Virus record (IMG/VR): IMGVR_UViG_3300020172_001601
Location: 248,001 to 312,000 of that record
Reading direction: 5' to 3' (one strand)
DNA: 64,000 bases
In this document: positions 1 through 64,000 of the stretch, piece by piece
Numbering within the stretch: position 1 is the stretch's first letter
Layout: each line of letters starts with the position of its first letter
Program-made: the position numbers and the translations under genes
Notes under the pieces: model-generated
Databases searched by the model: none
What the model was told of the DNA's origin: nothing
Seen by the model: only the letters and a program-made list of their open reading frames with translations

Positions 1-302
1 TAGAAGCCGAACAACCAGTAACAAACCCTGCCGCCCCAATCCAGAAAGGCGTCGGATACTACCTGCGCCTTGCCGGACTACCCCAAGGTGTCGCCAAACA
101 CCCTGATGCCTATAAACTCATTGAGCAGGCATACAAGCAACTCCAAGCCCAAGGCAATCCAGAAGCCCATGAAGCCTATATCCGACTGCACGGCTATCTC
201 GATAGACAACAGGGCGGCAAACACTTCAATAACTTCTTTACGGACGTAACACAAGGCAAAGAAGCATACGTTCCACACTCTGAGTTCCAGCCAGTCCTTG
301 AT

Positions 303-1433
303 ATGTCACAACAACAAGACTGGATGAAAACAAGAGAACAATACCACGGCAACTTCGACAAGCATATCAAAACCAGCATCCCTACGTTCGGAGAACTACA
401 GGATAAGAAAGGCCATGCAATATCGACTGCCTTCAAAGACCAAGAACTCGATATGCTCGATATTGGTGGCTCTGAAGGATCATTCGCCCGCACCATCAGC
501 CATATGACTAATGGTCAAATAAAGACTGAAGTGCTGGACCCTAACGATGCCATGCACGACTTCTACCACAGCAAGGGACAAACCCCAGGCAGCACATATA
601 ACAAAGCCGCTTTCATGAAGGGCTGGATCAATGACGATGGCTCGAAAACGCCCGAACTCAATAGCGAGACAACAGATAAACGATATGATATTATCCACGA
701 GTCTATGGCATTCCAGTTCATGAGCAACCAACGTGATGCCCAAGTCGCCGAGGCCAAGGCATTACTCAAGCCAACTGGCATGTTCCTCACCGAACAAAAG
801 CTAAAGAACGATAATTGGGACGCCAATGAGAAGTTCAAAGACGAAAACCACAAGAACCTCTATTACAGCAATGAGGCACTGAAACAAAAAGAAAAGGTTG
901 TCGCCTTCGCTGCGGAAAAGAAGCCACAGTTTGCTCAAAATCAAGACGAAGAAGAAGCAGTCGGCATGGTGAATAACATGGTTCACCACAATGAATACGA
1001 ACAAACCCTTGCCAAACACTTCCAAATCGTGTATCAGTATTGGGATAGCGGGAACTTCAAAGGCTACGCAGCCAGCGATCAACCCGATATGGTCACAAAG
1101 TTCCTGCACGCATTGGGCAACGTCAGTAGTAAATTCTCAAACGTCCCGCTCCCAAGAAGAATAACGGTCGGAGAATCCATCATGCCATCCTTCAAAGAAT
1201 GGTCGAAACAACACAGCATCGAAGACGTGACCAACGGCATCCTCCCGCACCGGGACAAGCTGGAGAAAATGACCGGCCATGAGATCAAGAAGCTGTACGG
1301 GGATAAACTCGTACACGCCGCTCGTAAACTCGATATGGACCTCAGCGACGACGATATTGATGAAATCATCGACAAGGCATGTGGAATCGAAGAAATCGAG
1401 CCGCACCACAGCCACTACCATCTGCACACTTAA
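303..1433 (+). CDS. Class I SAM-dependent methyltransferase-like protein
   Basis: LDIGGSEG SAM-binding motif I; downstream YDIIHESMAFQF resembles motif IV. Confidence 0.65.
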   Translation: MSQQQDWMKTREQYHGNFDKHIKTSIPTFGELQDKKGHAISTAFKDQELDMLDIGGSEGSFARTISHMTNGQIKTEVLDPNDAMHDFYHSKGQTPGSTYNKAAFMKGWINDDGSKTPELNSETTDKRYDIIHESMAFQFMSNQRDAQVAEAKALLKPTGMFLTEQKLKNDNWDANEKFKDENHKNLYYSNEALKQKEKVVAFAAEKKPQFAQNQDEEEAVGMVNNMVHHNEYEQTLAKHFQIVYQYWDSGNFKGYAASDQPDMVTKFLHALGNVSSKFSNVPLPRRITVGESIMPSFKEWSKQHSIEDVTNGILPHRDKLEKMTGHEIKKLYGDKLVHAARKLDMDLSDDDIDEIIDKACGIEEIEPHHSHYHLHT

Positions 1434-1626
1434 AAGCTATCCTGATAGCCATTAAGCCCCTAAAAGACCGATAATAGCTATCCTGGTAGCTTTTATCGGT
1501 CTTCTTATTTTGCCTACTTTACTGATGATAAAATTGGCAAGTTATGATTTACAGAAACACCATTACAGTGGTAAAATGCCTTGGTCAACTTTTCGACACT
1601 CTCTGTCCCCCTTCTAGGACTGTCCC

Positions 1627-2004
1627 ATGCGATTGTTCACTGCCCTGATCGTTTCGTTGATTTTGTTCTCCACAGCCTCGACTGCTGAAGCTGGCAGAAA
1701 ACACAGATGCCAGCCCCGATGCGTCCAATATCGTCAGCCTGTTCATTGCCAACCAAGATGCGTCCAATATCGTCAGCCTGTTCATTGCCAGCCCCGATGC
1801 GTCCAGCCTCAGCCTCAGCCTCAGCCTCAGCCTATTTACGTCGATCCAATTCACTCAGAATCTCAAACCAAATACATCGCACAACCACAACTCAATCAGA
1901 ATATCATCGAGAACCCACAGCCTGCTTCTGTTCCTGATAAAGACAAGCCGTTTATGCAGCGGCCATCAGACTTTGGCAGAGTGCCATACAATCAGGGCGT
2001 TTGA
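1627..2004 (+). CDS. Secreted Cys/Gln/Pro-rich repeat protein
   Basis: Signal peptide ending AEA-G; HCQPRCVQYRQPV repeats; QP run. Confidence 0.7.
   Translation: MRLFTALIVSLILFSTASTAEAGRKHRCQPRCVQYRQPVHCQPRCVQYRQPVHCQPRCVQPQPQPQPQPIYVDPIHSESQTKYIAQPQLNQNIIENPQPASVPDKDKPFMQRPSDFGRVPYNQGV
1707..1833 (+). repeat. 39-bp coding tandem repeat (~2.5 copies) followed by (CAGCCT)5
   Basis: tgccagccccgatgcgtccaatatcgtcagcctgttcat repeated; cagcct run. Confidence 0.9.
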
Positions 2005-2033
2005 TTTACAGGCCGAAAATTTCGTGGTAGAAT
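2005..2033 (+). promoter_or_regulatory. Sigma70-type promoter TTTACA-N17-TAGAAT
   Basis: Same architecture recurs at 1548, 5617 (+) and 52360, 55346, 58234, 63775 (-). Confidence 0.7.
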
Positions 2034-2060
2034 GACTCGTCAGCTTGAAAGGAGCCTGCC

Positions 2061-2354
2061 ATGAACCGCCAAGAAGTTATTGCCCTGATGCAGACCAGCA
2101 GGGACGAAAACGAGTGGAATGCCAACTGTGATACCGTCAAGCAGAAATGCTACGGCTATCCAGGCTTCTGGTATGAAGCCATCATGCTCTCCGGCATCGC
2201 CAACAAGGTCCGCAATAGCTGGATGTCAACAGCCGTTCGTGGCAACCTTGCCGACATTATGCCAGCAGAAGTAGCTGGCAGCGTTCAATCAATCGAACTC
2301 CTGCCACCAACCGACGAAGAGATCGCCGAAATCAAAAGAGCCAACAATGGATAA
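2061..2354 (+). CDS. Hypothetical protein
   Basis: AGGAG RBS, ORF directly after promoter. Confidence 0.7.
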   Translation: MNRQEVIALMQTSRDENEWNANCDTVKQKCYGYPGFWYEAIMLSGIANKVRNSWMSTAVRGNLADIMPAEVAGSVQSIELLPPTDEEIAEIKRANNG

Positions 2355-2691
2355 TGGAAAAGATATTTCGCCCCGCAAGCCTTGGACTCATGAACAACTG
2401 CAAGAGTTGCTACCAAAGCTGAAGGCCGAAATCGCCCGTGAAGAAGCGGAAGACCCCAATATCCGTCCACTGCCGCCAATGACCGTGGATGAATGCAAGG
2501 ACTTCTTCTTCCGACTCAATGATATTGCCAGCCAGAGGCCATTCACCGCCGATGAATGCTGTATCATGGGCCAATTGCTTGCTGTATTCCAATATGCAGT
2601 CCGAGCCGAAACCCTGGGTCGCAAAGGTCGATACTTCGTCCTCAGTGAAGAAGACATTAACCGGATGATGCAAGAGCAAGGCGTGCAATGA
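2347..2691 (+). CDS. Hypothetical protein
   Basis: Overlapping, translationally coupled ORF. Confidence 0.65.
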   Translation: MDNGKDISPRKPWTHEQLQELLPKLKAEIAREEAEDPNIRPLPPMTVDECKDFFFRLNDIASQRPFTADECCIMGQLLAVFQYAVRAETLGRKGRYFVLSEEDINRMMQEQGVQ

Positions 2692-2984
2692 ACTTGGTAA
2701 AAGTCCAATATCGTCGTGTACACAACGACGCAAACGTATCCGACTGGAAAGATTGGCCAGACTTGGGTACGTTTGAATCATTGGACCAAGCCAAAGCCGC
2801 TGTGTCTCTCGAATTCCGTGGTTGCGCACTACAAGATGTATCGTTCGACCAAATAGGCGTCTATGAACCCATTGATTACCATCCTCGCTGGTGGCAAATG
2901 AGATTCCAGCCTACAAAAGATAGACTTCCTCGAACACTGAGCGAACGAGAAAGTCCTTGGAAGGTGGGACTCAATGAAGCGTAA
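2688..2984 (+). CDS. Hypothetical protein
   Basis: ATGA overlap with the upstream gene. Confidence 0.6.
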   Translation: MNLVKVQYRRVHNDANVSDWKDWPDLGTFESLDQAKAAVSLEFRGCALQDVSFDQIGVYEPIDYHPRWWQMRFQPTKDRLPRTLSERESPWKVGLNEA

Positions 2985-3183
2985 ACCCTATTGCCCCTGG
3001 TCAGGTTGCGGCAGACCTAATGGAGCCGCACCACCCTGTCCAGTCAAATGCAAACACTGCGGACATGGCACATACGACAAGCCATATACATTAACAAACT
3101 TCGACAAGGTTTGCCCTATGTGCAAACACTGCTTGTCGTGTGGCAGATTGAGTAAAAAAGAACATGACAAAGCCCAAGCCTGA
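2974..3183 (+). CDS. Small Cys-rich zinc-finger-like protein
   Basis: Several CxxC pairs. Confidence 0.55.
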   Translation: MKRKPYCPWSGCGRPNGAAPPCPVKCKHCGHGTYDKPYTLTNFDKVCPMCKHCLSCGRLSKKEHDKAQA

Positions 3184-4000
3184 TAAACCCTTCGTTGAAG
3201 GTCTGAGTATCGCTGGGCTTCTCAAAGAGCCAGAGCAACCAAAGCAAGAGAAAACAGCCAAGGATTTCTCACGCACTCCGGGATGGTTCGATTACAACAA
3301 AGAAATCCGTGACGATGAGGATGGCTGGATTTACCAGAAGCTACGCAATAACAAAAAGGGAAAGAAACTCCGTAAGTCCATGCAGCAGCTTCACCGTGGC
3401 TACAGCGGCGATGATAATATCTCGTTCTGGAAGCCAAAGCTGAATGACCTCGCCTTCTGCGAGGCCAAACGCTGGATGGCAGTTCAATATCAACAGAAGC
3501 AATTCCCCAAGATCACTGGCGTATTTGAAGACGTATTGAACAATACGCCCTTCTGTTGTATTCGCCTGACCGACTCTTCCCCAGGCTTCGAGTGGGTTGT
3601 CTTCCCGCACTACGAAGGCCATAATCGTGGCGTCTCGTGGGAATGGTGGGAAAGCAACCACAAACGAAGAAACAAAGAAGAACATCTCGAACGACCCAAT
3701 TGCCAACTCCGGCAGGATATTGGCGATGCTTGGTTCCACTACGAAGACCGATCACGCCAAATCCGTCAACGAGTAGGCTATTTCGAGCAACTGTTCCACA
3801 TGGCGCTCGAAAAGCGATACTCATATGAGTTCTATCGGGACCGTGACCGATTCCACTACAAAAAGAAACTAATCATCAATGGCCGGGAATACCTCATCGG
3901 TGAAACTAATGGTCGATCCTTCGGAGTAATCGCATATCCAGAAACCACCATCACCGAAATCGTTGAGCCAGGGCCACCACCACATCCAATCAAGGAATGA
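3164..4000 (+). CDS. Hypothetical protein
   Basis: 278-aa ORF in operon. Confidence 0.7.
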   Translation: MTKPKPDKPFVEGLSIAGLLKEPEQPKQEKTAKDFSRTPGWFDYNKEIRDDEDGWIYQKLRNNKKGKKLRKSMQQLHRGYSGDDNISFWKPKLNDLAFCEAKRWMAVQYQQKQFPKITGVFEDVLNNTPFCCIRLTDSSPGFEWVVFPHYEGHNRGVSWEWWESNHKRRNKEEHLERPNCQLRQDIGDAWFHYEDRSRQIRQRVGYFEQLFHMALEKRYSYEFYRDRDRFHYKKKLIINGREYLIGETNGRSFGVIAYPETTITEIVEPGPPPHPIKE

Positions 4001-4003
4001 TAT

Positions 4004-4426
4004 GTGGACGACCCACACCTATTGCCATCCAGACAACGACGAATTGTTTTCTTTTTCCTTGTGTCGTTTTTTGCCATTAAACATGGACTGCATATTGCCG
4101 TCCATGTATTCCAAATAAATGCCATCTTTGGTGTCTTAATTGGAATAGCAATGGCAGCGATCATGATATACACCTTCAAAAGCATTTTCGATAGAGCAGA
4201 CAGATCAGATCAACAAGCTGCATTTCTCGATGAACGCCTAGATGAAAGAAGACAACGCCTAGATGAAAGACTAAGGCGACTGCGTGATGAAATGAGTGAA
4301 GAACTCAGAAAACTAGAAGAACTCAATGCACGCAGACTTCAAGAAGAACAAATCGAAGAAGAACAAAAAATAAGCCCTTGGTATGTAGGATTGAATGATG
4401 ATCGCTCGCATCCTAAAGACCTCTGA
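4004..4426 (+). CDS. Membrane protein (2 TM plus coiled coil)
   Basis: Two hydrophobic segments, then an E/R-rich coil. Confidence 0.6.
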   Translation: MDDPHLLPSRQRRIVFFFLVSFFAIKHGLHIAVHVFQINAIFGVLIGIAMAAIMIYTFKSIFDRADRSDQQAAFLDERLDERRQRLDERLRRLRDEMSEELRKLEELNARRLQEEQIEEEQKISPWYVGLNDDRSHPKDL

Positions 4427-5138
4427 CCCTTACCTCAAGTTAATGGTCATATACAGCACCATCATCTATTTGCTCGAAATATCAACCGGGCAAAGAGATC
4501 ATGAGTTCTTCGTATGGTCACAGCGAATCATCGGAGTGGTATTCACCATCGAATACATCTTTCGATGGCTCGATGACATTAACGACAACAAAGGCTGGCA
4601 CTATCCACACTCGCCACTAGGCATCATTGATCTTATATCAATCATCCCATTCTGGGCGCAGTTCTTCGTGCCACCACAATATCTGCACCTTGTTCGCACT
4701 CTAAGAATATTTAGGTTGCTGAAGTTCTTCAGATACTCCCGAAGCCTCCAACTCGTTGCCCTTGGCTTCTATCGAGCAGCACCAGCACTCAAGCCACTTG
4801 TATTTTCACAAATCATTGTCGGCCTGTTCTGCACCGTGGCAGTCTTTGAAGTCGAATCTCCAGCACAACCAGAGAAATTCGGCACACTGTTCGACGCCGC
4901 TTATTTCACGATGGTTACTGTTGCTACAGTTGGATATGGTGATCTAAGTCCCATCACCCCGTTGGGAAGAATGATTGCCATGTTTACATTCGTGACGGCA
5001 TTGGCTATATTTGCAGGCATCTTGGGCGTACTCGGTTCCAGCTTCTTCAAGGTCATGGAAGAAGAAATTGATCCGACCATTGACCCTCTGGAAGAGTTCC
5101 ATAAAGAGAAAGAACGAAGATTGCTTCTGAAGAAATGA
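4395..5138 (+). CDS. 6TM voltage-gated-type potassium channel
   Basis: TVATVGYGD selectivity filter; S4-like RTLRIFRLLKFFRYSR; multiple TM helices. Confidence 0.92.
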   Translation: MMIARILKTSDPYLKLMVIYSTIIYLLEISTGQRDHEFFVWSQRIIGVVFTIEYIFRWLDDINDNKGWHYPHSPLGIIDLISIIPFWAQFFVPPQYLHLVRTLRIFRLLKFFRYSRSLQLVALGFYRAAPALKPLVFSQIIVGLFCTVAVFEVESPAQPEKFGTLFDAAYFTMVTVATVGYGDLSPITPLGRMIAMFTFVTALAIFAGILGVLGSSFFKVMEEEIDPTIDPLEEFHKEKERRLLLKK

Positions 5139-5224
5139 TCTGTCGCATCCCACTTGACTCTCATTGTCCCAGCCTGTAGACTTTACCCTGATTCACAACC
5201 TCGTTTCCATGAAAGGAACATCCA

Positions 5225-5560
5225 GTGAAGAATCTCTTTGTTTTGGGCATCGTCGCCCTCGCCGCAGCCGCTTTCTCCGCATCTAGCGCAGAAGCCGGTC
5301 ACAAGTCCCGTTGCTGCAAGCCAGCCCCGGTCGTTTGCTGCCCCGCTCCCGTAGTCGTTGTTTGTGAGCCAGCACCAGTTGCTTGCTGCCCAACCAACTG
5401 CTGTGAAGTGGCCTGCCGTCGCCCGGTCAGAAACTTGCTCCACAAGCTCAAGAGCCGTCGCTGTTGCTGTGTTGTCGCAACCTGTTGCAACACCAACACT
5501 ACCGGCGCAGCACCCGCCGAGCCGAAGACCGTTGTTATGCCAGCACCGGCATCCAACTAA
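5225..5560 (+). CDS. Secreted Cys-rich protein (planctomycete-style)
   Basis: Signal peptide ending AEAG; CC/PAP repeats; AGGA RBS before GTG. Confidence 0.7.
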   Translation: MKNLFVLGIVALAAAAFSASSAEAGHKSRCCKPAPVVCCPAPVVVVCEPAPVACCPTNCCEVACRRPVRNLLHKLKSRRCCCVVATCCNTNTTGAAPAEPKTVVMPAPASN

Positions 5561-5579
5561 GTCTTACGATGACAACGCT

Positions 5580-5616
5580 AAAGGCCAGCAAGGTAACACT
5601 TGCTGGCCTTTTTTTG
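5580..5616 (+). terminator. Intrinsic terminator
   Basis: aaggccagcaag...cttgctggcctt followed by T-run. Confidence 0.85.
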
Positions 5617-5645
5617 TTTACAGATGGTCAATATCGTGGTAGAAT
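5617..5645 (+). promoter_or_regulatory. Sigma70-type promoter TTTACA-N17-TAGAAT
   Basis: tttaca gatggtcaatatcgtgg tagaat. Confidence 0.7.
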
Positions 5646-5808
5646 ATTGGCGTCGGATTCAATTTTGTAGCCGCTTGCTGATGCCGACAATACTGCCAAC
5701 GAAGGACGACGGCTCGAACCCTTCCAAGCAAAGAAAGCCAAACAAGCAATCGAGCAATTGCCTTGTCTGATTTTCTTTGCTTGGAAGGGTTTTTTGTTGC
5801 TAGAGGTA

Positions 5809-6462
5809 ATGATGGAAACTTATTTCAGACACCAAACATCCCAGCCTGCCTATTGGGAATTGCAAACAAAGGTATTGGCGAGGGCTGAAAACATCGCCTT
5901 ATATCGACGCTTGAGCGGAAACTATTCAATCCCTCAAAATCGAGGATATTGGACTCTTTGTCATCGCCAGCCACCAGATTCCCCAGGCAGCGAAATCAAT
6001 CAGGTTTGTGATGCTGGACTCATCACTAAAGACCAATTCTTTGGCGTAGATCGAGACGACGACCCTGACTATCCCGAAATGATTGCTCAAAACGCAATAT
6101 GGCATCCTGAAGCAAATTGGTATAAGGGGGAATGGGTTGATGTGATTCAAGAACTCGATAATTTCAACCCCGCCCTGGTATATCTGGATACCACTAGCCT
6201 TTCTGGATATTCATTGGCCGCACAGCTTTTGGCCTCAACGATGTACCTGTGCCAAGTCAACACTTTGATATTGGCTAACGTCATGCTCAACAACCCACGC
6301 AGCAAAGAAAGATATAGCCCGTCTCAACTGGTAAGATTCTTAGAACGAATCGTTGCGCCCATCGAACTATCCAAATGGCGACCTGAAGTCGAAAACTTCA
6401 CATACAATGGCAGCGGTAAGACCAACATGATTACCTATGCTCTCTACAAGAAAGAAGCATAA
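5809..6462 (+). CDS. Hypothetical protein (possible divergent Rossmann/MTase-like fold)
   Basis: GAGG RBS before ATG at ~5809; FFGVD and LVYLD segments. Confidence 0.55.
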   Translation: MMETYFRHQTSQPAYWELQTKVLARAENIALYRRLSGNYSIPQNRGYWTLCHRQPPDSPGSEINQVCDAGLITKDQFFGVDRDDDPDYPEMIAQNAIWHPEANWYKGEWVDVIQELDNFNPALVYLDTTSLSGYSLAAQLLASTMYLCQVNTLILANVMLNNPRSKERYSPSQLVRFLERIVAPIELSKWRPEVENFTYNGSGKTNMITYALYKKEA

Positions 6463-8476
6463 CATGGACGACACACAATACATTGACGACGCTGGAAGAT
6501 ATAGAGTCTTTGGACACAACCCGAACTATGGACGATCAGAAAACATCTATCCAACCGAAAGTGTCATAAAGGCCATGTTCGGCTGGCAAAAAGACGCTTT
6601 CGAGATGGGAAAAGATGAACGATTTTTCTTGACCCAGGCGTTCTGTGGTAGTGGGAAATCCATTCTTCAAATCAATCTGGCTATCCACGATATTGTCTCC
6701 AGTGGATATAGACAGAAGCAGTTGTTCGTAGTTCCACAGGAGCATATTCACAAAGGATTTGTGGGCGATGGACTCGACCTGTTCATGAGAGTCCAACAGG
6801 GAGGCGTAGAATACAATTGGGCCATTCAACCACATCACAATTTCTGCCACGGTATCAGCCGCATTGAAAACCTCAAGAAGTGGTTACTCACGCCCCCTGA
6901 AAAGCTCGCCAAGGGATTCACCGGACAAGTTATTGGTGGACTAAATGCCGTTTGCTCTCATGCTGCACTGGCTCAAGCATGGAAGGAAATCAAGGCAGAA
7001 TACGGCAATGAAGGTCTAAACAAGATCATTCGCAATCTGACTCTAAGGGTCGATGAAGCACACCATATCAGTCTTGTATTCATGGAGGGCGAAGACCTCA
7101 CTTATGATGAATGGAAGGCCATTAAAAGTGAAATTACCGCTCTCGGCGACATCTGTACCTATATCGTGAATAGCCGTGTCCGGTCGTGCAAACTCCATCT
7201 CACAACTGCAACCATGTATCGGGGCGATTCTCGCATTGTTCTATCACTGGAGGTTCGAGCCAAATTTAAGCCATACTACTTGGATTGGATTAAGCATTTT
7301 GAATCTCTGAACATCAGAGAGTTTCTTCTTCAATATGAATTCTATGAGGAAAATCCCATTGACCTCATGGTGGCACGCATTCTTGCTGAACCCAATGAAA
7401 AACACTTCGTTGTTGTTCCAAGGTCTGGCAGCAAGTGGAGAAGTGAAGGCAACGAACATGAAGCTATATTTGACAAGCTCAATGGTAGTGGACTTCGGGT
7501 TCTTGATCTCGTCACCAAGACGACGCAAAAAAAGAACAAGAAACTATTGCTCGATGAACCTAAGTCTTTCAACCCTGATACGCCATCGAATTTCGATGTG
7601 GTCGTTGTCTGTAATTTAGGTCGAGAAGGAACAGATTGGTGTCCCTGTTCACGACTTCACAATTCATCTTGTGAGGCGTCTATCACCCTCGCAGTCCAAA
7701 CTGTTGGTAGGCCGTTTCGTCGCTATCAAGGCAAAGAAACAGTCAACATCTATCACTATGTCAAGAAGTTCGTGATGCCGAAGAAAGGCATCACCCTCAA
7801 AGAACTCCTTGGAGATCGAACCACTGCCATCCTCTACTGTATGCAAATAGAGGATTTGACGAATCCAATACTCATTATTGACGATTCGTTTGAACTGCCT
7901 GACCAAAATCCCAATCCGAAAGATACAGAAAACACAGAAGGCATAGAGCCAACTACAGCCCTAGTTCCTTTTCAGAATTACTTTGGGGATCAATACGAGA
8001 ATGTCATTCGAGCCGCATTACAAGGATATGAAAAACTGACTCAAGAGTTTGAAGATCGGCCCAAGTCCAAAGACGTTTATAACTTAATGGGCCAAATCTG
8101 TGATGAATTTGGAATCGACAAAGATCATGAATCTCGTGATAATATCCAATGGGCGCTTACAAGCCGTTTCATACGAATGGCATCACCACAAGCAAAACTT
8201 GATGGCGTCGATGTTGAATTCCTCCGACAAGCTGGCTTCAATGAAATTGACGTGAAGTATGAACTTGACCGATCCATTTACTTCAAGAACTGCTCCAAAG
8301 AAATCTGGCTCACTATCAGAACCATCATACATGGAGAGTGGCAAGAAAAGTTCGATCAAGTCAAAGCGATTGGATTGGAAAACATTATCAAACTACAAAC
8401 TCATCCTTTGTTTTGGTTCGTGAAGCATCAGTTGTATATTCATGGAAATAAACGACAGATTCATGGAAAGCAGTAA
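6437..8476 (+). CDS. Superfamily 2 helicase/ATPase (restriction Res-like)
   Basis: Walker A AFCGSGKS, DEAHH, TAT, GREGTD, QTVGRPFR motifs. Confidence 0.8.
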   Translation: MLSTRKKHNMDDTQYIDDAGRYRVFGHNPNYGRSENIYPTESVIKAMFGWQKDAFEMGKDERFFLTQAFCGSGKSILQINLAIHDIVSSGYRQKQLFVVPQEHIHKGFVGDGLDLFMRVQQGGVEYNWAIQPHHNFCHGISRIENLKKWLLTPPEKLAKGFTGQVIGGLNAVCSHAALAQAWKEIKAEYGNEGLNKIIRNLTLRVDEAHHISLVFMEGEDLTYDEWKAIKSEITALGDICTYIVNSRVRSCKLHLTTATMYRGDSRIVLSLEVRAKFKPYYLDWIKHFESLNIREFLLQYEFYEENPIDLMVARILAEPNEKHFVVVPRSGSKWRSEGNEHEAIFDKLNGSGLRVLDLVTKTTQKKNKKLLLDEPKSFNPDTPSNFDVVVVCNLGREGTDWCPCSRLHNSSCEASITLAVQTVGRPFRRYQGKETVNIYHYVKKFVMPKKGITLKELLGDRTTAILYCMQIEDLTNPILIIDDSFELPDQNPNPKDTENTEGIEPTTALVPFQNYFGDQYENVIRAALQGYEKLTQEFEDRPKSKDVYNLMGQICDEFGIDKDHESRDNIQWALTSRFIRMASPQAKLDGVDVEFLRQAGFNEIDVKYELDRSIYFKNCSKEIWLTIRTIIHGEWQEKFDQVKAIGLENIIKLQTHPLFWFVKHQLYIHGNKRQIHGKQ

Positions 8477-9386
8477 TATGTCAGAAGAAAAATCTATACG
8501 ACAGATTCAGGCCGATCTTTGGATGACAGTTCCAGGCTGGAAAGAACTACTTGATAAATGGAACAGCAGAAAATCTGACGAAGAGAGATGGGCAGAAGGC
8601 ATAGTCGAATTGAAAAGAATGGCAATTGCCGGTGAGCCACGCCCAAAAGAGAAAACGCCTCTCGGTCGCCTTCTTTATCATATTACAACCACAAAGTCAG
8701 CCGCTCAAGGCGGTGGGCCGTTTCCTGTTGCCCTAATTTTTCCAAATGCACACACAGAACTAATGGAACTAGCGCCTAAGTGGTTTAGAAAAAAGATCGG
8801 ACAAAAAAAACGAACATTTAACAATATGTCTGCCGAAGAGAAAGTTGCGGCTTTATGGGAAATAGCAAAGAAACAAAAAGCTGAAGCCGCTGCTATAGTT
8901 GAAGGCAAATATCAATATACCAGACCGCAAAGAACAGAAGAATTGGGGAATGCCTTAACCAATTACACTAACAAAAAGAATAAGGCTTATAGGTCTGATT
9001 TTGACGAAGCAATCAGAAAGTTCATTCCAGAATGGTTCCATCAATCCCGGAAGGAAAATAGAAGGACATTATGGGAGGCTCAAAAGAAAGAACTTCTGGA
9101 TATGGTCCGACGTGGAGAAAAGCAACCTTTTGTTAAGAAGAAAAACAGAAAGATTAAAGAAAACCAAGACCGCAAAGAAAGGGACTTGGCATTCGCTTTA
9201 CGAGACTTTACTCGAAAGGCTTTTCAAAAAAGAAATGGCGTCCTACAACAGAATCCTAAGTATGATCCCGATTTCACGAAGGAAATAATGGAGGAAAACA
9301 GAATCTATCAAGCAGGTTGGACATTTGGCTCTGATGAGCCAAATATCGAATTCACACCGAAACGAAAATATGCCACAGCGGGATAA
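8442..9386 (+). CDS. Basic protein with ~3 internal repeats (LGxxL...Y..F...P.WF)
   Basis: Repeated segments visible in the translation; coupled to the helicase. Confidence 0.55.
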   Translation: MEINDRFMESSNMSEEKSIRQIQADLWMTVPGWKELLDKWNSRKSDEERWAEGIVELKRMAIAGEPRPKEKTPLGRLLYHITTTKSAAQGGGPFPVALIFPNAHTELMELAPKWFRKKIGQKKRTFNNMSAEEKVAALWEIAKKQKAEAAAIVEGKYQYTRPQRTEELGNALTNYTNKKNKAYRSDFDEAIRKFIPEWFHQSRKENRRTLWEAQKKELLDMVRRGEKQPFVKKKNRKIKENQDRKERDLAFALRDFTRKAFQKRNGVLQQNPKYDPDFTKEIMEENRIYQAGWTFGSDEPNIEFTPKRKYATAG

Positions 9387-9421
9387 ACAAAAAGGCCAGC
9401 AAGAATATTGGCCTTGTTTGT

Positions 9422-10246
9422 TTATAACAACTTAACCATACGACCGTAATCCATCCTAAGCCCCGCAAATATCTTCATCATTTCAGGATGCTTAATTCGA
9501 CACATCAAGCCGACAAAGACAGGATGAAATAACTGAGCCTGTATCAGACCACGCCAAGGATCAAGCCGCATCCACTCAGGCATTCGCTCACCAATACGAT
9601 ACATCCCCAAATGTATCCCGTGCGTCATCCTCCATCTGTGCCTCCGAGATAGATCACTCGACTCCTTCACCCCAATCCCAGCCTTCACCAAATGATATAA
9701 CAGCCGCTCATTCGCCATCAATGGATTCGTGCCAGATACCTGCATCGAAACCGGCGAAGCTATGTAAGACTCAATCACCGGCCCCATCTTCTCAAAATAT
9801 GGCTCGACCTCAAAGAAATGCCAGCCAGTCATGCAATCTGAAAATATTCCCTCTCGTACCACATTGGAATATGGGAAGCCATCATCAGCACATGCCGCTA
9901 ACTCCTGCTCCAACCAAGTCGGCGTCTCCAGATAATGTAAGAAATCCACGTCGCCTAACCAAACATACTTGAAATCAGCAAAATAAGACTTGGGCAACAA
10001 CCAACGCTCATACATCCCGTCAGGATACCCAGGTAAACCCAATGGCTTCTTCTCAATAACGTCGAACCGAGTAAACCCACAAGATCGCAAATGCTCAAAA
10101 CACTCACCCACGCAGGCATTCAAAGGCTCCAATAAGATAAACCTAACAAATGCCTCTGGATATGCCTGCAATACAGAAAATACATGAATCGGCATGAAAT
10201 ACTGATACCAGCCCCAGACAAGATATAAACATACAGTGTCTCTCAC
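9422..10246 (-). CDS. GT-A fold glycosyltransferase-like protein
   Basis: YVWLGDVDF DxD motif. Confidence 0.5.
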   Translation of the reverse strand: MRDTVCLYLVWGWYQYFMPIHVFSVLQAYPEAFVRFILLEPLNACVGECFEHLRSCGFTRFDVIEKKPLGLPGYPDGMYERWLLPKSYFADFKYVWLGDVDFLHYLETPTWLEQELAACADDGFPYSNVVREGIFSDCMTGWHFFEVEPYFEKMGPVIESYIASPVSMQVSGTNPLMANERLLYHLVKAGIGVKESSDLSRRHRWRMTHGIHLGMYRIGERMPEWMRLDPWRGLIQAQLFHPVFVGLMCRIKHPEMMKIFAGLRMDYGRMVKLL

Positions 10247-11568
10247 TACTTCACACCACGATTCACAAGATTAGATACAACAACCGATACCTTAGACCCC
10301 TCACCATCAGGCTCAAATTGTACCGATGTCCCATAATGATTCCCGCCACCTACCATATACACAATCTTGACATAGGTGCTGTTCGCCTTGACCTCAATAA
10401 CCGGCGATGATCCCACCTTGGCACCTAACTTCCTGCCCGGACCCTCACCCGTCACAAAATCCTTCCCAATCGCAGAACTCCAACCCGGAGATGAATCAGC
10501 CTGCAACAATGAACGATAAGCCGGAATCGTGTCAGCACCACCCGTAACCAATAACTCCAGCAATGCCGCAAACTTCTTAGGCTTGTTTGTATAATTCGCC
10601 TCTGCCGCTGCTTTCATCTGATCCAACAAATAGGCACGCTTCTCTGCCGCCTCATACAAAGGATTGCTGCCCATGTCCTTCATCGTCCTCAATACCCGAC
10701 GACCAGCACCCAATACAGATAATGCCTTCAATGGCCCTAAACTACGAACATCCACCTGAGTCTCCGTCACCGCCTTCAAACTGAATCCAACGTCAGATCG
10801 CATCCCAGGCAAATACTTCTCACAACCAATACGCAAATCTGCCGTATCTGACTTCAATCGAGCCGAATACTCTCCACCATCCCCACCCGTAAACTCAATA
10901 GAATCCACCACACATTGTCGAACTAATGCCATCGCCTTGCTGTGAATCAAATTCCCCATGCCCGTCTTGCCAGTCGCATGTTGCTTAATGAACTCAACCA
11001 CCAAACGACCTAAATTAGCCCCAACCTTGCCAGTAATCACACCACCTAATCTAGCCTGCTCCTGTAAGGCCCACGCTAAATCCTTCTGCCCCACAGCCTT
11101 TAACTTGAACGTCTGAACTAAAAAAGCAAATACCTCAACCTCAAACAATAAACCCATCTCCTTGCCCACTAACTGAGGTATCGAACGACGACCAGCATTC
11201 ATCCCCTTCTCAAATGCCGACGTGTCCTTGGCGTTCCAACCTAACCCCATCCCAGCCGCAGCCTGAACCGCTGCCTTGCCCTTCCAACCCTTCTCCGTTA
11301 CCTCGCCCAATAAAGGCCCAGAATGAGCCACAGAAGCCGCTAAAGCCATAGGTGCGACAGAAGACGCACCCACAGGAGAAACAGGCACAGAAGGCGTTAC
11401 AGGAGCTACAGAAGCTAAAGAACTGATAGAGACTGAGATGTAACCCTCAGATGGACGAATAGAAGCGGCAATACGAGACATAAGACCGGACATCCATGAG
11501 GCAACCTCACTCATCCCGCCCTCAGATGCTCCTAACCATTCTTTGAAATTACTCATGTTTTGTCTCAA
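10246..11568 (-). CDS. Hypothetical protein with N-terminal SNFKEWL motif (putative virion internal protein)
   Basis: 440-aa ORF; motif resembles T4 capsid-targeting sequences. Confidence 0.65.
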   Translation of the reverse strand: MRQNMSNFKEWLGASEGGMSEVASWMSGLMSRIAASIRPSEGYISVSISSLASVAPVTPSVPVSPVGASSVAPMALAASVAHSGPLLGEVTEKGWKGKAAVQAAAGMGLGWNAKDTSAFEKGMNAGRRSIPQLVGKEMGLLFEVEVFAFLVQTFKLKAVGQKDLAWALQEQARLGGVITGKVGANLGRLVVEFIKQHATGKTGMGNLIHSKAMALVRQCVVDSIEFTGGDGGEYSARLKSDTADLRIGCEKYLPGMRSDVGFSLKAVTETQVDVRSLGPLKALSVLGAGRRVLRTMKDMGSNPLYEAAEKRAYLLDQMKAAAEANYTNKPKKFAALLELLVTGGADTIPAYRSLLQADSSPGWSSAIGKDFVTGEGPGRKLGAKVGSSPVIEVKANSTYVKIVYMVGGGNHYGTSVQFEPDGEGSKVSVVVSNLVNRGVK

Positions 11569-11909
11569 TTAAAAGTTCTCCCAAAACCTCAATTCTGCCA
11601 ACCAATTTTTGAAATTTGGATTGATCCACTGTTTCAATTTCATTTATGTAAGAATGAAGTTCAAAACAGAGCTTTTTGTATTCACTCTTCATTTCTGCTG
11701 CTTTTAATTGACCCTTTGAAGCCTTCTCGTAATATGGCAACTTTACACGAAAATGGTCATGTGTCAGCAATGCAACACCACCCTTTTCCTTCGCCATATC
11801 CGAAATCTTTTTCGCACCCTCAAGCCTCTTTTTTGCAAATGATTCCAACTGGTCCTGATTTTCATTTAGCAAACCACTTAGCCTAAGTGTGTGTTCATTT
11901 ATTTCCATA
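11549..11909 (-). CDS. Hypothetical protein
   Basis: GAGG RBS before MEINEH; ORF track 11549-12013. Confidence 0.6.
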
Positions 11910-11922
11910 TTCCTCACCATGA

Positions 11923-12225
11923 TTAACAGTTCCAACGGTCTAATGCAGCGCCCTTTGCTGTTTTCTTGCCGTCTCTGGACGTAGGACCAGAAACACCACT
12001 CATCCTGGCACAAAAACTCTTACGTCTTTTGGCCTTTTTAGAATCAGGGTCCAATTTGGATGGAGCGTCGGTAACAGGTGGCTTCAAATTAGCACCTTCT
12101 TCCCTCTTAAACTTAGCACGACCCTTGGCATTTAAGCCGCCTTCCTTGCTGTGCCTGTCTGGATCGTAACCATGAAAAGGCTTTTCTCCCTCCATCATCT
12201 CTAACCATTCTTTGAAACTTTCCAT
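11923..12225 (-). CDS. Conserved phage basic protein (DUF6321-like)
   Basis: GGLNAKGR...NLKPPV...RRKSFCARM...RWNC pattern, recalled from phage proteins. Confidence 0.6.
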   Translation of the reverse strand: MESFKEWLEMMEGEKPFHGYDPDRHSKEGGLNAKGRAKFKREEGANLKPPVTDAPSKLDPDSKKAKRRKSFCARMSGVSGPTSRDGKKTAKGAALDRWNC

Positions 12226-13641
12226 TTAACGACCTCGACTCATTCTTATTTGATCTCGTACAGCATTAGCCTTTCTCTGAATTTCAGCTAATTCATCAGG
12301 ACTTAATCTGCTGGCTGGCCCACCATCATATAACCTGCCTTTAGGCAATGTTCCAGTCGTGTCAACGCCCGGTTCCTCTAATCCCGCAACAGGCTCCCCA
12401 ATATGACCGCCCCAGAATCGACCCGATGATTGCTGACTCGATGTCCCAGGAACATATTTGCCCGCTGGTGTATCAACTATGCTCTGACCAAGTTTAGTTG
12501 TCCCAGGACCACCAGGATTCGGATCAACCCAGCCAGTTGTCCCATCAGGACTAGAATAATGACCCTTGCCCTGAGATAAAAATCCCTTATCGACATTAGC
12601 ACCAGCATCAACAGCCGGACCAGCATCAACACTAGCAGTATCAACTCCCACCGAGGCAGCTACAGAATCTATCTCCTGACCCGACACAACTCCCGAATCC
12701 TTCAACCCACCAATCGCCTGAGATGCTATCCCGTCACCACCAGTCAAAGAACCATAGGCCATCCCAACGCCCGCTCCCAATAATGCCCCTACACTAAACA
12801 AAAATGCAGCCTTGCCTATCGCTAACTTGTTCTGAGATGCAAATTGAGATAAATCCCTAAACGAAGTCTTCAAAAGACCACCAACCTGACTCGATCCACG
12901 CTTCGCCTTGCCAGAGACATAACCAGCAGCCTTGCCTATTGCACCACCAACTTGATCCGCTCCCTTGTCCTTCCAATAATTGCCAGCCTGCTTAATCTTG
13001 TCCCCAAACCAACCCTCATGCAAATCCCGTAAATCCTTGTAGTCCTCGAAACTCGTCCATGATCGCTGTAAACCAGATACCCGACCACCATTCCAATCAG
13101 CACTCCCAGGTAATATCAATCGACTAGGCTGAGATGGAGCAGCAGGAGTAGCCGCAACAGGCGCAGGAACAGGAGCCGCAGCCTTCTTGCCAGTCAATCC
13201 AAGTTTTTCCGCACCCTTGTCAAATGCCTTGCCCGCAACATTATTGACCTGCTTGCGAACAAAATATAACAAGGCAGCAAATGGCACAGCCCCAGGACCA
13301 CCCACAAGACCAGCCGTGATTATGGCAGTCGCAAGTGTCAATGGTATCCCTAACTTCTCAGAATACTGCTTCGCTACACCACTCGCCTTCTGAATGGCAG
13401 GCAATACCTTAGATGAATACTTCTCGTAATCCTCGCCACGCTCTTGAGGAACCGAATTCTTTGCATATTGACTCTGAAACCCCTGCTTCATCGAATCAAA
13501 GAATCCTTCATCCAGATCACGATGGGCAATATAAGCCCTGAATCCCTCAGAAGCTACACAATTAGGCACTGTCTTGCCACCCTTTTTCTTAGAACCAACC
13601 ATCTTATAGCCAGTCCAACATGGATCGTTTTTCATTACCAA
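12226..13641 (-). CDS. Putative virion internal/membrane-associated protein
   Basis: N-terminal PCWTGY...VPNCV phage motif; two F..Y...DLxEG repeats; two hydrophobic segments. Confidence 0.65.
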   Translation of the reverse strand: MVMKNDPCWTGYKMVGSKKKGGKTVPNCVASEGFRAYIAHRDLDEGFFDSMKQGFQSQYAKNSVPQERGEDYEKYSSKVLPAIQKASGVAKQYSEKLGIPLTLATAIITAGLVGGPGAVPFAALLYFVRKQVNNVAGKAFDKGAEKLGLTGKKAAAPVPAPVAATPAAPSQPSRLILPGSADWNGGRVSGLQRSWTSFEDYKDLRDLHEGWFGDKIKQAGNYWKDKGADQVGGAIGKAAGYVSGKAKRGSSQVGGLLKTSFRDLSQFASQNKLAIGKAAFLFSVGALLGAGVGMAYGSLTGGDGIASQAIGGLKDSGVVSGQEIDSVAASVGVDTASVDAGPAVDAGANVDKGFLSQGKGHYSSPDGTTGWVDPNPGGPGTTKLGQSIVDTPAGKYVPGTSSQQSSGRFWGGHIGEPVAGLEEPGVDTTGTLPKGRLYDGGPASRLSPDELAEIQRKANAVRDQIRMSRGR

Positions 13642-15041
13642 TTGTCTCCAAATAAACTAGGCTGCAATGCAGCATTACGACGCTTCTTAGCCTTCTTGCC
13701 ACCTAATTCCATACGCTGCTGAATAATCGAACGAATATGGTCAGGGTCAACAGTACCACCAGCACCCAATGCAGGCGATAAATAATGCAAGGCAGTCGGC
13801 TGACTACCTAAATTCTGATCCAATGACCGACCATCCGGCCCCTTGCGGAACTTAACCGCACGAGCAGCTAATTCCTGCGGATCAGTCACCAAAGAAGCAG
13901 GCTTCTCAATCCCACCACGAGAATACAAGTTGTAGAAGTGCTTCAAAGCATCATCCGGGTCCATCAATGAATGCGTAGCCGATGCACCCATCCCCAACTT
14001 GCCACCAGCCAATGGCACCATCACACCACCACGATCCTTCCCAATACCCAACTTCGGTATCTTGATCCCCTTCATGGAGTCATACTCAGGAGCATCCTTG
14101 TCCAATGCCCCACCCTGCATGTCGTAATACCCCTTGCCGTGATGAGTCACCATAACATACATGGTTTCCACGAAATCAACCCACACATCCCATAACTGCT
14201 TAGTCCCAATGCCACGGGAAGATAATTTGTTCAATGTTTGCACATATCGCTCTGCCCCACCCTTCGGCTTACCCCATGACTTCTCATCGAAATCACCAGC
14301 CTTGTCCATGTCCGGGAATACTTTGCTATAAATGTCAATGTTGTGAGTGTCAATACAGCCAGCACGTCCCCATAACAATTGAGCAATAAACCCAGCCTTA
14401 ACCGGCTGAACTCCCTTAATCATGGATAAACGCTTAATCAACTGCGTGTCGTCACCACCCTTGGCTATTCCATTTAGTTCATGAAATAGATTGTCCTTGT
14501 TAGACCAAATGTCCGCAATAGTGTCTAACTTGAACCCACCAATCGTATGGGCCAAAGCATGATACTTGTCACCAAATGAATCCACAGCATGTTCAATCTC
14601 CTGACGAGTCACCCGCTCAGGGAACTGATGCTTCAATATCGCCATCAGCATGTAATAGTTGTCCCAATGCTTCGCAAATGGCACATTCGCAGACAATGGA
14701 CTAAACATTAACACCTGAGCGAAATTGGCCGGGGAACTCTTGGCAAATGCCTGAATAGCCCCAATGTGAGAAGCATATCCAGATAATGGCGTAATCTGAC
14801 ACGATCCACCCTCGTCACCCACTAACTTGTCTACCTTCTGCTCAGGATCGGCACCAGCATCCTCGTCCCCAAATAAATTGGGATCGCCACCCTTCTTAGG
14901 CGTAAAATCCATCCCAGCTAACTGCCTGCGATTCACTCGCCCCTCATTCAACCAAGAGGATACCTCAGACATCAATGAGGAAAGAATGTATCCCCCAAAT
15001 GCCTCGTCGTCACTCATCCACTCTTTGAAATTACTGGTCAT
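13635..15041 (-). CDS. HhH-GPD/glycosylase-superfamily-like protein
   Basis: KGVQPVKAGFIAQLL...CIDTHN resembles HhH followed by catalytic Asp; N-terminal SNFKEWM. Confidence 0.5.
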   Translation of the reverse strand: MTSNFKEWMSDDEAFGGYILSSLMSEVSSWLNEGRVNRRQLAGMDFTPKKGGDPNLFGDEDAGADPEQKVDKLVGDEGGSCQITPLSGYASHIGAIQAFAKSSPANFAQVLMFSPLSANVPFAKHWDNYYMLMAILKHQFPERVTRQEIEHAVDSFGDKYHALAHTIGGFKLDTIADIWSNKDNLFHELNGIAKGGDDTQLIKRLSMIKGVQPVKAGFIAQLLWGRAGCIDTHNIDIYSKVFPDMDKAGDFDEKSWGKPKGGAERYVQTLNKLSSRGIGTKQLWDVWVDFVETMYVMVTHHGKGYYDMQGGALDKDAPEYDSMKGIKIPKLGIGKDRGGVMVPLAGGKLGMGASATHSLMDPDDALKHFYNLYSRGGIEKPASLVTDPQELAARAVKFRKGPDGRSLDQNLGSQPTALHYLSPALGAGGTVDPDHIRSIIQQRMELGGKKAKKRRNAALQPSLFGDNW

Positions 15042-15465
15042 CTTCTTCAATCCCCTTTGCTGTTGGCAGAATAATTGCATGCGCCCGTCCCACACCGTCT
15101 ATCCCAGCCAGTAACTCCCGATCAAATGCCGCCTTCATCTTCGGATAACGGAATGCAGATGCCTTCTCCCGTGCCTTCGCAAAGATGTCCCGTAATTGAC
15201 CGTGAATCCCCTGTAAACTCTGAGCAGATTGTGCTATATCTGGATCAATAGGCTTAGTTTGACTAGAACCAGGACGATAATCCACCGTCTTGTCCGACAT
15301 AGCATTGTCAGTCGATGCAGAACCCCTAGCCGCCATAGCAGCCTGACTCTGATCCGATGGAGTGTACCGAGATGGCACATACTCATGCGTCTTGTCCGGG
15401 TCGTAAACTTGAGCCGGAGCAGCTTGTAACTCCAACCATGTGGTGAATGATCGTATTTTTCCCAT
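15031..15465 (-). CDS. Hypothetical protein
   Basis: N-terminal RSFTTWLE motif; first gene of the minus-strand cluster. Confidence 0.6.
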   Translation of the reverse strand: MGKIRSFTTWLELQAAPAQVYDPDKTHEYVPSRYTPSDQSQAAMAARGSASTDNAMSDKTVDYRPGSSQTKPIDPDIAQSAQSLQGIHGQLRDIFAKAREKASAFRYPKMKAAFDRELLAGIDGVGRAHAIILPTAKGIEEDDQ

Positions 15466-15511
15466 ACGCTATATAGAGAAAGATTAAAGAAATGACCACT
15501 CAATATATTGG

Positions 15512-15745
15512 AAGCCCAGCTATCTCCACAAGCTATCTCCACAAGGATATAGCCCCAGCTATCTCCACGAGCTATATCCTCAAGCCCAGCTATCTCTGCG
15601 CAGAGTATTCCACAAGCTAAATCCAGAGCTATGTCCCAAGCCGCCCACCCACACCCCAGCTTGTGAATGCCTCATGACCTAACGTGTGAAGCACCACTAC
15701 CCTAGTGTGTGAAGCCCTATAGAGACGCTATGTGAAGCCCTCACC
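15512..15745. repeat. Iteron-like short direct repeats (AGCTATCTCCACA-type, then TGTGAAGC-type)
   Basis: About 6 imperfect agctatctccaca copies in 15518-15640; tgtgaa(g)c x4 in 15662-15741. Confidence 0.65.
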
Positions 15746-15843
15746 ACTAGCGCCCCAGGTATTAAAAGACGCTATTAACGAAAAAAGGGGCCAATTTAAG
15801 GCCCCCTTACGCAATCCTCAACAATACCTGAATCAACCACCAC

Positions 15844-16674
15844 TCATTCCCGGAAAGCCCGCAAATGCCCCTGAACCTTCTCCTCAATACTTCCAGGCAA
15901 TACACCAATTGAATCCCATGTGAACAACTTACCAGAGGACTTGGTGTTTTTCATTATTTCCTCAATCACCTTATCCCATCGCTCCATCAACCGCTGGCCA
16001 CTCTCCTTCTCCACACGGCACTTCTCCAATTCAGCAGCAACCTTCAAATAACGCACCATAATCATGTTGGCACTGTCACAATCCAGTGTGGGATCACATA
16101 ACTGGTCATTCATCTTGTCCCATTCATTAAACAAATAGGCAAACCTCGCCTCCAATTGAGCCACCCGATCCTTCATCGCCATGTAATCCCCATTAGGCAT
16201 AGGCTCCAACTCAGGCAACTCCGGCCTGCTCTGGTCTGTCTCACCAGTTAATATGCCACGCAACTCACCAAACCCCACCGTGTCCTGCACATCACAGGAT
16301 CGACGCAAGGAACGCTCCGTTGGACCCATCTTGCTGCCTTGTGTTTTCATCTTGATGACCTCGAAAGCATATAAAGATTCAGGGTTGATACCCAGCCACT
16401 TAAAATACCCAATCTGATTTCCTAACTCCTTGGCATTCACTGATAAACCATATAACTTCCCGCCAGAATCCAAAGACAACCGAGAGTCATGCGGCCAATC
16501 CCACTCCTGAAACCCACGAGGAGGCATCTGGTGAACCAGTAATATGTCACCGTGATCCAGCGATAACCGATGTATTAAATCAGGTGATAATGCCCAATGA
16601 GCGGCTGTCTTGAAACACACCACCATCCCCCGATTGTGTGAAGATACCAAACCACGATATGTCGCTAAATTCAT
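15844..16674 (-). CDS. Hypothetical protein
   Basis: GAGGGG RBS; C-terminal coiled coil. Confidence 0.65.
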   Translation of the reverse strand: MNLATYRGLVSSHNRGMVVCFKTAAHWALSPDLIHRLSLDHGDILLVHQMPPRGFQEWDWPHDSRLSLDSGGKLYGLSVNAKELGNQIGYFKWLGINPESLYAFEVIKMKTQGSKMGPTERSLRRSCDVQDTVGFGELRGILTGETDQSRPELPELEPMPNGDYMAMKDRVAQLEARFAYLFNEWDKMNDQLCDPTLDCDSANMIMVRYLKVAAELEKCRVEKESGQRLMERWDKVIEEIMKNTKSSGKLFTWDSIGVLPGSIEEKVQGHLRAFRE

Positions 16675-17271
16675 CCCAATCCCCTCATGATATTAACACC
16701 AGATGGCATCCTACCAAATCCAGGCAACTTTCCCAGACCAACCCCAGGCTCCGGCAACAAAAGCTCCAAAAACACCCTTTTTTCATGTCGGACGTAAACC
16801 CAATGTGTGAAGGCACTTAGGACACGTTGATGGGAAGTGATGGATTTTAGAGGTAGGAAGGGCCTAGCCAGCCTTTCATTGTGTCCTTTATTCCCCCATA
16901 TCCCCCAGGGAAAAAGTTCCAGAGGCGTATTTGATGAATATTGGAAAGAAAATGTATATCGTTGTGAAGCGATATATGAAAAACAAAAAGAAATGTGTGA
17001 AGGGAAAAGTATCCAAGGGGATCATGATATATTCAGGACCAACTAAGGACACAATAAGGCAACGATATATTTTTCAATATTGAGTTCTAAGGTAACGCTG
17101 CCTTATCTTACCTTTAGTTTTTGTTAGTTGCCCTTGATTGCCTTTTGATTGCCTTCGCTGACTTTGTTGCCTTTTCGTCCTGGATCGCCGCCTTTAGTTG
17201 ACTATTGTTGGCTTTTGGCCATTTAGGTCTATTGTACCCTTGCTTTTAGCCAATGGATGATTGGTGTGCCG

Positions 17272-17308
17272 AAGGGAGCAGTTAGGGGAACCGACTGCTC
17301 CCTTTTTT
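17272..17308 (+). terminator. Intrinsic terminator
   Basis: gggagcagtt...gactgctccc followed by T6. Confidence 0.8.
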
Positions 17309-17535
17309 GTTGCATAACGGGTACAAATGAGGTCAGGTCTATTGTACCCTAGCGGGCTGTTCGTATTTTCGGGTTTGGTTGGAGTCAGCGATGGTCACAT
17401 GCTCATATTGTGGTGGCAAAGGATATGACGTAAAGGACGTGCCGGGGACGAGCAAGCAGTGTCCTGTTTGCAAGGGTTCGGGAGAAGTGAAGCGTTAGGT
17501 CTGGTGTACCCTGGGAGTTGTCGGAAGAAATCGAC

Positions 17536-17565
17536 TTGAACCAAACATGGGTTTGGCTCTCTAGG
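17536..17565 (+). promoter_or_regulatory. Second motif class TTGAACC-N14-CTCTCTNGG (also at 19917, 20581, 24581)
   Basis: Four copies with an identical 14-nt spacing and unrelated spacer sequences. Confidence 0.75.
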
Positions 17566-17583
17566 TGTTTCAGGAGACAATAA

Positions 17584-18681
17584 GTGCTGCAACAAAACCA
17601 ACGCATCTTCTTCGGCCCGAAAGACCCTTGGGGTCATACGGAGCCGAGTGAGGAGCAACGTCGGGAAGCTGTATCCCGGACGAATGTGGCTTCGCCGTTC
17701 GCCAAGTTCATTGGGAACGACAAGGCTATTCGTAAATTGCAAACCGCTGCGTACAAGGCATTGGGTCAGTTCAACCATATGATGCGGGATTTGGCATTTG
17801 CCATTTTTGGCCCGTCATCGGCTGGGAAGACCACCATTGCCCGGTTGTATGCTGAGGTTGTGGAGCTTCCGTTTGTCGAGATCAGCCCGAAGGCGATCAA
17901 GACGGTGGACGATTTGTTCAAGGAAATCAGTCGGGTATTGGCCGAAGCTGGCCTGCCGCTGGTGGAAGTGATTCGTCGTGGTCATTACGTTCTGCCTCCT
18001 GTGGTCATCCTGATTGACGAAGTTCATGCTTTGTCGGATGGGGTTGTGCAGGGGTTGCTGAAGGCAACGGAATACAATGACGCAATGATGGCTACGGAAT
18101 CGGGCAAGACGGTGAACACCCACAATGTAACGTGGATGATTGCCACGACCGATGAAGGGAAGCTATTTGATGCTTTCCGTACTCGGTTCAGCCCGGTGAA
18201 CCTGAAGTATTTGGGCAAGGCCGATGTTGCCAAGATCGTTAAGCTGGCGAACCCAGATTTGAGCGATGATGTGTGCAGCATGGTTGCCCATTACAACAGC
18301 CGTATTCCTCGCAAGGCATTGGAATTCGCCCGGTATATGCGCCTGGTGAAAGATATGTCAGGCGGGACGTGGGAAGAGGTTGCCCGGCAGGTGGCCGAGG
18401 ATGAAGAGATTGACGAGCATGGGATGCACGCCGTCCATCTGAAGATTCTTCGGGCATTGGGTCAGGGGCCGATTGCCCGGAACCGTATTGCATTGGTGGC
18501 TGGGCGTAAGGATGAAGAGGTTGAGAAGTTCATCCTGCCTTGGTTGTTGACTGAGACTGACGATCAGGCCGCTTTGGTGACTGTATCCAGCAAGGGCTAT
18601 ACAATTACTGAGGCTGGGCTTGCTGAGTTGGAACGGCGGGCGATCAACCACAAGGGCGAGAAGGCTCTTGTGGCGGCTTAG
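17584..18681 (+). CDS. ruvB: RuvB-like AAA+ ATPase (Holliday junction branch migration)
   Basis: FIGN, GPSSAGKTT, IDEVH, ATT..G.L...RTRF, PRKA sensor, C-terminal wHTH with GP...E....PWL...KG..IT; order matches RuvB. Confidence 0.85.
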   Translation: MLQQNQRIFFGPKDPWGHTEPSEEQRREAVSRTNVASPFAKFIGNDKAIRKLQTAAYKALGQFNHMMRDLAFAIFGPSSAGKTTIARLYAEVVELPFVEISPKAIKTVDDLFKEISRVLAEAGLPLVEVIRRGHYVLPPVVILIDEVHALSDGVVQGLLKATEYNDAMMATESGKTVNTHNVTWMIATTDEGKLFDAFRTRFSPVNLKYLGKADVAKIVKLANPDLSDDVCSMVAHYNSRIPRKALEFARYMRLVKDMSGGTWEEVARQVAEDEEIDEHGMHAVHLKILRALGQGPIARNRIALVAGRKDEEVEKFILPWLLTETDDQAALVTVSSKGYTITEAGLAELERRAINHKGEKALVAA

Positions 18682-18799
18682 GAAAATATCAACACGCTGC
18701 ATATTGGGCGGTAGTACCTGGGGGACCAGCGAATCATCGGTGTCGAGGCCGACGTGTTGACTTTAGGTCTAGTGTACCCTGGCTGTCGGAGGAACAACA

Positions 18800-19270
18800 A
18801 TGAATACCAGAGTTGAAAAGCTGACGGCCAAGGTTGCTGCGGTGAATCGGGCCAACGAGTATGCGGCACGGTTATATGCTGCACTCGTCGAGAAGTTTGC
18901 CCCATTGGTTGGGCAGAAGATTCTCAAGGTAGATGGCACGCTGCTCGCCAAGTATGAGGGGCTGGTGCCGGTGCTGCCTTGTTCGCCCGATCTGCACGTT
19001 TACCGGCATTCGTCCGACTATTCGTTGGCGTGGACTGTGAAGACCTGCGAGTTCATGCCGCCGCATAGCTGCATGTACCATGAGGTTACGGTTTATGTCG
19101 GCGATCTTCGGGGTGCGACCTTGGAGAAGATGACTGTCCATCCGTTCACGGGTCGCACGGATTATTCTGTGGAAGAGATCACGGCGAAGCGGTTGTCGTA
19201 TGAGTCGGCGAAGCGGGTGGCCGATGAGCTTCGGGGCGAATTGTATCCTTTTGGGGAGGACGACCGATGA
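18800..19270 (+). CDS. Hypothetical cassette protein
   Basis: Motif, then GGAGG RBS. Confidence 0.8.
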   Translation: MNTRVEKLTAKVAAVNRANEYAARLYAALVEKFAPLVGQKILKVDGTLLAKYEGLVPVLPCSPDLHVYRHSSDYSLAWTVKTCEFMPPHSCMYHEVTVYVGDLRGATLEKMTVHPFTGRTDYSVEEITAKRLSYESAKRVADELRGELYPFGEDDR

Positions 19271-19410
19271 AGCGGATCAAGAAGACATATAAGACGCTCA
19301 AGCAGGCCGAGCGTTATCAGAACCGATTGTACAACAAATACAACTCGGTTCAGTTGGTTTCGTTTCCTCGATTCAGTGAGGACGGCGAGTACGTTTGGGA
19401 AGTGGCTTAG
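19267..19410 (+). CDS. Small hypothetical protein (47 aa)
   Basis: GGAGG RBS, ATGA overlap, stop is the motif TAG. Confidence 0.65.
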   Translation: MKRIKKTYKTLKQAERYQNRLYNKYNSVQLVSFPRFSEDGEYVWEVA

Positions 19411-19461
19411 GTCCAGTGTACCCTAGTGGGTGTTCGATTCAAAATCACACAGGAGAGTTCG

Positions 19462-19914
19462 ATGCCTTATGTTCCGAAGCACTTGGAGTTCTTGTCTCAT
19501 TCTGGAACTGCGGACGGCTGGCCCGCTGGGATAACTGAGGTTGGCAAGGAGTTTGCCACCAAGCGGGTTGCTGCTGGCTTGGAGAAGTATGGCCAGTTGA
19601 CGCTGGACACGGCGAAGGGTTGCATTTTCGATCATTACATTGACCGGGAGCCGGTGCCGGAAGAGTTGAAGGGTGTGACGTGGGATTGGTTGTATGGTGT
19701 GACGCATCGGGCGTTGCTGGCGGCATCAGCGCAGCAGGTGTGGGTGGCCGAGAAGTCTTACGTCAAGAAAAAGAAGACGAAGAAGGAATGGCATCCGGTG
19801 GCGGTGAGTCGTGCCGACGTTGAGGCACTGGAGACGGCGGGGACGGTGACGTTGGGTGTGACGGGTGAGCGGGTTCGGGCTTTGGCTGGTGTTCTTGGTC
19901 AACTGGTCAAATAG
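19462..19914 (+). CDS. Hypothetical cassette protein
   Basis: AGGAG RBS. Confidence 0.75.
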   Translation: MPYVPKHLEFLSHSGTADGWPAGITEVGKEFATKRVAAGLEKYGQLTLDTAKGCIFDHYIDREPVPEELKGVTWDWLYGVTHRALLAASAQQVWVAEKSYVKKKKTKKEWHPVAVSRADVEALETAGTVTLGVTGERVRALAGVLGQLVK

Positions 19915-20176
19915 CGTTGAACCAAACAACCTCTCAACTCTCTTGGGTATTGTAAGGGGTTGAGAGTTTACTTCGGATCGGTCAAACAGGGCGGGTGATC
20001 TTCGGACTGCCGCCGAGTTTTGTGAACGAGTAAAACATGCACTGGCCGTAGTTCGTGCGGGAGTGAGTCCCGCTTGGGTCACAGGACCGACCCTAGCAAG
20101 TGGTCCCTGCCAGTAGAACGCCGAACCGGGCAACAACCCATGCAATACACTTCTGGATTTTTTCTCTTCTTTTGTT

Positions 20177-20221
20177 GAAACGTCCGGGAGGCCCAGCACG
20201 TCTGCCTCCCGGACGTTTTTG
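20177..20221 (+). terminator. Intrinsic terminator
   Basis: aaacgtccgggaggc...gcctcccggacgtttt. Confidence 0.85.
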
Positions 20222-20300
20222 TTTGCTCACCAAGGGTACAAATGGGCTGAGGTCTATTGTACCCTAGTCGGCGTCAACGCAACTTTTCAAAGGGAATGAA

Positions 20301-20534
20301 ATGATTCGAGAAGCAAAGTGTATTGGTGTTGAGGGTGACGAAGACGGCGAGTTCAGTGATCTGGTCGGTACTTCGGGCAAGCTGCGGCTTGACGACAAGA
20401 GTACGGACAGTGCCGTGAACTGGTTCAATGGTGGTGGATCGGTCAACTTCACTCGTCGCCGGGTGGCTGAGAAGGATGGCGTGGTGAAGGTATTCACGAA
20501 GTTGGGGAACGTCTTCAAGTTCAGATTGGTTTAG
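20301..20534 (+). CDS. Hypothetical cassette protein
   Basis: Stop is the motif TAG. Confidence 0.7.
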   Translation: MIREAKCIGVEGDEDGEFSDLVGTSGKLRLDDKSTDSAVNWFNGGGSVNFTRRRVAEKDGVVKVFTKLGNVFKFRLV

Positions 20535-20634
20535 GTCCAGTGTACCCTAGCTGGTGTCGGAAAGAAAAAAAGAGATCGCCTTGAACCAAGTGTTTGGTTG
20601 GCTCTCTCGGATAGAACACACAGGAGACTTTACG

Positions 20635-22218
20635 ATGGCTGCGTTTTTGATGATTCAGAACCCCGGTGTTGCTCCCGAAGAGGCTTTCACTCTGTTGGGT
20701 GCTTCAACCAAGCGGGACAGTGAAAACGGTGCGACGATTGGTAAGTTCGGTACGGGGAACAAGCACGGTGTTGCGGTTCTGCTTCGCAACCAGTTGAGTC
20801 CTGTGGTGTTTGCGGGGAATTTGAAGCTGGAGTTCGGGACTCGCCAACAGCCGGTGAATGACGGGATCAAGAATACCGTCTTCAACCGTGTTGTGGTGAA
20901 GTTTGGCGGCAAGGACCGGGCGGGTGTATCACGTTCGGCGACGGAAGACCTTGGCTTCGTTCTGGAGCATGGGTCGGCAGACTGGCTGTCCGTGGATTTG
21001 GCCCTTCGTGAGTTCGTGTCCAACTCTTTGGACCGAGCTATTGAGGAAGGGGAAGTTCAGTTCGTCCATCAGTACATCACGTCCCGGTCCTTGGAGTTTC
21101 AGCAGGCTGCTGCCATCAAGGGATCGTATGAGAATCGGGAGATTGCCGATGCTCTGGCGATCTATCGCAAGACTTCGACGGACTACAAGAACGTCGTGGT
21201 TGAAGTGGTGAATGATGGTCAGGTTCGGGCGAAGGCGGGGCATACTCGCATCTTCATCCCGTTGACTGTGGAAGTGCTGGCCTTCTTCAATGATTTGGGC
21301 AAGTGGTTCCTGCACTTCAGCGAGCCGGAACTGTTGAACAAGACGATTCTGCCGAAGTCGAATCGTAACCTTGGGGATCGTCGGTCGGCTGTGATATATC
21401 GTCGTGGTGTTCGTGTTCGGGAATTCGAGTCATCGGATACGCCGAGCCTGTACGACTACAACTTGGAGAATCTGAAGCTGGACGAATCCCGTCGTGTGGA
21501 CGATTGGTATGTCCAGTATGAAGCGGCGGCGGCTTTTGCTGCTGCTGACGTGGAAACGGTGTCCCGGTTGTGGCAGTCGTTCCTTGACGGTCAGAAGTAT
21601 TGGGAGCATAGCTTCCAGTCCTATGGGCTGGAGACTGGCATCCACAAGGAAGAACAGAAGGCAGTATGGACGAAGGCATTCGAGAGCGTGGCTGGTGAGA
21701 ACGCTGTCGTCTCAACTGAGGAAGGCGGGCAGCAGGCTGCTCGTAAGGGCTTCAAGGTTGTGACTGCACCGCAGGCGTTTGTGCAAGCTGCCGAGAAGCA
21801 TGGGGTTCGCACTCCTGCCAAGGTGTTGTCTGAGGACGAACGGGCTGGCCGGACGATCTTCGATGCAACGCCGGATGCCGAGGCTGCTGTCGAGTTTGCA
21901 TGGTATTTGGTCAACAAGTACGGGGTCACGAATGGCAAGAACAAGCCGGTTGTGAAGACGTTCCGAAAGATCATGGATGCCGGGTCGCAGACGTTGGGGT
22001 TCTACAAGGATGGCGTGGTGTACATCAACCAAGACATTGCAGCGAGTGGTTCGCTGTCTCTTGGGTGGCATTCACTGACTCAGCAATTGCTGGTGACGGC
22101 AATTGAGGAAGTGGCACACCATGTCACGGGAGCTACGGACAACAGCCGGGACTTCCAAGACTTCCTGTTGAATCTGGTGGTCTACATGGCGAAGGAACTG
22201 TCAGGTGTGACGTTCTAA
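20635..22218 (+). CDS. GHKL (HATPase-like) ATPase with C-terminal zincin-like segment
   Basis: GASTK...IGKFGTG and ALREFVSNSLD; C-terminal EEVAHH; AGGAG RBS before ATG 20635. Confidence 0.75.
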   Translation: MAAFLMIQNPGVAPEEAFTLLGASTKRDSENGATIGKFGTGNKHGVAVLLRNQLSPVVFAGNLKLEFGTRQQPVNDGIKNTVFNRVVVKFGGKDRAGVSRSATEDLGFVLEHGSADWLSVDLALREFVSNSLDRAIEEGEVQFVHQYITSRSLEFQQAAAIKGSYENREIADALAIYRKTSTDYKNVVVEVVNDGQVRAKAGHTRIFIPLTVEVLAFFNDLGKWFLHFSEPELLNKTILPKSNRNLGDRRSAVIYRRGVRVREFESSDTPSLYDYNLENLKLDESRRVDDWYVQYEAAAAFAAADVETVSRLWQSFLDGQKYWEHSFQSYGLETGIHKEEQKAVWTKAFESVAGENAVVSTEEGGQQAARKGFKVVTAPQAFVQAAEKHGVRTPAKVLSEDERAGRTIFDATPDAEAAVEFAWYLVNKYGVTNGKNKPVVKTFRKIMDAGSQTLGFYKDGVVYINQDIAASGSLSLGWHSLTQQLLVTAIEEVAHHVTGATDNSRDFQDFLLNLVVYMAKELSGVTF

Positions 22219-22319
22219 CATCAATTGAGCCTGTGTGTGACGGACGGGGGACTGCCAACCCCGTCCGTTTTTTTGTTTATTGCGGTAGGTCTATTGTACC
22301 CTGGGTGGTGGAGGGACAA

Positions 22320-22577
22320 ATGAGAAAACGAATCGTGTTGAATGGTCGGAACGAATACGATGGAAGTCCATCGCATTACTGTTTTGATTTCGATGTCAAG
22401 TTCAATCGGCATGGCAACATTGAAGTGATTGTTGACAAAACGTCATCTTCGTTTGTTTCCTTTTTCCGTGCTGGCAAGTACGTCTTCACTCGGTCGGGCT
22501 TTTGCATTTCGCATCCTGCATCGGAGCGATATCGCTATCACAAGGTCAATGCCGAACTGGTTGAGAGTCACACATAG
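22320..22577 (+). CDS. Hypothetical cassette protein
   Basis: GGAGG RBS; stop is the motif TAG. Confidence 0.7.
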   Translation: MRKRIVLNGRNEYDGSPSHYCFDFDVKFNRHGNIEVIVDKTSSSFVSFFRAGKYVFTRSGFCISHPASERYRYHKVNAELVESHT

Positions 22578-22608
22578 GTACAGTGTACCCTAGTGGGTGG
22601 AGGATAAC

Positions 22609-22812
22609 ATGAAATATGAAAAGTGGATAAGAGATCATCTTTGTGATGTTCATTTTCAGAGCAATGGTTCTACGGGTGGTTGGACTGTTAAGACTTGGGT
22701 TGGCTTTGTGAATGGCTTTATTACAACGGAACATTTTGGTTCTTTGCCGCCTGTGATGGACGAAGTGGTTGAATCTATTCTTAGGAAGGTTGGAAGCAAT
22801 GACGAACGATGA
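22609..22812 (+). CDS. Hypothetical cassette protein
   Basis: GGAGG RBS. Confidence 0.65.
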   Translation: MKYEKWIRDHLCDVHFQSNGSTGGWTVKTWVGFVNGFITTEHFGSLPPVMDEVVESILRKVGSNDER

Positions 22813-23020
22813 ATTTGAAGAGTTGCAGTCTGAAGCTGGCGACTTGGAAGGTCAGTTGGACGAAGCGAAGGATCACTTGAGTAGTGTCACGAGTTGCGAA
22901 ACGCAATCGGACTTCAAGGCGAACCTTACTGAGCTACGGCAAACTCTGACTGTGCTATTGGCTGAAACCACTGATTTGTGGCAGCGTGCTGGTGGTCGTC
23001 CTGTTCGGAAAGCCAAATAG
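22799..23020 (+). CDS. Small coiled-coil protein
   Basis: Stop is the motif TAG. Confidence 0.65.
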   Translation: MTNDEFEELQSEAGDLEGQLDEAKDHLSSVTSCETQSDFKANLTELRQTLTVLLAETTDLWQRAGGRPVRKAK

Positions 23021-23044
23021 GTCCAGTGTACCCTAGAGGGCATC

Positions 23045-23374
23045 ATGCAAAAAACAATTGAAGGACTACAAGCGAAGCTGGACGAGCAGAAGCAACTGCT
23101 TCGCACCCTTGCGATGTGGGGCAAGGTTCAAGAGCAGGGCATCAATCCTGACGATGTTAAGTCGTTCGGGTTTGATCCTGCCTTGATGACTGCCCAAGAA
23201 CGCAACGAGGCACGCCGGGCGAATCGGTTGAACTACACAACCAACAATCCCTATGGCTGGCCGATCAGTCGGAATGAGGAAGGGCAGGCCAGGATTATTG
23301 GACTGAAGCACAACTTCGTCCGGTTGCACTCTGGCGAAAAGGTGAAGTTATCCCCAATGGTGGATCGGCCTTAG
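23045..23374 (+). CDS. Hypothetical cassette protein (near-leaderless)
   Basis: ATG 3 nt after predicted +1; stop is the motif TAG. Confidence 0.75.
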   Translation: MQKTIEGLQAKLDEQKQLLRTLAMWGKVQEQGINPDDVKSFGFDPALMTAQERNEARRANRLNYTTNNPYGWPISRNEEGQARIIGLKHNFVRLHSGEKVKLSPMVDRP

Positions 23375-23425
23375 CTCCAGTGTACCCTAGTGGGTGTTAC
23401 TTCAACAATTCACGGAGACTATGCG

Positions 23426-24040
23426 ATGAAGATTGGTGATACGGTCAAGGTGTTGTCTCGGAAGGCACTTCCTCCGGGGCAGGATGTGTGGCAACGGGGC
23501 AAGGTATTGAGTGTGCGGGACATTGATCCTCCGGTCAGTACCACGGTGTATAACATCGGTTTCGGCGAGTTCTCTTCTTATGAAGAACGGGAATTCGAGC
23601 GTCACGAGATCAAGTCGTATCAGGAACAATCTGATGCCGACTACAACGCCAACATCGAACGGGACATACCGATTGGTCTTGCCTTGGCGAATGAGGCATT
23701 GGCCGAGTTGCTGCCGGGTGAAGTGGTGGTGTTCAAGGATGCCGATGGCGAGTTGTCGGCATACCACGGTGGGGTGACGATCAGTCCAACGCAATACGAT
23801 CAACCGAAGATTGGTGGTTTGATTGAGCGGACGGGGTGGGAAGTCACGACATGGGATGTGCAACCTTCGACCCGGTGGCATCCTGAAGAGTACATTGATT
23901 CGCCTGTTGGGACGTTCCCGACGATTCAACGAGCGGTTCAGGCGTTGATCGAGACGATTTTCAAGTTGAAGGCGAAGGACTATTGGACTGCCAAGGCAGA
24001 TGCAGCGCAGGCCGAGGCATGGGCAGCGGGAGAGATGTAG
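23426..24040 (+). CDS. Hypothetical cassette protein
   Basis: GGAG RBS. Confidence 0.75.
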   Translation: MKIGDTVKVLSRKALPPGQDVWQRGKVLSVRDIDPPVSTTVYNIGFGEFSSYEEREFERHEIKSYQEQSDADYNANIERDIPIGLALANEALAELLPGEVVVFKDADGELSAYHGGVTISPTQYDQPKIGGLIERTGWEVTTWDVQPSTRWHPEEYIDSPVGTFPTIQRAVQALIETIFKLKAKDYWTAKADAAQAEAWAAGEM

Positions 24041-24255
24041 TGAAGAAGTTGACGGTATCGGTTGAGGACGCACAGCGGTTATTGTCCTCAACCGATTTTG
24101 CATATTTGTCAACATGGCATCGGGAGGAATTGGCCAAAGCATTGGCAGACCTTCCTCAACCGCCGCTTGTTGGCATTGGCATAACGGAAGATGATCGCAA
24201 GCTGACGATGTTGGACCATGCTTTCGCCGAGATTGGCAGACGGCGAACAAGGTAG
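24040..24255 (+). CDS. Hypothetical protein
   Basis: TAG/GTG coupling; stop is the motif TAG. Confidence 0.6.
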   Translation: MKKLTVSVEDAQRLLSSTDFAYLSTWHREELAKALADLPQPPLVGIGITEDDRKLTMLDHAFAEIGRRRTR

Positions 24256-24308
24256 GTCCAGTGTACCCTAGTGGGTGTTCCAACAACGAAACCTTTCTGG
24301 AGGATGCG

Positions 24309-24578
24309 ATGGCAGACAAGTTTGTTCAAGTGATTCGTAGTGATGGGGAGCCTGGGCCTTTGTATGGTCCTTACGACTACAACGAGGCCGAGAAGGTATT
24401 GCTTGCAGTATTGCAAAGCAACAAGACGGACAACGGCCCGGTGGAGATCACGGACGAAGTTACTTCTACCATTTCGACGGATGGATGTTGGTCCTTCGAT
24501 GGTGGTGGCGGGGTGTACATTGTCGAGAGTGAAGAGTTCACTCCCGACGAAGAAATTGATGAAGAAATTGACGAGTAG
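24309..24578 (+). CDS. Acidic hypothetical protein
   Basis: GGAGG RBS; D/E-rich tail. Confidence 0.7.
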   Translation: MADKFVQVIRSDGEPGPLYGPYDYNEAEKVLLAVLQSNKTDNGPVEITDEVTSTISTDGCWSFDGGGGVYIVESEEFTPDEEIDEEIDE

Positions 24579-24646
24579 CATTGAACCTAATCGTCAGGTT
24601 GCTCTCTAGGTGTTTGTGAAACCTTCCTTTCTTTGGAGACAGAAGC

Positions 24647-24841
24647 ATGTGGGACTTGGATACCATTGTTCGGATCAATCAGAAGGCTGCGGCTCAGGCC
24701 AGCAAGGGTTTGCCGGAGCGGGACGCCTTGTTCTTGGCGACTCAGACTCGTGACTCCAGCAAGCCGAATCTGAAGGACGAAGGCGAGATCATCAAGCTGC
24801 CTTCGCCGAAGCCGGTGGCTTGTGCATGTTGTGTTGGCTAA
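24647..24841 (+). CDS. Hypothetical protein
   Basis: Follows the TTGAACC-N14 motif; GGAG RBS. Confidence 0.65.
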   Translation: MWDLDTIVRINQKAAAQASKGLPERDALFLATQTRDSSKPNLKDEGEIIKLPSPKPVACACCVG

Positions 24842-24913
24842 CTTCTCCCCGTGGGCGTGGCACGATCTGTGCCACGTCTCACCCTGCGTTATCAACAGGG
24901 GAGAGGAAACAAC

Positions 24914-25306
24914 ATGAGAAGCCGAGAATTGGGAAAGATTGCGGTCGATGCTGGAGACATTGTTTGTTTCAGCATGGACAGCGTGATGCGTTTGGCTGAG
25001 AAGCTGGGCGTGTCTGAGGATACGTTAATCAAGCGATACAACGGTGTGGAATGCGGGTTTGGTGCCGATGGAAACTACGGCGTTGACTCCATGACTGCCG
25101 TTGATGTCGATGGCAAGACGTATTCGGTGGTGATGATTGGTGGTGAACCGGATAAGTTTTTACGCTTTCTTGGCGAGACTGATCCGACGTTCACTTCATT
25201 TTATCACGGTCATCCTCGCTATGCCGAAGTCGGCAAGGGCGAGCAGTTCAACCGGGAACTGTTTGACAGTATTGCAGCGGAGTACCGGGCGAAGTTGCTT
25301 GGATAG
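24914..25306 (+). CDS. Hypothetical protein
   Basis: GAGG RBS; stop is the motif TAG. Confidence 0.7.
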   Translation: MRSRELGKIAVDAGDIVCFSMDSVMRLAEKLGVSEDTLIKRYNGVECGFGADGNYGVDSMTAVDVDGKTYSVVMIGGEPDKFLRFLGETDPTFTSFYHGHPRYAEVGKGEQFNRELFDSIAAEYRAKLLG

Positions 25307-25355
25307 GTCCAGTGTACCCTACGGGGTGTGACACTGATTACACCTTTTACGGAGA

Positions 25356-25736
25356 ATGGACATGAAAGCCGAGTTACCAACGATCAGCAGCTATGGCAAC
25401 TACAGTTCAAGCAACTATGGTGCGCATACCCTGCGGGTTGACCTGGGACCACTGACTGTGTGGTTCAGCTACAAGACGCCAGTTGCCTTCCGAGCGCCGG
25501 GGACGCCGACGATTGTTCGCAAGAACGATTGGGGTGCCACGACGGGCAAGCACCTGAAGTGGATCGACGGTGAGACGAGCAAGACTGCCAAGAACCGGGT
25601 GGACGGTGAGCAGTTCGAGCAGTTGTGGGCGCAGCACGTCGAACCGTTGTTTGAGGATAAGCCCGCACCGGAGCCGGGCATCTTTGCTGGCATCGGCAAT
25701 CTTTTGAATGTGGAACATCCGAAGGACGGCATCTAG
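25356..25736 (+). CDS. Conserved phage hypothetical protein (FSYxTPVA...TTGKH family)
   Basis: Motif pattern recalled from phage early proteins. Confidence 0.7.
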   Translation: MDMKAELPTISSYGNYSSSNYGAHTLRVDLGPLTVWFSYKTPVAFRAPGTPTIVRKNDWGATTGKHLKWIDGETSKTAKNRVDGEQFEQLWAQHVEPLFEDKPAPEPGIFAGIGNLLNVEHPKDGI

Positions 25737-25924
25737 TGGTCGAGGACAAAACAGATTGGTGTGGACGGCACAAGGACAGATTTGGAAAGTCCGTCTACAT
25801 TGATCTGACTCTCAGTCACGATGGAACTTGGTCCTATTTCTATGATGGGAATAGGATCAAGAGTGGCATTCATGGCAAGAAGAATGCGATGGCAGAATTG
25901 CTTGCTTACATAAAGAGCATTTAG
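25736..25924 (+). CDS. Hypothetical protein
   Basis: Coupled start; stop is the motif TAG. Confidence 0.55.
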   Translation: MVEDKTDWCGRHKDRFGKSVYIDLTLSHDGTWSYFYDGNRIKSGIHGKKNAMAELLAYIKSI

Positions 25925-25979
25925 GTCCAGTGTACCCTAGTGGGTGTGACAGCCCACTGGACTTTGCGAGGAAGTGACC

Positions 25980-26411
25980 ATGACTGAACACTATTTGCGT
26001 TTCTTGGAAAACGAAGATGAAGCACAGATGACTGGCTACAAGTTTTCTGTGCAGGGCGACCGGGTGATTATCAGTCAGACGTTCCATCACTCGGAATACG
26101 AGACTGATCGTCCCAAGAACTATTCCAAGCCAGAAGCCCGGAAGTTTTGGGCGAGCCTTATTGCTTCGGGGAAGTTCGAGGAAGTTCGCCCTTCGCTTTC
26201 TCAGGTGTTGGCGAATGCCAAGTCCAATCATGGTTTCTTGACGATGAATGATTTGCGAGTCATCGCCAAGGAAGATCGGCTCAAGATGATTCTGGTCCGA
26301 ATGGGCAACAGCCGATTTTTGGCCCATGCCCAGGATGTGAAGTGGCTGGTTGATATTGTTCAGCGGGACGGCAAGGATTATGTCCGGGACATATCATTGC
26401 CAGCCAAGTAA
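25980..26411 (+). CDS. Hypothetical cassette protein
   Basis: GAGG RBS. Confidence 0.75.
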   Translation: MTEHYLRFLENEDEAQMTGYKFSVQGDRVIISQTFHHSEYETDRPKNYSKPEARKFWASLIASGKFEEVRPSLSQVLANAKSNHGFLTMNDLRVIAKEDRLKMILVRMGNSRFLAHAQDVKWLVDIVQRDGKDYVRDISLPAK

Positions 26412-26521
26412 ACCGTCTTCTTCCGAACGGGCGTCGGAAGCCGTGTTCACCGAGCGGGCGTCGGTGTTTTAGGTCCAGTGTACCCTGGTGGTTGTAACAA
26501 CAACCTTTTGCGAGAGAACAA

Positions 26522-27076
26522 ATGACAAAGCAATACAGAGAACGCTACGGCACGCATTGGGACATTCGCACCCCGCTGGAAGTGATAGCGGTGCTTGAGA
26601 CGGCCCGGCAGAACCGCACTCGACTGCATATCAGCTTGGGTTATACCGAGCATGATGCGGTTGAATGGGAAAACTCATTGGGCGACGAGAAGAAGGCGGT
26701 CGGCCTTGACTGGCTCGAAGAGTATATGAGCTATGGCTACATTGGCCGCAGCACGGGAAGTGTGAAGATACCCCTGTTGGTTCACAATGAGCGGAGCTAT
26801 GGTGGCGGGGCGTTGCTGGACCATTGTATTGTCCGCATTCGCACGAGTCGTGGCGGGCGTGTGCTGTGGCAGCATCCGAACTATCATCACGGCAAGATCA
26901 CGATTCACCGCAAGCCGATCCCTCTGGAATATCCGGGTGGCGTGTTGACGGTGGACGTTCGCCGGAATGGGCAGGAGCAGGCAGCGTTTAAGGACATGGC
27001 ATCGGCCCGGCGTTACGTCAACAAGCTGGGATTGAAGGCCGAGATTGTAAACGCTCTGGAAGCGGCCTTGGCTTAG
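26522..27076 (+). CDS. Conserved phage hypothetical protein (GYIGRSTG..KIPL...GG family)
   Basis: Recognisable motif; stop is the motif TAG. Confidence 0.75.
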   Translation: MTKQYRERYGTHWDIRTPLEVIAVLETARQNRTRLHISLGYTEHDAVEWENSLGDEKKAVGLDWLEEYMSYGYIGRSTGSVKIPLLVHNERSYGGGALLDHCIVRIRTSRGGRVLWQHPNYHHGKITIHRKPIPLEYPGGVLTVDVRRNGQEQAAFKDMASARRYVNKLGLKAEIVNALEAALA

Positions 27077-27127
27077 GTCCAGTGTACCCTAGTGGGTGTA
27101 ACCAACAACAACACACGGAGAGATACG

Positions 27128-27331
27128 ATGGACGCTGATTTCAAAGTTTCGGTTCAAGGCAGCATTTGGTTGTTCGAGCCGGTCACTGAGACTGCGAAGA
27201 ACTTCACCGGCACTGACCTTGACGTTCAGGGTTGGCAGTGGATGGGCAAAGCCTTCGGGGTGGATGCCCGGATTGCCAATGCCTTGGTGAGTTCTCTGGA
27301 AGACGAGGGCTTCGTTTTGGAAATCACATAA
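27128..27331 (+). CDS. Hypothetical cassette protein
   Basis: GGAG RBS. Confidence 0.7.
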   Translation: MDADFKVSVQGSIWLFEPVTETAKNFTGTDLDVQGWQWMGKAFGVDARIANALVSSLEDEGFVLEIT

Positions 27332-27355
27332 GGGGATCGCTTCCTCTTGTGTGGC

Positions 27356-27502
27356 ACGGCGGTACTTTAATGGCAGAAGGCGGCTCCAAGCAAGGTTCGA
27401 GTCCTTCTTAGGCTGGAGTTCTGGAGAGTTAGCTACTCTTTGGACCTCCCCCTTTGCATGGAGTACGGGGCGGCAGTGCGGGTTCGACTCCCGCTCGCTG
27501 TG
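27356..27502 (+). ncRNA. tRNA-like RNA with expanded anticodon domain
   Basis: Acceptor ACGGCGG/TCGCTGT, D-arm CTTT-AATGGCA-GAAG, T-arm GCGGG-TTCGACT-CCCGC; ~95-nt structured middle region. Confidence 0.7.
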
Positions 27503-27561
27503 TTTTTAGGTCTGGTGTACCCTAGTGGGTGTTACGAAACTTTCCTTTTGGAGAACGAACT

Positions 27562-28056
27562 ATGTTGAAGGAAGCCTGTCGCAAGGGCATGAAGGTTTAC
27601 TTCGGTCGGTCGAATGGCGAGAAGACCTTGGGTGAGGTTGTGAAGCTGAATCCGACGAAGGCCAAAGTGCGAACCCTGGAACAACGGGGCAATGGTCGTG
27701 GGTCGGCTATTGGCACGGAATGGGGCGTTCCCTATTCGATGCTGACGCCAGCCGAAGGTGAAACGGTGGGCATTGTTGTTCCGATTCAACGGGAGCATCT
27801 GACCTACAACCCGTTCACCTACATCGAGAATCTGATTCTCGAAGCCATCCTGTCCTGTTACAGCGGCCTGTCGCCGGAGAACCTGTCGGCTGATGGTGAG
27901 GCGAGCATCACGCATATTCGGACGACTCGTGCCAGACTGGAACGGCAGCTTCGGGGACTGCAAGCGGCCTATGGTCGGCAGGTAGACGAAGCCGAAGTGT
28001 ACGGTTGGGCAGGCAGCAAGTCGGCCTACGAACTGGCCCGCAAAAAGCAGGCATAA
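27562..28056 (+). CDS. Hypothetical cassette protein (SH3/KOW-like N-terminus)
   Basis: GGAG RBS; followed by a terminator at 28074-28105. Confidence 0.75.
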   Translation: MLKEACRKGMKVYFGRSNGEKTLGEVVKLNPTKAKVRTLEQRGNGRGSAIGTEWGVPYSMLTPAEGETVGIVVPIQREHLTYNPFTYIENLILEAILSCYSGLSPENLSADGEASITHIRTTRARLERQLRGLQAAYGRQVDEAEVYGWAGSKSAYELARKKQA

Positions 28057-28155
28057 GTTTGTGAAGGGCAGCGAAAGGCAGGGGTATATCCCCTGCCTTT
28101 TTTTGTGTCCATATTGTTTAGGTCTATTGTACCCTAGAGGGTGGAGGATAAGAAA

Positions 28156-28365
28156 ATGAAAAAGAATCCAACTGCGAGTGAACTGGTTGATCGACGAAAC
28201 TTGAACAATTACAAGCGATGGCTTCGAGGGCAATCTGCCCGTCTCGAAGGCAAGCCATGTGCTGAGAATCATGGGGTTTATTTGGACGGGTTTTATTCAC
28301 CCGATGCAATCATCCCGGATTTCTTGACTCACGACGAAGCGGCCCGGCTGCGAAGGCAGATGTAG
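28156..28365 (+). CDS. Hypothetical cassette protein
   Basis: Stop is the motif TAG. Confidence 0.7.
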   Translation: MKKNPTASELVDRRNLNNYKRWLRGQSARLEGKPCAENHGVYLDGFYSPDAIIPDFLTHDEAARLRRQM

Positions 28366-28408
28366 GTCCAGTGTACCCTAGTGGGTGTCACCTAACGGGA
28401 GAAGTCGA

Positions 28409-28579
28409 ATGTGGTATGTGATCCAAGATGACGATGGACCATTCCTGACGAATGAAACGCCTGCGGAAACAGATGTGATTCTGTTCCAAGGCACTATTGT
28501 CGAGGCCGAACGAGCCTTGCAGCGTGCTTGTGAAGATTGGGAATCCGAACACGACGACATGAACGAGGACTTTCAATGA
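28409..28579 (+). CDS. Small acidic protein
   Basis: GGAG RBS. Confidence 0.6.
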   Translation: MWYVIQDDDGPFLTNETPAETDVILFQGTIVEAERALQRACEDWESEHDDMNEDFQ

Positions 28580-28983
28580 TTTTTGTAAGCGTCACAAAGA
28601 ATGACGGCCAAGCCGTTGTTTCGATCAACGCTGCTCAGGAAAGGAAGTATTTTCCTTTGACGAAGCGGGGTTGTATTGCTGCGGGTAAGTGGCTGGCTGA
28701 GATCGGAGCGGATAGTTGGAGCAATAGTTCCAGCGTTGACTTCCCGAAAGAAGTCAAGCCTCGCTTCCGGCACAATGTTTCAGACCTGATGACTGAGGGC
28801 TTTCGGTCGGTGCCGCCTGTGGTCCAAGAGACTGTGGTTGGCGACTACGAAATTCGTGGCAATCAATACGTTGCGATTGCCATCAACGTCAAGAACCCGA
28901 AGGACTCTCATTACTTCGACCCCGATGTGAACAACAACGCCTTTATTCGAGCCTGTGGTTGGGCTTATGAACCGGAGGACTAA
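28576..28983 (+). CDS. Hypothetical protein
   Basis: GAGG RBS; ATGA overlap. Confidence 0.7.
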   Translation: MIFVSVTKNDGQAVVSINAAQERKYFPLTKRGCIAAGKWLAEIGADSWSNSSSVDFPKEVKPRFRHNVSDLMTEGFRSVPPVVQETVVGDYEIRGNQYVAIAINVKNPKDSHYFDPDVNNNAFIRACGWAYEPED

Positions 28984-29235
28984 ATGTCTTTTCCAAAAGA
29001 CGGGACAGTGTTAAATGGGGCATTCTGGCTAAATGGGGAATCATGGCTAATCATGGAACCCCAAAAGCCACTGAATGAATATCTTGCACAATCATTGCAG
29101 GAGCAGCGGCAATACATTGAACGCCTGACCAAAAGGGCAGACGCACTGGAACAATGGCTGGCTAGGTCCAGTGTACCCTCAAGGGCAAGGAGAACAAAAC
29201 ATGGCAAGTCCTTGGAACGTGGTGGAACTGGTTGA
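28984..29235 (+). CDS. Hypothetical protein reading through the motif (RSSVP)
   Basis: GGAGG RBS. Confidence 0.55.
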   Translation: MSFPKDGTVLNGAFWLNGESWLIMEPQKPLNEYLAQSLQEQRQYIERLTKRADALEQWLARSSVPSRARRTKHGKSLERGGTG

Positions 29236-29638
29236 GAAGCCGAAAGGCAGTGTTGGCATGAGTCTGGCTGAGGCCGACAAGTTGCTGCGAACTGCGGGAT
29301 ATTTGCAAGGTGATTGGGACTATTTGAAGGACTATCACTTTGCGAAGTACGTTTACTTCGACATCAACACAGTGGAAGACGTGGAAGCCTTCCTTGTGAA
29401 GCTGGACAAGGACAACGAAGACCATACGAAACCTGGGCCATTCCGATGGGGCTGCTCGAAGGCGAAGGGCATTCGGTCCTATTTGAAGAATGAAACATGG
29501 AAGAAGGACGAAACTTGGCTAAGGGCAGCAATATCCCACAATCGTCGCATCATTTGTTCCTGCCATGAGGGTGGGTCATATAAGCGACGGGATGAACTGC
29601 CGATTGGTCATCAAGAGAGGCCGTGGGGGATGAAGTAG
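29201..29638 (+). CDS. Hypothetical cassette protein
   Basis: AGGAG RBS; stop is the motif TAG. Confidence 0.75.
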   Translation: MASPWNVVELVEKPKGSVGMSLAEADKLLRTAGYLQGDWDYLKDYHFAKYVYFDINTVEDVEAFLVKLDKDNEDHTKPGPFRWGCSKAKGIRSYLKNETWKKDETWLRAAISHNRRIICSCHEGGSYKRRDELPIGHQERPWGMK

Positions 29639-29690
29639 GTCCAGTGTACCCTAGCTGGTGTTGAGAGAACGAACTCGAACTGGAGAAATC

Positions 29691-30401
29691 ATGAAAGAAC
29701 TCGAAGCTGCGTTGAACGAAGAGTTGGCGAAGGTGCTGGGTGCAAAGCACAACTGGATGGGCGTGATTGCCGGGGTTGCCGGTCGCCGAGCCAGTGAGTT
29801 TGCCCGGACGAAGAACGGTTTGCTGGAAGACGTTGTGACCGACGTGACTGGCGACATCATTCTTCAGGCGAAGGAAGGCAAGCTGGCGGGTGCGGTGATT
29901 CGTGCCAAGGAAGCATCCCATACGGATGAAGAACTGGTGGAGAACTTACGGCACGTCGTCATGAAGGCGGCGTTCTACCGGGTGAGTGATGCCATGAAGT
30001 GGCGCTATCGCAGCGGCACTCAGTTCAGCCAGATCAGTGCTGAGAATGACTTCTCCGAGACTGTGGAAGCTCGCCCGGAAACCGAAACCGACTTGACCTA
30101 TTACACGGACCTGTTGGTGAATGAGTTGGAAGTGATGGCGACTGCTGCCGACTGGAAGCACAATCGCACCGGGAACCCCAGCTATCCGAAGCAGGCGAAG
30201 CGGTTACGGAAGTCCAAGGAAATGGTGCCGGATCGGGTCGAGGGGATGGCGTTGAAGGATTTGATGGAGAAGTACAGCGTCGGCAGCAAGGGCGGGATGC
30301 AACAGCATCTTGACGACATTGGGCAGGCACTTGCCCGTGTTGCCGGTCGGCTGGGTGATCCTACCTTGGTTCGAGGGACCAAGGGGATCGAGGTTGCTTA
30401 G
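29691..30401 (+). CDS. Divergent ECF-type sigma factor-like protein
   Basis: Region-2-like EDVVTDV...LRHVVMKAAFYRVSDAMKWRYR; region-4-like EGMALKDLMEKYSVGSKGGMQQHL; 236 aa. Confidence 0.5.
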   Translation: MKELEAALNEELAKVLGAKHNWMGVIAGVAGRRASEFARTKNGLLEDVVTDVTGDIILQAKEGKLAGAVIRAKEASHTDEELVENLRHVVMKAAFYRVSDAMKWRYRSGTQFSQISAENDFSETVEARPETETDLTYYTDLLVNELEVMATAADWKHNRTGNPSYPKQAKRLRKSKEMVPDRVEGMALKDLMEKYSVGSKGGMQQHLDDIGQALARVAGRLGDPTLVRGTKGIEVA

Positions 30402-30455
30402 GTCCAGTGTACCCTAGTGGGTGTAACAACCCACTAGACTTTGCGAGGGAATCAA

Positions 30456-30740
30456 ATGCCAAAAGGTCAATTGCCAAAAGATCAAATTGTATATCAGGTC
30501 GTCACTAAAGGTGGCGGCGTTGATGGTCGGGACCATACTGACAAGGGCGGCAACATCAAGTTCGCATCCTTTGATCGTGCCGAAGCTGAGAAGCAAGTCA
30601 CGGCATGGGATGACCTGAAGTTGGTTGCCATGAGTGGCAAAGAATTGCTGGCCCTTAAAAAGAAGGTCTTGGCAAAGTTGGACGGTGTTGAAAAGCTGGT
30701 GCTTGAGTTGCCCGCAACGGTGCGGACGAACAATTGGTAG
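30456..30740 (+). CDS. Hypothetical cassette protein
   Basis: Stop is the motif TAG. Confidence 0.7.
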   Translation: MPKGQLPKDQIVYQVVTKGGGVDGRDHTDKGGNIKFASFDRAEAEKQVTAWDDLKLVAMSGKELLALKKKVLAKLDGVEKLVLELPATVRTNNW

Positions 30741-30796
30741 GTCCAGTGTACCCTAGTGGGTGTAACAGCCCACTGGACTTTGCGAGGAAGTGAACC

Positions 30797-31123
30797 ATGC
30801 GATTGAGATATGACTATTCAACAAAGATGTGCCGTGACCGATTCGCAAGGATCGAGAAACTCGGCAAGATCAAGTTGGTGCGGGGCTATCGCTACTTTGG
30901 CCGGTACAACACGAGCCATGAAGCGGTGCTAGTTGTCGGAGAGAACGGCACTGCACGCTTCGGCGGGTTGTTGTGGGGTTATGGTGGCGAAGGTCCACGG
31001 GGATTGCAGGAACTATTGTTGAAGCTGAATGTGCCAGCGGCACAAGCTGAAGCGATTGCTTTCTCAACACCCCGGAAGGATGAGATCGGCGAAGACTGGC
31101 GGCTGGTGCTGCCGGTCAACTAG
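30797..31123 (+). CDS. Hypothetical protein (WGYGGEGP motif)
   Basis: GAGG RBS; stop is the motif TAG. Confidence 0.75.
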   Translation: MRLRYDYSTKMCRDRFARIEKLGKIKLVRGYRYFGRYNTSHEAVLVVGENGTARFGGLLWGYGGEGPRGLQELLLKLNVPAAQAEAIAFSTPRKDEIGEDWRLVLPVN

Positions 31124-31185
31124 GTCCAGTGTACCCTAGTGGGTGTGCTGGTGAGTGTTTCAAAACCCTGTTTCGGAGAGATCGA

Positions 31186-31452
31186 ATGAGCAAGTCAAGT
31201 GCAGTTGTGGTTGTTGGTCGTGGCCGTCCTGAGCAGTACAGCGCCGGATTCATCCGTGCCTTCAAGGTGATCGTGCGGAAGCACGGTTTGCTGGCGGGTC
31301 GGGAGTTCATCAACGCCAACGGCGTGACGGTCGGCGGGAAGCATCGGGACGTGAGCATCAGCTTGCCGACCCTGAGCAAGTACGTCAAACGTGATGAAGT
31401 CGGTGGCAAGGCCGTGCCTCTCTTCCGTGGTCGTCCTACGAAGGCAGCGTAA
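31186..31452 (+). CDS. Small basic protein with two GRP motifs (possible DNA binding)
   Basis: GGAG RBS; RGRP twice. Confidence 0.65.
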   Translation: MSKSSAVVVVGRGRPEQYSAGFIRAFKVIVRKHGLLAGREFINANGVTVGGKHRDVSISLPTLSKYVKRDEVGGKAVPLFRGRPTKAA

Positions 31453-31607
31453 CCTTCGGGTATGCGGGGCAGGGAATGGTCCCTGCCCTATAGGGTGCTT
31501 GGCCTAGCCGAGCAATAGCAATACCCAAATGAGAATCACTGGGCGGCGTTTAGGTCTAATGTACCCTAGAGGGTGTTGAACACAACATCCTTGAATGCGA
31601 GGAAATC

Positions 31608-32432
31608 ATGAGTGGATTTGCAGTCGGAACGTATGTTGGCCCGGCTGGTGTTCGTCGGCTGTCTTATGAGGACGGGCTGGCGAAGCTGAAGGGAAAAGAC
31701 CAGAAGAAGTTGGAAAACAACACCTATCTGGTGAAGGTGGATGACAAGACGCTGGGCGTGAAACTTCACAATACCATCGTCGTCTACATCTTCAAGAGCG
31801 GGGTGTACCAACTGGACACGGGCGGTTGGCGTACCGTGACCTCAAAGGACCGCATCAACCGATATGGTCCAGCGACGGTGCATCAGAAGAACAACATTTG
31901 GTACATCGGTGACGGCATCTATGAGGATGGCGTCCGGGTCAATGCTGAAGGCAAGGTGTTGACGCCGCAACGTGGGGTCAAGGTGGTCGAAGCGAAGAAA
32001 CGCAAGCTGGACCGCATGGTGTTGAAATACATCAAGGGGTTCGGGGAGCATGTGATTCGCAACGGGTTGCAAGTGGATAAAGCTGACAAGCCCACCGAGC
32101 AATCGCCGTGGAAGGTCGTGGAGTTAGTTGAAGGCCCCAAGCCTATTGCTCCGGGGCCGGGAGACTGTTGGGCGTGTTACTTCGGTATCACGTCAGACGA
32201 TCCCCTGAAAGAGCCACTAGGGGTCGAGCATCTGCTTGAGCATATGCTCGAAGCATACTTCGTCCCCAGCTTACTCTGGAAGGCGATTGTGGCGAATGGG
32301 TATCAAAACCCCGGCTTCATCTGGCATAGCATTGCCAGCGATGCCCGGCGTGGCGAAAGCCGGTTCCTAAGTCGTGTCCTGACTGCCTACTTCCGAAAGC
32401 GGAAACCGGCACTGTTGGACTTGATGGAATAA
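31608..32432 (+). CDS. Conserved phage hypothetical protein (LDTGGW.TVT.K.RIN family)
   Basis: Recognisable N-terminal domain; GAGG RBS. Confidence 0.75.
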   Translation: MSGFAVGTYVGPAGVRRLSYEDGLAKLKGKDQKKLENNTYLVKVDDKTLGVKLHNTIVVYIFKSGVYQLDTGGWRTVTSKDRINRYGPATVHQKNNIWYIGDGIYEDGVRVNAEGKVLTPQRGVKVVEAKKRKLDRMVLKYIKGFGEHVIRNGLQVDKADKPTEQSPWKVVELVEGPKPIAPGPGDCWACYFGITSDDPLKEPLGVEHLLEHMLEAYFVPSLLWKAIVANGYQNPGFIWHSIASDARRGESRFLSRVLTAYFRKRKPALLDLME

Positions 32433-32506
32433 AAAACAGGAACCCGCCATGAACTGAATCATGTGCGGGTTCTCTTGATTTACAACTTGTGAAAGGCTGG
32501 TGGACA

Positions 32507-32806
32507 ATGAACGCTGTTGGATTGAAGAACTTTACTGAACAGGTGATAAACTCGCCTGAACCCGTGCTGGTTGACTTCTGGGCAAGTTACTGCGCTCCAT
32601 GCCGGGCGTTAAAGCCGATCCTGAATGAAGTGTCAGCGACGGGGGCCAAGGTTGTGACGGTGGACATAACCGAGGAACCTGAACTGACTGCCCACTACGG
32701 CATCACTGCAATTCCTACGTTGGTCGTCTTCAAGGGCGGGCAACCGGGCCAGCGGGTTGTCGGGGTGAAGAAGAAGGACGAACTTCTGCAACTCATCAGT
32801 GCCTAA
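32507..32806 (+). CDS. trxA: Thioredoxin
   Basis: VLVDFWASYCAPC; YGITAIPTLVVFKGG. Confidence 0.9.
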   Translation: MNAVGLKNFTEQVINSPEPVLVDFWASYCAPCRALKPILNEVSATGAKVVTVDITEEPELTAHYGITAIPTLVVFKGGQPGQRVVGVKKKDELLQLISA

Positions 32807-32888
32807 ACCGTGTGCCGCCTTCGGGCGGCAACACCTTGCGAAGTCTAGTGTACCCTACGGGGTGTTCCAAGAAAGAAGAGGAGCTACT

Positions 32889-33494
32889 GTGAATGAGCTT
32901 GCGATTGCACGCCCCGGAAGTCTTGATCCCCGAACCCGTGTTCGTCACGGCAGAGAACGTGAACGGCAGATCGCCGTTGCGTTGAAGGATCAAGTGGGCC
33001 TCCCCATTACTGATGCCACTGAGTTCGAGGACAAAGAACGCAAGGTTGACCGATGGATCGCCTATCCTTCGGGCCGAGTTGCCCTTCAGATCAAATACCG
33101 AGAAGTCGGGGAAGACCTTCTGTTCGAGGTCTACGACAAGTTCTTCGGTTGGGATGATCCGAAGAACAAGCTGGGCCGGGATATGTTCGGCGATGCCAAG
33201 GAGTACGCCGTGCTGCTGGCTGACCGTCATACCGTCGTGATGGTTCCGACACAGCTTGCCAAGGATACCGTCGCCAAGATGACGGAGAAGGCACGCAAAG
33301 AAGGTTTCACGCATGGAGCGGTGAGTTCAACTCTCCGCTACTATGTTCACGGCCTGAAGCTGGAATTGAAGGTCCAGCGTGATCCCGGCGACGGACGCCA
33401 GAAGATGGTGGCATACATCCCCGCCAGCTACTTCGTGGCCGAGGCTCAAGCCAAGGTTTACCAAGTGGCACTGCCGAAGAAGTGGCAATCGTAG
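32889..33494 (+). CDS. Putative PD-(D/E)XK nuclease-like protein
   Basis: D..RKVD...ALQIKYR pattern; GAGGAG RBS; stop is the motif TAG. Confidence 0.45.
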   Translation: MNELAIARPGSLDPRTRVRHGRERERQIAVALKDQVGLPITDATEFEDKERKVDRWIAYPSGRVALQIKYREVGEDLLFEVYDKFFGWDDPKNKLGRDMFGDAKEYAVLLADRHTVVMVPTQLAKDTVAKMTEKARKEGFTHGAVSSTLRYYVHGLKLELKVQRDPGDGRQKMVAYIPASYFVAEAQAKVYQVALPKKWQS

Positions 33495-33550
33495 CTCCAG
33501 TGTACCCTATGGGGTGTGAAGACAATATTGCACCCCATAGGGAGATGATG

Positions 33551-33772
33551 ATGAGCATTGAACGACAACTTGTGAAGGGAGTAACGACGACTGATGTTGC
33601 CGAAGTCGTCAAGGTCAATGAGTGCATTCGCTACATTGAATCTTGCGGCTGGTTGTTGAAGCAACGTGCCAGGGGCTATTACTACTTTCGCAACGAAAAC
33701 GCCAATGAAGGTCAGCGAGACATGACTTTTTCCTTGGCAGAACTTCGGGAGGCATACCACAATGGATGGTAA
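33551..33772 (+). CDS. Hypothetical cassette protein
   Basis: GGAG RBS. Confidence 0.65.
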   Translation: MSIERQLVKGVTTTDVAEVVKVNECIRYIESCGWLLKQRARGYYYFRNENANEGQRDMTFSLAELREAYHNGW

Positions 33773-33966
33773 AGTCAAAATAAGTCACAACTATTGGTGG
33801 GAAAACGCAGTGTATTACAGGCGTTCCATCTGCGGCGGCAATATTCAGGTCTGGAACGGTCGAATATGGACTGATGCTGCCGAGTCCTGACTTATACTGA
33901 CTATTGCATACCCTTCTCCATAGGGAGTATGGGGAAGAAAGTCAGGTCTATTGTACCCTAGCCGGT

Positions 33967-34268
33967 GTAATCGCAAATTACAACACCCAGCACGGGTGGA
34001 ACGCCGAGAGCCACAGGAGTAAGCACAGAAAGCATCCTCGCTGCGAAAACAATCGAGGATCGACCCGGAATAAGCCGGTCAGACAGAGTGTGAAGGCAAG
34101 AGGGTAAGCCCCTCCCACAATATATCACTCTGAATCAGTGTGGCCACACTGAGTCTGATCGAACGAAGAAGGGCAGTGCCGAAACGACTGGACGGGCGAA
34201 AGTCAGTCACTTGCTGTTGCACAGTGCATCGAAGACCGAAGGGGACGCCCTTCGGTTTTTCTTTTTTC
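33967..34268 (+). ncRNA. Candidate structured ncRNA (~300 nt)
   Basis: Lies between the motif and a terminator; no convincing ORF; at least 6 hairpins. Confidence 0.55.
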
Positions 34269-34325
34269 ATTTTGTTTAGGTCTATTGTACCCTAGCTGGC
34301 ACAACCCCTAACGAAAGGCAATGCG

Positions 34326-34514
34326 ATGAACGAACAAGAATGGCTGGAAGCATTCAATGCCGAGTTCCTGCGTAAAACCGGCATCACATGGGCAGACGGT
34401 GGGCTGGAAGATCAGGACGCCATCAATCGCTACTTCCCGGAAGACGTGAAAGACGCTGTTCTCCAGCACATGGAGAAATACGACTTGGACGACGTGACCC
34501 AACTGTGGGCATAG
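34326..34514 (+). CDS. Small acidic protein
   Basis: Stop is the motif TAG. Confidence 0.7.
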   Translation: MNEQEWLEAFNAEFLRKTGITWADGGLEDQDAINRYFPEDVKDAVLQHMEKYDLDDVTQLWA

Positions 34515-34535
34515 GTCCAGTGTACCCTATTGGGT

Positions 34536-34651
34536 GTAATCGACCCGGCAACGCCCGAAAGATTCTAGGCAAGTACGGCGTAACCGTGACATTCCGATCA
34601 TCCTGTTCACCGGCCTGCGGGTCAAAGGGGATAGAGAGTCGGGTCGATTAC
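34536..34651 (+). ncRNA. Candidate structured sRNA/leader
   Basis: GTAATCGACCCGGC at predicted +1 pairs with GTCGGGTCGATTAC; T-run follows. Confidence 0.55.
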
Positions 34652-34678
34652 ATTCTTTTTCTTTTAGGAGAACCTGCG

Positions 34679-34843
34679 GTGAAGAAAAAATACCTTATTG
34701 CTCTGCCTTCTTTCCCTAATTCCAAGGGATTCAATCATCGAACCATTCTTGTCAGTGCAACCGACAAGAACGATGCCGTTAGCCTTGCCCGGCATTTGCG
34801 TCCGGGTGAAAACATTGGCGACATCAAGGAAGTGAACTACTAG
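34679..34843 (+). CDS. Small hypothetical protein
   Basis: AGGAG RBS; stop is the motif TAG. Confidence 0.6.
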   Translation: MKKKYLIALPSFPNSKGFNHRTILVSATDKNDAVSLARHLRPGENIGDIKEVNY

Positions 34844-34899
34844 GTCCAGTGTACCCTAGTGGGTGTAACGATCACTCAACCCCTGCGAAAGAAACGACA

Positions 34900-35331
34900 A
34901 TGGACAACCTCACGAAACTTGCGATTTCCAAGGCTCTGGAAAAGGACACGAAGAACTTCAAGGCCACGCCGGGAGTTCACGACATCGACACCACGATCAC
35001 CCTGCGAGTCAAAGGCACGGTGAAGAAGGGTGCGGATTCGGATTACACGCCGACCGTGGACATTCCGCTCCTGCCGACCTTGGCACTCGTCATGGAGAAG
35101 GCTGGCTTCATGCGGGAACGGGCAAAGGAATTGCTGATCGAAGCAATGACGGAAGCCCTCGAACTCAGCACCAAGGGCGAAGAGTTCGTTGCCGACCGTG
35201 TGAAGAACATCGACGAAGCGATGGCGCACGTCCGGGAAGTCACCGGGGCCTTGCCGAAGAAGACCAAGAGCGGGGCAACGAACGTCACCGTGACGGTCGA
35301 AGAAGTCGCTCCGGTCGAAGTCGGTGCCTAA
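34900..35331 (+). CDS. Hypothetical cassette protein
   Basis: Followed by a terminator at 35340-35375. Confidence 0.75.
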   Translation: MDNLTKLAISKALEKDTKNFKATPGVHDIDTTITLRVKGTVKKGADSDYTPTVDIPLLPTLALVMEKAGFMRERAKELLIEAMTEALELSTKGEEFVADRVKNIDEAMAHVREVTGALPKKTKSGATNVTVTVEEVAPVEVGA

Positions 35332-35437
35332 CACTGACCGCACGGCAACACTGACAATGTTGCCGTGCTTTTTGTTGGTCGTTGTTAGGTCTAGTGTACC
35401 CTATTGGGTGTAACGAACCCCAACCTGCGAGAATAAA

Positions 35438-35770
35438 ATGAAAACTGCGACCATCCCGCAACGCAATCAACGCCTGTACAAGTGCTGGAACGGCGAACTG
35501 GAAACAGTGCTGTTCCGTGAGCAATCAATCTCCGAAGGGGCGTTTGCCGAAACGTGGCTAGTGTTCGACCCGAAGGACAGCCGCCGCATTCGTTGCAGCA
35601 TTGGCAGCTACTTCACCACGCCTTACTTGGCATGGAAGGCCGAACTCAAGAGCTACCAAGACGGCCTGAAGGCCCAACGGGTGGCACTGAAGAAGGCACG
35701 GGAAGAGATCGTCACCACGAAGGCCACCATTGCCCGGCTCAAGGACATGGTTGCCCGCTCAAGCACATAA
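35438..35770 (+). CDS. Hypothetical protein with C-terminal coiled coil
   Basis: Follows motif and leader. Confidence 0.7.
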   Translation: MKTATIPQRNQRLYKCWNGELETVLFREQSISEGAFAETWLVFDPKDSRRIRCSIGSYFTTPYLAWKAELKSYQDGLKAQRVALKKAREEIVTTKATIARLKDMVARSST

Positions 35771-35780
35771 GGAAAGAACA

Positions 35781-36014
35781 ATGGCACGGCCTCAAGCATA
35801 CGACCCGCAAGAGGGTTACAAGTATCAAATCCTGACCCGCAATCCAGCGTATGGCAGAGCATGGGAGCATTGCGACTATGCGAAGGACAAGGACGAGAAA
35901 AACCACTTGATCGGCGAATATCGCTTGGCCTATGGTGCCGGGTGGGAATTCAAGGTCATCACGTTGCCCGTCAAGTATTGGCCGAAGAGGTCCAGTGTAC
36001 CCTTGATGGTGTAA
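35781..36014 (+). CDS. Hypothetical protein reading through the motif (RSSVP)
   Basis: AAGGA RBS. Confidence 0.65.
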   Translation: MARPQAYDPQEGYKYQILTRNPAYGRAWEHCDYAKDKDEKNHLIGEYRLAYGAGWEFKVITLPVKYWPKRSSVPLMV

Positions 36015-36038
36015 CCAACACCCTGCGAGGACAAGACA

Positions 36039-36269
36039 ATGATTAGCCGTGTGCAAGTATTTGAAACCAAGGGCAAGCAGTTCCCGACCTTGAAGAAGGC
36101 AATTGACTTCCGGGAGGGGCTGATTGAAGAGTTCATTCGGAAGCTGCCAGGGTTCGATCAAATGCGACACAAGGACCGCATTGCCTTCATTCAATCCATC
36201 ATCGACAACCGTGAGGTTCTGGTGGACTTGTTTGACTACAACGAAATTCTGGACGAAGACGAAGAATAA
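36039..36269 (+). CDS. Hypothetical cassette protein
   Basis: GAGG RBS. Confidence 0.7.
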   Translation: MISRVQVFETKGKQFPTLKKAIDFREGLIEEFIRKLPGFDQMRHKDRIAFIQSIIDNREVLVDLFDYNEILDEDEE

Positions 36270-36506
36270 AGAGGATCATTCAGGTCTGTGAGCAGCGGGG
36301 TAACTGGCAGGGAGGCATCCTGTCAGCCTGAATCGAGCGATGGTAAGGGCCAGCGAGGGGGCTGGACATTCGACTGTATTAGGTTCCAGCCCTGATGCGA
36401 CCGAATGCCCCTCGCTGGCACCTGCCTGCATTCAAACCAAGGGTACAAATGACCTTACGTCTATTGTACCCTAGTGGGTGTAACAAACAACAAGAAAAGG
36501 AACACA

Positions 36507-36668
36507 ATGAACCCTGCCCTGCAAGCTGCTTTGATTACACTCGTTCAAGTCATTGTGAAGCTGGAGCCGCATCAATTGGCTGCGGCCCTTGACGAAATCG
36601 ACCTGAGCGATGAAGGGTTCGAGGAAGAACTCAATATTGTGAAGCAAGCCATCAAGTGGCAGGATTAG
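36507..36668 (+). CDS. Small acidic protein
   Basis: Stop is the motif TAG. Confidence 0.65.
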   Translation: MNPALQAALITLVQVIVKLEPHQLAAALDEIDLSDEGFEEELNIVKQAIKWQD

Positions 36669-36721
36669 GTCCAGTGTACCCTAGTGGGTGTAACGAATAA
36701 CAATCATCAAGGAAACCGATC

Positions 36722-36925
36722 ATGGCTCGCAAGACCAAAGAAGAAAAACGAATCGAAGCCGCTGTCGATGCCGCCTTCAGCAAGGTGGGCAACCGTCGCC
36801 AGTTCAACATCTTCGACCTGAGCAAGATTCAAGCCGCTGGTGTGGCTGCTGGCAAGGCCGGGGAGGACATTGAAGCCGCCGTGAGCAAAGCCTGCGATCA
36901 ATACGAGATCAAAGAAGCAGCGTAG
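36722..36925 (+). CDS. Hypothetical cassette protein
   Basis: Stop is the motif TAG. Confidence 0.7.
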   Translation: MARKTKEEKRIEAAVDAAFSKVGNRRQFNIFDLSKIQAAGVAAGKAGEDIEAAVSKACDQYEIKEAA

Positions 36926-36975
36926 GGCCAGTGTACCCTAGTGGGTGTAACGAACAAAACTAATGCGAGACACTC

Positions 36976-37413
36976 ATGAACACCTGCAAAACCTGCAAAT
37001 CTTGGAATGATGGCATTTGTGAATTGGCTGATACGGTCACAGGGCCTAAATTGTTTGACATTGTTGTTAGGGTTGCCGACGATCACGGACTTGAAACATC
37101 ATTGAGAACAGGTCCAGACTTCGGCTGCGTTCATCATTCAAGCCCTGCCGTGCGACTTGGCACGTTGAACGTAGAGACTGATTGGGATTTCAGTCTTGAA
37201 TTGAATGGCACTGTTTACAGCGACAGCGAGTTTTCGATTGATATTGATTCGATGGATCAATTGGAATCAATCCAAGTTATGGGGCCATTCGGTTCACCGT
37301 CTGGCGGCAAACAATGGGAAATCCTTGCAGCTTTGGAAGCAATCAAGGCAAATCCTAGTGAGTTCTTTTCTAATCAGGGCGGCAACCGTGGGGCAATGTG
37401 GCATCCGAAATAG
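36976..37413 (+). CDS. Hypothetical protein with N-terminal CxxC
   Basis: Stop is the motif TAG. Confidence 0.7.
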   Translation: MNTCKTCKSWNDGICELADTVTGPKLFDIVVRVADDHGLETSLRTGPDFGCVHHSSPAVRLGTLNVETDWDFSLELNGTVYSDSEFSIDIDSMDQLESIQVMGPFGSPSGGKQWEILAALEAIKANPSEFFSNQGGNRGAMWHPK

Positions 37414-37448
37414 CTCCAGTGTACCCTGGTGGGTAAGGAGATCAAACC

Positions 37449-37742
37449 ATGCTGACAACTGCGGAACGAATTGAACAAGCGACAGCTTACGGCGTAGGCA
37501 CCAAAGCCTATGTTGACACCTTCGGGGGAATGGTCCCCTGTGTGGTCACGGAAATTCACAAGCCGAACGCCAATGGCATTGTCATCGGCCACGACGAATT
37601 GACCGTGCGAATTGAAGAAACCCGTGGGGGATATACGAAAGGCGAGATCGTCACACGGTCAGCCGCATACACTCCCCCACGAAAGCATCGTATCCTGCGG
37701 GGATACAGCTACCGAATCAACACGGCGTACAAGTACGTCTAG
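37449..37742 (+). CDS. Hypothetical cassette protein
   Basis: AAGGAG RBS; stop lies inside the motif. Confidence 0.75.
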   Translation: MLTTAERIEQATAYGVGTKAYVDTFGGMVPCVVTEIHKPNANGIVIGHDELTVRIEETRGGYTKGEIVTRSAAYTPPRKHRILRGYSYRINTAYKYV

Positions 37743-38146
37743 TGTACCCTACATGGCAACACGGTATGGCTGCTCAAGTGGTGTTGCAGCATTGCTTGAG
37801 CATAACACGAGGAGAGAAAAACCAATGGGCAACTAATTCCCCGATGATGACAAATAGGCGATGCAACAAGCCTTGATCGGACGCAATCGTGCTGCAATAC
37901 GATTGAACAAGACAAGAAACGACTGCAAGACCTTGCTGTTTAGGGGCGACCATACGGAATGTCGCAAAACTTAGCCGTGCCGAATTGGTCAGTGCGCAAA
38001 GCAGAGAAAACCAGCACCAGCTACCACTGGTGAAAGGCATCGGTAGAGCAGGTTGGAGTCCTGCAAATCTGGTTTTCTCTGCTTTGGGCATAGGTCTAGT
38101 GTACCCTAGTGTGTGTAACGAACACTCAACCCTGCGAGACAAGAAC

Positions 38147-38512
38147 ATGGCCGACTTGAAAGAAAAGATTGCTGAGTTTGTGAAGGCCGCTGACGAAGTG
38201 TCTGCCGCTTATTGGGAGCGACAGAAATTCACCTTCGCCAAGCCGACGCAACACCGTGCCGACTTCATCAGCGACAAATGGGTGCGTGTCGTGTCTCTGG
38301 ACGTGCCGCATGAAGGCCCGCCAGTCGTGTCGTCGGTCTATGCCTTCATCGCCCTGCAAGACGGCCACACGAAGACGCTGGGAGCAATCAAGGCGGGCGA
38401 CATTCACAAGCCTGCCGGGTTCAAGGCCCCTGCCAAGCACGCACGGGGCAACGTCTTCGAGGATGACTTCCGCAAGGCTATCCAGCCGAACGGCATCGTT
38501 TACTTGAAATAA
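38147..38512 (+). CDS. Conserved phage hypothetical protein (GDI.KPA..KAPAK.ARGN family)
   Basis: Recognisable motif. Confidence 0.75.
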   Translation: MADLKEKIAEFVKAADEVSAAYWERQKFTFAKPTQHRADFISDKWVRVVSLDVPHEGPPVVSSVYAFIALQDGHTKTLGAIKAGDIHKPAGFKAPAKHARGNVFEDDFRKAIQPNGIVYLK

Positions 38513-38644
38513 TACAACGCAGACTAGGCCAGTCTGCGGGGGAGCCAACGAGCGGCTATGCCAAGCAGGAAACTCCCCTGAAATCACAGGTCCAGTGTAC
38601 CCTGGTGGGTGTGAATAACACCCACCACTTCTAAGGAATGCGAG

Positions 38645-38872
38645 TTGACTTACCAAGAATTGAAAGCAAAGGTCAGTGCAGCACTTGGCGACGTTGGATT
38701 TTCCATCGAAGCGACGGACGACGGCCAGTTGGTCATTTATACCGACTTGAAAGAAGTCGAAGATCAGGACGAACTGGAGAACTACGAGCCGACGAATGAA
38801 CCCTTGGAATCATTGGACGACTTTCTGAGAGAAGAGTTGGGCGACAAAGACGCTTCCCTGTTTCTCAAGTAG
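38645..38872 (+). CDS. Small acidic protein
   Basis: AAGGA RBS, TTG start; stop is the motif TAG. Confidence 0.65.
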   Translation: MTYQELKAKVSAALGDVGFSIEATDDGQLVIYTDLKEVEDQDELENYEPTNEPLESLDDFLREELGDKDASLFLK

Positions 38873-38926
38873 GTCCAGTGTACCCTAGTGGGTGTAACGA
38901 ACAACCTCAACACGGAGAACTCTGCG

Positions 38927-39157
38927 ATGGCTATTACGCTGACCCCTTCCTATGGTCGTGACTACAAGAACGGCAAAGAAGTCCAAGAAGCCTGGGACGC
39001 TGGCAAGGACTTCACGATCAACTCCATCGGCCACCCGGACGATGGGCGGCAGATCAACAAGCAGGACGCCGAACGTGAGGGCGGCACCTTCAACATCCGG
39101 TACAAAAAACTGACCCAGATCAAGGTCATCAAGGTCAAGAAGGTCGCTGCGGCTTAG
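38927..39157 (+). CDS. Conserved phage hypothetical protein (PxYGRDYK...W..GKDF)
   Basis: GGAG RBS; stop is the motif TAG. Confidence 0.75.
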   Translation: MAITLTPSYGRDYKNGKEVQEAWDAGKDFTINSIGHPDDGRQINKQDAEREGGTFNIRYKKLTQIKVIKVKKVAAA

Positions 39158-39178
39158 GTCCAGTGTACCTTACACAGT

Positions 39179-39435
39179 GTAACGCCTCCCAAACATCGGC
39201 CTTGGGCAAGCCAATCAATCAGAATAAAGGAACCCCTTCCCATGAATGTCTGAAGTCCGCTAACTCCCCGGCGTAGTCATCCACGTTAGAGCGGGGCGGG
39301 ACTGCAAAGCGATGGCCGCACGTCAGCAATGGGCAGCATTGTGCTGGCTGACGTGTGAATGAAGTGCCTCCCAAACATTGGCCTTGGGCAAGCCGAAAGC
39401 AAATGCGTAGGGCAGGACCAACCTGCCCTTTTTTT
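39179..39435 (+). ncRNA. Candidate ncRNA bracketed by two 29-nt direct repeats
   Basis: gcctcccaaacatYggccttgggcaagcc at 39184 and 39366; terminator at 39410-39435. Confidence 0.6.
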
Positions 39436-39490
39436 GTTTTTGTTTGTGTAGGTCTATTGTACCCTAGAGGGTGTAACAAGCGAACAACAT

Positions 39491-39628
39491 GGCGGCGTAG
39501 CTCAACTGGCTAGAGCAACCATCATTATCGTAGCGATTGATCGGGGGTCCACGGTCAATGCGGCCAACGTGTGTACAGCGTTGGTTTGAGAGGATGGGAA
39601 GACGGGGGTTCGATGCCCTCCGCTGTCT
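39491..39628 (+). ncRNA. tRNA-like RNA with ~70-nt insert replacing the anticodon loop
   Basis: GGCGGCG/CGCTGTC acceptor, GCTC-AACTGGCTA-GAGC D-arm, CCATC/GATGG stem, GGGGG-TTCGATG-CCCTC T-arm. Confidence 0.75.
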
Positions 39629-39743
39629 GCTTACACTGTAGGGCATTTGCCCGAACAACGAGGCGTCAGAACACGCCTACAACCCCGAAAGGGGAGAGAG
39701 TGTAAGGTAGCCGTAGTGTACCCTAGTGGGCAGGAGAACAACA

Positions 39744-39902
39744 ATGCGAAAAACTGAAGGGGCAACCAAAGCCCACGCCTCTGTCGGGTATCACAAACAC
39801 CTTCGACCATTCGGCAAGCGACTGGCGAACAAAGCCACTCGCAAGAATGGCAAGCGTAGCACCAGTGTACCCTATGGGGCAGGAGACAAACATGGAAATT
39901 GA
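39744..39902 (+). CDS. Small basic protein reading through the motif (STSVP)
   Basis: AGGAG RBS. Confidence 0.55.
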   Translation: MRKTEGATKAHASVGYHKHLRPFGKRLANKATRKNGKRSTSVPYGAGDKHGN

Positions 39903-40263
39903 AGACGTGCGAAATACCCGATCCATGAGAATGGACCCGGAAAGCCCTGCGGAATACGACGAGATGGACGCCATCACCGCTGGCCCCAATGGTATGAAAT
40001 TGATGCCAGTGTTCAGCGGTGAGATGTTTCAACAGTCCGTTGCCTATCCCGTCATCGTGGAAGCATGGGACAAGAAGAACAGCGGACGCCACAAACGCCG
40101 ATGGGAAGCGACATTCACCCAAGCCGAACGGAACAAGATCAGCCGGTATTATGGCCGGTTTTACCGCTGGTATCTGGTCAGCGGCACGCCCAAACGTGTG
40201 TCACTGCAATTGAACACCTTGACCCTCCTGCAAAGGGCAGTGAACTTCTTCGCTGAATGTTAG
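39892..40263 (+). CDS. Hypothetical cassette protein
   Basis: AGGAG RBS; stop is the motif TAG. Confidence 0.75.
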   Translation: MEIEDVRNTRSMRMDPESPAEYDEMDAITAGPNGMKLMPVFSGEMFQQSVAYPVIVEAWDKKNSGRHKRRWEATFTQAERNKISRYYGRFYRWYLVSGTPKRVSLQLNTLTLLQRAVNFFAEC

Positions 40264-40284
40264 GGCTAGTGTACCCTAGAGGGC

Positions 40285-40578
40285 ATGATGAAAGACGCAT
40301 ACGGAAACGATCAAGTATATCTGGTCCAGCCCACAACTCTGGACTATGAGATCAGCTATGGTGGCGATGGTGTCAAAACATGCCAAGAGGGACGCTATCG
40401 ACACTATTTCACTGCCAGTGCTGGCGGTTTGTCGGGTAGCATTAGAATTCAATTGAACCGAGTCAGCGCCGAACGGTTTGCTGCCTATAACGGCCTGCGG
40501 TTGATAACCGACGTTGAACGTGAAGAAATTCAAGAAAGGTGGAGCGTCAGAGTGCCGGATTGGTCCAGTGTACCCTAG
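40285..40578 (+). CDS. Hypothetical protein (predicted leaderless)
   Basis: ATG exactly 7 nt after TACCCT; ends SSVP inside the next motif. Confidence 0.7.
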   Translation: MMKDAYGNDQVYLVQPTTLDYEISYGGDGVKTCQEGRYRHYFTASAGGLSGSIRIQLNRVSAERFAAYNGLRLITDVEREEIQERWSVRVPDWSSVP

Positions 40579-40615
40579 ACGGTGTAACGATCACTCAACC
40601 CTGCGGAGAATGACA

Positions 40616-40867
40616 ATGGTTCAATTGAAAGTCGTGGCTGTGTCGAGCAACCACAATAGTTTCGGCCTGCGAAACATGATCCTCATCGGGGACAATGGCG
40701 AAGGCTGGCAAGCTGCGGCCAATGACCTGAACGTGAAGCCGAAGGATACCATCCTGCGGATACCCGAAGGGCAGGACATTCCCACGTTCCTGACGCTGCA
40801 ATCTTTCGAGATTCCTTCACAACTGGCCGACCCGCCTGCCGAACTATTGAAAGAAGTTTGGGGCTAG
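40616..40867 (+). CDS. Hypothetical cassette protein
   Basis: GGAG RBS; stop is the motif TAG. Confidence 0.7.
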   Translation: MVQLKVVAVSSNHNSFGLRNMILIGDNGEGWQAAANDLNVKPKDTILRIPEGQDIPTFLTLQSFEIPSQLADPPAELLKEVWG

Positions 40868-40925
40868 GTCCAGTGTACCCTAGAGGGTGTAAGGAACACT
40901 TCAGTCCTCTGCGAAAGGCAATGCG

Positions 40926-41261
40926 ATGTTGAGCCACAAAATTGCGATTTACATTCCTTCCACTGTCAACGGCAATCAGCCCGCCCCGGTTGATATGATC
41001 GAACGGTGGGTGCGGGCCAGCAAGATCAAGCTGGCCAACCTGTTCGGTGGGTTTACGACCTACAACGGGCAAGGGGGATGGTACTCGCCCGAACACGGTT
41101 TGATCGAAGAGAACGTGATTATCGTTCAAGCGTTCACCGATCAAGAGGGGCTGACCAAACTGGACAAAGTGAACGAACTGGCGAAGGAAATCGCCAGCGA
41201 CATGGGCCAGGAAATGGTGTCGGTCGAAGTCGATGGAACACTCAACTTCGTGACAGCGTAA
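40926..41261 (+). CDS. Conserved hypothetical protein (FGGxT...G.W...E, DUF3574-like)
   Basis: Motif pattern; followed by a terminator. Confidence 0.7.
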   Translation: MLSHKIAIYIPSTVNGNQPAPVDMIERWVRASKIKLANLFGGFTTYNGQGGWYSPEHGLIEENVIIVQAFTDQEGLTKLDKVNELAKEIASDMGQEMVSVEVDGTLNFVTA

Positions 41262-41329
41262 GGCAGGGACGGGCAGTAATGCCCGTCTTTTTTTCTGAGT
41301 TTGTGTAGGTCTATTGTACCCTAGAGAAC

Positions 41330-41596
41330 ATGAGAGTCAGCAACACATTATTGATTTCCCTGTTTTATGAACCGGGAACGTCACATATTGCCGGAATTGA
41401 AAACCGAGCAATACAAGCGATGGAATTGGGGATGATTTCAGAACTCCCCAAGATCACTGTGGCGAAAAGTGAGAAGACACCATTCTGGCACTTGAAGCTG
41501 GAAGTCAAGGATGAAGATCGGCCATTCTGGTTCGGTTTTTACTTAGGGAAAGACTTCTGCATCAACAATCGACCAATCACTGTCGGCTGTGATTAG
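41330..41596 (+). CDS. Hypothetical protein (predicted leaderless)
   Basis: ATG exactly 7 nt after TACCCT; stop is the motif TAG. Confidence 0.7.
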   Translation: MRVSNTLLISLFYEPGTSHIAGIENRAIQAMELGMISELPKITVAKSEKTPFWHLKLEVKDEDRPFWFGFYLGKDFCINNRPITVGCD

Positions 41597-41650
41597 GTCC
41601 AGTGTACCCTAGAGGGTGTAAGGAACACTTAACCCCCTGCGAGATACGCC

Positions 41651-41836
41651 ATGCCGAAGAAAATGGATCATGCCGCCTACCAACGTGGTCTGCGGTCGAA
41701 GTCGGTTGCTCAACTCCAATTTATTGCGAAGGATGCCAACGAAGCCGCCACGGTTAACCCGCAAGGCGAAAACGCTGGCTACTACGCCGACGAAGTGCAT
41801 TATGCACTCGCCGAACTCAAACGTCGTCAAGGATGA
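41651..41836 (+). CDS. Small conserved phage protein (YY.DE.HY...EL.RR)
   Basis: Follows motif and leader. Confidence 0.7.
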   Translation: MPKKMDHAAYQRGLRSKSVAQLQFIAKDANEAATVNPQGENAGYYADEVHYALAELKRRQG

Positions 41837-41841
41837 AAAAC

Positions 41842-42012
41842 ATGAAACTGGCAAGCATAGCGGTCGCATTCCTCCTGTTGGCGGGATGCGCCGCTCCTCC
41901 GAGACATTGGGAAGCTCCCCGTGAGCATTACCACAAGGAATTAAGCGTCGAAGTCCGGGAAAGCGGCGATGGCCGTCCCCAAGTCGTTGCTACGTTCAAA
42001 ATCACCAACTAG
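41842..42012 (+). CDS. Small lipoprotein
   Basis: MKLASIAVAFLLLAGC lipobox; stop is the motif TAG; not in the ORF track (56 aa). Confidence 0.7.
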   Translation: MKLASIAVAFLLLAGCAAPPRHWEAPREHYHKELSVEVRESGDGRPQVVATFKITN

Positions 42013-42066
42013 GTCCAGTGTACCCTATATGGTGTGAAGGACACCAACAAAAAGGGAAACCAAGCC

Positions 42067-42252
42067 ATGCACACAACGACCGCACGAAAGGACAACAAGA
42101 AAACAACAATCGTTCTGCCGCCGCTTCCACCGTGGCAAGTGGCGAAGGGACACCAACAACACCGTGGCGGGGCAGGCACTCACGCCGACCGCCGCACGAA
42201 CCGTCAACGGACACGAGCCGCCCAACAACGGGCAGCAGTGTCAGATGACTGA
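42067..42252 (+). CDS. Small basic protein
   Basis: Follows motif; H.D.R..R.RTR motif. Confidence 0.6.
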   Translation: MHTTTARKDNKKTTIVLPPLPPWQVAKGHQQHRGGAGTHADRRTNRQRTRAAQQRAAVSDD

Positions 42253-42434
42253 AAGGCACCATCATGTGCAAACTAAACTCTAAGGCAAGGAGGCTGCAAA
42301 AGGCAAGACGTTGGGCTGAAAAGATGCTGATCGACCTGAAGACGTGGCCCGGTGGACTTGAAGACTTCGCCGAAGCACTTAGGTCCAGTGTACCCTATAT
42401 GGTGTGAAGAACACTCAACCCTGCGAGATCAATC

Positions 42435-42662
42435 ATGAAGACCGAACCGAAGACGTTCCGCTTGGGCAGCAACGACATGGTTTCTGCCCCCGGCATCCTC
42501 AAGTGGGCCATGAATGGCTACAAATTCAAACGTGACCGCAAGAAGATGGTCAACGTGATGAAAGCGTGGGAGGGCCTGACCGATGCCCAATGGGGCAAGG
42601 TGCTGGCGGGTGAAATCCCCCACACCATCGAAGGCGATGTCGTGGTAATCACCATCGAATGA
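42435..42662 (+). CDS. Hypothetical cassette protein
   Basis: Followed by a terminator at 42668-42697. Confidence 0.7.
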   Translation: MKTEPKTFRLGSNDMVSAPGILKWAMNGYKFKRDRKKMVNVMKAWEGLTDAQWGKVLAGEIPHTIEGDVVVITIE

Positions 42663-42755
42663 CAACAAAGGGCAGCAAGTCGCTGCCCTTTTCTTTTATG
42701 TTTTTGTGTAGGTCTATTGTACCCTAGTGGGTGTCACACAAAGGAGACAATTGCG

Positions 42756-43103
42756 ATGATTACCAAAGTATCTGCTGACACGTTTCACAATGATGTTTAC
42801 CACCACGATGGCCCTGTCGTCGTGACCTTCGGCTATACGGGCTGCGGCCCATGCCGTTCCTTGCAACCCAGCCTTGAGAAGCTGGCCGAAACTGGCGTCA
42901 AGGTCGTCAAGGTCGATATTGTCGATGACCCTGACATTGCCACGCACTTCGGCATCAGCAGCGTGCCGACAACCCTGTTCTTCGCCCGTGGCGAACCACG
43001 ATTGTCGTTCAATGGCGTTGCCAACGTCAAGAAGCTGCAAGCACTGCTGGCTGAAGCCGTGGCCGATGGCGAGAAGTCGCCCGCCGACCACGCCCATGCC
43101 TAG
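42756..43103 (+). CDS. Thioredoxin
   Basis: YTGCGPC active site; FGISSVPT cis-Pro loop; stop is the motif TAG. Confidence 0.88.
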   Translation: MITKVSADTFHNDVYHHDGPVVVTFGYTGCGPCRSLQPSLEKLAETGVKVVKVDIVDDPDIATHFGISSVPTTLFFARGEPRLSFNGVANVKKLQALLAEAVADGEKSPADHAHA

Positions 43104-43157
43104 CCCTAGTGTACCCTATAGGGTGTGATGGAACGAAACCTTCAACGGAGAACTGCG

Positions 43158-43397
43158 ATGGCTAACGGTTGGCATGAAGACTTTGAAGACGAAACCTTCC
43201 CGCCCGAACTGCACGAGCAGGAAGACTGGAGCGAACTCGAAGAAGACTTCGACGACGAAGAGTTCGACGATGACGAATTCGAGGACGATGACGGCGAACT
43301 GGCCCGTGACCTGATCCTTGAACGTCAGGAACTCGAAGACTTCGAGGGCCTTGATCCCTTCGAGGATCGCTACGACTACGAAGGCGACGGCTTCTAA
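43158..43397 (+). CDS. Extremely acidic small protein (DNA-mimic candidate)
   Basis: About half of the residues are D/E, interspersed with aromatics. Confidence 0.7.
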   Translation: MANGWHEDFEDETFPPELHEQEDWSELEEDFDDEEFDDDEFEDDDGELARDLILERQELEDFEGLDPFEDRYDYEGDGF

Positions 43398-43513
43398 GGG
43401 CAACGAAGGACAGGGAAAGCCTCCCTGTCCTTTTTCTTTCTGAGTTTGTGTAGGTCTATTGTACCCTAGTGGGTGTGTCGAAGAGAACGAAACCTGTCCA
43501 ACGGAGAACTGCA

Positions 43514-43699
43514 ATGGTGACTGCGACCATCGAAGGCAACGAACTCGTGATTCGCCTTCCCCTCAACACGCCCCGGCCCAGCGCCACGGGCAAGACGCTC
43601 GTGGTTGCCACGAGCAGCGGCAACAAGGCCACCGAAGCCGAAGTCAACGGGCAAAAGGTAGTCGTCGGCGTCAACGCCTACATCTACCCGCCCAAATAG
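43514..43699 (+). CDS. Small conserved protein (PSxTGKTxVVA...GN...GVNAY)
   Basis: GGAG RBS. Confidence 0.75.
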   Translation: MVTATIEGNELVIRLPLNTPRPSATGKTLVVATSSGNKATEAEVNGQKVVVGVNAYIYPPK

Positions 43700-43779
43700 T
43701 CAACAAAAGGCAACACTAGGGTACGTCCAGTGTACCCTAGTGTGTGTTGGGATCAATCACCTTCACTCAAGGATCGACC

Positions 43780-44025
43780 ATGCGAGTATTGGCTAAGACG
43801 TTCGGCTGGCTTGTCGTCAGTGGGCTTATCATCTTCATCAGCAACCTGAGCGCCGGTGTCGATTGGAAAGTCGCCCTGATCGGTGCGGCTGTTGCGAAGA
43901 TCGGCACGACCATTGCCTACTTCTTCTACGAAATCGGCTTCGAGAAGGCGTGGAAACGTCAGCCAAAGGCAACGACGGTCACGGCAACAACGGCATCGGC
44001 AACGCCATGCCCTTGCCCGGCTTAG
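43780..44025 (+). CDS. Small 2-TM membrane protein (DUF2061-like)
   Basis: KT..W...K...YF.YE pattern; stop is the motif TAG. Confidence 0.65.
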   Translation: MRVLAKTFGWLVVSGLIIFISNLSAGVDWKVALIGAAVAKIGTTIAYFFYEIGFEKAWKRQPKATTVTATTASATPCPCPA

Positions 44026-44093
44026 GGCTAGTGTACCCTAGAGGGTGTCCAACACGGACGAACGACAACCCCCTGCGAATGAGGAACTGAGTT

Positions 44094-44501
44094 ATGGCCA
44101 CTACTGAAGTCAAGCTGGTATCGGAAATCATCGAAGCTGTCCCCGGCGTCAAGCGTGCGTTCCACGTCTTCACGCCAGCCCTTCAGCATCGCCTTGAGAA
44201 CAACGCCAGCAACCTGCCGGTGATGGCCCTGCGGTCTTCAATCCACAACTACGGCAAGATGAAGCTGTACGCTCGCATCGAATGCCTTGGGCCGTCCAGC
44301 CTTGACCCGCTGTTCGGCAACCCACTGCCCGGCACGGGTGGCCGTGGCGTGGCAATCATGTTCACCGAATTCCCCCTTCGGGTATGGTATCCCGAAGGGC
44401 AAAAGCCCCCGGTCGTTGACACGCCGGACGGACGCAACCCGAAGGACATACTTGAGGAAGTCAAGCTCAAGTATGAACTCGCCTTCCACGACGATTTCTA
44501 A
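44094..44501 (+). CDS. Hypothetical cassette protein
   Basis: GAGG RBS; terminator at 44510-44540. Confidence 0.75.
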   Translation: MATTEVKLVSEIIEAVPGVKRAFHVFTPALQHRLENNASNLPVMALRSSIHNYGKMKLYARIECLGPSSLDPLFGNPLPGTGGRGVAIMFTEFPLRVWYPEGQKPPVVDTPDGRNPKDILEEVKLKYELAFHDDF

Positions 44502-44855
44502 TCGTCAGGAAAGGGCAGCAAGTCGCTGCCCTTTCTTTTTGTTTATGTTTGTGTAGGTCTATTGTACCCTAGAGGGCAAGGAGATCGGCACATGACCTTT
44601 CGAGAGTGGTATCGGATGACCGAACGTGAGATTCGGTGGAATCGCAGTTTCCTGTATCGTGTCTTCAACAAGATCGGACTCGCATGATTCGCAAAGCTCT
44701 GGCCTTCGTGGTCAACGTCTTCAACTTCCTCGTTCCTGCGAACCAAGGGCCGCAACCGACGCCGCCCAACTACTTCGGCCCCTGCCCGTAGTAGGTCAAG
44801 TGTACCCTAGTGAGTGCGGGCAATGTCGCCCGCCTCACTCTTGGGGTTTTACAAA

Positions 44856-44996
44856 ATGAAAAAGAAACATCGCAACGACAAGAACCACGGGCGCAACGGC
44901 TGGGTCGGTGGCAACCCACGCTATGCGGGCAAGGGATTCAAGAAGGGCGACCGAGCCAAGGCAAAGGCCGAAGCCCGTAGGTCCAGTGTACCCTAG
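44856..44996 (+). CDS. Small basic protein ending RRSSVP inside the motif
   Basis: K/R/G-rich; last unit of the array. Confidence 0.5.
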   Translation: MKKKHRNDKNHGRNGWVGGNPRYAGKGFKKGDRAKAKAEARRSSVP

Positions 44997-45325
44997 TGAG
45001 CTAGTGTACCCTATGGTGCATAGTGCATAGTGCATAGCATAGACTATGCACTTCTTTATTCAAAGAAGCATAGGGTACAATAGCCCTAACAATGTTGCAT
45101 AATTAAAAACAAAACAATTATTCGAGAAAACATTGGGTACAATAGACCTACCCACCCCCTCCCCCACGCAATGACTGTGTTTTCTTTTTAATGTCCAAAA
45201 GAAAAATCCTGGCCGGGGAAAACAAAAATCGCAAATCGGCAATTTTGAGTATGTCCTGCCACGATTTTGAGTTTTTGTGTGAACTCATCCTGAAAAAATC
45301 GCCGGGGCAAAAATTCTGGCCCTGG

Positions 45326-45931
45326 CTAACCTTTTGATCGCTCGGCTTTGTTTAAGTAGTATGCCACCTTCTCCTCAATAGTGGCCCACATTCCTGGCTT
45401 GGCCCGGAACTCTTCCTCAATGACATCATGATCCCACCAATATGTCTTGTGAACTGGCACCTGAAGTTCCACATCCTGCACTTCTTCGTCTTCTGGAAAG
45501 ATTGCGTCATGTAAAGGCAACAAGTCTGGTGGTAGTCCAGCAACTTTCGTCAGTGTGTCGGCAATTAGACTTTGCCGCTTCAATTCACAATAGGCTTCTG
45601 GATTGGTCCTGTAGCCATTCATGGTATTGGGACTGTTCTCCTCGACAACCCACCCGATGGCAATCTTGCGAAACTTCTCTTCGACCGGAGGCACTTCAGT
45701 AGTTTCTTTGATGATTCGCTTTAAGACGATATGCTTGTCTGCATCCTTGAAGTATTCATCGTAGTCTTCGTTAGGTTTGCCAAAGTGCCGCTTGTCAAAT
45801 TCCCGTGGTGTGACTTGATTTGAGTAATCGCTATATGGAGATTCTGGCACTGAACCAATAGTGCCGCAACCATAAGAAGTCACAGTATTAGATGGCGGGA
45901 ACCCTTTTAATATTGCCATATCTTCTCCCAA
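45326..45931 (-). CDS. Hypothetical protein
   Basis: ORF converging on the array end. Confidence 0.65.
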   Translation of the reverse strand: MGEDMAILKGFPPSNTVTSYGCGTIGSVPESPYSDYSNQVTPREFDKRHFGKPNEDYDEYFKDADKHIVLKRIIKETTEVPPVEEKFRKIAIGWVVEENSPNTMNGYRTNPEAYCELKRQSLIADTLTKVAGLPPDLLPLHDAIFPEDEEVQDVELQVPVHKTYWWDHDVIEEEFRAKPGMWATIEEKVAYYLNKAERSKG

Positions 45932-45986
45932 GGTAGAGCAATGGCTGGGGAGAAGCCCCAGCCCTGCTATGCGAAAGCATTATCAA

Positions 45987-46679
45987 TTATCCTAACAAGT
46001 TGGCGATCTCTACTGCTGACACCATATTAACGATCTGGGCAGTCTGCTCCAGGCTCAATGACTCGGACAGATCGAGTGAGTCATGATAAGCTCGGTGAGC
46101 GGCATTAGCAGCGAACAAAGCCGGGTCATCCAGCATCACCGATGCCAAAACAGCATGGCAACAAGCGGTGTATTCGTGTTCCCTGGGAACATTCGTCCCC
46201 AATTGGGCAATTAGCTTTTCATTCACGGCATGGGCCGATTCCTTGGTCTGATCTTCCCCACGGAGATACTTCAAGGCCCACTCACGGAACAAGGGATTCA
46301 ACACCAAGTTCATGGCACAGAGAATTCCGAAGGTTACTCGCTGTTCGGTCGTGGGGAGCGTGATCGGAAGCTCATTGACCGTAGTGAGTTTGGCGAATTT
46401 GGTCCTGAACCCCTCATCACGAGTGAGATGTTCCCCAGCCGCCGTCCAAAGTTTCGGATTCTTGGTTCCCTCGTAACAGGGATACATATAGCAAGCGACT
46501 TGGGGGCTATTGTAAACGACAAAGTGATAATTGGAGTTTTCCTCCTCGTGGGTGACGTTAGCGCCCCACTGAATATCTCGCCAAGTCTTGTTGTCTTGAT
46601 CTGTAATCAGGTAAAACATGAAACTACCTATTCCCAATAGAAAAGATTGGACGATCTTATTCATCCTCTTCTCAGGCAT
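45987..46679 (-). CDS. Hypothetical protein
   Basis: 230-aa ORF; true start may be 46619. Confidence 0.65.
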   Translation of the reverse strand: MPEKRMNKIVQSFLLGIGSFMFYLITDQDNKTWRDIQWGANVTHEEENSNYHFVVYNSPQVACYMYPCYEGTKNPKLWTAAGEHLTRDEGFRTKFAKLTTVNELPITLPTTEQRVTFGILCAMNLVLNPLFREWALKYLRGEDQTKESAHAVNEKLIAQLGTNVPREHEYTACCHAVLASVMLDDPALFAANAAHRAYHDSLDLSESLSLEQTAQIVNMVSAVEIANLLG

Positions 46680-47262
46680 CTTTATTGTGTATTTAAGTGG
46701 GGCCGAAGAACGTACTCATCCCGATGAATACGTTATAAAATTCAATTCGCCCCTGCAACAACCGGATCACATCACCTGTGGTCCAACGTCTGCTGCCATG
46801 ATACTTCATCATTACGATATAAGAGTATCCCCAGACGAAGTAAAGAAACATAGCAAAACAGTTTGGTTTGCCCAAAACGGTAAAGATGTCGGCATGACTA
46901 GCCCGGATTACCTGCCCATCGCCATGAACAAGCTCGGTTTGCCCGCCACGATGAAATATGGCGATCTGGACGTACTAAAGCACTATGTTGCCAAAGACAA
47001 ACCCTGTATCGTATTGGTGCGAAGCGGCGAAGCTCTCTGGCATTATGTTGTTGTTTATGGCTTCACCCCGGAAAAACTCAATATCGCCGATCCAGGGAGC
47101 GGGACTTTATACGAAATGACTGAGAAAACATTCATCGGATGCTGGTCCTGGGCCACCGACATGGACGGAATTGCCTGCGGGAACAAATACCTTTGTACTC
47201 TATTACAAGCAATGGAGGTTTATCCCTATACCTTCATTTGCCCGGACAAGTCGCCGAACTAA
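46618..47262 (+). CDS. C39-like cysteine peptidase
   Basis: QQPDHITCGPTS (Q..C), HYVVVYG, IADP catalytic triad. Confidence 0.85.
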   Translation: MKLPIPNRKDWTILFILFSGIFIVYLSGAEERTHPDEYVIKFNSPLQQPDHITCGPTSAAMILHHYDIRVSPDEVKKHSKTVWFAQNGKDVGMTSPDYLPIAMNKLGLPATMKYGDLDVLKHYVAKDKPCIVLVRSGEALWHYVVVYGFTPEKLNIADPGSGTLYEMTEKTFIGCWSWATDMDGIACGNKYLCTLLQAMEVYPYTFICPDKSPN

Positions 47263-47273
47263 AGGAACAATAT

Positions 47274-48281
47274 ATGGGTGACAGCAGAATCAAACTCTTG
47301 ATCGTTGCAATTATTCTCATGCTGGGAATTGGCTATGCTTACAAGCAAAAACGACATGACACACCCATTATTCAAGAACAGCCCACGCTGCCAATCCCCA
47401 CTCCACCGGAAACACCCCCGGAAAAGCCTCCACAACCACCGCCAGAGATTAAATCCGTAGAACCTCAGTTTGATCCCTGGCCGAAAGTCCGCAATGTACA
47501 AAATACGGCCCTGGGGAAAATCCTCCAAGATATTGATTCCCATATGCCTGCCGGACACCAATATTCCGATGGCAACAAAGTAACCTGGGCGCACGAAACC
47601 ACCCACGGCATCAATAGCAATATCCGCAACAAACAACAAGCATTGGAATTTGAAAACAAAACCAAAAAGATAGCCAACGGCTTCTATTGTCTGCAAGATC
47701 GGGCCTGCGTCATCTATGAACCCAAAACAACGATCCGGGCTATTGCCCCCAAGGTTCCCCAGGCTCTCCGAGGACCAAGTTATCAGTTGTATCTGGTACA
47801 ACAAGCAGGGGACTGGAATGATCGACCGCTTTATCTCTTTGATGAGTGGATTGCCTATACCAATGGTAGTGAAACAGGCAGAGAACTGAATCACCAGGGT
47901 TGGTATTACGAATTGCTCCAGGCACATAACTTCAATGTGTATTGCATGTATCTGGCCATGACCGTCAAGAAGACTTGCCCGGAATACGATGACAAACAAA
48001 TGAAGGCATTCATGATGTGGAACATCGAGCGTACCTTCCGGTTGGCCGCACCCTTTGAGAAGCGAGCAGTTATGCAATCTGAACCAGAGGAAGTCGGCAA
48101 TATATTGAAGAAACACTTGCACCACCATGATATTCCACATGGCGGGGACGATAATGATCCGATTACCAGTGCCTTGGGATATGTCGAAAAGGTGAGAACC
48201 CTACCCGAAGCGGAAGAACTCAGGAAGTTCGCCAGGGACTATTTCGGGGCCGACTGGTGCAAGAAGGTCTATGGATTCTAA
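47274..48281 (+). CDS. Membrane-anchored zinc metallopeptidase-like protein
   Basis: N-terminal TM, Pro-rich linker, AHETTHG plus downstream DEW. Confidence 0.6.
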   Translation: MGDSRIKLLIVAIILMLGIGYAYKQKRHDTPIIQEQPTLPIPTPPETPPEKPPQPPPEIKSVEPQFDPWPKVRNVQNTALGKILQDIDSHMPAGHQYSDGNKVTWAHETTHGINSNIRNKQQALEFENKTKKIANGFYCLQDRACVIYEPKTTIRAIAPKVPQALRGPSYQLYLVQQAGDWNDRPLYLFDEWIAYTNGSETGRELNHQGWYYELLQAHNFNVYCMYLAMTVKKTCPEYDDKQMKAFMMWNIERTFRLAAPFEKRAVMQSEPEEVGNILKKHLHHHDIPHGGDDNDPITSALGYVEKVRTLPEAEELRKFARDYFGADWCKKVYGF

Positions 48282-48323
48282 CCAGATGACTACATATGGT
48301 TGCCCCAATTAGGAAGCCACCTT

Positions 48324-49199
48324 ATGCCGAAGCTAACCAGAGAACAAAGCGAAGAGATCGCCAAGTGTGCCGCAGACTTTCCCTATTTCTGCGAGCAGTA
48401 TGTAAAGATATACGTTACCAAGGGTGCTAACACGGAAATACAGCCGTTTAAGCTGCATCCTTATCAGGTACGTTTATATGAGCATGTAGAGGATAATCGC
48501 TTCTCCATATTCAGTAAATTCCGACAGGGCGGCTTTACGACGGAGTTAGCGATTTATGGACTCTGGAAGTGCTTATTCCGATTGGATCAGCGGGTATTGT
48601 GGTTATCTCAATCAGATCGTGCGTCACAGGATGTTTGTGATCGGATCGTGAAGCGAGTCATTGACCATTTGCCGGAATGGATGAAGGGCAATGTCATGAA
48701 GATGACGAATTCCCATCAGAAGTCCTTTCCTGATACGGACAGTGCGATGCAGTTCTATACACCGGAAGCAGCGTGTGGTAAGTCAGTCAGTTTATTGATT
48801 GTAGACGAAGCCAGTTTCATCAAGGATATGACTAAGCATTGGAAAGCCATGTGGCCTTGTTTGAGTACGGGCGGCAGTGCCATTGTATTGAGTACCCCCA
48901 ATTATGATGACGATTGGTTCTGGCAGACGATGGAGGATGCAGCCCTGAAGTTGAATTCATTTGCCATTTATCGCTGCAACTATAAGGAGCGGCCAGAACA
49001 TTGCGATCCCCAATGGGAGATGGATGCCAAGAACAATCTCGGTCAGAAGGGATGGGAAGTCGAGTACGAGCAGAAACCTATGGAAAGGGTGCAGATCGAG
49101 AAGACCTCCAGGAAGCCCTCCAAGAAGCTGTGGCGGTCTATTTGGGATGAATGGGATAGTTCGTCGTCTTTAGATGAGAGGGGCTTAGAAGGGCAATGA
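48324..49199 (+). CDS. Terminase large subunit ATPase domain only (T4 gp17-like)
   Basis: FKLHPYQ, KFRQGGFTT, LIVDEASFI, STGG...LSTPN; no C-terminal nuclease domain. Confidence 0.75.
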   Translation: MPKLTREQSEEIAKCAADFPYFCEQYVKIYVTKGANTEIQPFKLHPYQVRLYEHVEDNRFSIFSKFRQGGFTTELAIYGLWKCLFRLDQRVLWLSQSDRASQDVCDRIVKRVIDHLPEWMKGNVMKMTNSHQKSFPDTDSAMQFYTPEAACGKSVSLLIVDEASFIKDMTKHWKAMWPCLSTGGSAIVLSTPNYDDDWFWQTMEDAALKLNSFAIYRCNYKERPEHCDPQWEMDAKNNLGQKGWEVEYEQKPMERVQIEKTSRKPSKKLWRSIWDEWDSSSSLDERGLEGQ

Positions 49200-49420
49200 G
49201 AGATCGTAGGAGGCTGGATCAATTCCTTCATGTCAAAGAGACGATAAAAAGACTAGAGGCGTCGAGGCGACGGTATCGTTCGATGAACTTCGCCAACTTG
49301 CAGGCTTTGATTGTACTGTTGGGCAGAGTATTAGAGGGAGCTTCGCCGGGGCGATACACGGCGATGGTGAAGTCGATCATGAACGAGCATACAACCGATG
49401 AGGATGTAAGATGGCATTAA
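49196..49420 (+). CDS. Hypothetical protein
   Basis: ATGA overlap. Confidence 0.5.
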   Translation: MRDRRRLDQFLHVKETIKRLEASRRRYRSMNFANLQALIVLLGRVLEGASPGRYTAMVKSIMNEHTTDEDVRWH

Positions 49421-49531
49421 GGTATTAAGGTATTAAGTGCGGCCCAGATGTATGTAATGGGGCAAAAATATTTAATACGTCTACCCCGATAGGACACCCG
49501 TGATTTAATAGGGTATCCCTTAACGGGTATA

Positions 49532-49795
49532 TCAAGCCTGAAAATCGACGTTTGTTACATATCCACCTTGTTCTTCCACTTCAAAGTTGTAGTCGAACGG
49601 ATCATTGCCATCTGAGAAATACTTCAATTCATCCGGGTGGGCTTTGAAGTATTTGACAACAACTTTGCGCATAGATGTAAACAAGTCGTCAATAGGATTT
49701 AACTTATGTCCGACGAACTTCAGTAACATTCCATTGATAGCACGGGTAGCAAGCCTCTTGCCTCTACGATTTGTCCAATAATTGATTGCTGGCAT
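49532..49795 (-). CDS. Hypothetical protein
   Basis: GGAG RBS. Confidence 0.6.
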   Translation of the reverse strand: MPAINYWTNRRGKRLATRAINGMLLKFVGHKLNPIDDLFTSMRKVVVKYFKAHPDELKYFSDGNDPFDYNFEVEEQGGYVTNVDFQA

Positions 49796-49871
49796 ATTAC
49801 TCCGAAAACGAAAAAGGCCCGATAAGCTATTTAAGCCTTATCGGGCCTTTGTTTTTCGGAATGTTGCCAGA

Positions 49872-50204
49872 CTACGAGAACTTGCGGTCGGCGAACTCCT
49901 GCGCCTTGTCGAATCGTTCTTTCGAGATGTGTTTCGTGAACTTCTTCTTCTGCATCAGTTCAAAAACAGCCTCCAATTGATCGAAGCTGACTGGCTTGGA
50001 GAAGTGAACCTTCTCTTCACCCTCAAGCCTGCCGATGTAGGCTAAGACTTCTGACGTATGTGGATCGGTCAACTTCACCACATTGTCGCCGAACCCCGAA
50101 AGGTCATTGCGAGTGGTCGGGGTTTCGGTCACGGCTTTCTTCGGCACGAATTCTCTCCTATCATTGAGGAACGGATCACCAAGGCGGGGTCCAGTCATCA
50201 TCAA
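49872..50204 (-). CDS. Hypothetical protein
   Basis: Part of the minus-strand operon. Confidence 0.6.
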   Translation of the reverse strand: MMMTGPRLGDPFLNDRREFVPKKAVTETPTTRNDLSGFGDNVVKLTDPHTSEVLAYIGRLEGEEKVHFSKPVSFDQLEAVFELMQKKKFTKHISKERFDKAQEFADRKFS

Positions 50205-50543
50205 TGGTCCGATGACTTGGTTTTTTCTTGGCTGGTTTGTTGTTCTTTTGGTTTATCTGATCCTCAATTTTCTTGAGGACTATCTTGGCTGTCAGTTTTA
50301 CTGGATTCGTCGGGATTGGCAAGACCATCCACTTCGTTGATGTTTTTTTCTTCTTGCTTATCATGACGTTTCCTTCTTCCGTCTCTACCATTGAGAGCAG
50401 AAGATTCCGCTGACCCATAGTCGAACTCACCAGGGTCAGCGGACAAGTCTTTCAAGAAGCGTCGAAGTTTTCGCTTTCCTGTTTTTTTGACCTCTTGCTT
50501 CAGCTTTCGATAAAATCGCTTGTCGTCCATACCTTATTTAGTC

Positions 50544-51311
50544 TCAGCCCAGCTTGTCTTCGTCCTTCCAAGCCGAGTCAGAAATCTTCTTGAGAATATC
50601 GGCGACACCTTCGTAGATCATACGACCGATGCGACGAAGCGGGTCGTTGAGCAGAGTCCAGAACAAGGACGGTGGCCAATACACAATCCATGCGGTAATG
50701 CGTGCCTTGAACTTATCTGGAGTCGGCTTTTCAATGCTGATCCGGCGACCAAACCAATCCGAAAAGGTAGATTCCTGTTGATAGGACTTCCAATACGGAA
50801 GAAGGGCTTCGGTCATAACGCCATTGGAGGCCGTCCATGCGTTCAATTCTTCAGTGGCCCTGTCAATAGCTTGTTGATATTCGGGGTTGAGTGAATTGCC
50901 GTTGGCGGTATCACGCTTGGAGCGTTCCGTGTTGTTTTGGATAGTATACTTCAAATCGGTAATGTGACGCTGCCAAGCTGCGAGCCAAGTCTGCTTCTGC
51001 TCCCGGTTGTTGTCACGAACATCCCGAACGAACCACCACCATTTTCCGATATACGGAGAAATGACGTAGAGCGTACCGAATAGGAAATAACCAAGAACAC
51101 CCGCCACAGTATAGGTGGGATTGTTATAAACCCACCGGACCAAATCCCCCAGGCCGGAGCCGCCGAAAATCACCAAGCCCAGCACGAGCAATAGGGAGAA
51201 GGGCGCTGCCAAATATCGTTCACGTTCCAGAAAGTATATCAGGAAAATGAATTCGATGGCGATCAACGCCCAAAACCAAAAAGTACCCACCACAAACAGT
51301 TCAAAAAGCAT
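50544..51311 (-). CDS. Multi-pass membrane protein
   Basis: Three N-terminal TM segments and a C-terminal hydrophobic WP segment. Confidence 0.7.
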   Translation of the reverse strand: MLFELFVVGTFWFWALIAIEFIFLIYFLERERYLAAPFSLLLVLGLVIFGGSGLGDLVRWVYNNPTYTVAGVLGYFLFGTLYVISPYIGKWWWFVRDVRDNNREQKQTWLAAWQRHITDLKYTIQNNTERSKRDTANGNSLNPEYQQAIDRATEELNAWTASNGVMTEALLPYWKSYQQESTFSDWFGRRISIEKPTPDKFKARITAWIVYWPPSLFWTLLNDPLRRIGRMIYEGVADILKKISDSAWKDEDKLG

Positions 51312-51330
51312 TTCTTCTTCTTCCTTCTTC

Positions 51331-51699
51331 TTACTGGACGACTTGGACAACACCACGAAGCACGAGCGGTTGGGCCAACGGCGTCCAATTGGTCAACTCA
51401 TTGCTGTGCTTCGCTTTACCCCCGCCGTTCACATTGACGGCCACGGTAATATGTTTAATCTTGTTATTGCTGGGGACCATTGATGCAACGCCCACAGCAA
51501 ATACACGTTTATCCTGGCCAACAGTTGTGGCTGTAACCACGAATTCCTGCCCAATCAAATCAGCAGCGGGTCCGGCCTCGGCGTTACCAAGGTTGATCGT
51601 CATGTGATGAGCAATTATCTGCCAATCACTTGGCACAACGAATTGTGCCACTAATTTGGCATGAGATTCTGCATCAAGAACTAAGGCAGTGTATGTCAT
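51331..51699 (-). CDS. 2H phosphoesterase (RNA 2',3'-cyclic phosphodiesterase-like)
   Basis: Two HxT motifs: HHMTI and KHITV. Confidence 0.75.
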   Translation of the reverse strand: MTYTALVLDAESHAKLVAQFVVPSDWQIIAHHMTINLGNAEAGPAADLIGQEFVVTATTVGQDKRVFAVGVASMVPSNNKIKHITVAVNVNGGGKAKHSNELTNWTPLAQPLVLRGVVQVVQ

Positions 51700-52415
51700 T
51701 CCTTCTCTCTCTTTTGGCGAGCAATATTGTCCAGTGCTTCTTCAATAGCCCCTGGAACTGCCCCGGCGAAATTGACTGGCTCGCCATTGGCTTTTTGTTC
51801 AATGGCTCGCTTCTGAATGCAAGGTACGCAAATCAGATTGGCTTTGGGATTTTCCGCAAGGAACTTTTGGCTGGTAGGTGCCAGATGAATTTCGATACCA
51901 CAAGTTCCGCAGTGTTTAACGACACATCCTTCAGCGACATTCGAGGGATTCCACAATCCCATCTGGACGGTCATGCAGCCGATATAAATCTCGTCTTCCT
52001 TCGTTTCATCGGTCACGATCATCGTCCTCATAGGGCAAGTAGTCGTAATTATCCCGATAACTACGTCTAGTTTGATTTTGATATTGTTCGATGGTTGTAT
52101 TGGCGGCACGGAGCCGAGCCTGAAGCGAAGCGACCAATGCCTCAAGTTCCTTGATCCGTGCTTCCTTTGCTGCGTCGTTTTCGCTCATATACCTTCATGT
52201 TCTTGAATTGAAGGGTTTCGTTGCCTTGTTCGTCCGACTCTCGTTCGATAAAGACTTGCTTGGCAACGGGTTGCGGAGGCTCCCACATGGAAACGCTCCA
52301 AGGTTCCTCTATTGAACGAGCTTTAAGTTTCCTACGACGCTTCTTCATCTTGACTCACCATTCTACCACGAAAAAGCAGACTTGTAAAATGTCTGCCTGA
52401 AACCTAAATAATCCC

Positions 52416-52775
52416 ATGACGACCTTCCGTGATTTCATAGAGACAGCAGCAACTCCGGTTTACTATCGGTATATTCATCGAAACGGCCTGGGGCTGATGA
52501 ACAATCAGGGGTTGAATCGCAGTCGTTTGAACGATGACGAAGAAGCAGAATTGGTTGATTTGATGGATTTTGGTTTGCGACAACCCATTCAAGTCCCCAA
52601 TGATGCAATATTCGCATTTACCGAAGAAGGCAAAAGACGCCATTTGCGTCTAATCAATCTTTTGAAAAAAGCATCCATTTACGGAGTCACGATGCAAAAA
52701 TTACCGGGTGTTAATTATCAGGTGATTTGGGATAGTGGCGATGGTCAAGTTGGACTACGGCCTATTTCTTCCTGA
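52416..52775 (+). CDS. Hypothetical protein with N-terminal TFRDFIE
   Basis: Preceded by CTAAATA, a late-promoter-like element. Confidence 0.6.
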   Translation: MTTFRDFIETAATPVYYRYIHRNGLGLMNNQGLNRSRLNDDEEAELVDLMDFGLRQPIQVPNDAIFAFTEEGKRRHLRLINLLKKASIYGVTMQKLPGVNYQVIWDSGDGQVGLRPISS

Positions 52776-53241
52776 AATCCCAGGGCGGGACGGGATGTTT
52801 ATCGGCCCACAGGCCCAGCTTATGGCTTTTGGCGTATTCTTGTGCCTCGGCCATTTCCGGTGAATGAGAATAATCCGTATAGTGCCATGCCCAGCCTTCC
52901 TCGATCATTTCCTTGTTGATGTACCTGCCATTCAAATAGACCTTGCCGATAACTCGACCATATCGGTCTTTTTTGGTCCATTCCACTTTGACGTATTTGC
53001 CGAATATTTTCTCGCTGAGTGCTTCTTTGGCTTTGGTTCCGAATGGCTGTTTCTTTTCGGGACAGTCGATTTCGGCCAAGCGAACCTTCATTTGAGTTTT
53101 GTCAGGCTGCAATACTGTGATGGTATCGCCATCGGATATGCCTACAACATTCCCTGGGTCGGAAATAGAAAGACATATCCAAATCACTGGAATGAACGAA
53201 AGTATGGCAAGAACATAAACCGTCTTATACAGTTTGCTCAT
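52762..53241 (-). CDS. Thermonuclease (SNase family)
   Basis: DGDTI, VRLAEIDCPE, QPFG, DRYGR, GLW. Confidence 0.92.
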   Translation of the reverse strand: MSKLYKTVYVLAILSFIPVIWICLSISDPGNVVGISDGDTITVLQPDKTQMKVRLAEIDCPEKKQPFGTKAKEALSEKIFGKYVKVEWTKKDRYGRVIGKVYLNGRYINKEMIEEGWAWHYTDYSHSPEMAEAQEYAKSHKLGLWADKHPVPPWDFRKK

Positions 53242-54341
53242 TAGTTGATCCTAACGAAATCACGGCGTCCACATTGAACGACTTGCCCTGATTGCAGCAA
53301 CAATTGTTCATCAAAGACTTTGGTGCCGTCTACTTTGACGGCTCCATCTTTAAGTCTTTGTCGGGCAGCGGTTTTCGAGATATTGCAACAGGCAACTACG
53401 GCACTCAATAGCGAAGAGGCCGGTAGTGTAGGAATATCTGGAGGCAGTTCTTTGTTCTGCACGGTCTTGAGGAAGTGTTCCTGAGCCGCCTGAGCGACTT
53501 GTAGTGTGTGTAGTTGATTCACGATCTCGACGGCAAGAATCTTCTTCTTGTCCATCGGATGAATATCCTCGACTGTGAAATCTACAAATAAAGGGAACCA
53601 TTCCTGCATGACGGCATCAGGAATAGACATGACCTTCCCAAATACGTCATTAGGGTCTTCATCGAAGAAGATGCAGTTGTCCAGGCTCTTGCTCATCTTT
53701 CTGCCATCTGTGCCATTGATGATGGGCATCATGATGCAAGACTGAGGTTTCTGTCCGTTGGCTTCTTGTAGATGCCGGGCGACTTGAAAGTTAAACAATT
53801 GATCCTGCCCGCCGATTTCGATTTCAGATCGGAGGGCAACACTATCCCAGCCTTGGCAGATAGGGACCAAGAGTTCGTGCATACCAATAGATTGCTGATT
53901 GGCAATACGATCTTGGAAGGCGTTACGGCTGGTCATGTGCGAGAGTGTGAACTTTGCCACCTGTTTCATAAAGGTGGGAAGTGTCATCTGATTATGCAGC
54001 CAACCATTTTTACATATGGTCCATTTTCCTGGGGATTCTGGCCCGAAGTTATCGTTGCCAAGTATTTGCTTGATTTGCACGAAGATGGATTCGGCGTTGG
54101 CTTCAACATCATCTTCAGCCAATATTGGCCGGGTTGTATCACGACCAGAAGGGTCGCCGAGTTGGGCTGTGAAAGTTCCCAATACGATTGTGAGTTGATG
54201 CCCTTCTTGCATCATCTTTTTGGCGAGACGTAGCGGCACAAGATGCCCCAAATGCAAACGGGGGAAGGTCGGGTCGATCCCAAACTTCACCCGTTTGCAA
54301 GGGGGCAAATCGGCATTTTCAGGAAATACTTGAAAAGCCAT
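53241..54341 (-). CDS. tyrS: Tyrosyl-tRNA synthetase
   Basis: GIDPT, HLGH, GGQDQ, KMSKS and a C-terminal S4-like domain. Confidence 0.93.
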   Translation of the reverse strand: MAFQVFPENADLPPCKRVKFGIDPTFPRLHLGHLVPLRLAKKMMQEGHQLTIVLGTFTAQLGDPSGRDTTRPILAEDDVEANAESIFVQIKQILGNDNFGPESPGKWTICKNGWLHNQMTLPTFMKQVAKFTLSHMTSRNAFQDRIANQQSIGMHELLVPICQGWDSVALRSEIEIGGQDQLFNFQVARHLQEANGQKPQSCIMMPIINGTDGRKMSKSLDNCIFFDEDPNDVFGKVMSIPDAVMQEWFPLFVDFTVEDIHPMDKKKILAVEIVNQLHTLQVAQAAQEHFLKTVQNKELPPDIPTLPASSLLSAVVACCNISKTAARQRLKDGAVKVDGTKVFDEQLLLQSGQVVQCGRRDFVRIN

Positions 54342-54350
54342 GACTATTGC

Positions 54351-54920
54351 TCACACTAAATCTTTCAGGGACAAACCCGCTGCTCTTGCCTTCTGAATGA
54401 AGGCAGTGACCTTCACAGCAAAGGCGTCATAGTGGGCCATCAGTTCTTCAGGGATCACGTCGAAAATATCATCGCAGGCATTCTCGGCATAATCGGCGAT
54501 GACCCCATTGAGGGTAGCAACTTGACTCTTGGTCAAGTTATGGTCTTTCATCAGTTTCGCTTCAAATCTATGACTGAAGAGATCATCTTCAGTCACTTCG
54601 CCGTCATAGGCAAAGATGTTGGTGTAGGTGTCATCTTGGCCCAGGTTTGGCCCTTCGGTATTGATGGTGAATCGAATTGGAAGCACCAATTCAAAGGTGG
54701 ATTTCCGGGCCAGCTTCTTGCCTTCTTTTCCGAGAGCCAGGAATTCCTTCTTGAAGGAATCCAGTTCACCGGACGCTTTGAGGGCTTTGACAGCCGCCTT
54801 GGTTTCTTTTTCACCTTGTTCGATTGCCCTAGTTCTGGCCTCTACGACCAGTGCTTCGAGTTGCGCAGTAGACAATCCAGTGAGATCAACGCCACTTGCC
54901 ACGGGTTTTGTTTTCGCCAT
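54351..54920 (-). CDS. Hypothetical protein
   Basis: 189-aa ORF in operon. Confidence 0.65.
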   Translation of the reverse strand: MAKTKPVASGVDLTGLSTAQLEALVVEARTRAIEQGEKETKAAVKALKASGELDSFKKEFLALGKEGKKLARKSTFELVLPIRFTINTEGPNLGQDDTYTNIFAYDGEVTEDDLFSHRFEAKLMKDHNLTKSQVATLNGVIADYAENACDDIFDVIPEELMAHYDAFAVKVTAFIQKARAAGLSLKDLV

Positions 54921-54925
54921 TGGAC

Positions 54926-55318
54926 TTAGAGTTCCTTTTGGAATAGAGACACTTGCTTAGTCTTGACACGATCCATCCAGACCATCTGGACAGGATTCGC
55001 TTCAATAGTAAGCTCAACAACTACTTCGCCGACTTTGGTTTCAATTCCATTGACGGTTGCGAACAACCGCACATAGGAGTTGTCGGCGGCGAGTTCGAGT
55101 CGAAGCGGCTGGCCATCAGAAGTGGCCTTATCGCCCTCGATGACCATTACCAGATTGCCATCTGGTTCAAACCCGTTGCCATCCGGGTCGGTAATTTCAA
55201 CGACTTTCCATTTGCCCTGAATATCCGTGATGGAAGAAATCGTCCTCACAGTGGGTTTTTCAGGGGCGCAGCCAGATACGAGCAGGGCCAAAACAAGGCA
55301 CGAAAAAGCCTTCCACAT
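54926..55318 (-). CDS. Lipoprotein
   Basis: LVSGC lipobox; downstream of a TTTACA-type promoter. Confidence 0.7.
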   Translation of the reverse strand: MWKAFSCLVLALLVSGCAPEKPTVRTISSITDIQGKWKVVEITDPDGNGFEPDGNLVMVIEGDKATSDGQPLRLELAADNSYVRLFATVNGIETKVGEVVVELTIEANPVQMVWMDRVKTKQVSLFQKEL

Positions 55319-55678
55319 GATCTTTCTCCCGAATGAAGGAGACAGAATATACCACAGGGACCGGCATTTTGTAAAGTCGATTTCGTCACTCTGGACTGCC
55401 GTAGTATGGATACGGACAGATTTTGGTTTCGTGATATAGAATCAGTTTGTTCTTGGCTGAATTGAGAACATCGAGAACGAACGAATATGCCCGATGACTT
55501 TTTTCGTCCGTGCAATTATCGAGCAAAAATTTGATGCGATCACAAACGAAATATATTTCAGCAATTTCTTTTATTCGACAAAAGCCTGAGTCTGTGGTTA
55601 TTTCAATGCAACCTGTTTTGTATTCGACTTTCATATAGTTGCTCAATCATTCCGAATGGGAAGGTCATATATAACAGC

Positions 55679-56290
55679 ATGTACGATGAGTTGCAAGGCT
55701 TTAAGAAGTTTCTGATTGAAAGTGAACTCGCTCCGGTAAGTCGGGATGCGGGCCATGCCGAACTTGCACGTCTGGAGCGAGGGCATTATTTCTTTGTTTT
55801 GCCCACCGATCATAAGCTCGCTGGATATTTCATGCAGGGACACCTGATGAAAGCCAGCTTCATGAATTCTACATCGGCAGACGAATCTGATATTGGAAAA
55901 GCAATTACAAAATTGACACCAGAAAAAGACACCCTATTGATTGTCTGTTTCCCCAAACGATGGGAGAAGAAATTGGGACGTGGCAAAAACGTCAAAGAAT
56001 TGTTTGCCAATATGTTTGGTTCGCATGGAAAATCTGCTCAATATGTTTGGGGCATATATTCACATTGGAATCCACGGCTTGAAGATCATGACGAGGGACA
56101 TTTCTTCCGTAATCCAAAATATCATGCCAGCGACAGCTTATTGGACAAGTGGTTGGAAAAGCATCCAGCCGTTAAAGAGAAGCCCGCAGTGCCGTTAAAT
56201 CGCCAACCAAGAGTAATGGGACACCATTTATTGGATCAAGGCCGTCCTTCATTTCACGGTTGGAAAGAACCGGAATTACCGAGCAGCTAG
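55679..56290 (+). CDS. Hypothetical protein with N-terminal GFKKFLIE
   Basis: 203-aa ORF. Confidence 0.6.
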   Translation: MYDELQGFKKFLIESELAPVSRDAGHAELARLERGHYFFVLPTDHKLAGYFMQGHLMKASFMNSTSADESDIGKAITKLTPEKDTLLIVCFPKRWEKKLGRGKNVKELFANMFGSHGKSAQYVWGIYSHWNPRLEDHDEGHFFRNPKYHASDSLLDKWLEKHPAVKEKPAVPLNRQPRVMGHHLLDQGRPSFHGWKEPELPSS

Positions 56291-57133
56291 GCTTCTCTTT
56301 GCTAATTCAGAAATGAAGTGTGCGCTTTCGGTCGGAGAGTTCTCAGCCAACACTTCAAATGGATCACCGAACGATACGAAGTCTGGTGCTGCATATTGGA
56401 ACATTGTCTTATTGAAGACAGGCGGCAACCCATGCTCATAATGAACAAATGGCGAATTGCTGCTATCCAGCATGGTCATAGTCAGAGTGTAGTCTCCTCT
56501 TAGCAATAGTTGTCCTACAAAATCTGATAGGTTCATAGCCCAGGCCAAAGTAGCTGTATGTTCCCATATTGGTTGTTTGTTTAGCAATTGTTGAAGTGCC
56601 AATTTCTCAGCTAACACAATAGCTCTATCGAAAAAGTCTTCTGGTATTTTGTTGAATACCATGATGGGTCCAAGTGGAATCCATGCCGTTTCATAGTCAG
56701 CCCTATTTTTGTTTGTTACTTCCCAAAATGGACCAACTGCTTCTTCTGCCGATTCCAGCGTGAAGAATGGCGATGGAGAGAATACAACTTCTGAAAATTC
56801 AGATTGTAGCTGGATGTCGAGTTTGTTTTTCAAAACAACATCTGTTGGGATATAAGCAAAAGGCTGAGTGATCCACTTGCTATGGACGGCCCAGGCGAGG
56901 TCATAGAGAGCGTTAAGTCCTTTATAACCTCTGATCTTGCCTATGTTTTCGTGGCCTTGAATTCTTTGATGTGTAGCGATATTGCGCCAAAACAAAGGAT
57001 GTGTTGGCGCATCAGACTCGGCTAGGCAAACCAGCAGGTCTTTTTCGCAATTATGATATTTGAAGCTCTCGATCAAGAGTTCAAGTTGCCATTGTTGATA
57101 TGGCGTGTTTTCGGCGCTTACTAAGTAGTCCAT
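56276..57133 (-). CDS. Putative glycosyltransferase (resembles plant peptide O-glycosyltransferase N-terminus)
   Basis: YQQWQ..LL..SF start; PTD in the DxD position; HYEHG. Confidence 0.4.
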   Translation of the reverse strand: MDYLVSAENTPYQQWQLELLIESFKYHNCEKDLLVCLAESDAPTHPLFWRNIATHQRIQGHENIGKIRGYKGLNALYDLAWAVHSKWITQPFAYIPTDVVLKNKLDIQLQSEFSEVVFSPSPFFTLESAEEAVGPFWEVTNKNRADYETAWIPLGPIMVFNKIPEDFFDRAIVLAEKLALQQLLNKQPIWEHTATLAWAMNLSDFVGQLLLRGDYTLTMTMLDSSNSPFVHYEHGLPPVFNKTMFQYAAPDFVSFGDPFEVLAENSPTESAHFISELAKRSLAAR

Positions 57134-57145
57134 ACTTTGAAAGAG

Positions 57146-57517
57146 TTATTTGTACCGAATTTTATTGCACTTGGTCGTTTCATTTACTGTCGTCAAGTAG
57201 CATTGTTCATAAACCCGATAAACTTCACTATAGGCAACGCCCCAGGAGGCGTCGTGAGATCGCTTCTCGAATTCATGCCAATCTAAAGAGTCATGCAAAT
57301 GATTCCAGGCAATGGCGTGCGCCCATTCATGCAATAGCGTATCAATAGCCGAAGACTCAGATATGTCTCGGTTAATACGAATGAAGAATCTCTTTTTGCC
57401 AAGACTGCAATCACCATCTAATCCAACCATCTTTACCCGGCGAACACTTACGGGAAAAGCAGCAGGGCATTTTTTCTTTAATATGCACACCAAATGTTTA
57501 TAGGCTCGATAATCCAT
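57146..57517 (-). CDS. HExxH metallopeptidase-like protein
   Basis: TLLHEWAHA...H...W. Confidence 0.7.
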   Translation of the reverse strand: MDYRAYKHLVCILKKKCPAAFPVSVRRVKMVGLDGDCSLGKKRFFIRINRDISESSAIDTLLHEWAHAIAWNHLHDSLDWHEFEKRSHDASWGVAYSEVYRVYEQCYLTTVNETTKCNKIRYK

Positions 57518-57599
57518 TTTCGTCCCCCAATGCCAATGAAAAAACCCATGAGTAAGCCGGGCGGCTCGCTCATGGGTATATACTGGCAGGGAGGGCTAA

Positions 57600-58202
57600 T
57601 TAAATATCGTGTTTTTCACCAGTTAAAACGTCGTGAATAACGATTCTCTCCAAATGAGTGAATTTAGCCTTCCAACGCTTCGCCAAGGTGAAAAATGCAC
57701 TGGTATGTTCAGGCCGATCTTCCCAAATCTCCAGCACCGTAAGTCCTTCGTGCATAAGGTCTTCGGTGATAAAGTTCGACTTGATCTCCAGCGTATCCCT
57801 TCCTTTTTGACCGGGTTGCCCCCTGAAATAGTGGCCGTGGAAGATCAGGTCAAAATGTTCACAGATCGCAATAACTCGCTTGCGATTCTTGAACGGACGA
57901 CCTGTCATAAGGACGAGTTCGGTTTCGTCGTCCTTAAAATCTTTCCGATATGCAGTGATGGTATCTGCAATCAGCCACTCTTCTCCTGGCTTTTCCGGGA
58001 CGATAGGTGGCGACAGAGATTCCAATCGACCCCACCATCCAGGGAACGGCAGCGTATTCCCGGTAGCTTCCAGGTACGCAAGTTCCCCAGCTTCTCGGTC
58101 GGGAGAATTGAACAGGGTTCCGTCGAAGTCGTAAATAACCAACCGCTTTTTACGGTTGCGGGGCTTCGGGAGCCATTTTTCGAGGGTTTGTTGCTTGCTC
58201 AT
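57600..58202 (-). CDS. HAD phosphatase (Swiss-Army-knife RNA-repair type)
   Basis: DFDGTLF.SP, MTGR, K, WEDR motifs. Confidence 0.8.
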   Translation of the reverse strand: MSKQQTLEKWLPKPRNRKKRLVIYDFDGTLFNSPDREAGELAYLEATGNTLPFPGWWGRLESLSPPIVPEKPGEEWLIADTITAYRKDFKDDETELVLMTGRPFKNRKRVIAICEHFDLIFHGHYFRGQPGQKGRDTLEIKSNFITEDLMHEGLTVLEIWEDRPEHTSAFFTLAKRWKAKFTHLERIVIHDVLTGEKHDI

Positions 58203-58297
58203 GATATACCTTGCCTACAGATTTCAAGAATATATCTTACCACAAAATATCCGGTCTGTAAAGCACAAAGGCCAGCTTTTGCTGGCCTTTGCTTTGA

Positions 58298-59914
58298 TTA
58301 TTCGTCGTCTTCTGGTGATGGAGAACCTGAAGGAGCGGCGGGTTTGCCGCCACCACTCTTCAGCTTGTTCAGACTGTCCTTCCAACGCTGAGTTGAAAGA
58401 TTTCGTTTGACGGAATCGAACTCGCTGCCTTGTGGCGCACGTCCCAGGAACTTCGTATATTCTGGGTTGACGGTTCTTTTGCCATCAGCACCCTGCGAAT
58501 ATGGTGTCAAATCTTTGTCGTCATGAGCTAAGAAGTTATCGACTTCTGGACCGTGAGCTTTGGCCATCTGCATCCATTCACGAATCTTGCTCTTGGTCAA
58601 ACCTGTGTGTGCAGATTTCATGTCATAGAAGTCTTTAGGGTCGAACTTGTTCTTGGCTCCCCACTGATACAGCTTAACCAAATAAGCAATATCTCCAGAC
58701 TCTTGCTTGGACCAACCGCCACCAGTCAACATTTTCTTGACATCTTCTGGATCGTTATTGCGAAGAACCCAGGCCGGAGCCAACCAACGGTCGCCTCGGA
58801 AGTCTTCTGGCATTTGTTCTGGGTCAAAGTCAACACCTGGGAAAACACTATTGAGCAAACCAGTATTCTGGAATGCCTTCATGTATTTGCGAGGATCGCT
58901 ATCTGGATGTTCCAGACCGCTAAGGAATTCCTTACGAACTGTGTCCTTATCGACGCCATTCATGTCTTTGTGACGGGAGATAGATGCTTGATACTTTTCA
59001 GGAATCTTGTCGGAATTGCCATATCGTGTGACCATCTTCATATATCGCAGAGCGGTAGATGGGTCTTCTGACATGCGGGATTCCAGGTCGTCGCCAACAG
59101 CCTTAACTTCACCATTCTTCAAATGGTGAGCGCCACCGTGCGGGTCGATCAAGTCGCTATTGTCACCGTCCGCAGTCGTCAGCGGGATGTATAGTGAGTT
59201 AATCGTAAAGTCACGATTGGCTGAATCTTCTTCCACGGATGCGGCTGATTCACCCTTGTCAGGCTGAACTCGGCGGCTCTTAGAAGACTTAGAAAGGGTG
59301 GCAATAGAGAATTGTTCGCCGTTGATTTCGGCGGTTACTTCCAATTCTTTGCCTTGTTTGTCCCAGCGAGAAGCGTAGAAAATCTTGTTCTTAGTGCCTG
59401 GAGATGGAAGTTTTGCATATCTCTCGTCGCTGGCGTAGTCTCCTTCACGGGGCTTCGTTTCGGAAAACTGCGTTTCTAGCTGAGTCAGAATCATACGCAT
59501 TTCACTTGGCGTAGCATCTGTAACCAGATCGTAGTTACGAGGGGTCTTGCCCTTCAAATGGTCACGAACGGCACCACCTGTGAGGTACAATACCTTCTTT
59601 TTGAGGTTTGGCTCAACTTCACCCTTGGACTTATCAATCGTGGTGTAGCCTACTCCCACGTTCTGGGAGTCGGCAAATGCCTTGATAAGCACTCTAAGGT
59701 TAGGGTGCGTGGTTTTATTGATGGTAAACGGTGCGAATTCCTTGGAGCCTTCCTTCTTCTGCAATTTAATGCGTGAAGTGATGTTTCCGGCTCCTGGTTG
59801 ACCGCTACTACCGCTACTACCGCTGCCACCATTTCCACCGCTGGCCTCGCCTTCACTTGGCTTGGCTCCGGTTTCTTCTCTTAACTGAAAGTAACTTGCG
59901 AATAACTTTTTCAT
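58298..59914 (-). CDS. tRNA nucleotidyltransferase / poly(A) polymerase family protein
   Basis: GGAVRDHL, (N)YDLVTDA, RDFTINSL, EDP..ALR; first catalytic Asp appears to be Asn. Confidence 0.85.
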   Translation of the reverse strand: MKKLFASYFQLREETGAKPSEGEASGGNGGSGSSGSSGQPGAGNITSRIKLQKKEGSKEFAPFTINKTTHPNLRVLIKAFADSQNVGVGYTTIDKSKGEVEPNLKKKVLYLTGGAVRDHLKGKTPRNYDLVTDATPSEMRMILTQLETQFSETKPREGDYASDERYAKLPSPGTKNKIFYASRWDKQGKELEVTAEINGEQFSIATLSKSSKSRRVQPDKGESAASVEEDSANRDFTINSLYIPLTTADGDNSDLIDPHGGAHHLKNGEVKAVGDDLESRMSEDPSTALRYMKMVTRYGNSDKIPEKYQASISRHKDMNGVDKDTVRKEFLSGLEHPDSDPRKYMKAFQNTGLLNSVFPGVDFDPEQMPEDFRGDRWLAPAWVLRNNDPEDVKKMLTGGGWSKQESGDIAYLVKLYQWGAKNKFDPKDFYDMKSAHTGLTKSKIREWMQMAKAHGPEVDNFLAHDDKDLTPYSQGADGKRTVNPEYTKFLGRAPQGSEFDSVKRNLSTQRWKDSLNKLKSGGGKPAAPSGSPSPEDDE

Positions 59915-59989
59915 GTATCCTTCCCGGCTGATAATGAGACGACTGGTTTATTTACTCTTGTGGAGTGATATTTTTGCGTTTTATCAGAG

Positions 59990-60487
59990 TTAGTTTGGTG
60001 GTGCTTGTAATCCCAACTTGTAAAGAATGTAGCCCGCAATACACATAAGGGCTACTTTCCATACGGCATCGAATATTTGAGTCCACCTGTGATCGTGATG
60101 CCCGATCCTCATTTGAATGGTTTCGGCCTTGACTTCAAGGTTGTGGACTTTGGTTCTTAGTTCAATCAACTCTTTTTGAGGATCGTCGCTAACAATAATA
60201 GCAACCTTCTCACTAAGAGAGTGTAGGCTTTCCTGAACGCCATTGAAGTCTTTTGACTCTACAGCAGACAATCGAGTAAGGGTGCTATGTTGTAGTTCCA
60301 AAAGTTTTTCAATTTGTACATCAAGTTCTTTTTGTCGTTCAATTAGCATTTTGACCCGTTCATCAATCCTTGACGTTAATTCAAAGAGCATTTGGATTGA
60401 TTCGGAGACTTGTCCAAAGAACTGTTCTGTCAGGGCAGCGTCTTTAACAGTCTTAGATGTTGGCGGCATATTTTTCCATTTCTCCAT
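59990..60487 (-). CDS. Coiled-coil protein with C-terminal TM
   Basis: Heptad pattern, hydrophobic C-terminus. Confidence 0.65.
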   Translation of the reverse strand: MEKWKNMPPTSKTVKDAALTEQFFGQVSESIQMLFELTSRIDERVKMLIERQKELDVQIEKLLELQHSTLTRLSAVESKDFNGVQESLHSLSEKVAIIVSDDPQKELIELRTKVHNLEVKAETIQMRIGHHDHRWTQIFDAVWKVALMCIAGYILYKLGLQAPPN

Positions 60488-60510
60488 TTCCTGCCCTATA
60501 TATTTACGCT

Positions 60511-61059
60511 ATGACGAATAAACCCAAAGTCGAAGAAAAACAGGAACCAGCAGTCACTCTGGAAGAAATCCCAGAGCAAACTGACGATAATTCTTTATGC
60601 GAACAAACCGATGAATTCTCTGAAGATGATCTCGATTTGCCACAAATGAATGTCACCATGCCTGCCCAACAGGGGTCCGACGCCTCAGCCTTAATTACCG
60701 ACTCTCAGTATCTAGGAGTGTTGGATGAAATCATGAACAATATCCGGGAAGACCGGAAACAAGTTAGTGATTACATTGACAACATAGCCGATATGGTCAT
60801 CAATGATGGTGATGCGACGACTTCCAGCAAGGAAGCCTTGGTCAATTTTGTAAAAATCAAAACTGACCTTCAGGACAAGATGCTAAAAGCTGCGGATTTG
60901 ATGACAAGGTTGAAGCTAAAGAATACATATGCGTATTCTGGTCCCCACTTAAATGCTATGCAGCAAAACAATTTCAATATTGGTGGCGGGGATTCGACGG
61001 ATTTCAGCCGTAAGGAACTGATCCGAGCTATCAATCATGCAAAGAAGAAAAAGGATTAA
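60511..61059 (+). CDS. Hypothetical protein
   Basis: Acidic N-terminus, helical core. Confidence 0.65.
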   Translation: MTNKPKVEEKQEPAVTLEEIPEQTDDNSLCEQTDEFSEDDLDLPQMNVTMPAQQGSDASALITDSQYLGVLDEIMNNIREDRKQVSDYIDNIADMVINDGDATTSSKEALVNFVKIKTDLQDKMLKAADLMTRLKLKNTYAYSGPHLNAMQQNNFNIGGGDSTDFSRKELIRAINHAKKKKD

Positions 61060-61062
61060 ACA

Positions 61063-62367
61063 ATGTCAAACCATGCACTAGAAGAATGGCTGATCGAAGA
61101 TGCCGGAAATGTTGCTGGCGGTCCTCCAATGGCTGGCGGTGGCCCTCTTGGTGGAAACCCTGGTGCCGCTCCGGGAGCAGGTGCGCCTAATGATCCCAAT
61201 GTTGCCAACCCAGCACCGCCAGACAGCGATCCTGAGCCACAGCAGCAGCAAAACTCAATGCCGGACATCACTCACGATCCCGCTACTCCAGATATGCCTG
61301 AGCAGATGGACGAGCAAGACTTCGAGCAATGGAAGGACTCATTCTTCAAAGAAACAGTCAAAGGCGATGTCAACAAATTGGTAGACATGATTAGTCAAGT
61401 CCGTGATTTAGACTTGGATGCCTATCCCCGCAAATTCGTAGAAGACAATCTTCAAGTATGCTTTTTGCGACAGCACGCCAATGTGGATAAGGCGTCCAAA
61501 GAAATCAGGAAGTTGGTAAAAGACGATCTCGATCAGAACAATCCTTCTGTATCTTTGGTTAACCACATTATCAACACACTAGGAGCCATGCCTGAACTCA
61601 ATAACGTCTTCATTAAGCTGAAGGGCTTATTGGGCATGAAGGGCGATCTCCACCGCAAGTTCATTACTGGCATCATTGGCGGCGTTCAGGTTGGAACAGG
61701 CGGCAATAACGAAGATGTGGTCTACAACGAAAAGGACTACTCGATTCGTTTGTCCACTCGATATAACGACAAGTGGGGCAAAGTCGATATTGGCAAGTGG
61801 AGTCTGCGAGAAGACGATCCAGAGCGATACCTGACTGAGCCGGAACAACGACGTTTGGAAGAAGGCAGTCCAGAAGAAAAGGATGTACTTCGTCGTCGAG
61901 TGGTATTGGAAAGTATTGCCGAAACATTCAAGAAACGTGGCTTCTTGGTTAATGTTGTTGGACAAGACGGAACCATTTATACACTTGGATGGGATTTGGC
62001 TGGCAGTTTGAAGGGTGCTTATACAGACGGCAAGTTGGTTGTCCGCACCATTCAAAGCGACAATAGCGAGGCCATGATTGACGATCAGGGTGCCATCATT
62101 CCTTATGTGGACATCAAGATCAAGTATGTCAAAGAAGCTGGCGGTGTTGATGACCAAGGCAAACCAGCCAAAGAAGAACACGATTTCATGGAACGCATTG
62201 ATGGGATGCTGTTTTTGACGGCTCAGTTCAATATTATCCGTGAGGCATCAACTTCATTCCCTGGCATCGTATTGAAAGAAACACCATACACAGGCAATCC
62301 TAGCGACCTGAGAGTTCTTCAGCGTTGCGTGCCGAATGCCCCTGAAATTCTAATGAGGCAATGCTAA
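61063..62367 (+). CDS. Hypothetical protein (possible virion protein)
   Basis: 434 aa; LEEWLIE N-terminus, G/P linker. Confidence 0.7.
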   Translation: MSNHALEEWLIEDAGNVAGGPPMAGGGPLGGNPGAAPGAGAPNDPNVANPAPPDSDPEPQQQQNSMPDITHDPATPDMPEQMDEQDFEQWKDSFFKETVKGDVNKLVDMISQVRDLDLDAYPRKFVEDNLQVCFLRQHANVDKASKEIRKLVKDDLDQNNPSVSLVNHIINTLGAMPELNNVFIKLKGLLGMKGDLHRKFITGIIGGVQVGTGGNNEDVVYNEKDYSIRLSTRYNDKWGKVDIGKWSLREDDPERYLTEPEQRRLEEGSPEEKDVLRRRVVLESIAETFKKRGFLVNVVGQDGTIYTLGWDLAGSLKGAYTDGKLVVRTIQSDNSEAMIDDQGAIIPYVDIKIKYVKEAGGVDDQGKPAKEEHDFMERIDGMLFLTAQFNIIREASTSFPGIVLKETPYTGNPSDLRVLQRCVPNAPEILMRQC

Positions 62368-62849
62368 TGGCTATTCAATTTCTTGAATTCGTTGACCGTA
62401 AGCAGCGTGAGGGCAAAAAGCATCTCAAGTTGATCGAGCGTCTTCTGCGTAAGGGCGGGATGCAAGTCTATGCTCACCTAGAAGACGAAGAACAGCCCTA
62501 TGTCTTTGTCAAGGCTCCTAATGAGAAGTTGAGCTTTGATGGAATTCGTGTTTACGAAATTGGCGAAATGATTGCCTATCGTATTCAGAAGGAAGAGAAG
62601 ACCCACCCGTTTGGTAAGGCTTATATGTTAGACATTGAAGATATGTTTAACGATTTCATGTCTGAGAACATGGAAGAGGAAGAAGCAGGACAGAAAGTCA
62701 TTGAAAGCGTGGTTGAAGAACTGAAGAAGTTCTTTACCAAGAGTGGTAAGGCAGAGCAAGAGATGCGAGATAGCGGGGCAGATGGCAGTGGTTTGATTAT
62801 CAAGACAGGCGGCAACGATTATGCAAGCTCAGTCTTAAACCGTGCCTAA
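62361..62849 (+). CDS. Hypothetical protein
   Basis: Coupled ORF. Confidence 0.65.
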   Translation: MLMAIQFLEFVDRKQREGKKHLKLIERLLRKGGMQVYAHLEDEEQPYVFVKAPNEKLSFDGIRVYEIGEMIAYRIQKEEKTHPFGKAYMLDIEDMFNDFMSENMEEEEAGQKVIESVVEELKKFFTKSGKAEQEMRDSGADGSGLIIKTGGNDYASSVLNRA

Positions 62850-62890
62850 TTTGCATATATAAGGTGTCTCTTTACCACATGGAGGTTTCA

Positions 62891-63097
62891 ATGGACGACA
62901 ATAACGAAGTACAGAAACAAGACGTGCAAATTGATGAGACGAGCCTCATCGCTCTCATCCTAGCTTTCTTTCTGCCACCTTTGGGTGTAGCGTTGAAGGA
63001 TGGGCTGGGCAGTAGCTTTATCATCAACTGCCTGTTGACCCTGCTAGGGTTTTTCCCAGGCATCATTCACGCTCTGTTCGTGATCTTGAGAAAGTAA
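62891..63097 (+). CDS. YqaE/Pmp3 family small membrane protein
   Basis: ILAFFLPPLGV...INCLLTLLGFFPGIIHAL. Confidence 0.9.
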   Translation: MDDNNEVQKQDVQIDETSLIALILAFFLPPLGVALKDGLGSSFIINCLLTLLGFFPGIIHALFVILRK

Positions 63098-63101
63098 ACG
63101 A

Positions 63102-63132
63102 GAAGGCCCCGGAGAAATCCGGGGCCTTTTTT
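63102..63132. terminator. Terminator between convergent genes
   Basis: aaggccccgga/tccggggcctt with T-run. Confidence 0.8.
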
Positions 63133-63730
63133 ATTCGTCATCAATCCCATTGTGATATTTGAACATGAAGTCATTTTTGACTTTAGCAACCAGATATGGT
63201 GGCAAGTTCAATAATCTTTGAGCCTCATCCAATTCTGCTTCAGTCCAGCACTTATCCAGGATGAATTGTTTGAGATTAGGGTTGGAAAGCACTGTCCGAA
63301 TAAATTCGACCTCGACAAGAAATTCTTCATGTCGATTTTTTGGATAGTTGGCAAAGGGATCGGCAGGAGCCACGGCAACTTGTTGCGTTGACACCGGCTG
63401 TTCGACTCGTGGGTTATTTGTATTTTCGTTGATTCGAGAGGTTGGCAATCCTTTTCCACATGCCCAGCAGTGGCTTGGCGAGGATGAACCACCGTCACCA
63501 ATGCGAATCCGTGAATTACAGTACGGACAAGCCGTATGATTTGGGAGTTCGTAAGAGTCTCCCCAAAAAAGCGAGAGAGGGTTCAAATATTTGTTCACGA
63601 CAAAATCGAGAGCAGCAAGATTAGCCCAGATTCCACGAAATCGCCGCCCACAATTGCATGTGAAGATGTCGTAACGGCTTTCAGCGCCAATATCCACTCG
63701 GCTTTGACAAGACGGACAGATGAGTTTCAT
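63131..63730 (-). CDS. Zinc-ribbon protein
   Basis: CPSC, CNC, CPYC, CWAC. Confidence 0.65.
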   Translation of the reverse strand: MKLICPSCQSRVDIGAESRYDIFTCNCGRRFRGIWANLAALDFVVNKYLNPLSLFWGDSYELPNHTACPYCNSRIRIGDGGSSSPSHCWACGKGLPTSRINENTNNPRVEQPVSTQQVAVAPADPFANYPKNRHEEFLVEVEFIRTVLSNPNLKQFILDKCWTEAELDEAQRLLNLPPYLVAKVKNDFMFKYHNGIDDE

Positions 63731-63817
63731 GGAAGTCTTTCAAAAAATGGAGGAGTACCCGTCCTCACATTTATATTGTACCGTGGAAATACCCGGTTGT
63801 AAAGCCTAAATATCTGC

Positions 63818-64000
63818 ATGGCGATACCTTTTCAAGATGCGGTGCTTCCCAGCGGTCTGTCGGCTCCTTCCACGGTCAACCCTACAGTGGGCCGAGGCAG
63901 TCTCGTAACCTTCAGCTACCTATTCCACAAACCGGGCCACGATGCGGCTCCTTTGGTGCTGGTGACAGATGTTTGGGGCAAGTACATTCGGGGTATTAAC
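63818..64000 (+). CDS. Partial ORF, possibly T4 gp2-like DNA end protector
   Basis: ...F.Y...D..PLVL...GIN; preceded by CTAAATA; runs off the window. Confidence 0.35.
   Translation, partial: MAIPFQDAVLPSGLSAPSTVNPTVGRGSLVTFSYLFHKPGHDAAPLVLVTDVWGKYIRGIN

What the first reader, a model, noticed from the sequence alone, without database searches (positions are those of the whole stretch)
15480..17230. Sharp strand-composition switch and iteron-like repeats: candidate origin or genome end
Seen: the + strand looks strongly C/A-rich up to ~16.8 kb, even in + strand genes at 0.3-5 kb, and G/T-rich from ~17.1 kb. The non-coding gap 16.7-17.2 kb is AT-rich, with an inverted pair attgtgtcctt (16878) / aaggacacaat (17045) and TTGCC repeats. 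AGCTATCTCCACA repeats lie at 15.5 kb and about 8 TGTGAA(G) words at 15.66-17.0 kb. Genes diverge here. Inference: a bidirectional replication origin, or the junction of the physical genome ends with the array as first-injected DNA.
Basis: partly seen in the sequence, partly recalled or inferred. Interest (0 to 1): 0.6.

Follow-up and report, generated by a model that had tools for sequence, protein, structure and literature searches.

The report
Candidate replication origin, huge freshwater phage
A 1.9-kb mostly non-coding stretch of a huge freshwater phage carries conserved repeat arrays exactly where the DNA strand composition flips, regardless of gene direction, in this and related phages, which most likely marks a two-way replication origin that can be mapped from sequence alone.

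Summary
The window lies in a 340-kb contig of an uncultured huge phage, and the largest GC-skew step of the whole contig falls at window ~16.8-17.2 kb (z 6.7). The flip is not a gene-direction artefact. Counting + strand genes only, third-position skew is negative for ~20 kb to the left and positive for ~12-16 kb to the right, fading to background on both sides. Two related phages (381 and 532 kb) show their largest step at the same locus, and at least six further lineages in metagenomes show a step there. Orthologues that sit far from the locus in a relative lack the skew. Recent synonymous changes on the right arm are strand-asymmetric (C>T 4.6 times G>A). At the flip lie nine same-strand TGTGAA(G) boxes (0.3 expected), a 13-bp tandem array of variable copy number, a 17-nt core identical in a 35%-GC relative, an AT-rich patch, and non-coding blocks better conserved than the flanking genes. 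Best reading: a bidirectional replication origin (0.58). No initiator was identified; the neighbouring AAA+ protein is a RuvB homologue. Physical genome ends could not be tested because no raw reads were available.

The parts
15518..15600 (+). Tandem array of the 13-bp unit AGCTATCTCCACA, about 5 copies, with variable copy number.
   Evidence: L103 has about 8 copies, and the strain in run X5 lacks one unit through a 13-nt deletion at 15534. Related units are found in other lineages: ATACTCTACACAAC x5 in L120 and the reverse-complement core GAGATAGCT x10 in L125.
15662..15736 (+). Four TGTGAA(G) boxes spaced exactly 23 bp apart (15662, 15685, 15708, 15731).
   Evidence: The block is 95.8% identical to L102, against 88.1% for the adjacent gene.
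15784..15808 (-). Intrinsic-terminator-like hairpin with a T-run, placed after the 276-aa gene.
15844..16674 (-). 276-aa ORF of unknown function lying between the two groups of boxes. It is intact (280 aa, 81% aa identity) in the close relatives L102 and L103 and was not found in G002-G006.
   Evidence: The AF2 model is unusable (pLDDT 41).
16637..17001 (+). Four more TGTGAA boxes, at 16637, 16806, 16963 and 16996. The 16963 box is absent from L102/L103.
16777..16801 (.). The switch point: cumulative keto minimum at 16777 and cumulative G-C minimum at 16801.
16860..16876 (+). Conserved core GGGCCTAGCCAGCCTTT, present once in the contig.
   Evidence: The same 17-mer occurs in G005 at 270,151-270,167. 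In 2.9 million viral contigs it occurs only in the G005 lineage. TAGCCAGCCTT is present in G006 at about 212,744. The core is invariant in L102/L103, while the 29 nt to its left (16831-16859) are only 48% identical.
16878..17055 (.). The 11-bp inverted pair ATTGTGTCCTT / AAGGACACAAT, which brackets the AT-rich patch and two boxes.
   Evidence: Both arms are conserved in L102/L103. By my own estimate the pair is not beyond chance on its own.
16940..17120 (.). AT-rich patch (68-72% AT in 60-bp windows; GC 35% over 16900-17099), a candidate unwinding element.
   Evidence: The stretch 16951-17100 is 97.7% identical to L102.
17003..17017 (+). Remnant of the 5' end of a tRNA-Tyr gene.
   Evidence: The 15 nt are identical to the start of the intact tRNA-Tyr(GTA) at L048 6137-6221. 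ARAGORN calls no tRNA here.
17128..17155 (+). Short TTGATTGCCTT tandem, 2-2.5 copies.
   Evidence: Weak.
17225..17511 (+). Three tandem rightward promoter-like elements (AGGTCTATTGTACCC at 17225 and 17335; the variant AGGTCTGGTGTACCC at 17497). A hairpin with T-run lies at 17272-17310 and a 35-aa zinc-ribbon mini-ORF at 17391-17498.
   Evidence: The hairpin is I9. The 54 nt after the first element and the mini-ORF are missing in L102/L103.
17584..18681 (+). RuvB-homologue AAA+ ATPase, the conserved right-hand neighbour of the switch in all relatives.
   Evidence: AF2 pLDDT is 93.8. The top 43 PDB fold matches are all RuvB (E 6e-19).
17225..45149 (+). Module of small genes, all rightward, with about 58 forward copies of AGGTC[TC]A[TG]TGTACCCTAG..., two inverted copies at its right edge (45073, 45135) and raised GC (0.50-0.56 in 2-kb windows, against about 0.47 in most of the contig).
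   Evidence: The core TGTACC[CT]TA is confined to the equivalent module in G005 (68 of 72 copies) and G006 (16 of 18).
1..33000 (.). Extent within the window of the strand-asymmetric composition gradient. It reaches about 25 kb left of the switch, beyond the window start, and about 16 kb to the right.

Best explanation
Window 15.5-17.3 kb is the cis-acting region of a bidirectional replication origin of a huge freshwater phage, whose full genome is probably about 490 kb by my own arithmetic from the 69% completeness estimate.

Shown: the DNA-strand composition flips at 16.78-16.80 kb in a way that depends on position and strand, not on gene direction. The sign is the one expected if forks leave this point in both directions, so that on each arm the parental strand that serves as lagging-strand template is more often single-stranded, loses C and gains T. 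Current synonymous substitutions on the right arm have that asymmetry.

Inferred: an unidentified initiator binds the same-strand TGTGAA(G) boxes and/or the lineage-specific tandem array. The conserved core at 16860-16876 together with the AT-rich patch at 16940-17120 is where the duplex opens. The three tandem rightward promoter-like elements at 17225-17511 may activate or prime the rightward start.

The asymmetry fades over about 15-25 kb on each side instead of spanning the genome. I infer that origin-derived forks account for fork direction only near the origin. Either most replication starts elsewhere (recombination-dependent starts, as I recall for T4), or this origin re-fires and its forks travel only a limited distance.
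For: 1. The largest upward skew step of the whole contig is here (z 6.7), and the same is true at the homologous locus of G006 (212,700; z 5.8) and G005 (267,900-269,600).

2. With + strand genes only, median GC3 skew is:
- G000: left -0.22, right +0.20, distant +0.01 (p 7e-8 and 3e-6).
- G006, where genes on both sides are + strand: left -0.36 against distant -0.06 (p 3e-12). The skew deepens steadily towards the switch (Spearman rho -0.81).
- G005: right +0.57 (p 2e-7).

3. Fourfold-degenerate sites flip. In G000 they go from A .45 C .26 G .12 T .17 to A .10 C .19 G .44 T .27. In G006 they go from C .61 G .09 to G .53 C .30. Both return to background by about 16-25 kb.

4. Left-arm + strand genes of G006 were verified by family or homology: the PAPS-reductase-like gene (phrog_424, 7.9e-33, GC3 skew -0.48) and the genes at 202,2xx and 203,5xx.

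5. Orthologues that sit elsewhere lack the skew. G006 203,588-204,205 has -0.36, while its G000 homologue 96 kb from the switch has +0.14. Window 13635..15095 has coding-strand skew +0.41, while its G006 homologue 56 kb from the switch has -0.11.

6. Polarised synonymous substitutions on the right arm: C>T 0.116 per site against G>A 0.025 (Fisher p 1e-7), and G>T 0.042 against C>A 0.009.

7. A step lies 0.3-2.5 kb upstream of the RuvB-like gene in the L102/103/148, L120, L123/125, L128/149, L135, L139 and L140 lineages. Six of these are independent of G000, since L102/103/148 are its close relatives. Apart from those close relatives, each carries its own tandem repeat array at the step.

8. 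TGTGAA is the top shared enriched word in an unbiased k-mer screen of five relatives, and the enrichment is not compositional.

9. Non-coding blocks are more conserved than the flanking coding DNA: 95.8-97.7% against 88-93%. The 17-nt core is identical between genomes of 47% and 35% GC.

10. An AT-rich patch lies next to the core.
Against: - No replication assay, coverage gradient or read-end data exist. All available public runs were assembled contigs.
- No initiator was identified. The conserved neighbour is a RuvB homologue, not a DnaA-, Orc- or Rep-type initiator. The 276-aa ORF is lineage-specific and uninformative.
- There is no DnaA-box enrichment.
- No PolA, PolB or DnaB hits were found in the 69%-complete contig.
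- The skew is local, not genome-wide, which a single classical origin does not predict and which needs an added assumption.
- On the right arm, and on the first 8 kb of the left arm in G000, transcription direction predicts the same sign. Only the + strand genes further left, and G006, discriminate.
- The step is absent at this locus in some relatives (L110, L116, L111, L132, L141, L142 and LR756511.1).
- G006 has only one inverted pair of TGTGAA boxes.
- The polarised spectrum rests on parsimony with a 76%-identical outgroup.
Confidence: 0.58

Rival explanations
1. The region is only a transcription control region: the left boundary of an early or host-takeover module, facing a divergent leftward operon. 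The boxes are operator or activator sites, and the skew comes from transcription-associated mutation and codon usage in very highly expressed genes.
For: About 58 forward promoter-like elements begin exactly at 17,225, and the module is conserved in G005 and G006. Genes diverge here in G000. The strongest skew in G000 lies in genes whose coding strand is the G/T-rich one. Variants of the promoter's downstream part read GGTGTGAAG, resembling the boxes. L132 has 8 forward boxes but no skew step. Nearly all module proteins are small and of unknown function, as I would expect of early genes.
Against: Genes on the + strand left of the switch have the opposite sign on their coding strand: G000 window 0-9 kb, and G006 188-212 kb with C .61 and G .09 at fourfold sites. 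Skew on the right decays to zero and below while promoter density stays constant or rises. Relocated orthologues lose the skew. A control region is compatible with an origin, so this is a rival only in its 'nothing but' form.
Confidence: 0.2
2. The locus is the junction of the physical genome ends (a pac or terminal-repeat boundary) in a permuted contig. The right-hand module would be the first DNA to enter the cell, and the asymmetry would come from replication starting at the ends.
For: The sign of the skew also fits strand-displacement synthesis starting at both ends (my inference). The right flank is collinear in all relatives, while the left flank differs between lineages. In run X3 nothing is laid left of 16,682 although the DNA to the right is near-identical. 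Several long contigs end within 0.05-2.1 kb upstream of the RuvB-like gene: L105, L107, L114, L127, L121, L150, L151 and L161. That is 8 of 22 contigs that end within the 10-kb upstream window, against about 4.6 expected (my count from the table). An early-gene-like module at an entering end has precedents that I recall in T7, T5 and SPO1.
Against: Many independent contigs read through the locus, including G000, G005, G006, L102, L103, L148, L120 and L149, which requires terminal redundancy. Conserved non-coding blocks lie on both sides of the switch. By my own reasoning, 5'-to-3' resection at ends, the usual fate of phage ends, predicts the opposite skew sign. Contig ends here are equally explained by tandem repeats, the repeated promoter element and strain variation (the joints are all at promoter copies). 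No end repeats were found on G000, G005 or G006.
Confidence: 0.12
3. The locus is a mosaic junction between modules of different evolutionary origin. The composition step reflects foreign DNA, and the repeats are recombination scars.
For: The right module has higher GC and GC3 than the rest of the contig. Synteny breaks on the left. A 29-nt patch beside the core is replaced between close relatives, and the region carries insertions and deletions.
Against: Raised GC covers the whole module, but the skew decays within it. The left-arm gradient runs through genes that have ordinary composition in relatives. The same architecture is kept in genomes of 35%, 47% and 52% GC. The recent substitution spectrum is itself asymmetric.
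Confidence: 0.07

Closest known systems
Iteron-type theta origins (phage lambda ori; iteron plasmids such as R6K and pPS10; the origin of the PLE satellite of phage ICP1, PMC7145576)
   Same: Arrays of same-orientation short repeats next to an AT-rich patch. The repeats differ between lineages while the architecture is kept. The non-coding DNA is under constraint.
   Different: No cognate Rep- or O-type initiator gene was recognised beside or around the repeats. The boxes are 6-9 nt words at irregular spacing, apart from the four at 23 bp, rather than 17-22 bp units. A second repeat class, the 13-mer array, varies in copy number.
Bacterial oriC as located by the cumulative GC-skew minimum, and the GC-skew-based origin calls for huge phages in Al-Shayeb et al. 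2020 (PMC7162821: about 30% of genomes show bidirectional patterns)
   Same: The skew changes from negative to positive at the site. The G/T-rich strand is the one with the leading-strand sequence on both arms.
   Different: The signal is a local V of about 40 kb with very steep amplitude (fourfold-site G .44-.53), not an origin-to-terminus pattern over the genome. There is no DnaA-box enrichment.
Phage T7 primary origin (two tandem phage promoters plus an AT-rich region) and the T4 origins (promoter-primed R-loop origins oriF/oriG; oriE with iterons). Cited from memory, not checked in a paper here.
   Same: Tandem phage-specific promoter-like elements stand beside an AT-rich patch. As I recall, T4 combines origin-dependent starts with recombination-dependent replication, which would explain a skew confined to the neighbourhood of the origin.
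   Different: The AT-rich patch lies upstream, not downstream, of the promoter-like elements. No T7-type RNA polymerase was found in the partial contig, and that search was uninformative. Promoter function is inferred only.
Promoter-early stem-loop cassettes of the hyperplastic regions of T4-type phages (Arbiol et al. 2010; from memory). This applies to the adjacent module, not to the origin.
   Same: Many small genes are each preceded by a conserved promoter-like element. Eleven of the 12 exact forward copies directly follow a terminator-like hairpin or T-run.
   Different: The element is a conserved word of about 28 nt that does not resemble a sigma-70 promoter, and its density is about one per 480 bp.

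Membership tests
Iteron-type replication origin | Three or more direct repeats in one orientation clustered in non-coding DNA, beyond chance | tested here: met
   There are 9 TGTGAA boxes, all on the + strand, against 0.31 expected (0 of 2000 shuffles). The 13-mer array has 5.2 copies. Comparable arrays occur in six or more related lineages.
Iteron-type replication origin | Adjacent AT-rich unwinding element | tested here: met
   16940-17120 reaches 68-72% AT, in the top 0.8% of 60-bp windows of the contig. Unwinding itself was not tested.
Iteron-type replication origin | Cognate initiator (Rep/O-type) encoded in cis | tested here: inconclusive
   The right neighbour is a RuvB homologue. The 276-aa ORF between the repeat groups has no family match and gave no usable model.
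Iteron-type replication origin | Supports initiation of DNA synthesis | not testable with these tools
   This needs marker-frequency sequencing, 2D gels or a plasmid assay.
DnaA-dependent oriC-type origin | Cluster of DnaA boxes (TTWTNCACA) | tested here: not met
   There are no exact matches and 5 one-mismatch matches in 2 kb, against about 3.2 expected from the genome density.
DnaA-dependent oriC-type origin | Global minimum of cumulative GC skew | tested here: not met
   The minimum is local. The step itself is the largest of the contig.
Replication origin defined by strand-compositional asymmetry | A skew sign change that does not depend on gene orientation, with the polarity expected at an origin | tested here: met
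   Shown by the analyses restricted to + strand genes in three genomes, the relocated orthologues and the polarised substitutions.
T7-type promoter-primed origin | Tandem phage-polymerase promoters next to an AT-rich region, and a phage single-subunit RNA polymerase | tested here: inconclusive
   Three tandem promoter-like elements lie at 17225-17511. PF00940 was not found, but the control genomes did not respond either and the contig is only 69% complete.
Physical genome terminus (pac/cos or terminal-repeat boundary) | Pile-up of read starts, or a twofold coverage step | not testable with these tools
   All 23 runs are held as contigs only, and no molecule ends were reported.
RuvB family (neighbouring gene 17584..18681) | AAA+ base, lid and C-terminal winged-helix domain with a full-length RuvB fold | tested here: met
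   phmmer matches RuvB over residues 39-344 (E 2e-8). Foldseek's top 43 matches are all RuvB, with TM 0.62-0.79. Walker A and B motifs and sensor residues are conserved in 35 homologues.

The most novel reading that the evidence does not exclude
A clade of huge freshwater phages carries a fixed origin whose activity leaves a steep, symmetric mutational mark of about 40 kb. Fourfold sites reach more than 50% G on one strand and flip within a few hundred bases. The mark arises because origin-derived forks, or a long-lived single-stranded bubble or repeated re-firing, dominate only locally, while the rest of the roughly 500-kb genome is copied by starts with no fixed direction. If so, the shape of the skew decay would reveal the replication mode of uncultivated huge phages from sequence alone. 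The boxes, the core and the lineage-specific arrays would be the binding sites of an initiator class not yet described.
Probability: 0.3. Interest if true: 0.7.

Novelty: new variant of a known kind. Interest (0 to 1): 0.6.

Why it matters
I know of no replication origin of a huge phage (over 200 kb) that has been mapped experimentally; they are inferred at best from genome-wide skew. Here a precise locus, narrowed to a few hundred bases, is supported by evidence independent of gene direction, by conservation across lineages of 35-52% GC, and by a present-day asymmetric mutation spectrum. That gives a concrete target for cloning, DNA-binding and marker-frequency experiments. The local, decaying form of the asymmetry is unusual. 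It bears on how half-megabase phage genomes are copied, whether from one origin or mostly through recombination-dependent starts. It also warns that skew steps in phages have to be tested with genes of one orientation before they are read as origins. The adjacent module, with a promoter-like element in front of nearly every small gene, is a separate and easily testable regulatory system.

Tried and rejected
1. Read-end and coverage tests. All 23 runs found are stored as assembled contigs. Read laying showed only which runs hold the stretch, plus joints caused by the repeated promoter element. It gave no information on termini or on a coverage gradient.

2. AAA+ neighbour as initiator. Rejected. 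Sequence and fold both say RuvB, not Orc/Cdc6, DnaA or a clamp loader.

3. DnaA boxes. Not enriched.

4. Sigma-70 promoters. None were called inside 15.4-17.3 kb, and the 9-19 kb scan found fewer than shuffles give (8 against 12.9).

5. A conserved hairpin around the core. The extended stem I drew in G000 (GAAGGGC/GCCTTTC) is broken in L102/L103 with no compensating change, so I dropped it. The outer AGGACAC/GTGTCCT arms are conserved but do not vary, so they are uninformative.

6. Known RNA families in 15.4-17.6 kb. None; the only hit is a chance mir-205 match (E 0.25).

7. The 276-aa ORF. It has no Pfam, PHROG or Atlas lead. The AF2 model has pLDDT 41 and was not searched further.

8. GenBank phages. 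There is no nucleotide match. The nearest record, LR756511.1 (595 kb), shows no flip at its RuvB-like gene.

9. T7-type RNA polymerase, PolA, PolB and DnaB. None were found in the 69%-complete contig. The RNA-polymerase search was uninformative because its controls did not respond.

10. Assembly chimera. Rejected, because contigs from three other samples span the junction.

11. End repeats on G000, G005 and G006. None found.

12. My first, length-only ORF picking gave wrong-strand calls in GC-rich DNA. I replaced it with a codon-model caller and checked key genes by homology.

13. Left-arm polarised substitutions. Not possible, because no close relative plus outgroup covers the + strand genes at window 0-9 kb.
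Full report
**Setting.** The window is bases 248,001-312,000 of a 340,341-bp linear IMG/VR virus contig with a CheckV completeness estimate of 69%. Most genes lie on the + strand. Public runs that hold the stretch are freshwater, lake and sediment metagenomes. The nearest GenBank phage is LR756511.1, an uncultured 595-kb phage, with 48% aa identity in the AAA+ gene. The window therefore belongs to an uncultured huge phage.

**The observation.**
- GC skew in 2-kb windows runs from -0.24 to -0.34 at 9-17 kb and from +0.19 to +0.23 at 17-22 kb.
- The cumulative G-C minimum is at 16,801 and the keto minimum at 16,777.
- Over the whole contig the feature is a local V, not a genome-wide inflection. 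Skew is about +0.07 over 0-245 kb, negative only over 245-265 kb, and +0.17 to +0.20 over 265-280 kb.
- The step is nevertheless the largest of the contig by far: +0.47 (z 6.7), with the next best at +0.12.
- The repeats are as described. The 13-bp unit AGCTATCTCCACA has 5.2 copies. There are nine TGTGAA words, seven of them TGTGAAG, all on the + strand, and the first four are spaced exactly 23 bp apart. Block shuffles that keep local composition give 0.31 on average, and 0 of 2000 reach 9.
- The 11-bp inverted pair is exact, but by my estimate it is no more than chance on its own.
- The TTGCC repeats are weak.
- AT-richness is confined to 16,940-17,120.

**Is the flip only a change of gene direction?** In G000 genes do diverge here: - strand genes run 9422..16674 and + strand genes start at 17391. 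Real genes also have G-rich first codon positions. I therefore called genes with a codon model, checked key calls by homology, and looked at third positions only, expressed on the + strand.
- In G000, + strand genes far from the locus have GC3 skew near 0. The + strand genes 0-20 kb to the left have a median of -0.22 (p 7e-8), and those 0-12 kb to the right have +0.20 (p 3e-6). AT3 skew shifts in the opposite direction.
- At fourfold-degenerate sites the + strand goes from A .45 C .26 G .12 T .17 (0-4 kb left) to A .10 C .19 G .44 T .27 (0-4 kb right). Composition is back at background by about 16-25 kb on either side.

**Relatives.** I fetched two long relatives in full. G005 is 381 kb with 35% GC, and G006 is 532,729 bp with 52% GC and a CheckV estimate of 100%. 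Their RuvB-like genes are 64-66% identical to the window's.
- In both, the largest upward skew step of the whole record lies just upstream of that gene: G006 at 212,700 (z 5.8) and G005 at 267,900-269,600.
- G006 is the cleanest case, because genes on both sides are on the + strand. GC3 skew falls from -0.06 to -0.56 between 180 and 212 kb and then jumps to +0.11. The fall is steady (Spearman rho -0.81, p 2e-11). Fourfold sites reach C .61 and G .09 on the left.
- The strand of the G006 left-arm genes was checked. One is a PAPS-reductase-like gene (phrog_424, 7.9e-33) with GC3 skew -0.48, and several others have + strand homologues in G000.
- The same genes have ordinary composition where they sit elsewhere. 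G006 203,588-204,205 (8 kb left of the switch) has -0.36, and its G000 homologue 96 kb away has +0.14. Conversely, window 13635..15095 has coding-strand skew +0.41, and its G006 homologue 56 kb from the switch has -0.11.
- The asymmetry is therefore a property of position and DNA strand, not of the proteins or of the direction of transcription.

**A wider sample.** A metagenome search with an alignment of the RuvB-like protein returned 80 loci.
- Lineages with at least 59% identity often show a step 0.3-2.5 kb upstream of the gene. These are L102/103/148 (0.45-0.51), L120 (0.35), L123/125 (0.40), L128/149 (0.42), L135 (0.68), L139 (0.44) and L140 (0.34).
- Others show no step: L110, L116, L111, L132, L141 and L142. 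LR756511.1 shows none either.
- Apart from L102/103/148, which are close relatives of G000, each lineage with a step has its own tandem array at the step: ATACTCTACACAAC x5 (L120), AAGAGATAGCTCAAA x10 (L125, which contains the reverse complement of G000's AGCTATCTC), AAACCTGATCCC x8 (L135), CATCACAAAA x7 (L139) and GTCACCAATAT x5-7 (L140).
- TGTGAA(G) was the top shared enriched word in an unbiased k-mer screen of five relatives. It is significantly enriched in G005, L120, L132, L117 and L119. G006 has only one inverted pair.

**Constraint on the non-coding DNA.**
- Against L102, which is about 85-93% identical overall, the TGTGAA x4 block is 95.8% identical, 16860-16950 is 96.7% and 16951-17100 is 97.7%. 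The 276-aa gene is 88.1% and the AAA+ gene about 93%.
- The 17-mer GGGCCTAGCCAGCCTTT (16860-16876) is identical in G005. In 2.9 million viral contigs it occurs only in the G005 lineage. G006 keeps TAGCCAGCCTT.
- The 29 nt immediately to its left are replaced between close relatives (48% identity).
- The 13-mer array varies in copy number: about 8 copies in L103, and one unit fewer in run X5.

**Is the asymmetry still being made?** I polarised substitutions on the right arm in G000 and L148, with L105 as outgroup. At synonymous third positions, C>T occurs at 0.116 per C site against G>A at 0.025 per G site (ratio 4.6, Fisher p 1e-7). G>T occurs at 0.042 against C>A at 0.009. Deamination of C and oxidation of G are, as I understand it, the typical damage to single-stranded DNA. 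The + strand to the right of the switch is thus the more exposed strand, as expected for the lagging-strand template of a rightward fork. The caveats are that the outgroup is only 76% identical and that, on this arm, transcription predicts the same direction.

**Interpretation.**
- The polarity (C/A-rich to the left, G/T-rich to the right on the + strand) is that of an origin, not a terminus.
- Resection of fixed double-strand ends would give the opposite sign (my reasoning).
- A purely transcriptional cause fails for the + strand genes on the left arm.
- Foreign origin of the right-hand module fails because GC3 stays raised across the whole module, while skew decays within it and also extends into the left arm.
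- I therefore read 15.5-17.3 kb as the cis region of a bidirectional origin. It comprises the boxes and tandem array, the conserved core, the AT-rich patch and three tandem rightward promoter-like elements.
- The fade of the asymmetry over 15-25 kb is unusual. My inference is that forks from this origin determine fork direction only locally. Either most synthesis starts elsewhere without fixed direction, or the origin re-fires and its forks travel a limited distance. This is not shown.

**What is missing.** No initiator was found.
- The conserved neighbour (17584..18681) is a RuvB homologue by sequence (E 2e-8 over its full length) and by fold (pLDDT 93.8; the top 43 PDB matches are all RuvB).
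- The 276-aa ORF that sits between the two box groups is intact in close relatives (81% aa identity). It was not found in G002-G006 and could not be characterised.
- DnaA boxes are not enriched.
- Physical ends could not be tested. That reading keeps some weight because the left flank is not syntenic between lineages, run X3 lacks the left flank, and contig ends are mildly over-represented just upstream of the RuvB-like gene (my count).

**The neighbouring module.**
- The 15-mer AGGTCTATTGTACCC occurs 12 times on the + strand between 17,225 and 44,555 and once inverted at 45,135, and nowhere else in the 340 kb.
- Allowing mismatches gives about 58 forward copies of AGGTC[TC]A[TG]TGTACCCTAG.GGGTGT.., roughly one per 480 bp, placed about 20-25 nt before start codons. 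Eleven of the 12 exact forward copies directly follow a terminator-like hairpin or T-run.
- The core TGTACC[CT]TA is confined to the equivalent module in G005 (68 of 72 copies) and G006 (16 of 18). The fragment G001 shares the 15-mer and is collinear with window 28-48 kb.
- The module is made of small genes of unknown function and has raised GC in all three genomes.
- It looks like a phage-specific promoter regulon whose left boundary is the origin region. Promoter function is inferred.

**Verdict.** The origin reading is the best supported at about 0.58, and the genome-end reading is untested. In kind this is a phage origin with repeat arrays and strand asymmetry, so it is a variant of something known. 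The local, steep, clade-conserved mutational gradient and the unidentified initiator make it worth an experiment.

Noticed in passing
window 17225-45149 (+): About 58 forward copies of a conserved element of about 28 nt, AGGTC[TC]A[TG]TGTACCCTAG.GGGTGT.., stand in front of nearly every small gene of a 28-kb module. Two inverted copies mark its right edge, and there are none elsewhere in the 340 kb. The core is confined to the same module in G005 and G006. It is probably a phage-specific promoter regulon; no matching RNA polymerase or sigma factor was identified.
   Followed up: partly
window 17000-45000; G005 270-320 kb; G006 212-235 kb: The same module has raised GC and GC3 in three genomes of very different base composition (G000 GC3 about .63-.73 against about .5; G005 up to .63 against .28; G006 .83 against .65). 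This is separate from the skew, which decays inside the module. The cause is unknown.
   Followed up: partly
window 39491-39628 (+): An Rfam tRNA match (32.5 bits, above the gathering score) stretches over 138 nt, which would be a tRNA gene with an insertion of about 65 nt. ARAGORN and the whole-window Rfam scan both missed it.
   Followed up: no
window 17003-17017; L048 6137-6221: These 15 nt are identical to the 5' end of an intact tRNA-Tyr(GTA) that sits in the homologous intergenic region of a relative, so G000 seems to keep only a remnant. The window also encodes a tyrosyl-tRNA synthetase (53241..54341, -), a CCA-adding enzyme (58298..59914, -) and a PNK/HAD-like protein (57600..58202, -).
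   Followed up: partly
window 17391-17498 (+): A 35-aa mini-ORF has two CxxCxGxG motifs (DnaJ-type zinc ribbon) and sits between the second and third promoter-like elements. It is absent from the close relatives L102 and L103.
   Followed up: no
window 17225-17310 (+): The first promoter-like element is followed after about 45 nt by a perfect 11-bp hairpin and a T-run, which would give an RNA of about 70 nt with no ORF. Fifty-four nt of it are deleted in L102/L103, so it is probably dispensable.
   Followed up: no
window 16831-16859: A 29-nt patch directly left of the invariant core is only 48% identical between G000 and L102, while the flanks are 93-97% identical. It looks like a replaced segment.
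   Followed up: no
window 14300-16682 (run X3): In one independent freshwater run, unitigs near-identical to the window were laid from 16,682 rightward, and nothing was laid to the left. This suggests a strain with a different left flank, that is, a mosaic boundary at the start of the 276-aa gene.
   Followed up: no
window 12226-13641 (-): The N-terminal motif DPCWTGYKMVGSKKKGGKTVPNCV of a 471-aa Gly/Ala/Ser-rich protein matches several PHROGs of unknown function, mostly over residues 5-31 only. The leftward block 9422..15465 consists of such proteins with no family assignment.
   Followed up: no
window 48300-49199 (+): A 299-aa ORF matches only part of the terminase large-subunit profiles (phrog_5989, 1e-27). 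Its homologue lies at the very start of the G005 contig and at 318 kb in G006. It may be a split or partial terminase gene.
   Followed up: no
G000 contig 1-100 and 340,215-340,341: The contig begins inside a repeat that reads to me like collagen-type Gly-X-Y coding sequence, and it ends in a 33-bp tandem repeat. Both ends therefore look like assembly breaks at repeats, not genome ends.
   Followed up: no
G006 212,470-212,498: The only TGTGAAG boxes of G006 form a perfect palindromic pair, GCTTCACA-N13-TGTGAAGC, about 250 bp left of its skew switch and inside a predicted small ORF.
   Followed up: no

What the first reader, a model, noticed from the sequence alone, without database searches (positions are those of the whole stretch)
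17224..45020. The array motif has the internal grammar of a promoter (TACCCT -10, fixed +1)
Seen: TACCCT keeps the T, A and final T of a -10 hexamer. The next 7 nt vary, but position 7 is a pyrimidine and position 8 a purine in nearly all copies (agtgggt|g, agagggc|a, caagggc|a, tgatggt|g, acatggc|a, tgctttt|a). Two ATGs sit exactly at position 8 (40285, 41330). Two RNA stems start exactly there (33967, 34536). Established: Y|R is the bacterial start-site rule. Inference: a promoter class with a TAGGTCYA element at about -23 to -16 instead of a -35, read by a phage RNAP, sigma factor or activator.
Basis: partly seen in the sequence, partly recalled or inferred. Interest (0 to 1): 0.8.

Follow-up and report, generated by a model that had tools for sequence, protein, structure and literature searches.

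The report
Per-gene promoter boxes in a jumbo phage
A 28-kb block of a roughly 340-390 kb freshwater jumbo phage carries 60 same-strand copies of a 17-base box, one in front of almost every small gene, that is most likely a phage-specific promoter and also marks where gene cassettes are swapped between related phages.

Summary
A weight-matrix scan finds 60 copies of TAGGTCYA-KTG-TACCCT, followed by a looser AGNGGGT-GT. All are on the + strand between 17224 and 45003. None occurs elsewhere in the window, and no exact copy occurs elsewhere in the 340-kb contig.

The boxes sit 7-86 nt (mode 35-42) before start codons, and also before one tRNA and two apparently non-coding units. The TTG variant lies 16-20 nt behind strong intrinsic terminators. 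The GTG variant usually supplies the stop codon (TAG) of the upstream gene. This layout fits a promoter best.

Orthologous copies in related phages keep nt 1-6, 8-17 and 23-26 but let nt 18-22 drift. One relative has changed nt 4-6 in all its copies together. Homology blocks between relatives break at the boxes, as with T4-type PeSL cassettes.

There are no transcript data. No sigma factor or RNA polymerase was found in or near the window. Y|R holds equally at nt 17|18. The start site and the reading enzyme therefore remain inferred. I rate it a new variant of a known kind.

The parts
17224..45003 (+). Array of 60 boxes (26 nt each: 17-nt core plus 9 semi-conserved nt). Starts: 17224 17334 17496 18764 19408 20249 20532 22286 22575 23018 23372 24253 25304 25922 26470 27074 27507 28119 28363 29163 29636 30399 30738 31121 31551 32840 33492 33943 34277 34512 34841 35386 35987 36456 36666 36923 37411 37734 38091 38587 38870 39155 39449 39708 39857 40261 40560 40865 41306 41594 42010 42380 42709 43101 43451 43722 44023 44554 44792 44978
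   Evidence: Weight-matrix scan and listing; spacing 110-1754 nt, median 383
30399..30424 (+). Typical GTG-type (class A) copy. TAG at nt 1-3 is the stop codon of ORF 29691-30401. A 5' hairpin follows, then ATG at 30456.
39449..39474 (+). Typical TTG-type (class B) copy, 20 nt after a terminator stem. It is followed by a tRNA-Leu gene with an insert.
39409..39429 (+). Intrinsic terminator stem before copy 39449
28073..28101 (+). Terminator, 12-bp stem plus T run, 18 nt before copy 28119
34231..34260 (+). Terminator 17 nt before copy 34277
35340..35368 (+). Terminator 18 nt before copy 35386
41265..41290 (+). Terminator 16 nt before copy 41306
42667..42691 (+). Terminator 18 nt before copy 42709
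43405..43433 (+). Terminator 18 nt before copy 43451
44507..44537 (+). Terminator 17 nt before copy 44554
20198..20216 (+). Terminator before copy 20249, with an inverted half-box GGGTACAA in between
40261..40287 (+). Copy whose position 8 is the A of the ATG of a 97-aa ORF (possibly leaderless)
41306..41332 (+). Copy whose position 8 is the A of the ATG of an 88-aa ORF
45072..45088 (-). Weak TTG-type copy on the opposite strand, facing the end of the array
45134..45150 (-). Second weak opposite-strand copy
45002..45012 (+). 5'-truncated extra copy (TAGTGTACCCT) overlapping the tail of copy 44978; it is full-length in relative L005
39491..39628 (+). tRNA-Leu(GAG) with a 62-nt insert, the unit behind copy 39449
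33967..34260 (+). Unit with no ORF of 30 codons or more starting within 130 nt after the box, between copy 33943 and terminator 34231-34260
39179..39429 (+). Unit with no ORF of 30 codons or more starting within 130 nt after the box, behind the degenerate copy 39155. It has an internal 29-nt repeat (39184-39212 and 39366-39394) and ends in a terminator.

Best explanation
The box is the core promoter of one class of genes in a jumbo phage. Those genes form a 28-kb region rich in small genes of unknown function, probably expressed early or in the middle of infection. An RNA polymerase with phage-determined specificity binds the 17-bp core. The invariant TGTACCCT would act as the -10-like recognition and melting element, and TAGGTCY as the upstream specificity element. 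Transcription would start at the conserved purine 8 nt after TACCCT (nt 25). Host multi-subunit RNA polymerase redirected by a phage sigma-like factor is favoured as the enzyme. A phage polymerase is not excluded. TTG-type copies restart transcription 16-20 nt after intrinsic terminators. GTG-type copies are internal promoters packed against the preceding gene, whose stop codon is the TAG of the box. The repeated box also serves as a stretch of homology at which gene cassettes are gained, lost or replaced. Shown: the anatomy, conservation, concerted variation and breakpoints. Inferred: promoter activity, the start site and the enzyme.
For: There are 60 copies on one strand only, confined to one block. 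Exact copies are absent from the rest of the 340-kb contig. Copies lie 7-86 nt (mode 35-42) upstream of start codons with Shine-Dalgarno sequences. They also precede a tRNA and two units with no ORF. Eleven of 13 TTG-type copies follow intrinsic terminators. By the scripted T-rich-tail test the count is 9/13 against 1/47 for GTG-type copies, p = 4e-7. The first copy follows a 550-bp non-coding gap, and two copies lie on the - strand downstream of the last called - strand gene. In orthologous copies nt 1-6, 8-17 and 23-26 are constrained while nt 18-22 evolve at the background rate. One relative has switched nt 4-6 in all copies, with GTC becoming TGT. Sigma-70-type promoters are not enriched in the region. 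The terminase places the phage among T4-core jumbo phages. One of these, PA5oct, depends on host RNA polymerase (PMC7318152). The distant relative Tunturi_5 has two sigma-factor genes and no annotated RNA polymerase.
Against: No RNA data exist for this phage. No sigma factor or RNA polymerase was recognised in the window or in about 25 kb of flanks. A contiguous 17-bp core of 29 bits looks more like a promoter for a single-subunit polymerase than any known sigma-type promoter. The TG lies directly against TACCCT, one base off the canonical extended -10 position. Fifteen of 181 unique copies have a hairpin that needs nt 18-25 in the RNA, against 3.7 expected. The concerted change of nt 4-6 could come from gene conversion among copies rather than from a changed reader protein.
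Confidence: 0.72

Rival explanations
1. The box is a promoter for a phage-encoded RNA polymerase, single-subunit T7-like or another non-canonical enzyme. The 17-nt core would occupy -17 to -1 and the start would be at nt 18 (A) or at the GGG of nt 21-23. This differs from the best explanation only in the enzyme and the start site.
For: The core is contiguous, 17 nt long and carries 29.3 bits. T|A at nt 17|18 meets Y|R in 57/60 copies. The positions that switch in the relative (nt 4-6) would fall at -14 to -12, close to where T7-type promoters carry specificity (established knowledge). Hairpins that begin at nt 18-19 and show compensatory variants are enriched, 15/181 against 3.7 expected.
Against: nt 18-22 evolve at the background rate in orthologous copies, and nt 19-20 reach 42-45% against the type-2 relative. 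The first transcribed bases of T7-type promoters are conserved. CCCT would be an unusually G+C-rich melting region. No polymerase gene was seen in the window or flanks. The giant 3112-aa ORF next to the window shows no polymerase similarity. Phages related by terminase rely on host polymerase.
Confidence: 0.2
2. The box acts in RNA. It would be a recognition or cleavage site for a sequence-specific endoribonuclease that cuts long transcripts into single-gene mRNAs, or a stabilising element. It would not be a start of transcription.
For: UGUACCC (nt 10-16) can pair with GGGUGUA (nt 21-27) through four Watson-Crick-only positions, one A-U pair and two G-U pairs. Some downstream hairpins begin right after the box. 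Most GTG-type copies have no terminator in front, so read-through RNA must contain them.
Against: Copies sit directly after strong terminators, after a 550-bp non-coding gap, and on the opposite strand downstream of the last called - strand gene. Little or no upstream RNA would reach these places. The 5' arm is invariant, so there is no covariation. nt 21-22 drift while nt 23-26 do not, which is not the pattern of a stem. No nuclease candidate was identified.
Confidence: 0.08
3. The box is mainly a DNA recombination site, a linker for cassette exchange comparable to an integron attC site, with no direct role in expression.
For: 44 of 73 homology-block ends between relatives fall inside the box footprint, against 11.8% expected.
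Against: No recombinase or integrase lies nearby. The distances to start codons and to terminators are fixed, and the orientation always follows the genes. The box has no attC-like imperfect palindrome. Homologous recombination between any 26-nt repeat would give the same breakpoints. Some breaks against the type-2 relative are simply the mismatch cluster at nt 4-6.
Confidence: 0.04

Closest known systems
PeSL cassettes (promoter-early stem-loop) of T4-type phages RB49 and phi1 (Arbiol et al. 2010, PMC2839356)
   Same: Both are repeated intergenic regulatory cassettes in a region full of small genes of unknown function. In both, a terminator stem-loop is joined to a promoter and cassettes carry their own expression signals. 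Differences between close relatives map to the repeats.
   Different: PeSL promoters are sigma-70-like (-35, -10 and an AT-rich upstream region). This box has no -35 and a non-canonical 17-bp core. Only 13 of the 60 copies are the TTG type that sits behind terminators. The box also contains the stop codon of the preceding gene.
Phage sigma-dependent promoters without a -35 element (T4 late TATAAATA with gp55; phiEco32 gp36 type); from my own knowledge
   Same: Both have a single conserved block around -10 with no -35, and a start a few bases downstream. Both define one temporal class of phage genes and use host core polymerase.
   Different: Those elements are 8-9 bp and AT-rich. This one is 17 bp and G+C-rich (CCC), with an adjoining upstream element that varies between relatives. 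No sigma gene has been found yet.
T7, T3 and SP6-type single-subunit polymerase promoters; from my own knowledge
   Same: Both are contiguous, highly conserved blocks of about 17-23 bp with many identical copies per genome. Specificity positions differ between related phages.
   Different: In T7-type promoters the start abuts the block and the first transcribed bases are conserved. Here the 5 nt after the block drift freely. No polymerase gene was detected.
phiKZ early promoters read by a virion-packaged polymerase; N4 early hairpin promoters; from my own knowledge
   Same: Both are phage-specific promoters in front of many small early genes of large phages.
   Different: phiKZ early promoters are AT-rich. 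N4 promoters need a DNA hairpin with a 5-7 bp stem, and only a 4-bp ACCC/GGGT stem is possible here. No virion polymerase was recognised.

Membership tests
Sigma-70 housekeeping promoter | -35 TTGACA-like hexamer 16-18 bp upstream of a TATAAT-like hexamer | tested here: not met
   Consensus scan found 9 against 11.6 expected and 15 against 17.4 expected. Upstream positions -40 to -1 of the boxes show no conservation.
Sigma-70 housekeeping promoter | -10 hexamer with T-12, A-11 and T-7 | tested here: met
   TACCCT keeps T, A and the final T in 60/60 copies. The three C are equally invariant, so this is weak evidence.
Extended -10 or phage-sigma promoter (T4 late type) | Single conserved block at -10, no -35, start 6-8 nt downstream at a purine | tested here: inconclusive
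   The block is present and Y|R falls at +8 in 58/60 copies. In orthologous copies the discriminator drifts and nt 23-26 are fixed. No 5' ends are available.
Extended -10 or phage-sigma promoter (T4 late type) | Phage encodes the sigma factor | tested here: inconclusive
   None was found in the window or in about 25 kb of flanks by Pfam or PHROGs. The gp3-like family was not found in the contig. About 300 kb of the genome was not examined.
T7-like single-subunit polymerase promoter | Contiguous conserved block ending at -1 | tested here: inconclusive
   The 17-nt block carries 29.3 bits and is followed by A in 51/60 copies. The start is unknown.
T7-like single-subunit polymerase promoter | Conserved initially transcribed bases (+1 to +3 or beyond) | tested here: not met
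   nt 18-22 change at 7-16% in type-1 orthologous copies, where the background is about 9%. Against type 2 they change at 15-45%.
T7-like single-subunit polymerase promoter | Phage-encoded single-subunit polymerase | tested here: inconclusive
   Not seen in the window or flanks. The rest of the genome could not be reached with these tools.
N4-type hairpin promoter | DNA hairpin with a 5-7 bp stem and a 3-nt loop | tested here: not met
   Only ACCC/GGGT (4 bp, 4-nt loop) can form with Watson-Crick pairs. G21 and G22 vary.
Sigma-54 promoter | GG at -24 and GC at -12, as in TGGCAC-N5-TTGC | tested here: not met
   Aligning by eye on GG gives 4 of 12 matches. The type-2 relative lacks the GG altogether.
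PeSL cassette | Promoter joined to a stem-loop terminator in intergenic space of a region rich in genes of unknown function | tested here: met
   This holds for 11 of 13 TTG-type copies. The genes are mostly without known families.
PeSL cassette | Sigma-70-like early promoter | tested here: not met
   See the sigma-70 rows above.
PeSL cassette | Insertions, deletions and replacements between relatives bounded by the repeats | tested here: met
   44 of 73 block ends lie within the footprint, p about 7e-23. For example, the gene at 40285-40578 is absent from L039, with the junction in a box.
Integron cassette array | attC imperfect palindromes and a nearby integrase | tested here: not met
   No integrase or recombinase family was found. 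The box is not palindromic.
RNA processing site with a structured recognition element | Conserved stem supported by covariation | tested here: inconclusive
   The 5' arm is invariant, so covariation cannot be measured. The constraint pattern of the 3' arm does not follow the stem.

The most novel reading that the evidence does not exclude
The box defines a new promoter architecture. It would be one contiguous 17-bp element combining a -10-like part with an exchangeable specificity part at about -21 to -19, read by a phage factor or polymerase with no recognisable relative. The same element would act as stop codon, transcription start and recombination linker. Together these would give huge phages an integron-like system for acquiring and expressing gene cassettes, with the specificity part keeping the cassette pools of related phages apart.
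Probability: 0.2. Interest if true: 0.8.

Novelty: new variant of a known kind. Interest (0 to 1): 0.55.

Why it matters
Transcription signals of uncultivated huge phages are essentially unknown. This box gives a precise, testable promoter candidate with 60 natural variants in one genome and about 180 across relatives. It also offers a natural specificity switch between two related phages, and a clear case of promoter-bounded cassette exchange outside the T4-type coliphages. If the reading factor is found, the pair could serve as an orthogonal expression system. The box could also be used to mark one class of genes in related metagenomic contigs.

Tried and rejected
- **Nucleotide search:** a near-identity search of the array against GenBank phages found nothing.
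- **RNA family scans:** default ARAGORN and Rfam found nothing. A permissive Rfam scan gave only a weak T-arm hit.
- **Literature:** a text search for GTGTACCCT returned only primers.
- **Other promoter signals:** the T4 late motif TATAAATA is absent from the window. Sigma-70 consensus sites are not enriched.
- **Transcript data:** no RNA runs were listed. Laying DNA contigs on 38001-44000 gave only contig ends and ambiguous joints at the repeat, as expected when an assembler meets a 26-30 nt repeat. I do not count this as evidence.
- **Search for the enzyme, in the window:** Pfam and PHROGs scans of about 100 ORFs found nothing. Language-model look-alikes of two flanking ORFs gave an Imm5-like hit and nothing. 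tblastn with the Tunturi_5 sigma gp3 and antiterminator gp25 found nothing.
- **Search for the enzyme, in the contig:** the search for gp3 relatives in IMG/VR, singly and as a profile, did not hit this contig.
- **Search for the enzyme, in the flanks:** walking along the 390-kb ENA contig found only small unknown genes. The giant 3112-aa ORF has no polymerase similarity and only weak tape-measure-like look-alikes.
- **Tunturi_5:** it has no copy of the box.
- **Rejected readings:** CRISPR-like or tandem repeat array (spacing is irregular and filled with ORFs), integron, sigma-54 promoter, N4 hairpin promoter.


Full report
**Observation.** The motif is real and far above chance.
- TAGGTCYA occurs 38 times against 1.7 expected. 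Thirty-seven of these are on the + strand between 17224 and 44978. TACCCT occurs 71 times against 15.9 expected.
- A weight matrix built from the exact copies finds 60 + strand copies, all between 17224 and 45003. It finds none in 1-17000 or 45200-64000, and only two weak copies on the - strand, at 45088 and 45150.
- The core TAGGTCYA-KTG-TACCCT carries 29.3 bits. With the following AGNGGGT-GT the total is 38.8 bits. TGTACCCT is invariant apart from one C-to-T change.
Position 7 after TACCCT is a pyrimidine in 60/60 copies and position 8 a purine in 58/60. ATGs at 40285 and 41330 start ORFs exactly at position 8.
- Two points need correcting. Y|R is met just as well at nt 17|18 (57/60). Of the two cited stems, only the one at 33967 starts there; at 34512 the stable stem starts at nt 19.

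**Context.**
- The window is part of IMGVR_UViG_3300020172_001601, a 340,341-bp contig from a freshwater metagenome. Contig coordinate equals window coordinate plus 248,000. A near-identical 390,142-bp ENA contig also exists.
- The window encodes a tyrosyl-tRNA synthetase, a CCA-adding enzyme, RNA-repair domains and a T4-type terminase ATPase.
- The nearest terminases belong to an uncultured 595-kb phage and to jumbo phages such as Phosso, PAU, RsoM2USA and PA5oct. A helicase is 39% identical to that of Tunturiibacter phage Tunturi_5.
- The genes inside the array are mostly small and of unknown function. The recognisable ones are two thioredoxins, an AAA ATPase and a KaiB-like protein.

**Anatomy.**
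- There are two variants. Forty-six copies have GTG at nt 9-11, one has ATG, and 13 have TTG.
- TTG-type copies sit 16-20 nt behind strong intrinsic terminators. The stems end at 28101, 34260, 39429, 41290, 42691, 43433 and 44537. At 17334 and 20249 an inverted half-box lies between terminator and copy. One GTG-type copy, 35386, also follows a terminator (stem end 35368).
- By the scripted test for a T-rich upstream tail, 9 of 13 TTG-type copies follow a terminator tail against 1 of 47 others, p = 4e-7.
- GTG-type copies lie at gene ends. The TAG of nt 1-3 closes an ORF of 50 or more codons in 34 of 60 copies. The TAG at nt 17-19 does so in nine, and a stop at nt 26-28 in four.
- Start codons with Shine-Dalgarno sequences follow 35-42 nt after nt 18 in most copies. 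In about ten copies the Shine-Dalgarno sequence begins exactly at nt 25. No start codon lies before nt 25.
- Boxes also precede a tRNA-Leu with an insert and two units with no ORF that end in terminators.
- The first box follows a 550-bp non-coding gap.

**Comparative evidence.**
- Exact boxes occur in only three IMG/VR contigs and a handful of metagenome contigs. Within the 340-kb contig they occur only in this block.
- In orthologous copies of type-1 relatives the background divergence is about 9%. There nt 1-6 and 8-17 change at 0-3%, nt 7 at 19%, nt 18-22 at 7-16%, and nt 23-26 at 0-3%.
- Against the type-2 relative the background is about 22%. There nt 10-17 change at 0-1%, nt 19-20 at 42-45% and nt 25 at 1.6%.
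- The type-2 relative (Ga0209702_10001398) carries TAGTGTCA-GTG and TAGTGTAA-TTG in 31 of 44 copies. nt 4-6 have therefore changed together in both variants, while nt 8-26 are unchanged.
- Homology blocks between relatives end inside the box footprint in 44 of 73 cases, against 11.8% expected. One example is a clean loss of the gene at 40285-40578 in one relative. Part of this signal against type 2 is just the mismatch cluster at nt 4-6.

**Interpretation.** A promoter explains the following together:
- the strand rule;
- roughly one box per gene;
- restart directly behind terminators;
- boxes before RNA genes and after non-coding DNA;
- high conservation limited to one block;
- the genome-wide concerted change.

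An RNA-level signal does not explain boxes behind terminators or on the opposite strand. It also gains no support from covariation, because one arm of the possible stem is invariant.

**Where transcription starts.**
- The footprint has three parts: a constrained box, five freely drifting bases, then a constrained GTGT. This fits a -10-like element, a discriminator and a fixed start at nt 25.
- The two ATGs at nt 25 and the Shine-Dalgarno sequences beginning there point the same way.
- Against this, the core is contiguous and as information-rich as T7-type promoters, and T|A at 17|18 also satisfies Y|R.
- In addition, 15 of 181 unique copies have a Watson-Crick hairpin that needs nt 18-25 in the RNA, against 3.7 expected, with compensatory variants. 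Read-through transcripts could account for these hairpins.
- I put about 0.5 on a start at nt 25 and about 0.2 on nt 18-21.

**Who reads it.**
- No sigma factor or polymerase was recognised in the window.
- None was recognised in about 17 kb to the left or about 8 kb to the right on the ENA contig.
- The 3112-aa ORF just beyond the right end shows no polymerase similarity.
- Tunturi_5 has two sigma-factor genes, one with Sigma70 r2 and r4 domains, and no annotated polymerase in 300 of its 309 kb. It lacks the box.
- PA5oct, a terminase relative, depends on host polymerase (PMC7318152).
- This favours host polymerase with a phage factor, but about 300 kb of the genome could not be examined.

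**Comparison with known systems.**
- In function and evolution the closest parallel is the PeSL cassette of T4-type phages (PMC2839356). It shares the terminator plus promoter arrangement, the association with genes of unknown function, and recombination between copies.
- The promoter itself is different. It is not sigma-70-like, sigma-54-like or N4-like, and it fails the T7-type test of conserved initial bases.
- I therefore rate it a new variant of a known kind. It is a solid, testable promoter candidate, and its start site and reader are still to be shown.

Noticed in passing
window 27355-27503 and 39491-39628 (+): ARAGORN with the intron option calls tRNA-Ala(TGC) with a 65-nt insert and tRNA-Leu(GAG) with a 62-nt insert in the anticodon loop. 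Default ARAGORN and Rfam miss both. The window also encodes RNA-repair and ligase-type domains, a CCA-adding enzyme and a TyrRS, so phage-borne tRNA splicing is possible.
   Followed up: partly
Tunturi_5 PP885688, loci L013 and L018-L021 (about 45 sites): The cultured distant relative has its own repeated element. It is a hairpin with a variable, covarying stem and a conserved loop GGGTATTAGC. In gene orientation it is preceded by a GATAATC-like box. It is unrelated in sequence to the window's box.
   Followed up: partly
window 17319-17350, 20234-20265, 36441-36472: An inverted half-box GGGTACAA lies 15 nt upstream of TTGTACCC at three TTG-type copies, forming a palindrome across the box. A similar one, AGGGTAC-N7-GTACCCT, lies at 43716-43738. 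These could be operator sites for a regulator.
   Followed up: no
window 45029-45150: The array ends with a hairpin (45029-45052) that reads as a terminator on both strands, and with two opposite-strand box copies pointing into it. These may make short antisense RNAs or mark the boundary.
   Followed up: no
window 11532-11553, 12201-12222, 15018-15035: The neighbouring - strand gene block (9.4-16.7 kb, strongly negative GC skew) has its own repeat, AGTAATTTCAAAGAATGGTTAG on the gene strand, near gene starts. It may be a signal of another gene class.
   Followed up: no
L050:13352-21305 (starts about 414 nt beyond window position 64000): A 3112-aa ORF with no Pfam, PHROG or PDB sequence match. 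Its weak language-model look-alikes are tape-measure-like virion proteins.
   Followed up: partly
window 39184-39212 and 39366-39394: A 29-nt repeat (GCCTCCCAAACATYGGCCTTGGGCAAGCC) occurs twice within a unit with no ORF, between degenerate box 39155 and terminator 39409-39429. It is a candidate small RNA.
   Followed up: no
L053 and L055 (about 17 kb left of the window on the ENA contig): A second block of tightly packed small + strand genes of unknown function has no box copies (weight-matrix scan of L053; L055 was not scanned) and mostly overlapping stop and start codons. Nearby blocks of small genes therefore do not all carry per-gene boxes.
   Followed up: partly
window 1708-1824 and 15512-15625: 39-nt tandem repeats lie inside or next to ORFs.
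   Followed up: no
window 48300-49199: The terminase large subunit match covers only a 299-aa ORF (the ATPase part). The gene may be split or interrupted.
   Followed up: no

What the first reader, a model, noticed from the sequence alone, without database searches (positions are those of the whole stretch)
17319..36471. Three motif copies are full 12-7-12 inverted sites resembling tyrosine-recombinase targets
Seen: GGGTACAAATGA-ggtcagg-TCTATTGTACCC (17319), GGGTACAAATGG-gctgagg-TCTATTGTACCC (20234) and GGGTACAAATGA-ccttacg-TCTATTGTACCC (36441) have identical geometry. A tighter palindrome, CACTAGGGTAC-gtccagt-GTACCCTAGTG, is at ~43715. All other copies have only the right arm plus the spacer end TAGG. 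Established: tyrosine recombinase sites have 11-13 bp arms around a 6-8 bp spacer, and R64 shufflon sfx sites conserve only the spacer and one arm. Inference: either full and half recombination sites, or overlapping divergent promoters giving antisense RNA. No recombinase is visible in this window.
Basis: partly seen in the sequence, partly recalled or inferred. Interest (0 to 1): 0.8.

Follow-up and report, generated by a model that had tools for sequence, protein, structure and literature searches.

The report
Huge-phage promoter-like repeats bounding gene cassettes
The three inverted sites are real, but they are a few head-to-head pairs within an array of 61 same-strand copies of a 26-base promoter-like signal that precedes nearly every small gene in a 28-kb block of a huge freshwater phage and marks where related phages have gained, lost or swapped those genes.

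Summary
The three 12-7-12 sites exist exactly as described (17319, 20234, 36441), and so does the palindrome at 43714-43742. They are a small subset of something larger. There are 61 co-oriented copies of TAGGTC[C/T]A[G/T]TGTACCCTAGnGGGTGT between 17224 and 45021, plus 2 reversed copies at the right end.

Each copy sits about 40 nt upstream of a start codon. Class B (..CCAGT..) carries the stop codon of the upstream gene. Class A (..CTATT..) follows a strong intrinsic terminator.

The window comes from a phage genome of at least 390 kb. In close relatives, 30 of 42 breakpoints of structural differences fall on a motif copy, giving whole-cassette indels and replacements by unrelated DNA. Crossover points vary and junction motifs are chimeric.

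Across the clade the core TGTACCCTA is kept, while the upstream bases change in all copies of a lineage together. One lineage also has an ECF-sigma-like bipartite promoter motif in the same positions.

Best reading: these are phage-specific promoters that double as homology "linkers" for modular gene shuffling, functionally like the PeSLs of T4-type phages. The inverted sites are back-to-back motif pairs. I found no evidence for a tyrosine recombinase. Promoter activity is inferred, not shown, because no RNA data were available.

The parts
17224..45021 (+). Array of 61 co-oriented copies of the 26-nt motif TAGGTC[C/T]A[G/T]TGTACCCTAGnGGGTGT, about one per gene or unit. Motif starts: 17224, 17334, 17496, 18764, 19408, 20249, 20532, 22286, 22575, 23018, 23372, 24253, 25304, 25922, 26470, 27074, 27507, 28119, 28363, 29163, 29636, 30399, 30738, 31121, 31551, 32840, 33492, 33943, 34277, 34512, 34841, 35386, 35987, 36456, 36666, 36923, 37411, 37734, 38091, 38587, 38870, 39155, 39449, 39708, 39857, 40261, 40560, 40865, 41306, 41594, 42010, 42380, 42709, 43101, 43451, 43722, 44023, 44554, 44792, 44978, 44996.
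   Evidence: PWM scan; alignment and information content; 13 copies share an identical 26-mer. The start codon lies mostly 36-43 nt after GTACCC. The proteins are not paralogous.
17319..17349 (.). Full inverted site 1: a partial reversed motif copy (GGGTACAAATGA), 7 nt, then the class A core; it follows the terminator at 17272-17304 plus T-run.
   Evidence: hairpin -12.4 kcal/mol. A similar site is kept in L114 and L119.
20234..20264 (.). Full inverted site 2; it follows the terminator at 20198-20216 and precedes gene 20301-20534.
   Evidence: Kept in L114, L119 and L121 and, with the same 19-nt distance between GGGTAC and GTACCC, in L128. Absent in L127.
36441..36471 (.). Full inverted site 3. 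In relatives L002, L112 and L113 it is a perfect 16-5-16 palindrome made of two complete class A motifs.
   Evidence: L002 hairpin -26 kcal/mol, z -7.6.
43714..43742 (.). Tighter palindrome CACTAGGGTAC-gtccagt-GTACCCTAGTG, built on the downstream half of a class B copy. L002 has two copies of it.
   Evidence: -20.7 kcal/mol, z -5.0.
45063..45150 (-). Two reversed class A-like copies (starting at 45150 and 45088 on the minus strand). They converge on the last + copies across a TGCATAG x3 repeat and an AT-rich stretch, and form the right boundary of the array.
   Evidence: The arrangement is kept in L002.
28073..28144 (+). Example of the class A composite: an intrinsic terminator (stem 28073-28101 plus T-run) followed 18 nt later by the motif. 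The same layout has stems at 17272-17304, 20198-20216, 22240-22268, 34231-34260, 35340-35368, 39409-39429, 41265-41290, 42667-42691, 43405-43433 and 44507-44537.
   Evidence: Terminator scans; inverted repeat I8; sequence.
27074..27130 (+). Example of class B. The TAG at 27074-27076 is the stop of gene 26522-27076; then come the motif, a 5'UTR with a GGAG Shine-Dalgarno sequence, and the ATG at 27128.
   Evidence: In 27 of 34 class B copies the embedded TAG ends an ORF of at least 40 codons.
30409..30747 (+). Motif-to-motif cassette present here but absent from all relatives sampled. Other whole-cassette differences: 33953-34286, 38597-38879, 40271-40569. Replaced by unrelated DNA in relatives: 36480-37407, 41325-41593, 44577-45000, 22614-23044.
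   Evidence: X4 contigs.
33943..34268 (+). Self-contained unit of class A motif, about 300 nt without an ORF, then an intrinsic terminator: a candidate small RNA gene driven by the motif.
   Evidence: z -3.0; 98.8% identical in L002; absent in L110, L113 and L123.

Best explanation
The motif is the promoter, with the first transcribed bases, of a phage-specific transcription system in the variable small-gene block, probably early genes, of a huge phage of at least 390 kb.

A contiguous recognition sequence of about 19 bp (TAGGTCnAnTGTACCCTA) is followed by a less conserved 2-4 bp stretch and a G-rich start region (GGGTGT). A 5'UTR of about 25-35 nt with a Shine-Dalgarno sequence then leads to the start codon.

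Two classes exist. Class A (CTATT) restarts transcription directly after intrinsic terminators and also drives ORF-less units. Class B (CCAGT) sits between genes of an operon, so tightly packed that its first three bases, TAG, are the upstream gene's stop codon.

Because the same 20-45 bp is repeated before every gene, the copies also act as portable homology. Recombination between copies, within a genome or between co-infecting relatives, deletes, inserts or replaces whole promoter-gene cassettes without breaking genes.

The three 12-7-12 sites are places where a second, mostly degenerate, copy lies head to head with a class A copy. They are divergent motif pairs or hairpins, not dedicated recombinase targets.

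Shown here: the array, its placement, the terminator coupling, the breakpoints at motifs and the clade-wide co-variation. Inferred: promoter activity, the identity of the polymerase or sigma factor, and a homology-driven mechanism.
For: 1. Placement.
- 61 copies, all on the coding strand and none inside an ORF beyond its stop codon. The distance to the start codon peaks at 36-43 nt.
- Copies also precede ORF-less units that end in terminators and tRNA-like sequence. The signal therefore acts before translation.

2. Terminator coupling.
- At least 10 of 13 class A copies lie 26-43 nt after a strong hairpin plus T-run. A unit that starts right after a terminator needs a promoter there.

3. No competing promoters.
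- Sigma-70-type promoter matches in the block are not above shuffles: 9 against 11.0 expected, and 4 against 6.2 expected. None coincide with the motif.

4. Shape of conservation.
- A contiguous high-information block, then a low-information position, then a G-rich stretch.
- Between orthologous copies the core diverges 2.1% against 4.0% for the coding flank, p = 0.006.

5. Clade-wide behaviour.
- Homologues of the neighbouring 527-aa protein lie on contigs of 0.2-0.67 Mb, and synteny is kept.
- The core TGTACCCTA is kept. The upstream bases change in all copies of a lineage together: TAGGTC, TAGTGT or AAGTAA. This is as expected for a sequence read by a co-evolving protein.
- The A/B distinction is kept in L127 and L128.
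- In L129 the same intergenic positions, including those before both anchor genes, carry a bipartite GAAC-N17-GTCT motif. It has a compensatory stem-loop in its spacer and is an ECF-sigma-like promoter in form.

6. Cassette exchange.
- 21 structural differences separate the window from its relatives. Of the 42 breakpoints, 30 fall within -16..+45 of a motif, against about 5.7 expected. In 12 events both ends are on motifs.
- Deletion junctions are chimeric motifs, and the crossover position varies.
- The cassette proteins are unrelated to each other.

7. Published analogue.
- PeSLs show the same logic in T4-type phages (PMC2839356, PMC4122927).
Against: - There is no transcript evidence. No RNA run was listed as holding the sequence, so no 5' ends are known.
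- No RNA polymerase or sigma gene was found in the 64-kb window or the loci examined, and the rest of the genome was not read.
- A promoter before every gene inside an operon is unusual. Class B could instead act on RNA.
- A subset of 5'UTRs pairs with the CTAGnGGGTG part of the motif, with compensatory changes (30409, 33502 and 38597). That implies this part is transcribed in at least some RNAs, for example read-through transcripts.
- Breakpoints at motifs could partly reflect selection for intact units rather than a recombination preference.
Confidence: 0.6

Rival explanations
1. The motif copies are targets of a site-specific recombinase, of the tyrosine-recombinase, shufflon or integron-attC type. 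The recombinase would be encoded elsewhere in the genome. The three full sites would be complete sites and the others half sites, and cassettes would be excised and integrated enzymatically.
For: - The 12-7-12 geometry is real, and there is a perfect palindrome in L002.
- Cassette indels and replacements are bounded by motifs.
- The ORF stop codon lies inside the repeat, as in many integron cassettes (established knowledge).
- Only 64 kb of at least 390 kb were examined for enzymes.
Against: - All array copies are direct and single-armed.
- The full sites are not preferred breakpoints.
- Crossover points vary from the core to the 3' edge, with only 2-3 nt of microhomology in one case.
- The left arm is absent in L127 at the orthologous site.
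- There is no attC-like long imperfect palindrome at ordinary copies.
- No integrase Pfam hit appears in the window or in three relatives' loci.
- The fixed spacing to start codons and the terminator coupling are not explained by this reading.
Confidence: 0.07
2. Class B, and perhaps the shared core, acts at the RNA level. Possible roles are a processing or cleavage site, a 5' stabilising hairpin, or a termination-reinitiation signal that couples the upstream stop codon to the next gene. On this reading only class A would be a true promoter.
For: - The embedded TAG is the stop codon in 27 of 34 class B copies.
- Stops occur in all three frames within the motif.
- A small ACCC-UAGU-GGGU hairpin with G-U pairs forms on the + strand only.
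- Some 5'UTRs pair with the motif's 3' part with compensatory changes.
- The class A/B difference (TATT against CAGT) could switch a -10-like element on or off.
Against: - The 5' half is invariant, while 3'-half changes are not compensated. Predicted structures are heterogeneous.
- The upstream TAGGTC part is equally conserved in class A, where nothing upstream is transcribed past the terminator.
- Lineage-wide replacement of the upstream bases, and substitution by an ECF-like bipartite DNA motif in L129, point to DNA recognition.
Confidence: 0.17
3. The motif is a binding site for some other DNA-binding protein, such as a repressor or operator, a nucleoid or partition protein, or a primase or replication signal. 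The palindromic sites would be the dimer-binding versions.
For: - High sequence conservation, with a palindromic sub-core (GTAC, CTAG).
- The three or four palindromic versions.
- GGTC/GTGTC in the upstream part resemble T7-type primase recognition sequences (own knowledge, weak).
Against: - Strict co-orientation with genes, a fixed distance to start codons and coupling to terminators are promoter properties.
- An operator would still need a promoter next to it, and none is detectable.
Confidence: 0.06
4. This concerns the three full sites only. They are functionless or weakly functional by-products, such as decayed head-to-head duplications of the motif or extra hairpins that reinforce the upstream terminator, rather than working divergent promoters.
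For: - The left arms score under 12 bits with the motif PWM.
- They lack the lineage-specific TAGGTC at two of the three sites and lack the GGGTGT start region.
- No leftward ORF or better-folding leftward RNA exists.
- The left arm is missing in L127.
- As RNA or DNA they form hairpins of -12 to -26 kcal/mol right after terminators.
Against: - They are kept at all three places in close relatives.
- At one place they are kept in L128, at 76% protein identity, with identical spacing.
- The L002 copy is a perfect full motif.
Confidence: 0.4

Closest known systems
PeSLs (promoter-early stem-loops) of T4-type phages (Arbiol et al. 2010, PMC2839356; Comeau et al. 2014, PMC4122927)
   Same: - Repeated regulatory cassettes sit immediately upstream of ORFans in hyperplastic regions.
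- The element starts at the stop codon of the upstream gene and ends at the Shine-Dalgarno sequence and start codon of the next.
- It has a composite terminator/promoter character.
- Indels and replacements between close relatives are bounded by the repeats.
- The proposed mechanism is recombination between the repeats.
   Different: - The sequence is not a sigma-70 consensus but a contiguous, phage-lineage-specific recognition block of about 19 bp.
- It is much denser and more uniform: 61 copies in 28 kb, 13 of them identical 26-mers.
- It has two positional classes.
- The terminator is a separate upstream hairpin, present only at class A.
- It is found in uncultivated huge phages (0.3-0.67 Mb), not T4-like myoviruses.
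- Mini-circles and promoter activity are untested here.
Promoters of phage-encoded RNA polymerases (T7, T3 and SP6 type, about -17 to +6)
   Same: - A contiguous conserved block of about 20 bp, then a short less conserved stretch, then a G-rich start.
- Many near-identical copies per genome.
- Related phages differ at a few upstream positions in all copies together.
- Hairpin plus U-run terminators.
   Different: - There is no sequence similarity beyond general shape.
- No single-subunit polymerase gene has been identified.
- The copy number per kb is far higher.
- The transcription start is not mapped.
R64 shufflon sfx sites with the Rci recombinase, and tyrosine-recombinase core sites in general
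   Same: Short repeats in which one arm and the spacer end are conserved; three copies have 12-7-12 inverted geometry.
   Different: - Shufflon repeats are inverted and give inversions, whereas these are direct repeats and give deletions and replacements.
- No recombinase was found.
- Crossover points are variable.
Integron gene-cassette arrays (attC sites)
   Same: A unidirectional array of unrelated small ORFs separated by a repeated element that overlaps the ORF end, with cassette-wise gain and loss.
   Different: - There is no attC-type 57-141-nt imperfect palindrome.
- No intI, attI or Pc was seen.
- Each cassette carries its own leader and Shine-Dalgarno sequence at a fixed distance from the repeat.
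- The repeat is conserved as sequence rather than as structure.
ECF-sigma-dependent promoters (-35 GAAC, about 16-17 nt, -10 CGT/GTC; own knowledge)
   Same: The second motif of relative L129 (TTTCCGAACC-N15-GGTCTTCC) has this bipartite form and occupies the same intergenic positions.
   Different: The window's own motif has no conserved element 17 nt upstream. Only AGGTC resembles the -10-like part.

Membership tests
Tyrosine-recombinase core site or R64-type shufflon | Inverted 11-13 bp arms around a 6-8 bp spacer | tested here: met
   Three sites 12-7-12 with 10 of 12 arm positions matching; one palindrome 11-7-11. The other 57 copies have one arm only.
Tyrosine-recombinase core site or R64-type shufflon | Repeats in inverted orientation flanking invertible segments (shufflon) | tested here: not met
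   61 of 63 copies are direct repeats on the + strand. Differences from relatives are deletions, insertions and replacements, and no inversion was seen.
Tyrosine-recombinase core site or R64-type shufflon | A cognate recombinase gene (R-H-R-H-Y) | tested here: inconclusive
   None was found in the 64-kb window or in three 21-kb loci of relatives. About 85% of the at least 390-kb genome was not examined.
Tyrosine-recombinase core site or R64-type shufflon | Crossover at a fixed position in the spacer | tested here: not met
   Junctions map to anywhere in the identical core in two deletions. In others they map to the 3' edge (GGGCATG|TGTAAC) or to +9..+20 after GTACCC.
Integron cassette array | attC: a 57-141-nt imperfect palindrome with R''/L''-L'/R' boxes (RYYYAAC...GTTRRRY) at each cassette end | tested here: not met
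   Ordinary copies show only a 4-7-bp hairpin. GTGTAAC matches RYYYAAC at 6 of 7 positions, but no partnered GTTRRRY follows before the next start codon (read from the sequences).
Integron cassette array | intI integrase with attI and Pc next to the array | tested here: not met
   The flanks at 15.8-17.2 kb and 45.2-47.3 kb hold ORFs without an integrase domain.
PeSL-type mobile regulatory cassette (a functional class, not a homologous family) | Repeated intergenic motif upstream of ORFans in a variable region, spanning the upstream stop codon to the downstream Shine-Dalgarno sequence and start codon | tested here: met
PeSL-type mobile regulatory cassette (a functional class, not a homologous family) | Indel and replacement breakpoints between close relatives lie at the motif | tested here: met
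   30 of 42 breakpoints, against about 5.7 expected; chimeric junction motifs.
PeSL-type mobile regulatory cassette (a functional class, not a homologous family) | Sigma-70 consensus -35/-10 promoter | tested here: not met
   No sigma-70-type match coincides with the motif, and counts are not above shuffles.
PeSL-type mobile regulatory cassette (a functional class, not a homologous family) | Stem-loop terminator or attenuator as part of the element | tested here: inconclusive
   Present as a separate hairpin plus T-run before class A copies and absent at class B. L129's second motif has a stem-loop between its two boxes.
PeSL-type mobile regulatory cassette (a functional class, not a homologous family) | Excised mini-circles; promoter activity in a reporter assay | not testable with these tools
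   Only assembled contigs were available, and they break at the repeats.
Phage-polymerase (T7-type) promoter | Contiguous conserved block of about 20 bp with a lineage-specific specificity region | tested here: met
Phage-polymerase (T7-type) promoter | Cognate phage RNA polymerase gene; mapped +1 | not tested
   The genome outside the window was not read. The giant ORF of more than 3105 aa beside the window has no detectable polymerase similarity. No RNA data were available.

The most novel reading that the evidence does not exclude
The repeats are the recombination sites of a dedicated, phage-borne cassette-capture system, an 'integron of huge phages'. One short element would serve at once as promoter, upstream stop codon and target of a yet unseen recombinase encoded elsewhere in the genome of at least 390 kb. 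The palindromic full sites would be its complete substrates.
Probability: 0.07. Interest if true: 0.85.

Novelty: new variant of a known kind. Interest (0 to 1): 0.58.

Why it matters
Huge phages (0.3-0.7 Mb) are known almost only from metagenomes, and nothing is known about how they are transcribed.

- **A candidate promoter consensus.** This array gives a concrete consensus for a whole clade: the core TGTACCCTA with lineage-specific upstream bases, plus an ECF-like class in one lineage. It can be tested in vitro. It can be used to predict transcription units and temporal classes, and to search for the cognate polymerase or sigma factor.
- **How the small-gene block turns over.** Promoter-gene cassettes are swapped at the repeated promoter. 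This extends the PeSL principle from T4-type phages to an unrelated and far larger group, with a much more regular architecture.
- **Practical annotation use.** The motif delimits genes and small-RNA units precisely in genomes where most ORFs have no homologues.

Tried and rejected
- **tRNA and RNA family searches.** ARAGORN and Rfam (gathering and E-value modes) found no tRNA or known RNA family in the block, only terminator-like hits.
- **Known phage similarity.** Megablast of 20 kb against GenBank phages gave no match.
- **RNA evidence.** No RNA run was listed as holding the sequence. The single read-laying run on four DNA runs gave contigs that end at the repeats. The listed 'joints' with sides under 30 nt are therefore repeat artefacts, not recombination products. 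Only the cassette presence or absence in X4 was used.
- **Chance hits.** Single 19-mer hits in L005 and L115 are chance matches in unrelated AT-rich contigs. The 14-mer class A scan was mostly chance hits.
- **Conserved RNA structure.** A conserved RNA structure for the motif plus 5'UTR was rejected, because the predicted folds are heterogeneous and changes are uncompensated.
- **Leftward RNA at 36441.** A leftward non-coding RNA left of site 36441 was not supported. The + strand folds with z -3.3 and the minus strand with z -1.5.
- **Stop-codon read-through.** Read-through or recoding of the embedded TAG was rejected. The distance from the TAG to the next start codon is not in a constant frame.
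- **Cassette duplication.** Paralogy of the cassettes was rejected. Only one protein pair is related.
- **Giant neighbouring ORF.** It was tested as a possible virion polymerase against Pfam, PDB sequences and PHROGs, with nothing significant.
- **Literature.** A string search for the motif found nothing relevant.

Full report
**Observation**

The three sites GGGTACAAATGR-N7-TCTATTGTACCC are at 17319, 20234 and 36441, with none expected by chance. The tighter palindrome is at 43714-43742.

Searching for the core GTACCC and then scanning with a position weight matrix gives 61 + strand copies of a 26-nt motif, TAGGTC[C/T]A[G/T]TGTACCCTAGnGGGTGT, between 17224 and 45021. There are two minus-strand copies at the right edge (45150, 45088) and nothing elsewhere in the 64 kb. 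Shuffles never reach 4 bits, while real copies score 17-46 bits, and 13 copies are identical 26-mers.

**What the window is**

- It is 100% identical to positions 248,001-312,000 of IMGVR_UViG_3300020172_001601 (340 kb). It also lies on an ENA contig of 390,142 bp.
- It encodes a tyrosyl-tRNA synthetase, a CCA-adding enzyme, an AAA ATPase and mostly ORFans.
- The nearest GenBank record is a 595-kb uncultured phage.
- It is therefore a huge phage from freshwater samples.

**Anatomy of the array**

The 28-kb block is one-directional and consists of small, mutually unrelated ORFs; only one paralogous pair exists. Almost every ORF is preceded by a motif copy. The start codon lies mostly 36-43 nt after GTACCC and is preceded by a GGAG or GCGAG Shine-Dalgarno sequence.

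There are two classes, plus 14 copies with other or intermediate forms such as CTAGT.

- **Class B** (..TCCAGTGTACCC.., 34 copies) lies between genes. In 27 of the 34 its first three bases, TAG, are the stop codon of an upstream ORF of at least 40 codons.
- **Class A** (..TCTATTGTACCC.., 13 copies) lies 26-43 nt after a strong hairpin plus T-run in at least 10 cases. It also precedes units without an ORF. One example is 33943-34268, which ends in its own terminator and folds with z -3.0.

Sigma-70-type promoter matches are not enriched in the block and do not coincide with the motif. Information content forms a contiguous block, highest at TGTACCCT. It is followed by a nearly free position and a moderately conserved GGGTGT.

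**Comparison with close relatives (about 90-95% identity)**

The relatives are L002 (the same contig as L109, L111 and L112), L110/L121, L113/L116/L122, L114, L117, L119, L120 and L123. They differ from the window by 21 structural events inside the block.

- Thirty of the 42 breakpoints fall within -16..+45 nt of a motif's GTACCC. About 13.5% of the sequence, or 5.7 breakpoints, would be expected there.
- In 12 events both ends are at motifs.
- These events are precise losses or gains of motif-to-motif cassettes: 30409-30747, 33953-34286, 38597-38879 and 40271-40569.
- They also include replacements by unrelated DNA. For example, three cassettes at 36480-37407 correspond to two different ones in L002, and the same holds for 41325-41593 and 44577-45000.
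- Contigs of a further run (X4) lack 36933-37420, 38597-38879 and 41316-41603.

At two clean deletions the single remaining motif is chimeric. It has the 5' variant of the left copy and the 3' variant of the right copy, so the crossover lay inside the shared core. In another deletion the junction is at the 3' edge, with 2-3 nt of microhomology. In the replacements, similarity ends at +9 to +20.

The position of exchange is thus not fixed. This argues for homology-driven exchange, or replication slippage, at the repeats rather than a site-specific cut.

**Comparison across the clade**

The 527-aa protein at 20635-22215 has more than 700 homologues, many of them on contigs of 0.2-0.67 Mb. The order AAA ATPase, small genes, 527-aa protein, long run of small genes is conserved. 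Each lineage has its own version of the motif around a constant core:

| Locus | Identity of the 527-aa protein | Motif | Copies |
|---|---|---|---|
| L127 | 87% | TAGTGT[C/A]A[G/T]TGTACCCTAG | about 25 in 15 kb |
| L128 | 76% | TAGTGT[C/A]ATTGTACCCTAG | 23 in 21 kb |
| L130 | 68% | cAAGTAATGTACCCTAATGGGTG | 35 in 21 kb |
| L129 | 61% | TTTTAGAGnTTTGTACCCTAC | 11 in 21 kb |
| LR756511 (L131) | 36% | AGCTGTAC only, + strand only | 14 in 41 kb |

- The change of the upstream bases in all copies of a lineage together is what one sees when a DNA signal co-evolves with the protein that reads it.
- The A/B split is kept in L127 and L128, with the A form after T-runs.
- In L130 an embedded TAA again serves as the upstream stop codon.
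- In L129, 15 intergenic positions carry a different motif, TGAAAGTTTCCGAACC-N15-GGTCTTCCTTGCGAG. These positions include those before both conserved anchor genes.
- The two boxes of that motif have the spacing of an ECF-sigma promoter (GAAC-N17-GTCT; the comparison is from my own knowledge). Its spacer forms a stem with compensatory changes. This is the 'stem-loop between -35 and -10' layout described for PeSLs.
- Between orthologous copies of the window and its close relatives, the core diverges 2.1% against 4.0% for the coding flank. Changes concentrate at the two class-defining positions and at the free positions after CCCTA.

**Interpretation**

The placement, the terminator coupling and the ORF-less units all indicate a transcription signal read as DNA. 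So do the absence of other promoters, the contiguous recognition block and its lineage-wide co-variation, and the substitution by a bipartite sigma-type motif in one lineage. The motif is most likely the promoter of a phage-specific polymerase or sigma factor.

Its repetition makes it a linker for modular exchange of promoter-gene cassettes. The closest described system is the PeSL of T4-type phages (PMC2839356, PMC4122927). The present element differs in four ways. It is not sigma-70-like, it is much more uniform and dense, it has two positional classes, and it belongs to uncultivated huge phages.

Promoter activity is inferred. No RNA run holding the sequence was listed. No polymerase, sigma factor or recombinase was seen in the parts of the genome read.

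**The three full sites**

Each is a class A copy with a second, reversed copy overlapping its upstream edge.

- In the window the reversed arm is degenerate. It scores under 12 bits, reads ATTTGTACCC instead of TATTGTACCC, and lacks the GGGTGT start region.
- In L002 the site equivalent to 36441 is a perfect 16-5-16 palindrome of two complete class A motifs.
- The pairs are kept in close relatives at all three places. At the place before the small gene upstream of the 527-aa protein, a pair is kept in L128 with identical spacing, but it is absent in L127.
- No leftward ORF follows them. The conserved non-coding 36272-36440 folds better on the + strand, z -3.3 against -1.5.
- As single strands they form hairpins of -12 to -26 kcal/mol directly behind terminators.
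- They are not preferred breakpoints.

They are therefore best described as head-to-head motif pairs. They may be weak divergent (antisense) promoters or terminator-reinforcing hairpins. They are not demonstrable recombinase targets.

**Rivals**

- A dedicated site-specific system (integron- or shufflon-like) is not excluded, because most of the genome was not read. However, several defining features were tested and not met: inverted orientation, a fixed crossover, attC structure and an adjacent integrase.
- An RNA-level role for class B (processing, stability or coupling to the embedded stop codon) remains possible. It is the main uncertainty.
- A few 5'UTRs pair with the 3' part of the motif with compensatory changes. 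That part is therefore transcribed at least in read-through RNAs.

**Verdict**

The recombinase reading is not supported, and the divergent-promoter reading is plausible for the three sites. The real feature is a clade-wide promoter-like repeat that structures and shuffles the small-gene block of huge phages. I classify it as a new variant of a known kind.

Noticed in passing
window 39492-39630 and 27340-27505: tRNA-like sequences, each preceded by a motif copy. The first has acceptor, D-arm and T-arm (GGTTCGATGCC) elements with an insertion of about 70 nt. The second has two T-arm-like GGTTCGA boxes. Neither ARAGORN nor Rfam calls them. In L110, 27336-27505 is replaced by a different 191-nt sequence.
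   Followed up: partly
window 19915-20224: Non-coding stretch of about 310 nt with UUCG-type loops that ends in a strong terminator; it folds with z -3.3. Positions 19915-20167 are an insertion specific to this phage, since relatives have 17 nt there, and it is not bounded by the motif. It is a candidate small RNA or a small mobile insert.
   Followed up: partly
window 33943-34268 and 36272-36440: ORF-less, well-conserved structured stretches. The first is a complete unit of class A motif, about 300 nt and a terminator (z -3.0), and is absent from three relatives. The second lies between gene 36039-36269 and site 36441 (+ strand z -3.3).
   Followed up: partly
window 45000-45150: The right end of the array has two overlapping + copies and TGCATAG repeated three times. 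These are followed by a hairpin and a 45-nt AT-rich stretch flanked by two reversed motif copies (33-nt direct repeat, 82% identical). The arrangement is conserved in L002. It could be a convergent terminator region, a small antisense RNA pair or an origin-like element.
   Followed up: partly
window 15706-17180: The left boundary region has other short repeats: AATGTGTGAAGG at 16633, 16802 and 16992 (with the core also at 15706), and TTGATTGCCTTTT three times at 17133-17175. These may be signals of a different regulatory class at the divergence point between the leftward genes and the array.
   Followed up: no
L124:3-9317 (-), starting about 414 nt beyond window position 64000: Giant ORF of more than 3105 aa next to the window, with no significant Pfam, PDB-sequence or PHROG match. 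Its size recalls injected or virion giant proteins, but there is no evidence for a polymerase domain.
   Followed up: partly
L129 (673-kb contig), e.g. 8361-8400, 12597-12640: A second intergenic motif, TGAAAGTTTCCGAACC-N15-GGTCTTCCTTGCGAG, occurs in 15 copies in 21 kb. It has an embedded stop codon, ECF-sigma-like box spacing and a spacer stem-loop that keeps pairing through compensatory changes (CCTCCG/CGGAGG, CCTTGC/GCAAGG, CCTCGC/GCGAGG).
   Followed up: partly
L131 = LR756511.1 47873-89222: The distant 595-kb relative has only a short + strand-specific repeat, (c)AGCTGTAC(a), 14 times in 41 kb around the homologue of the 527-aa protein. It may be the same signal in a more degenerate form.
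   Followed up: partly
window 4395-5138, 46618-47262, 52762-53241, 53241-54341, 57600-58202, 58298-59914: Auxiliary genes outside the array: a voltage-gated-type ion channel (Ion_trans), a C39 peptidase, a staphylococcal-type nuclease, tyrosyl-tRNA synthetase, a HAD domain of RNA-repair proteins and a CCA-adding enzyme.
   Followed up: no
runs X4-X13 ('organism A'): Small DNA runs of about 280 million letters under a single coded organism label hold about a third of the 31-mers of 36000-42000. Their contigs are 95-97% identical, with cassette differences. A relative may exist in a defined culture or enrichment, which could give access to a host.
   Followed up: no
L002 5890-5990 and 12930-13000 vs window 43690-43760: The palindromic class B site, together with about 45 nt of its upstream flank, occurs twice in the relative L002 but once in the window. 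A motif with adjacent sequence has therefore been copied to a second cassette boundary.
   Followed up: partly
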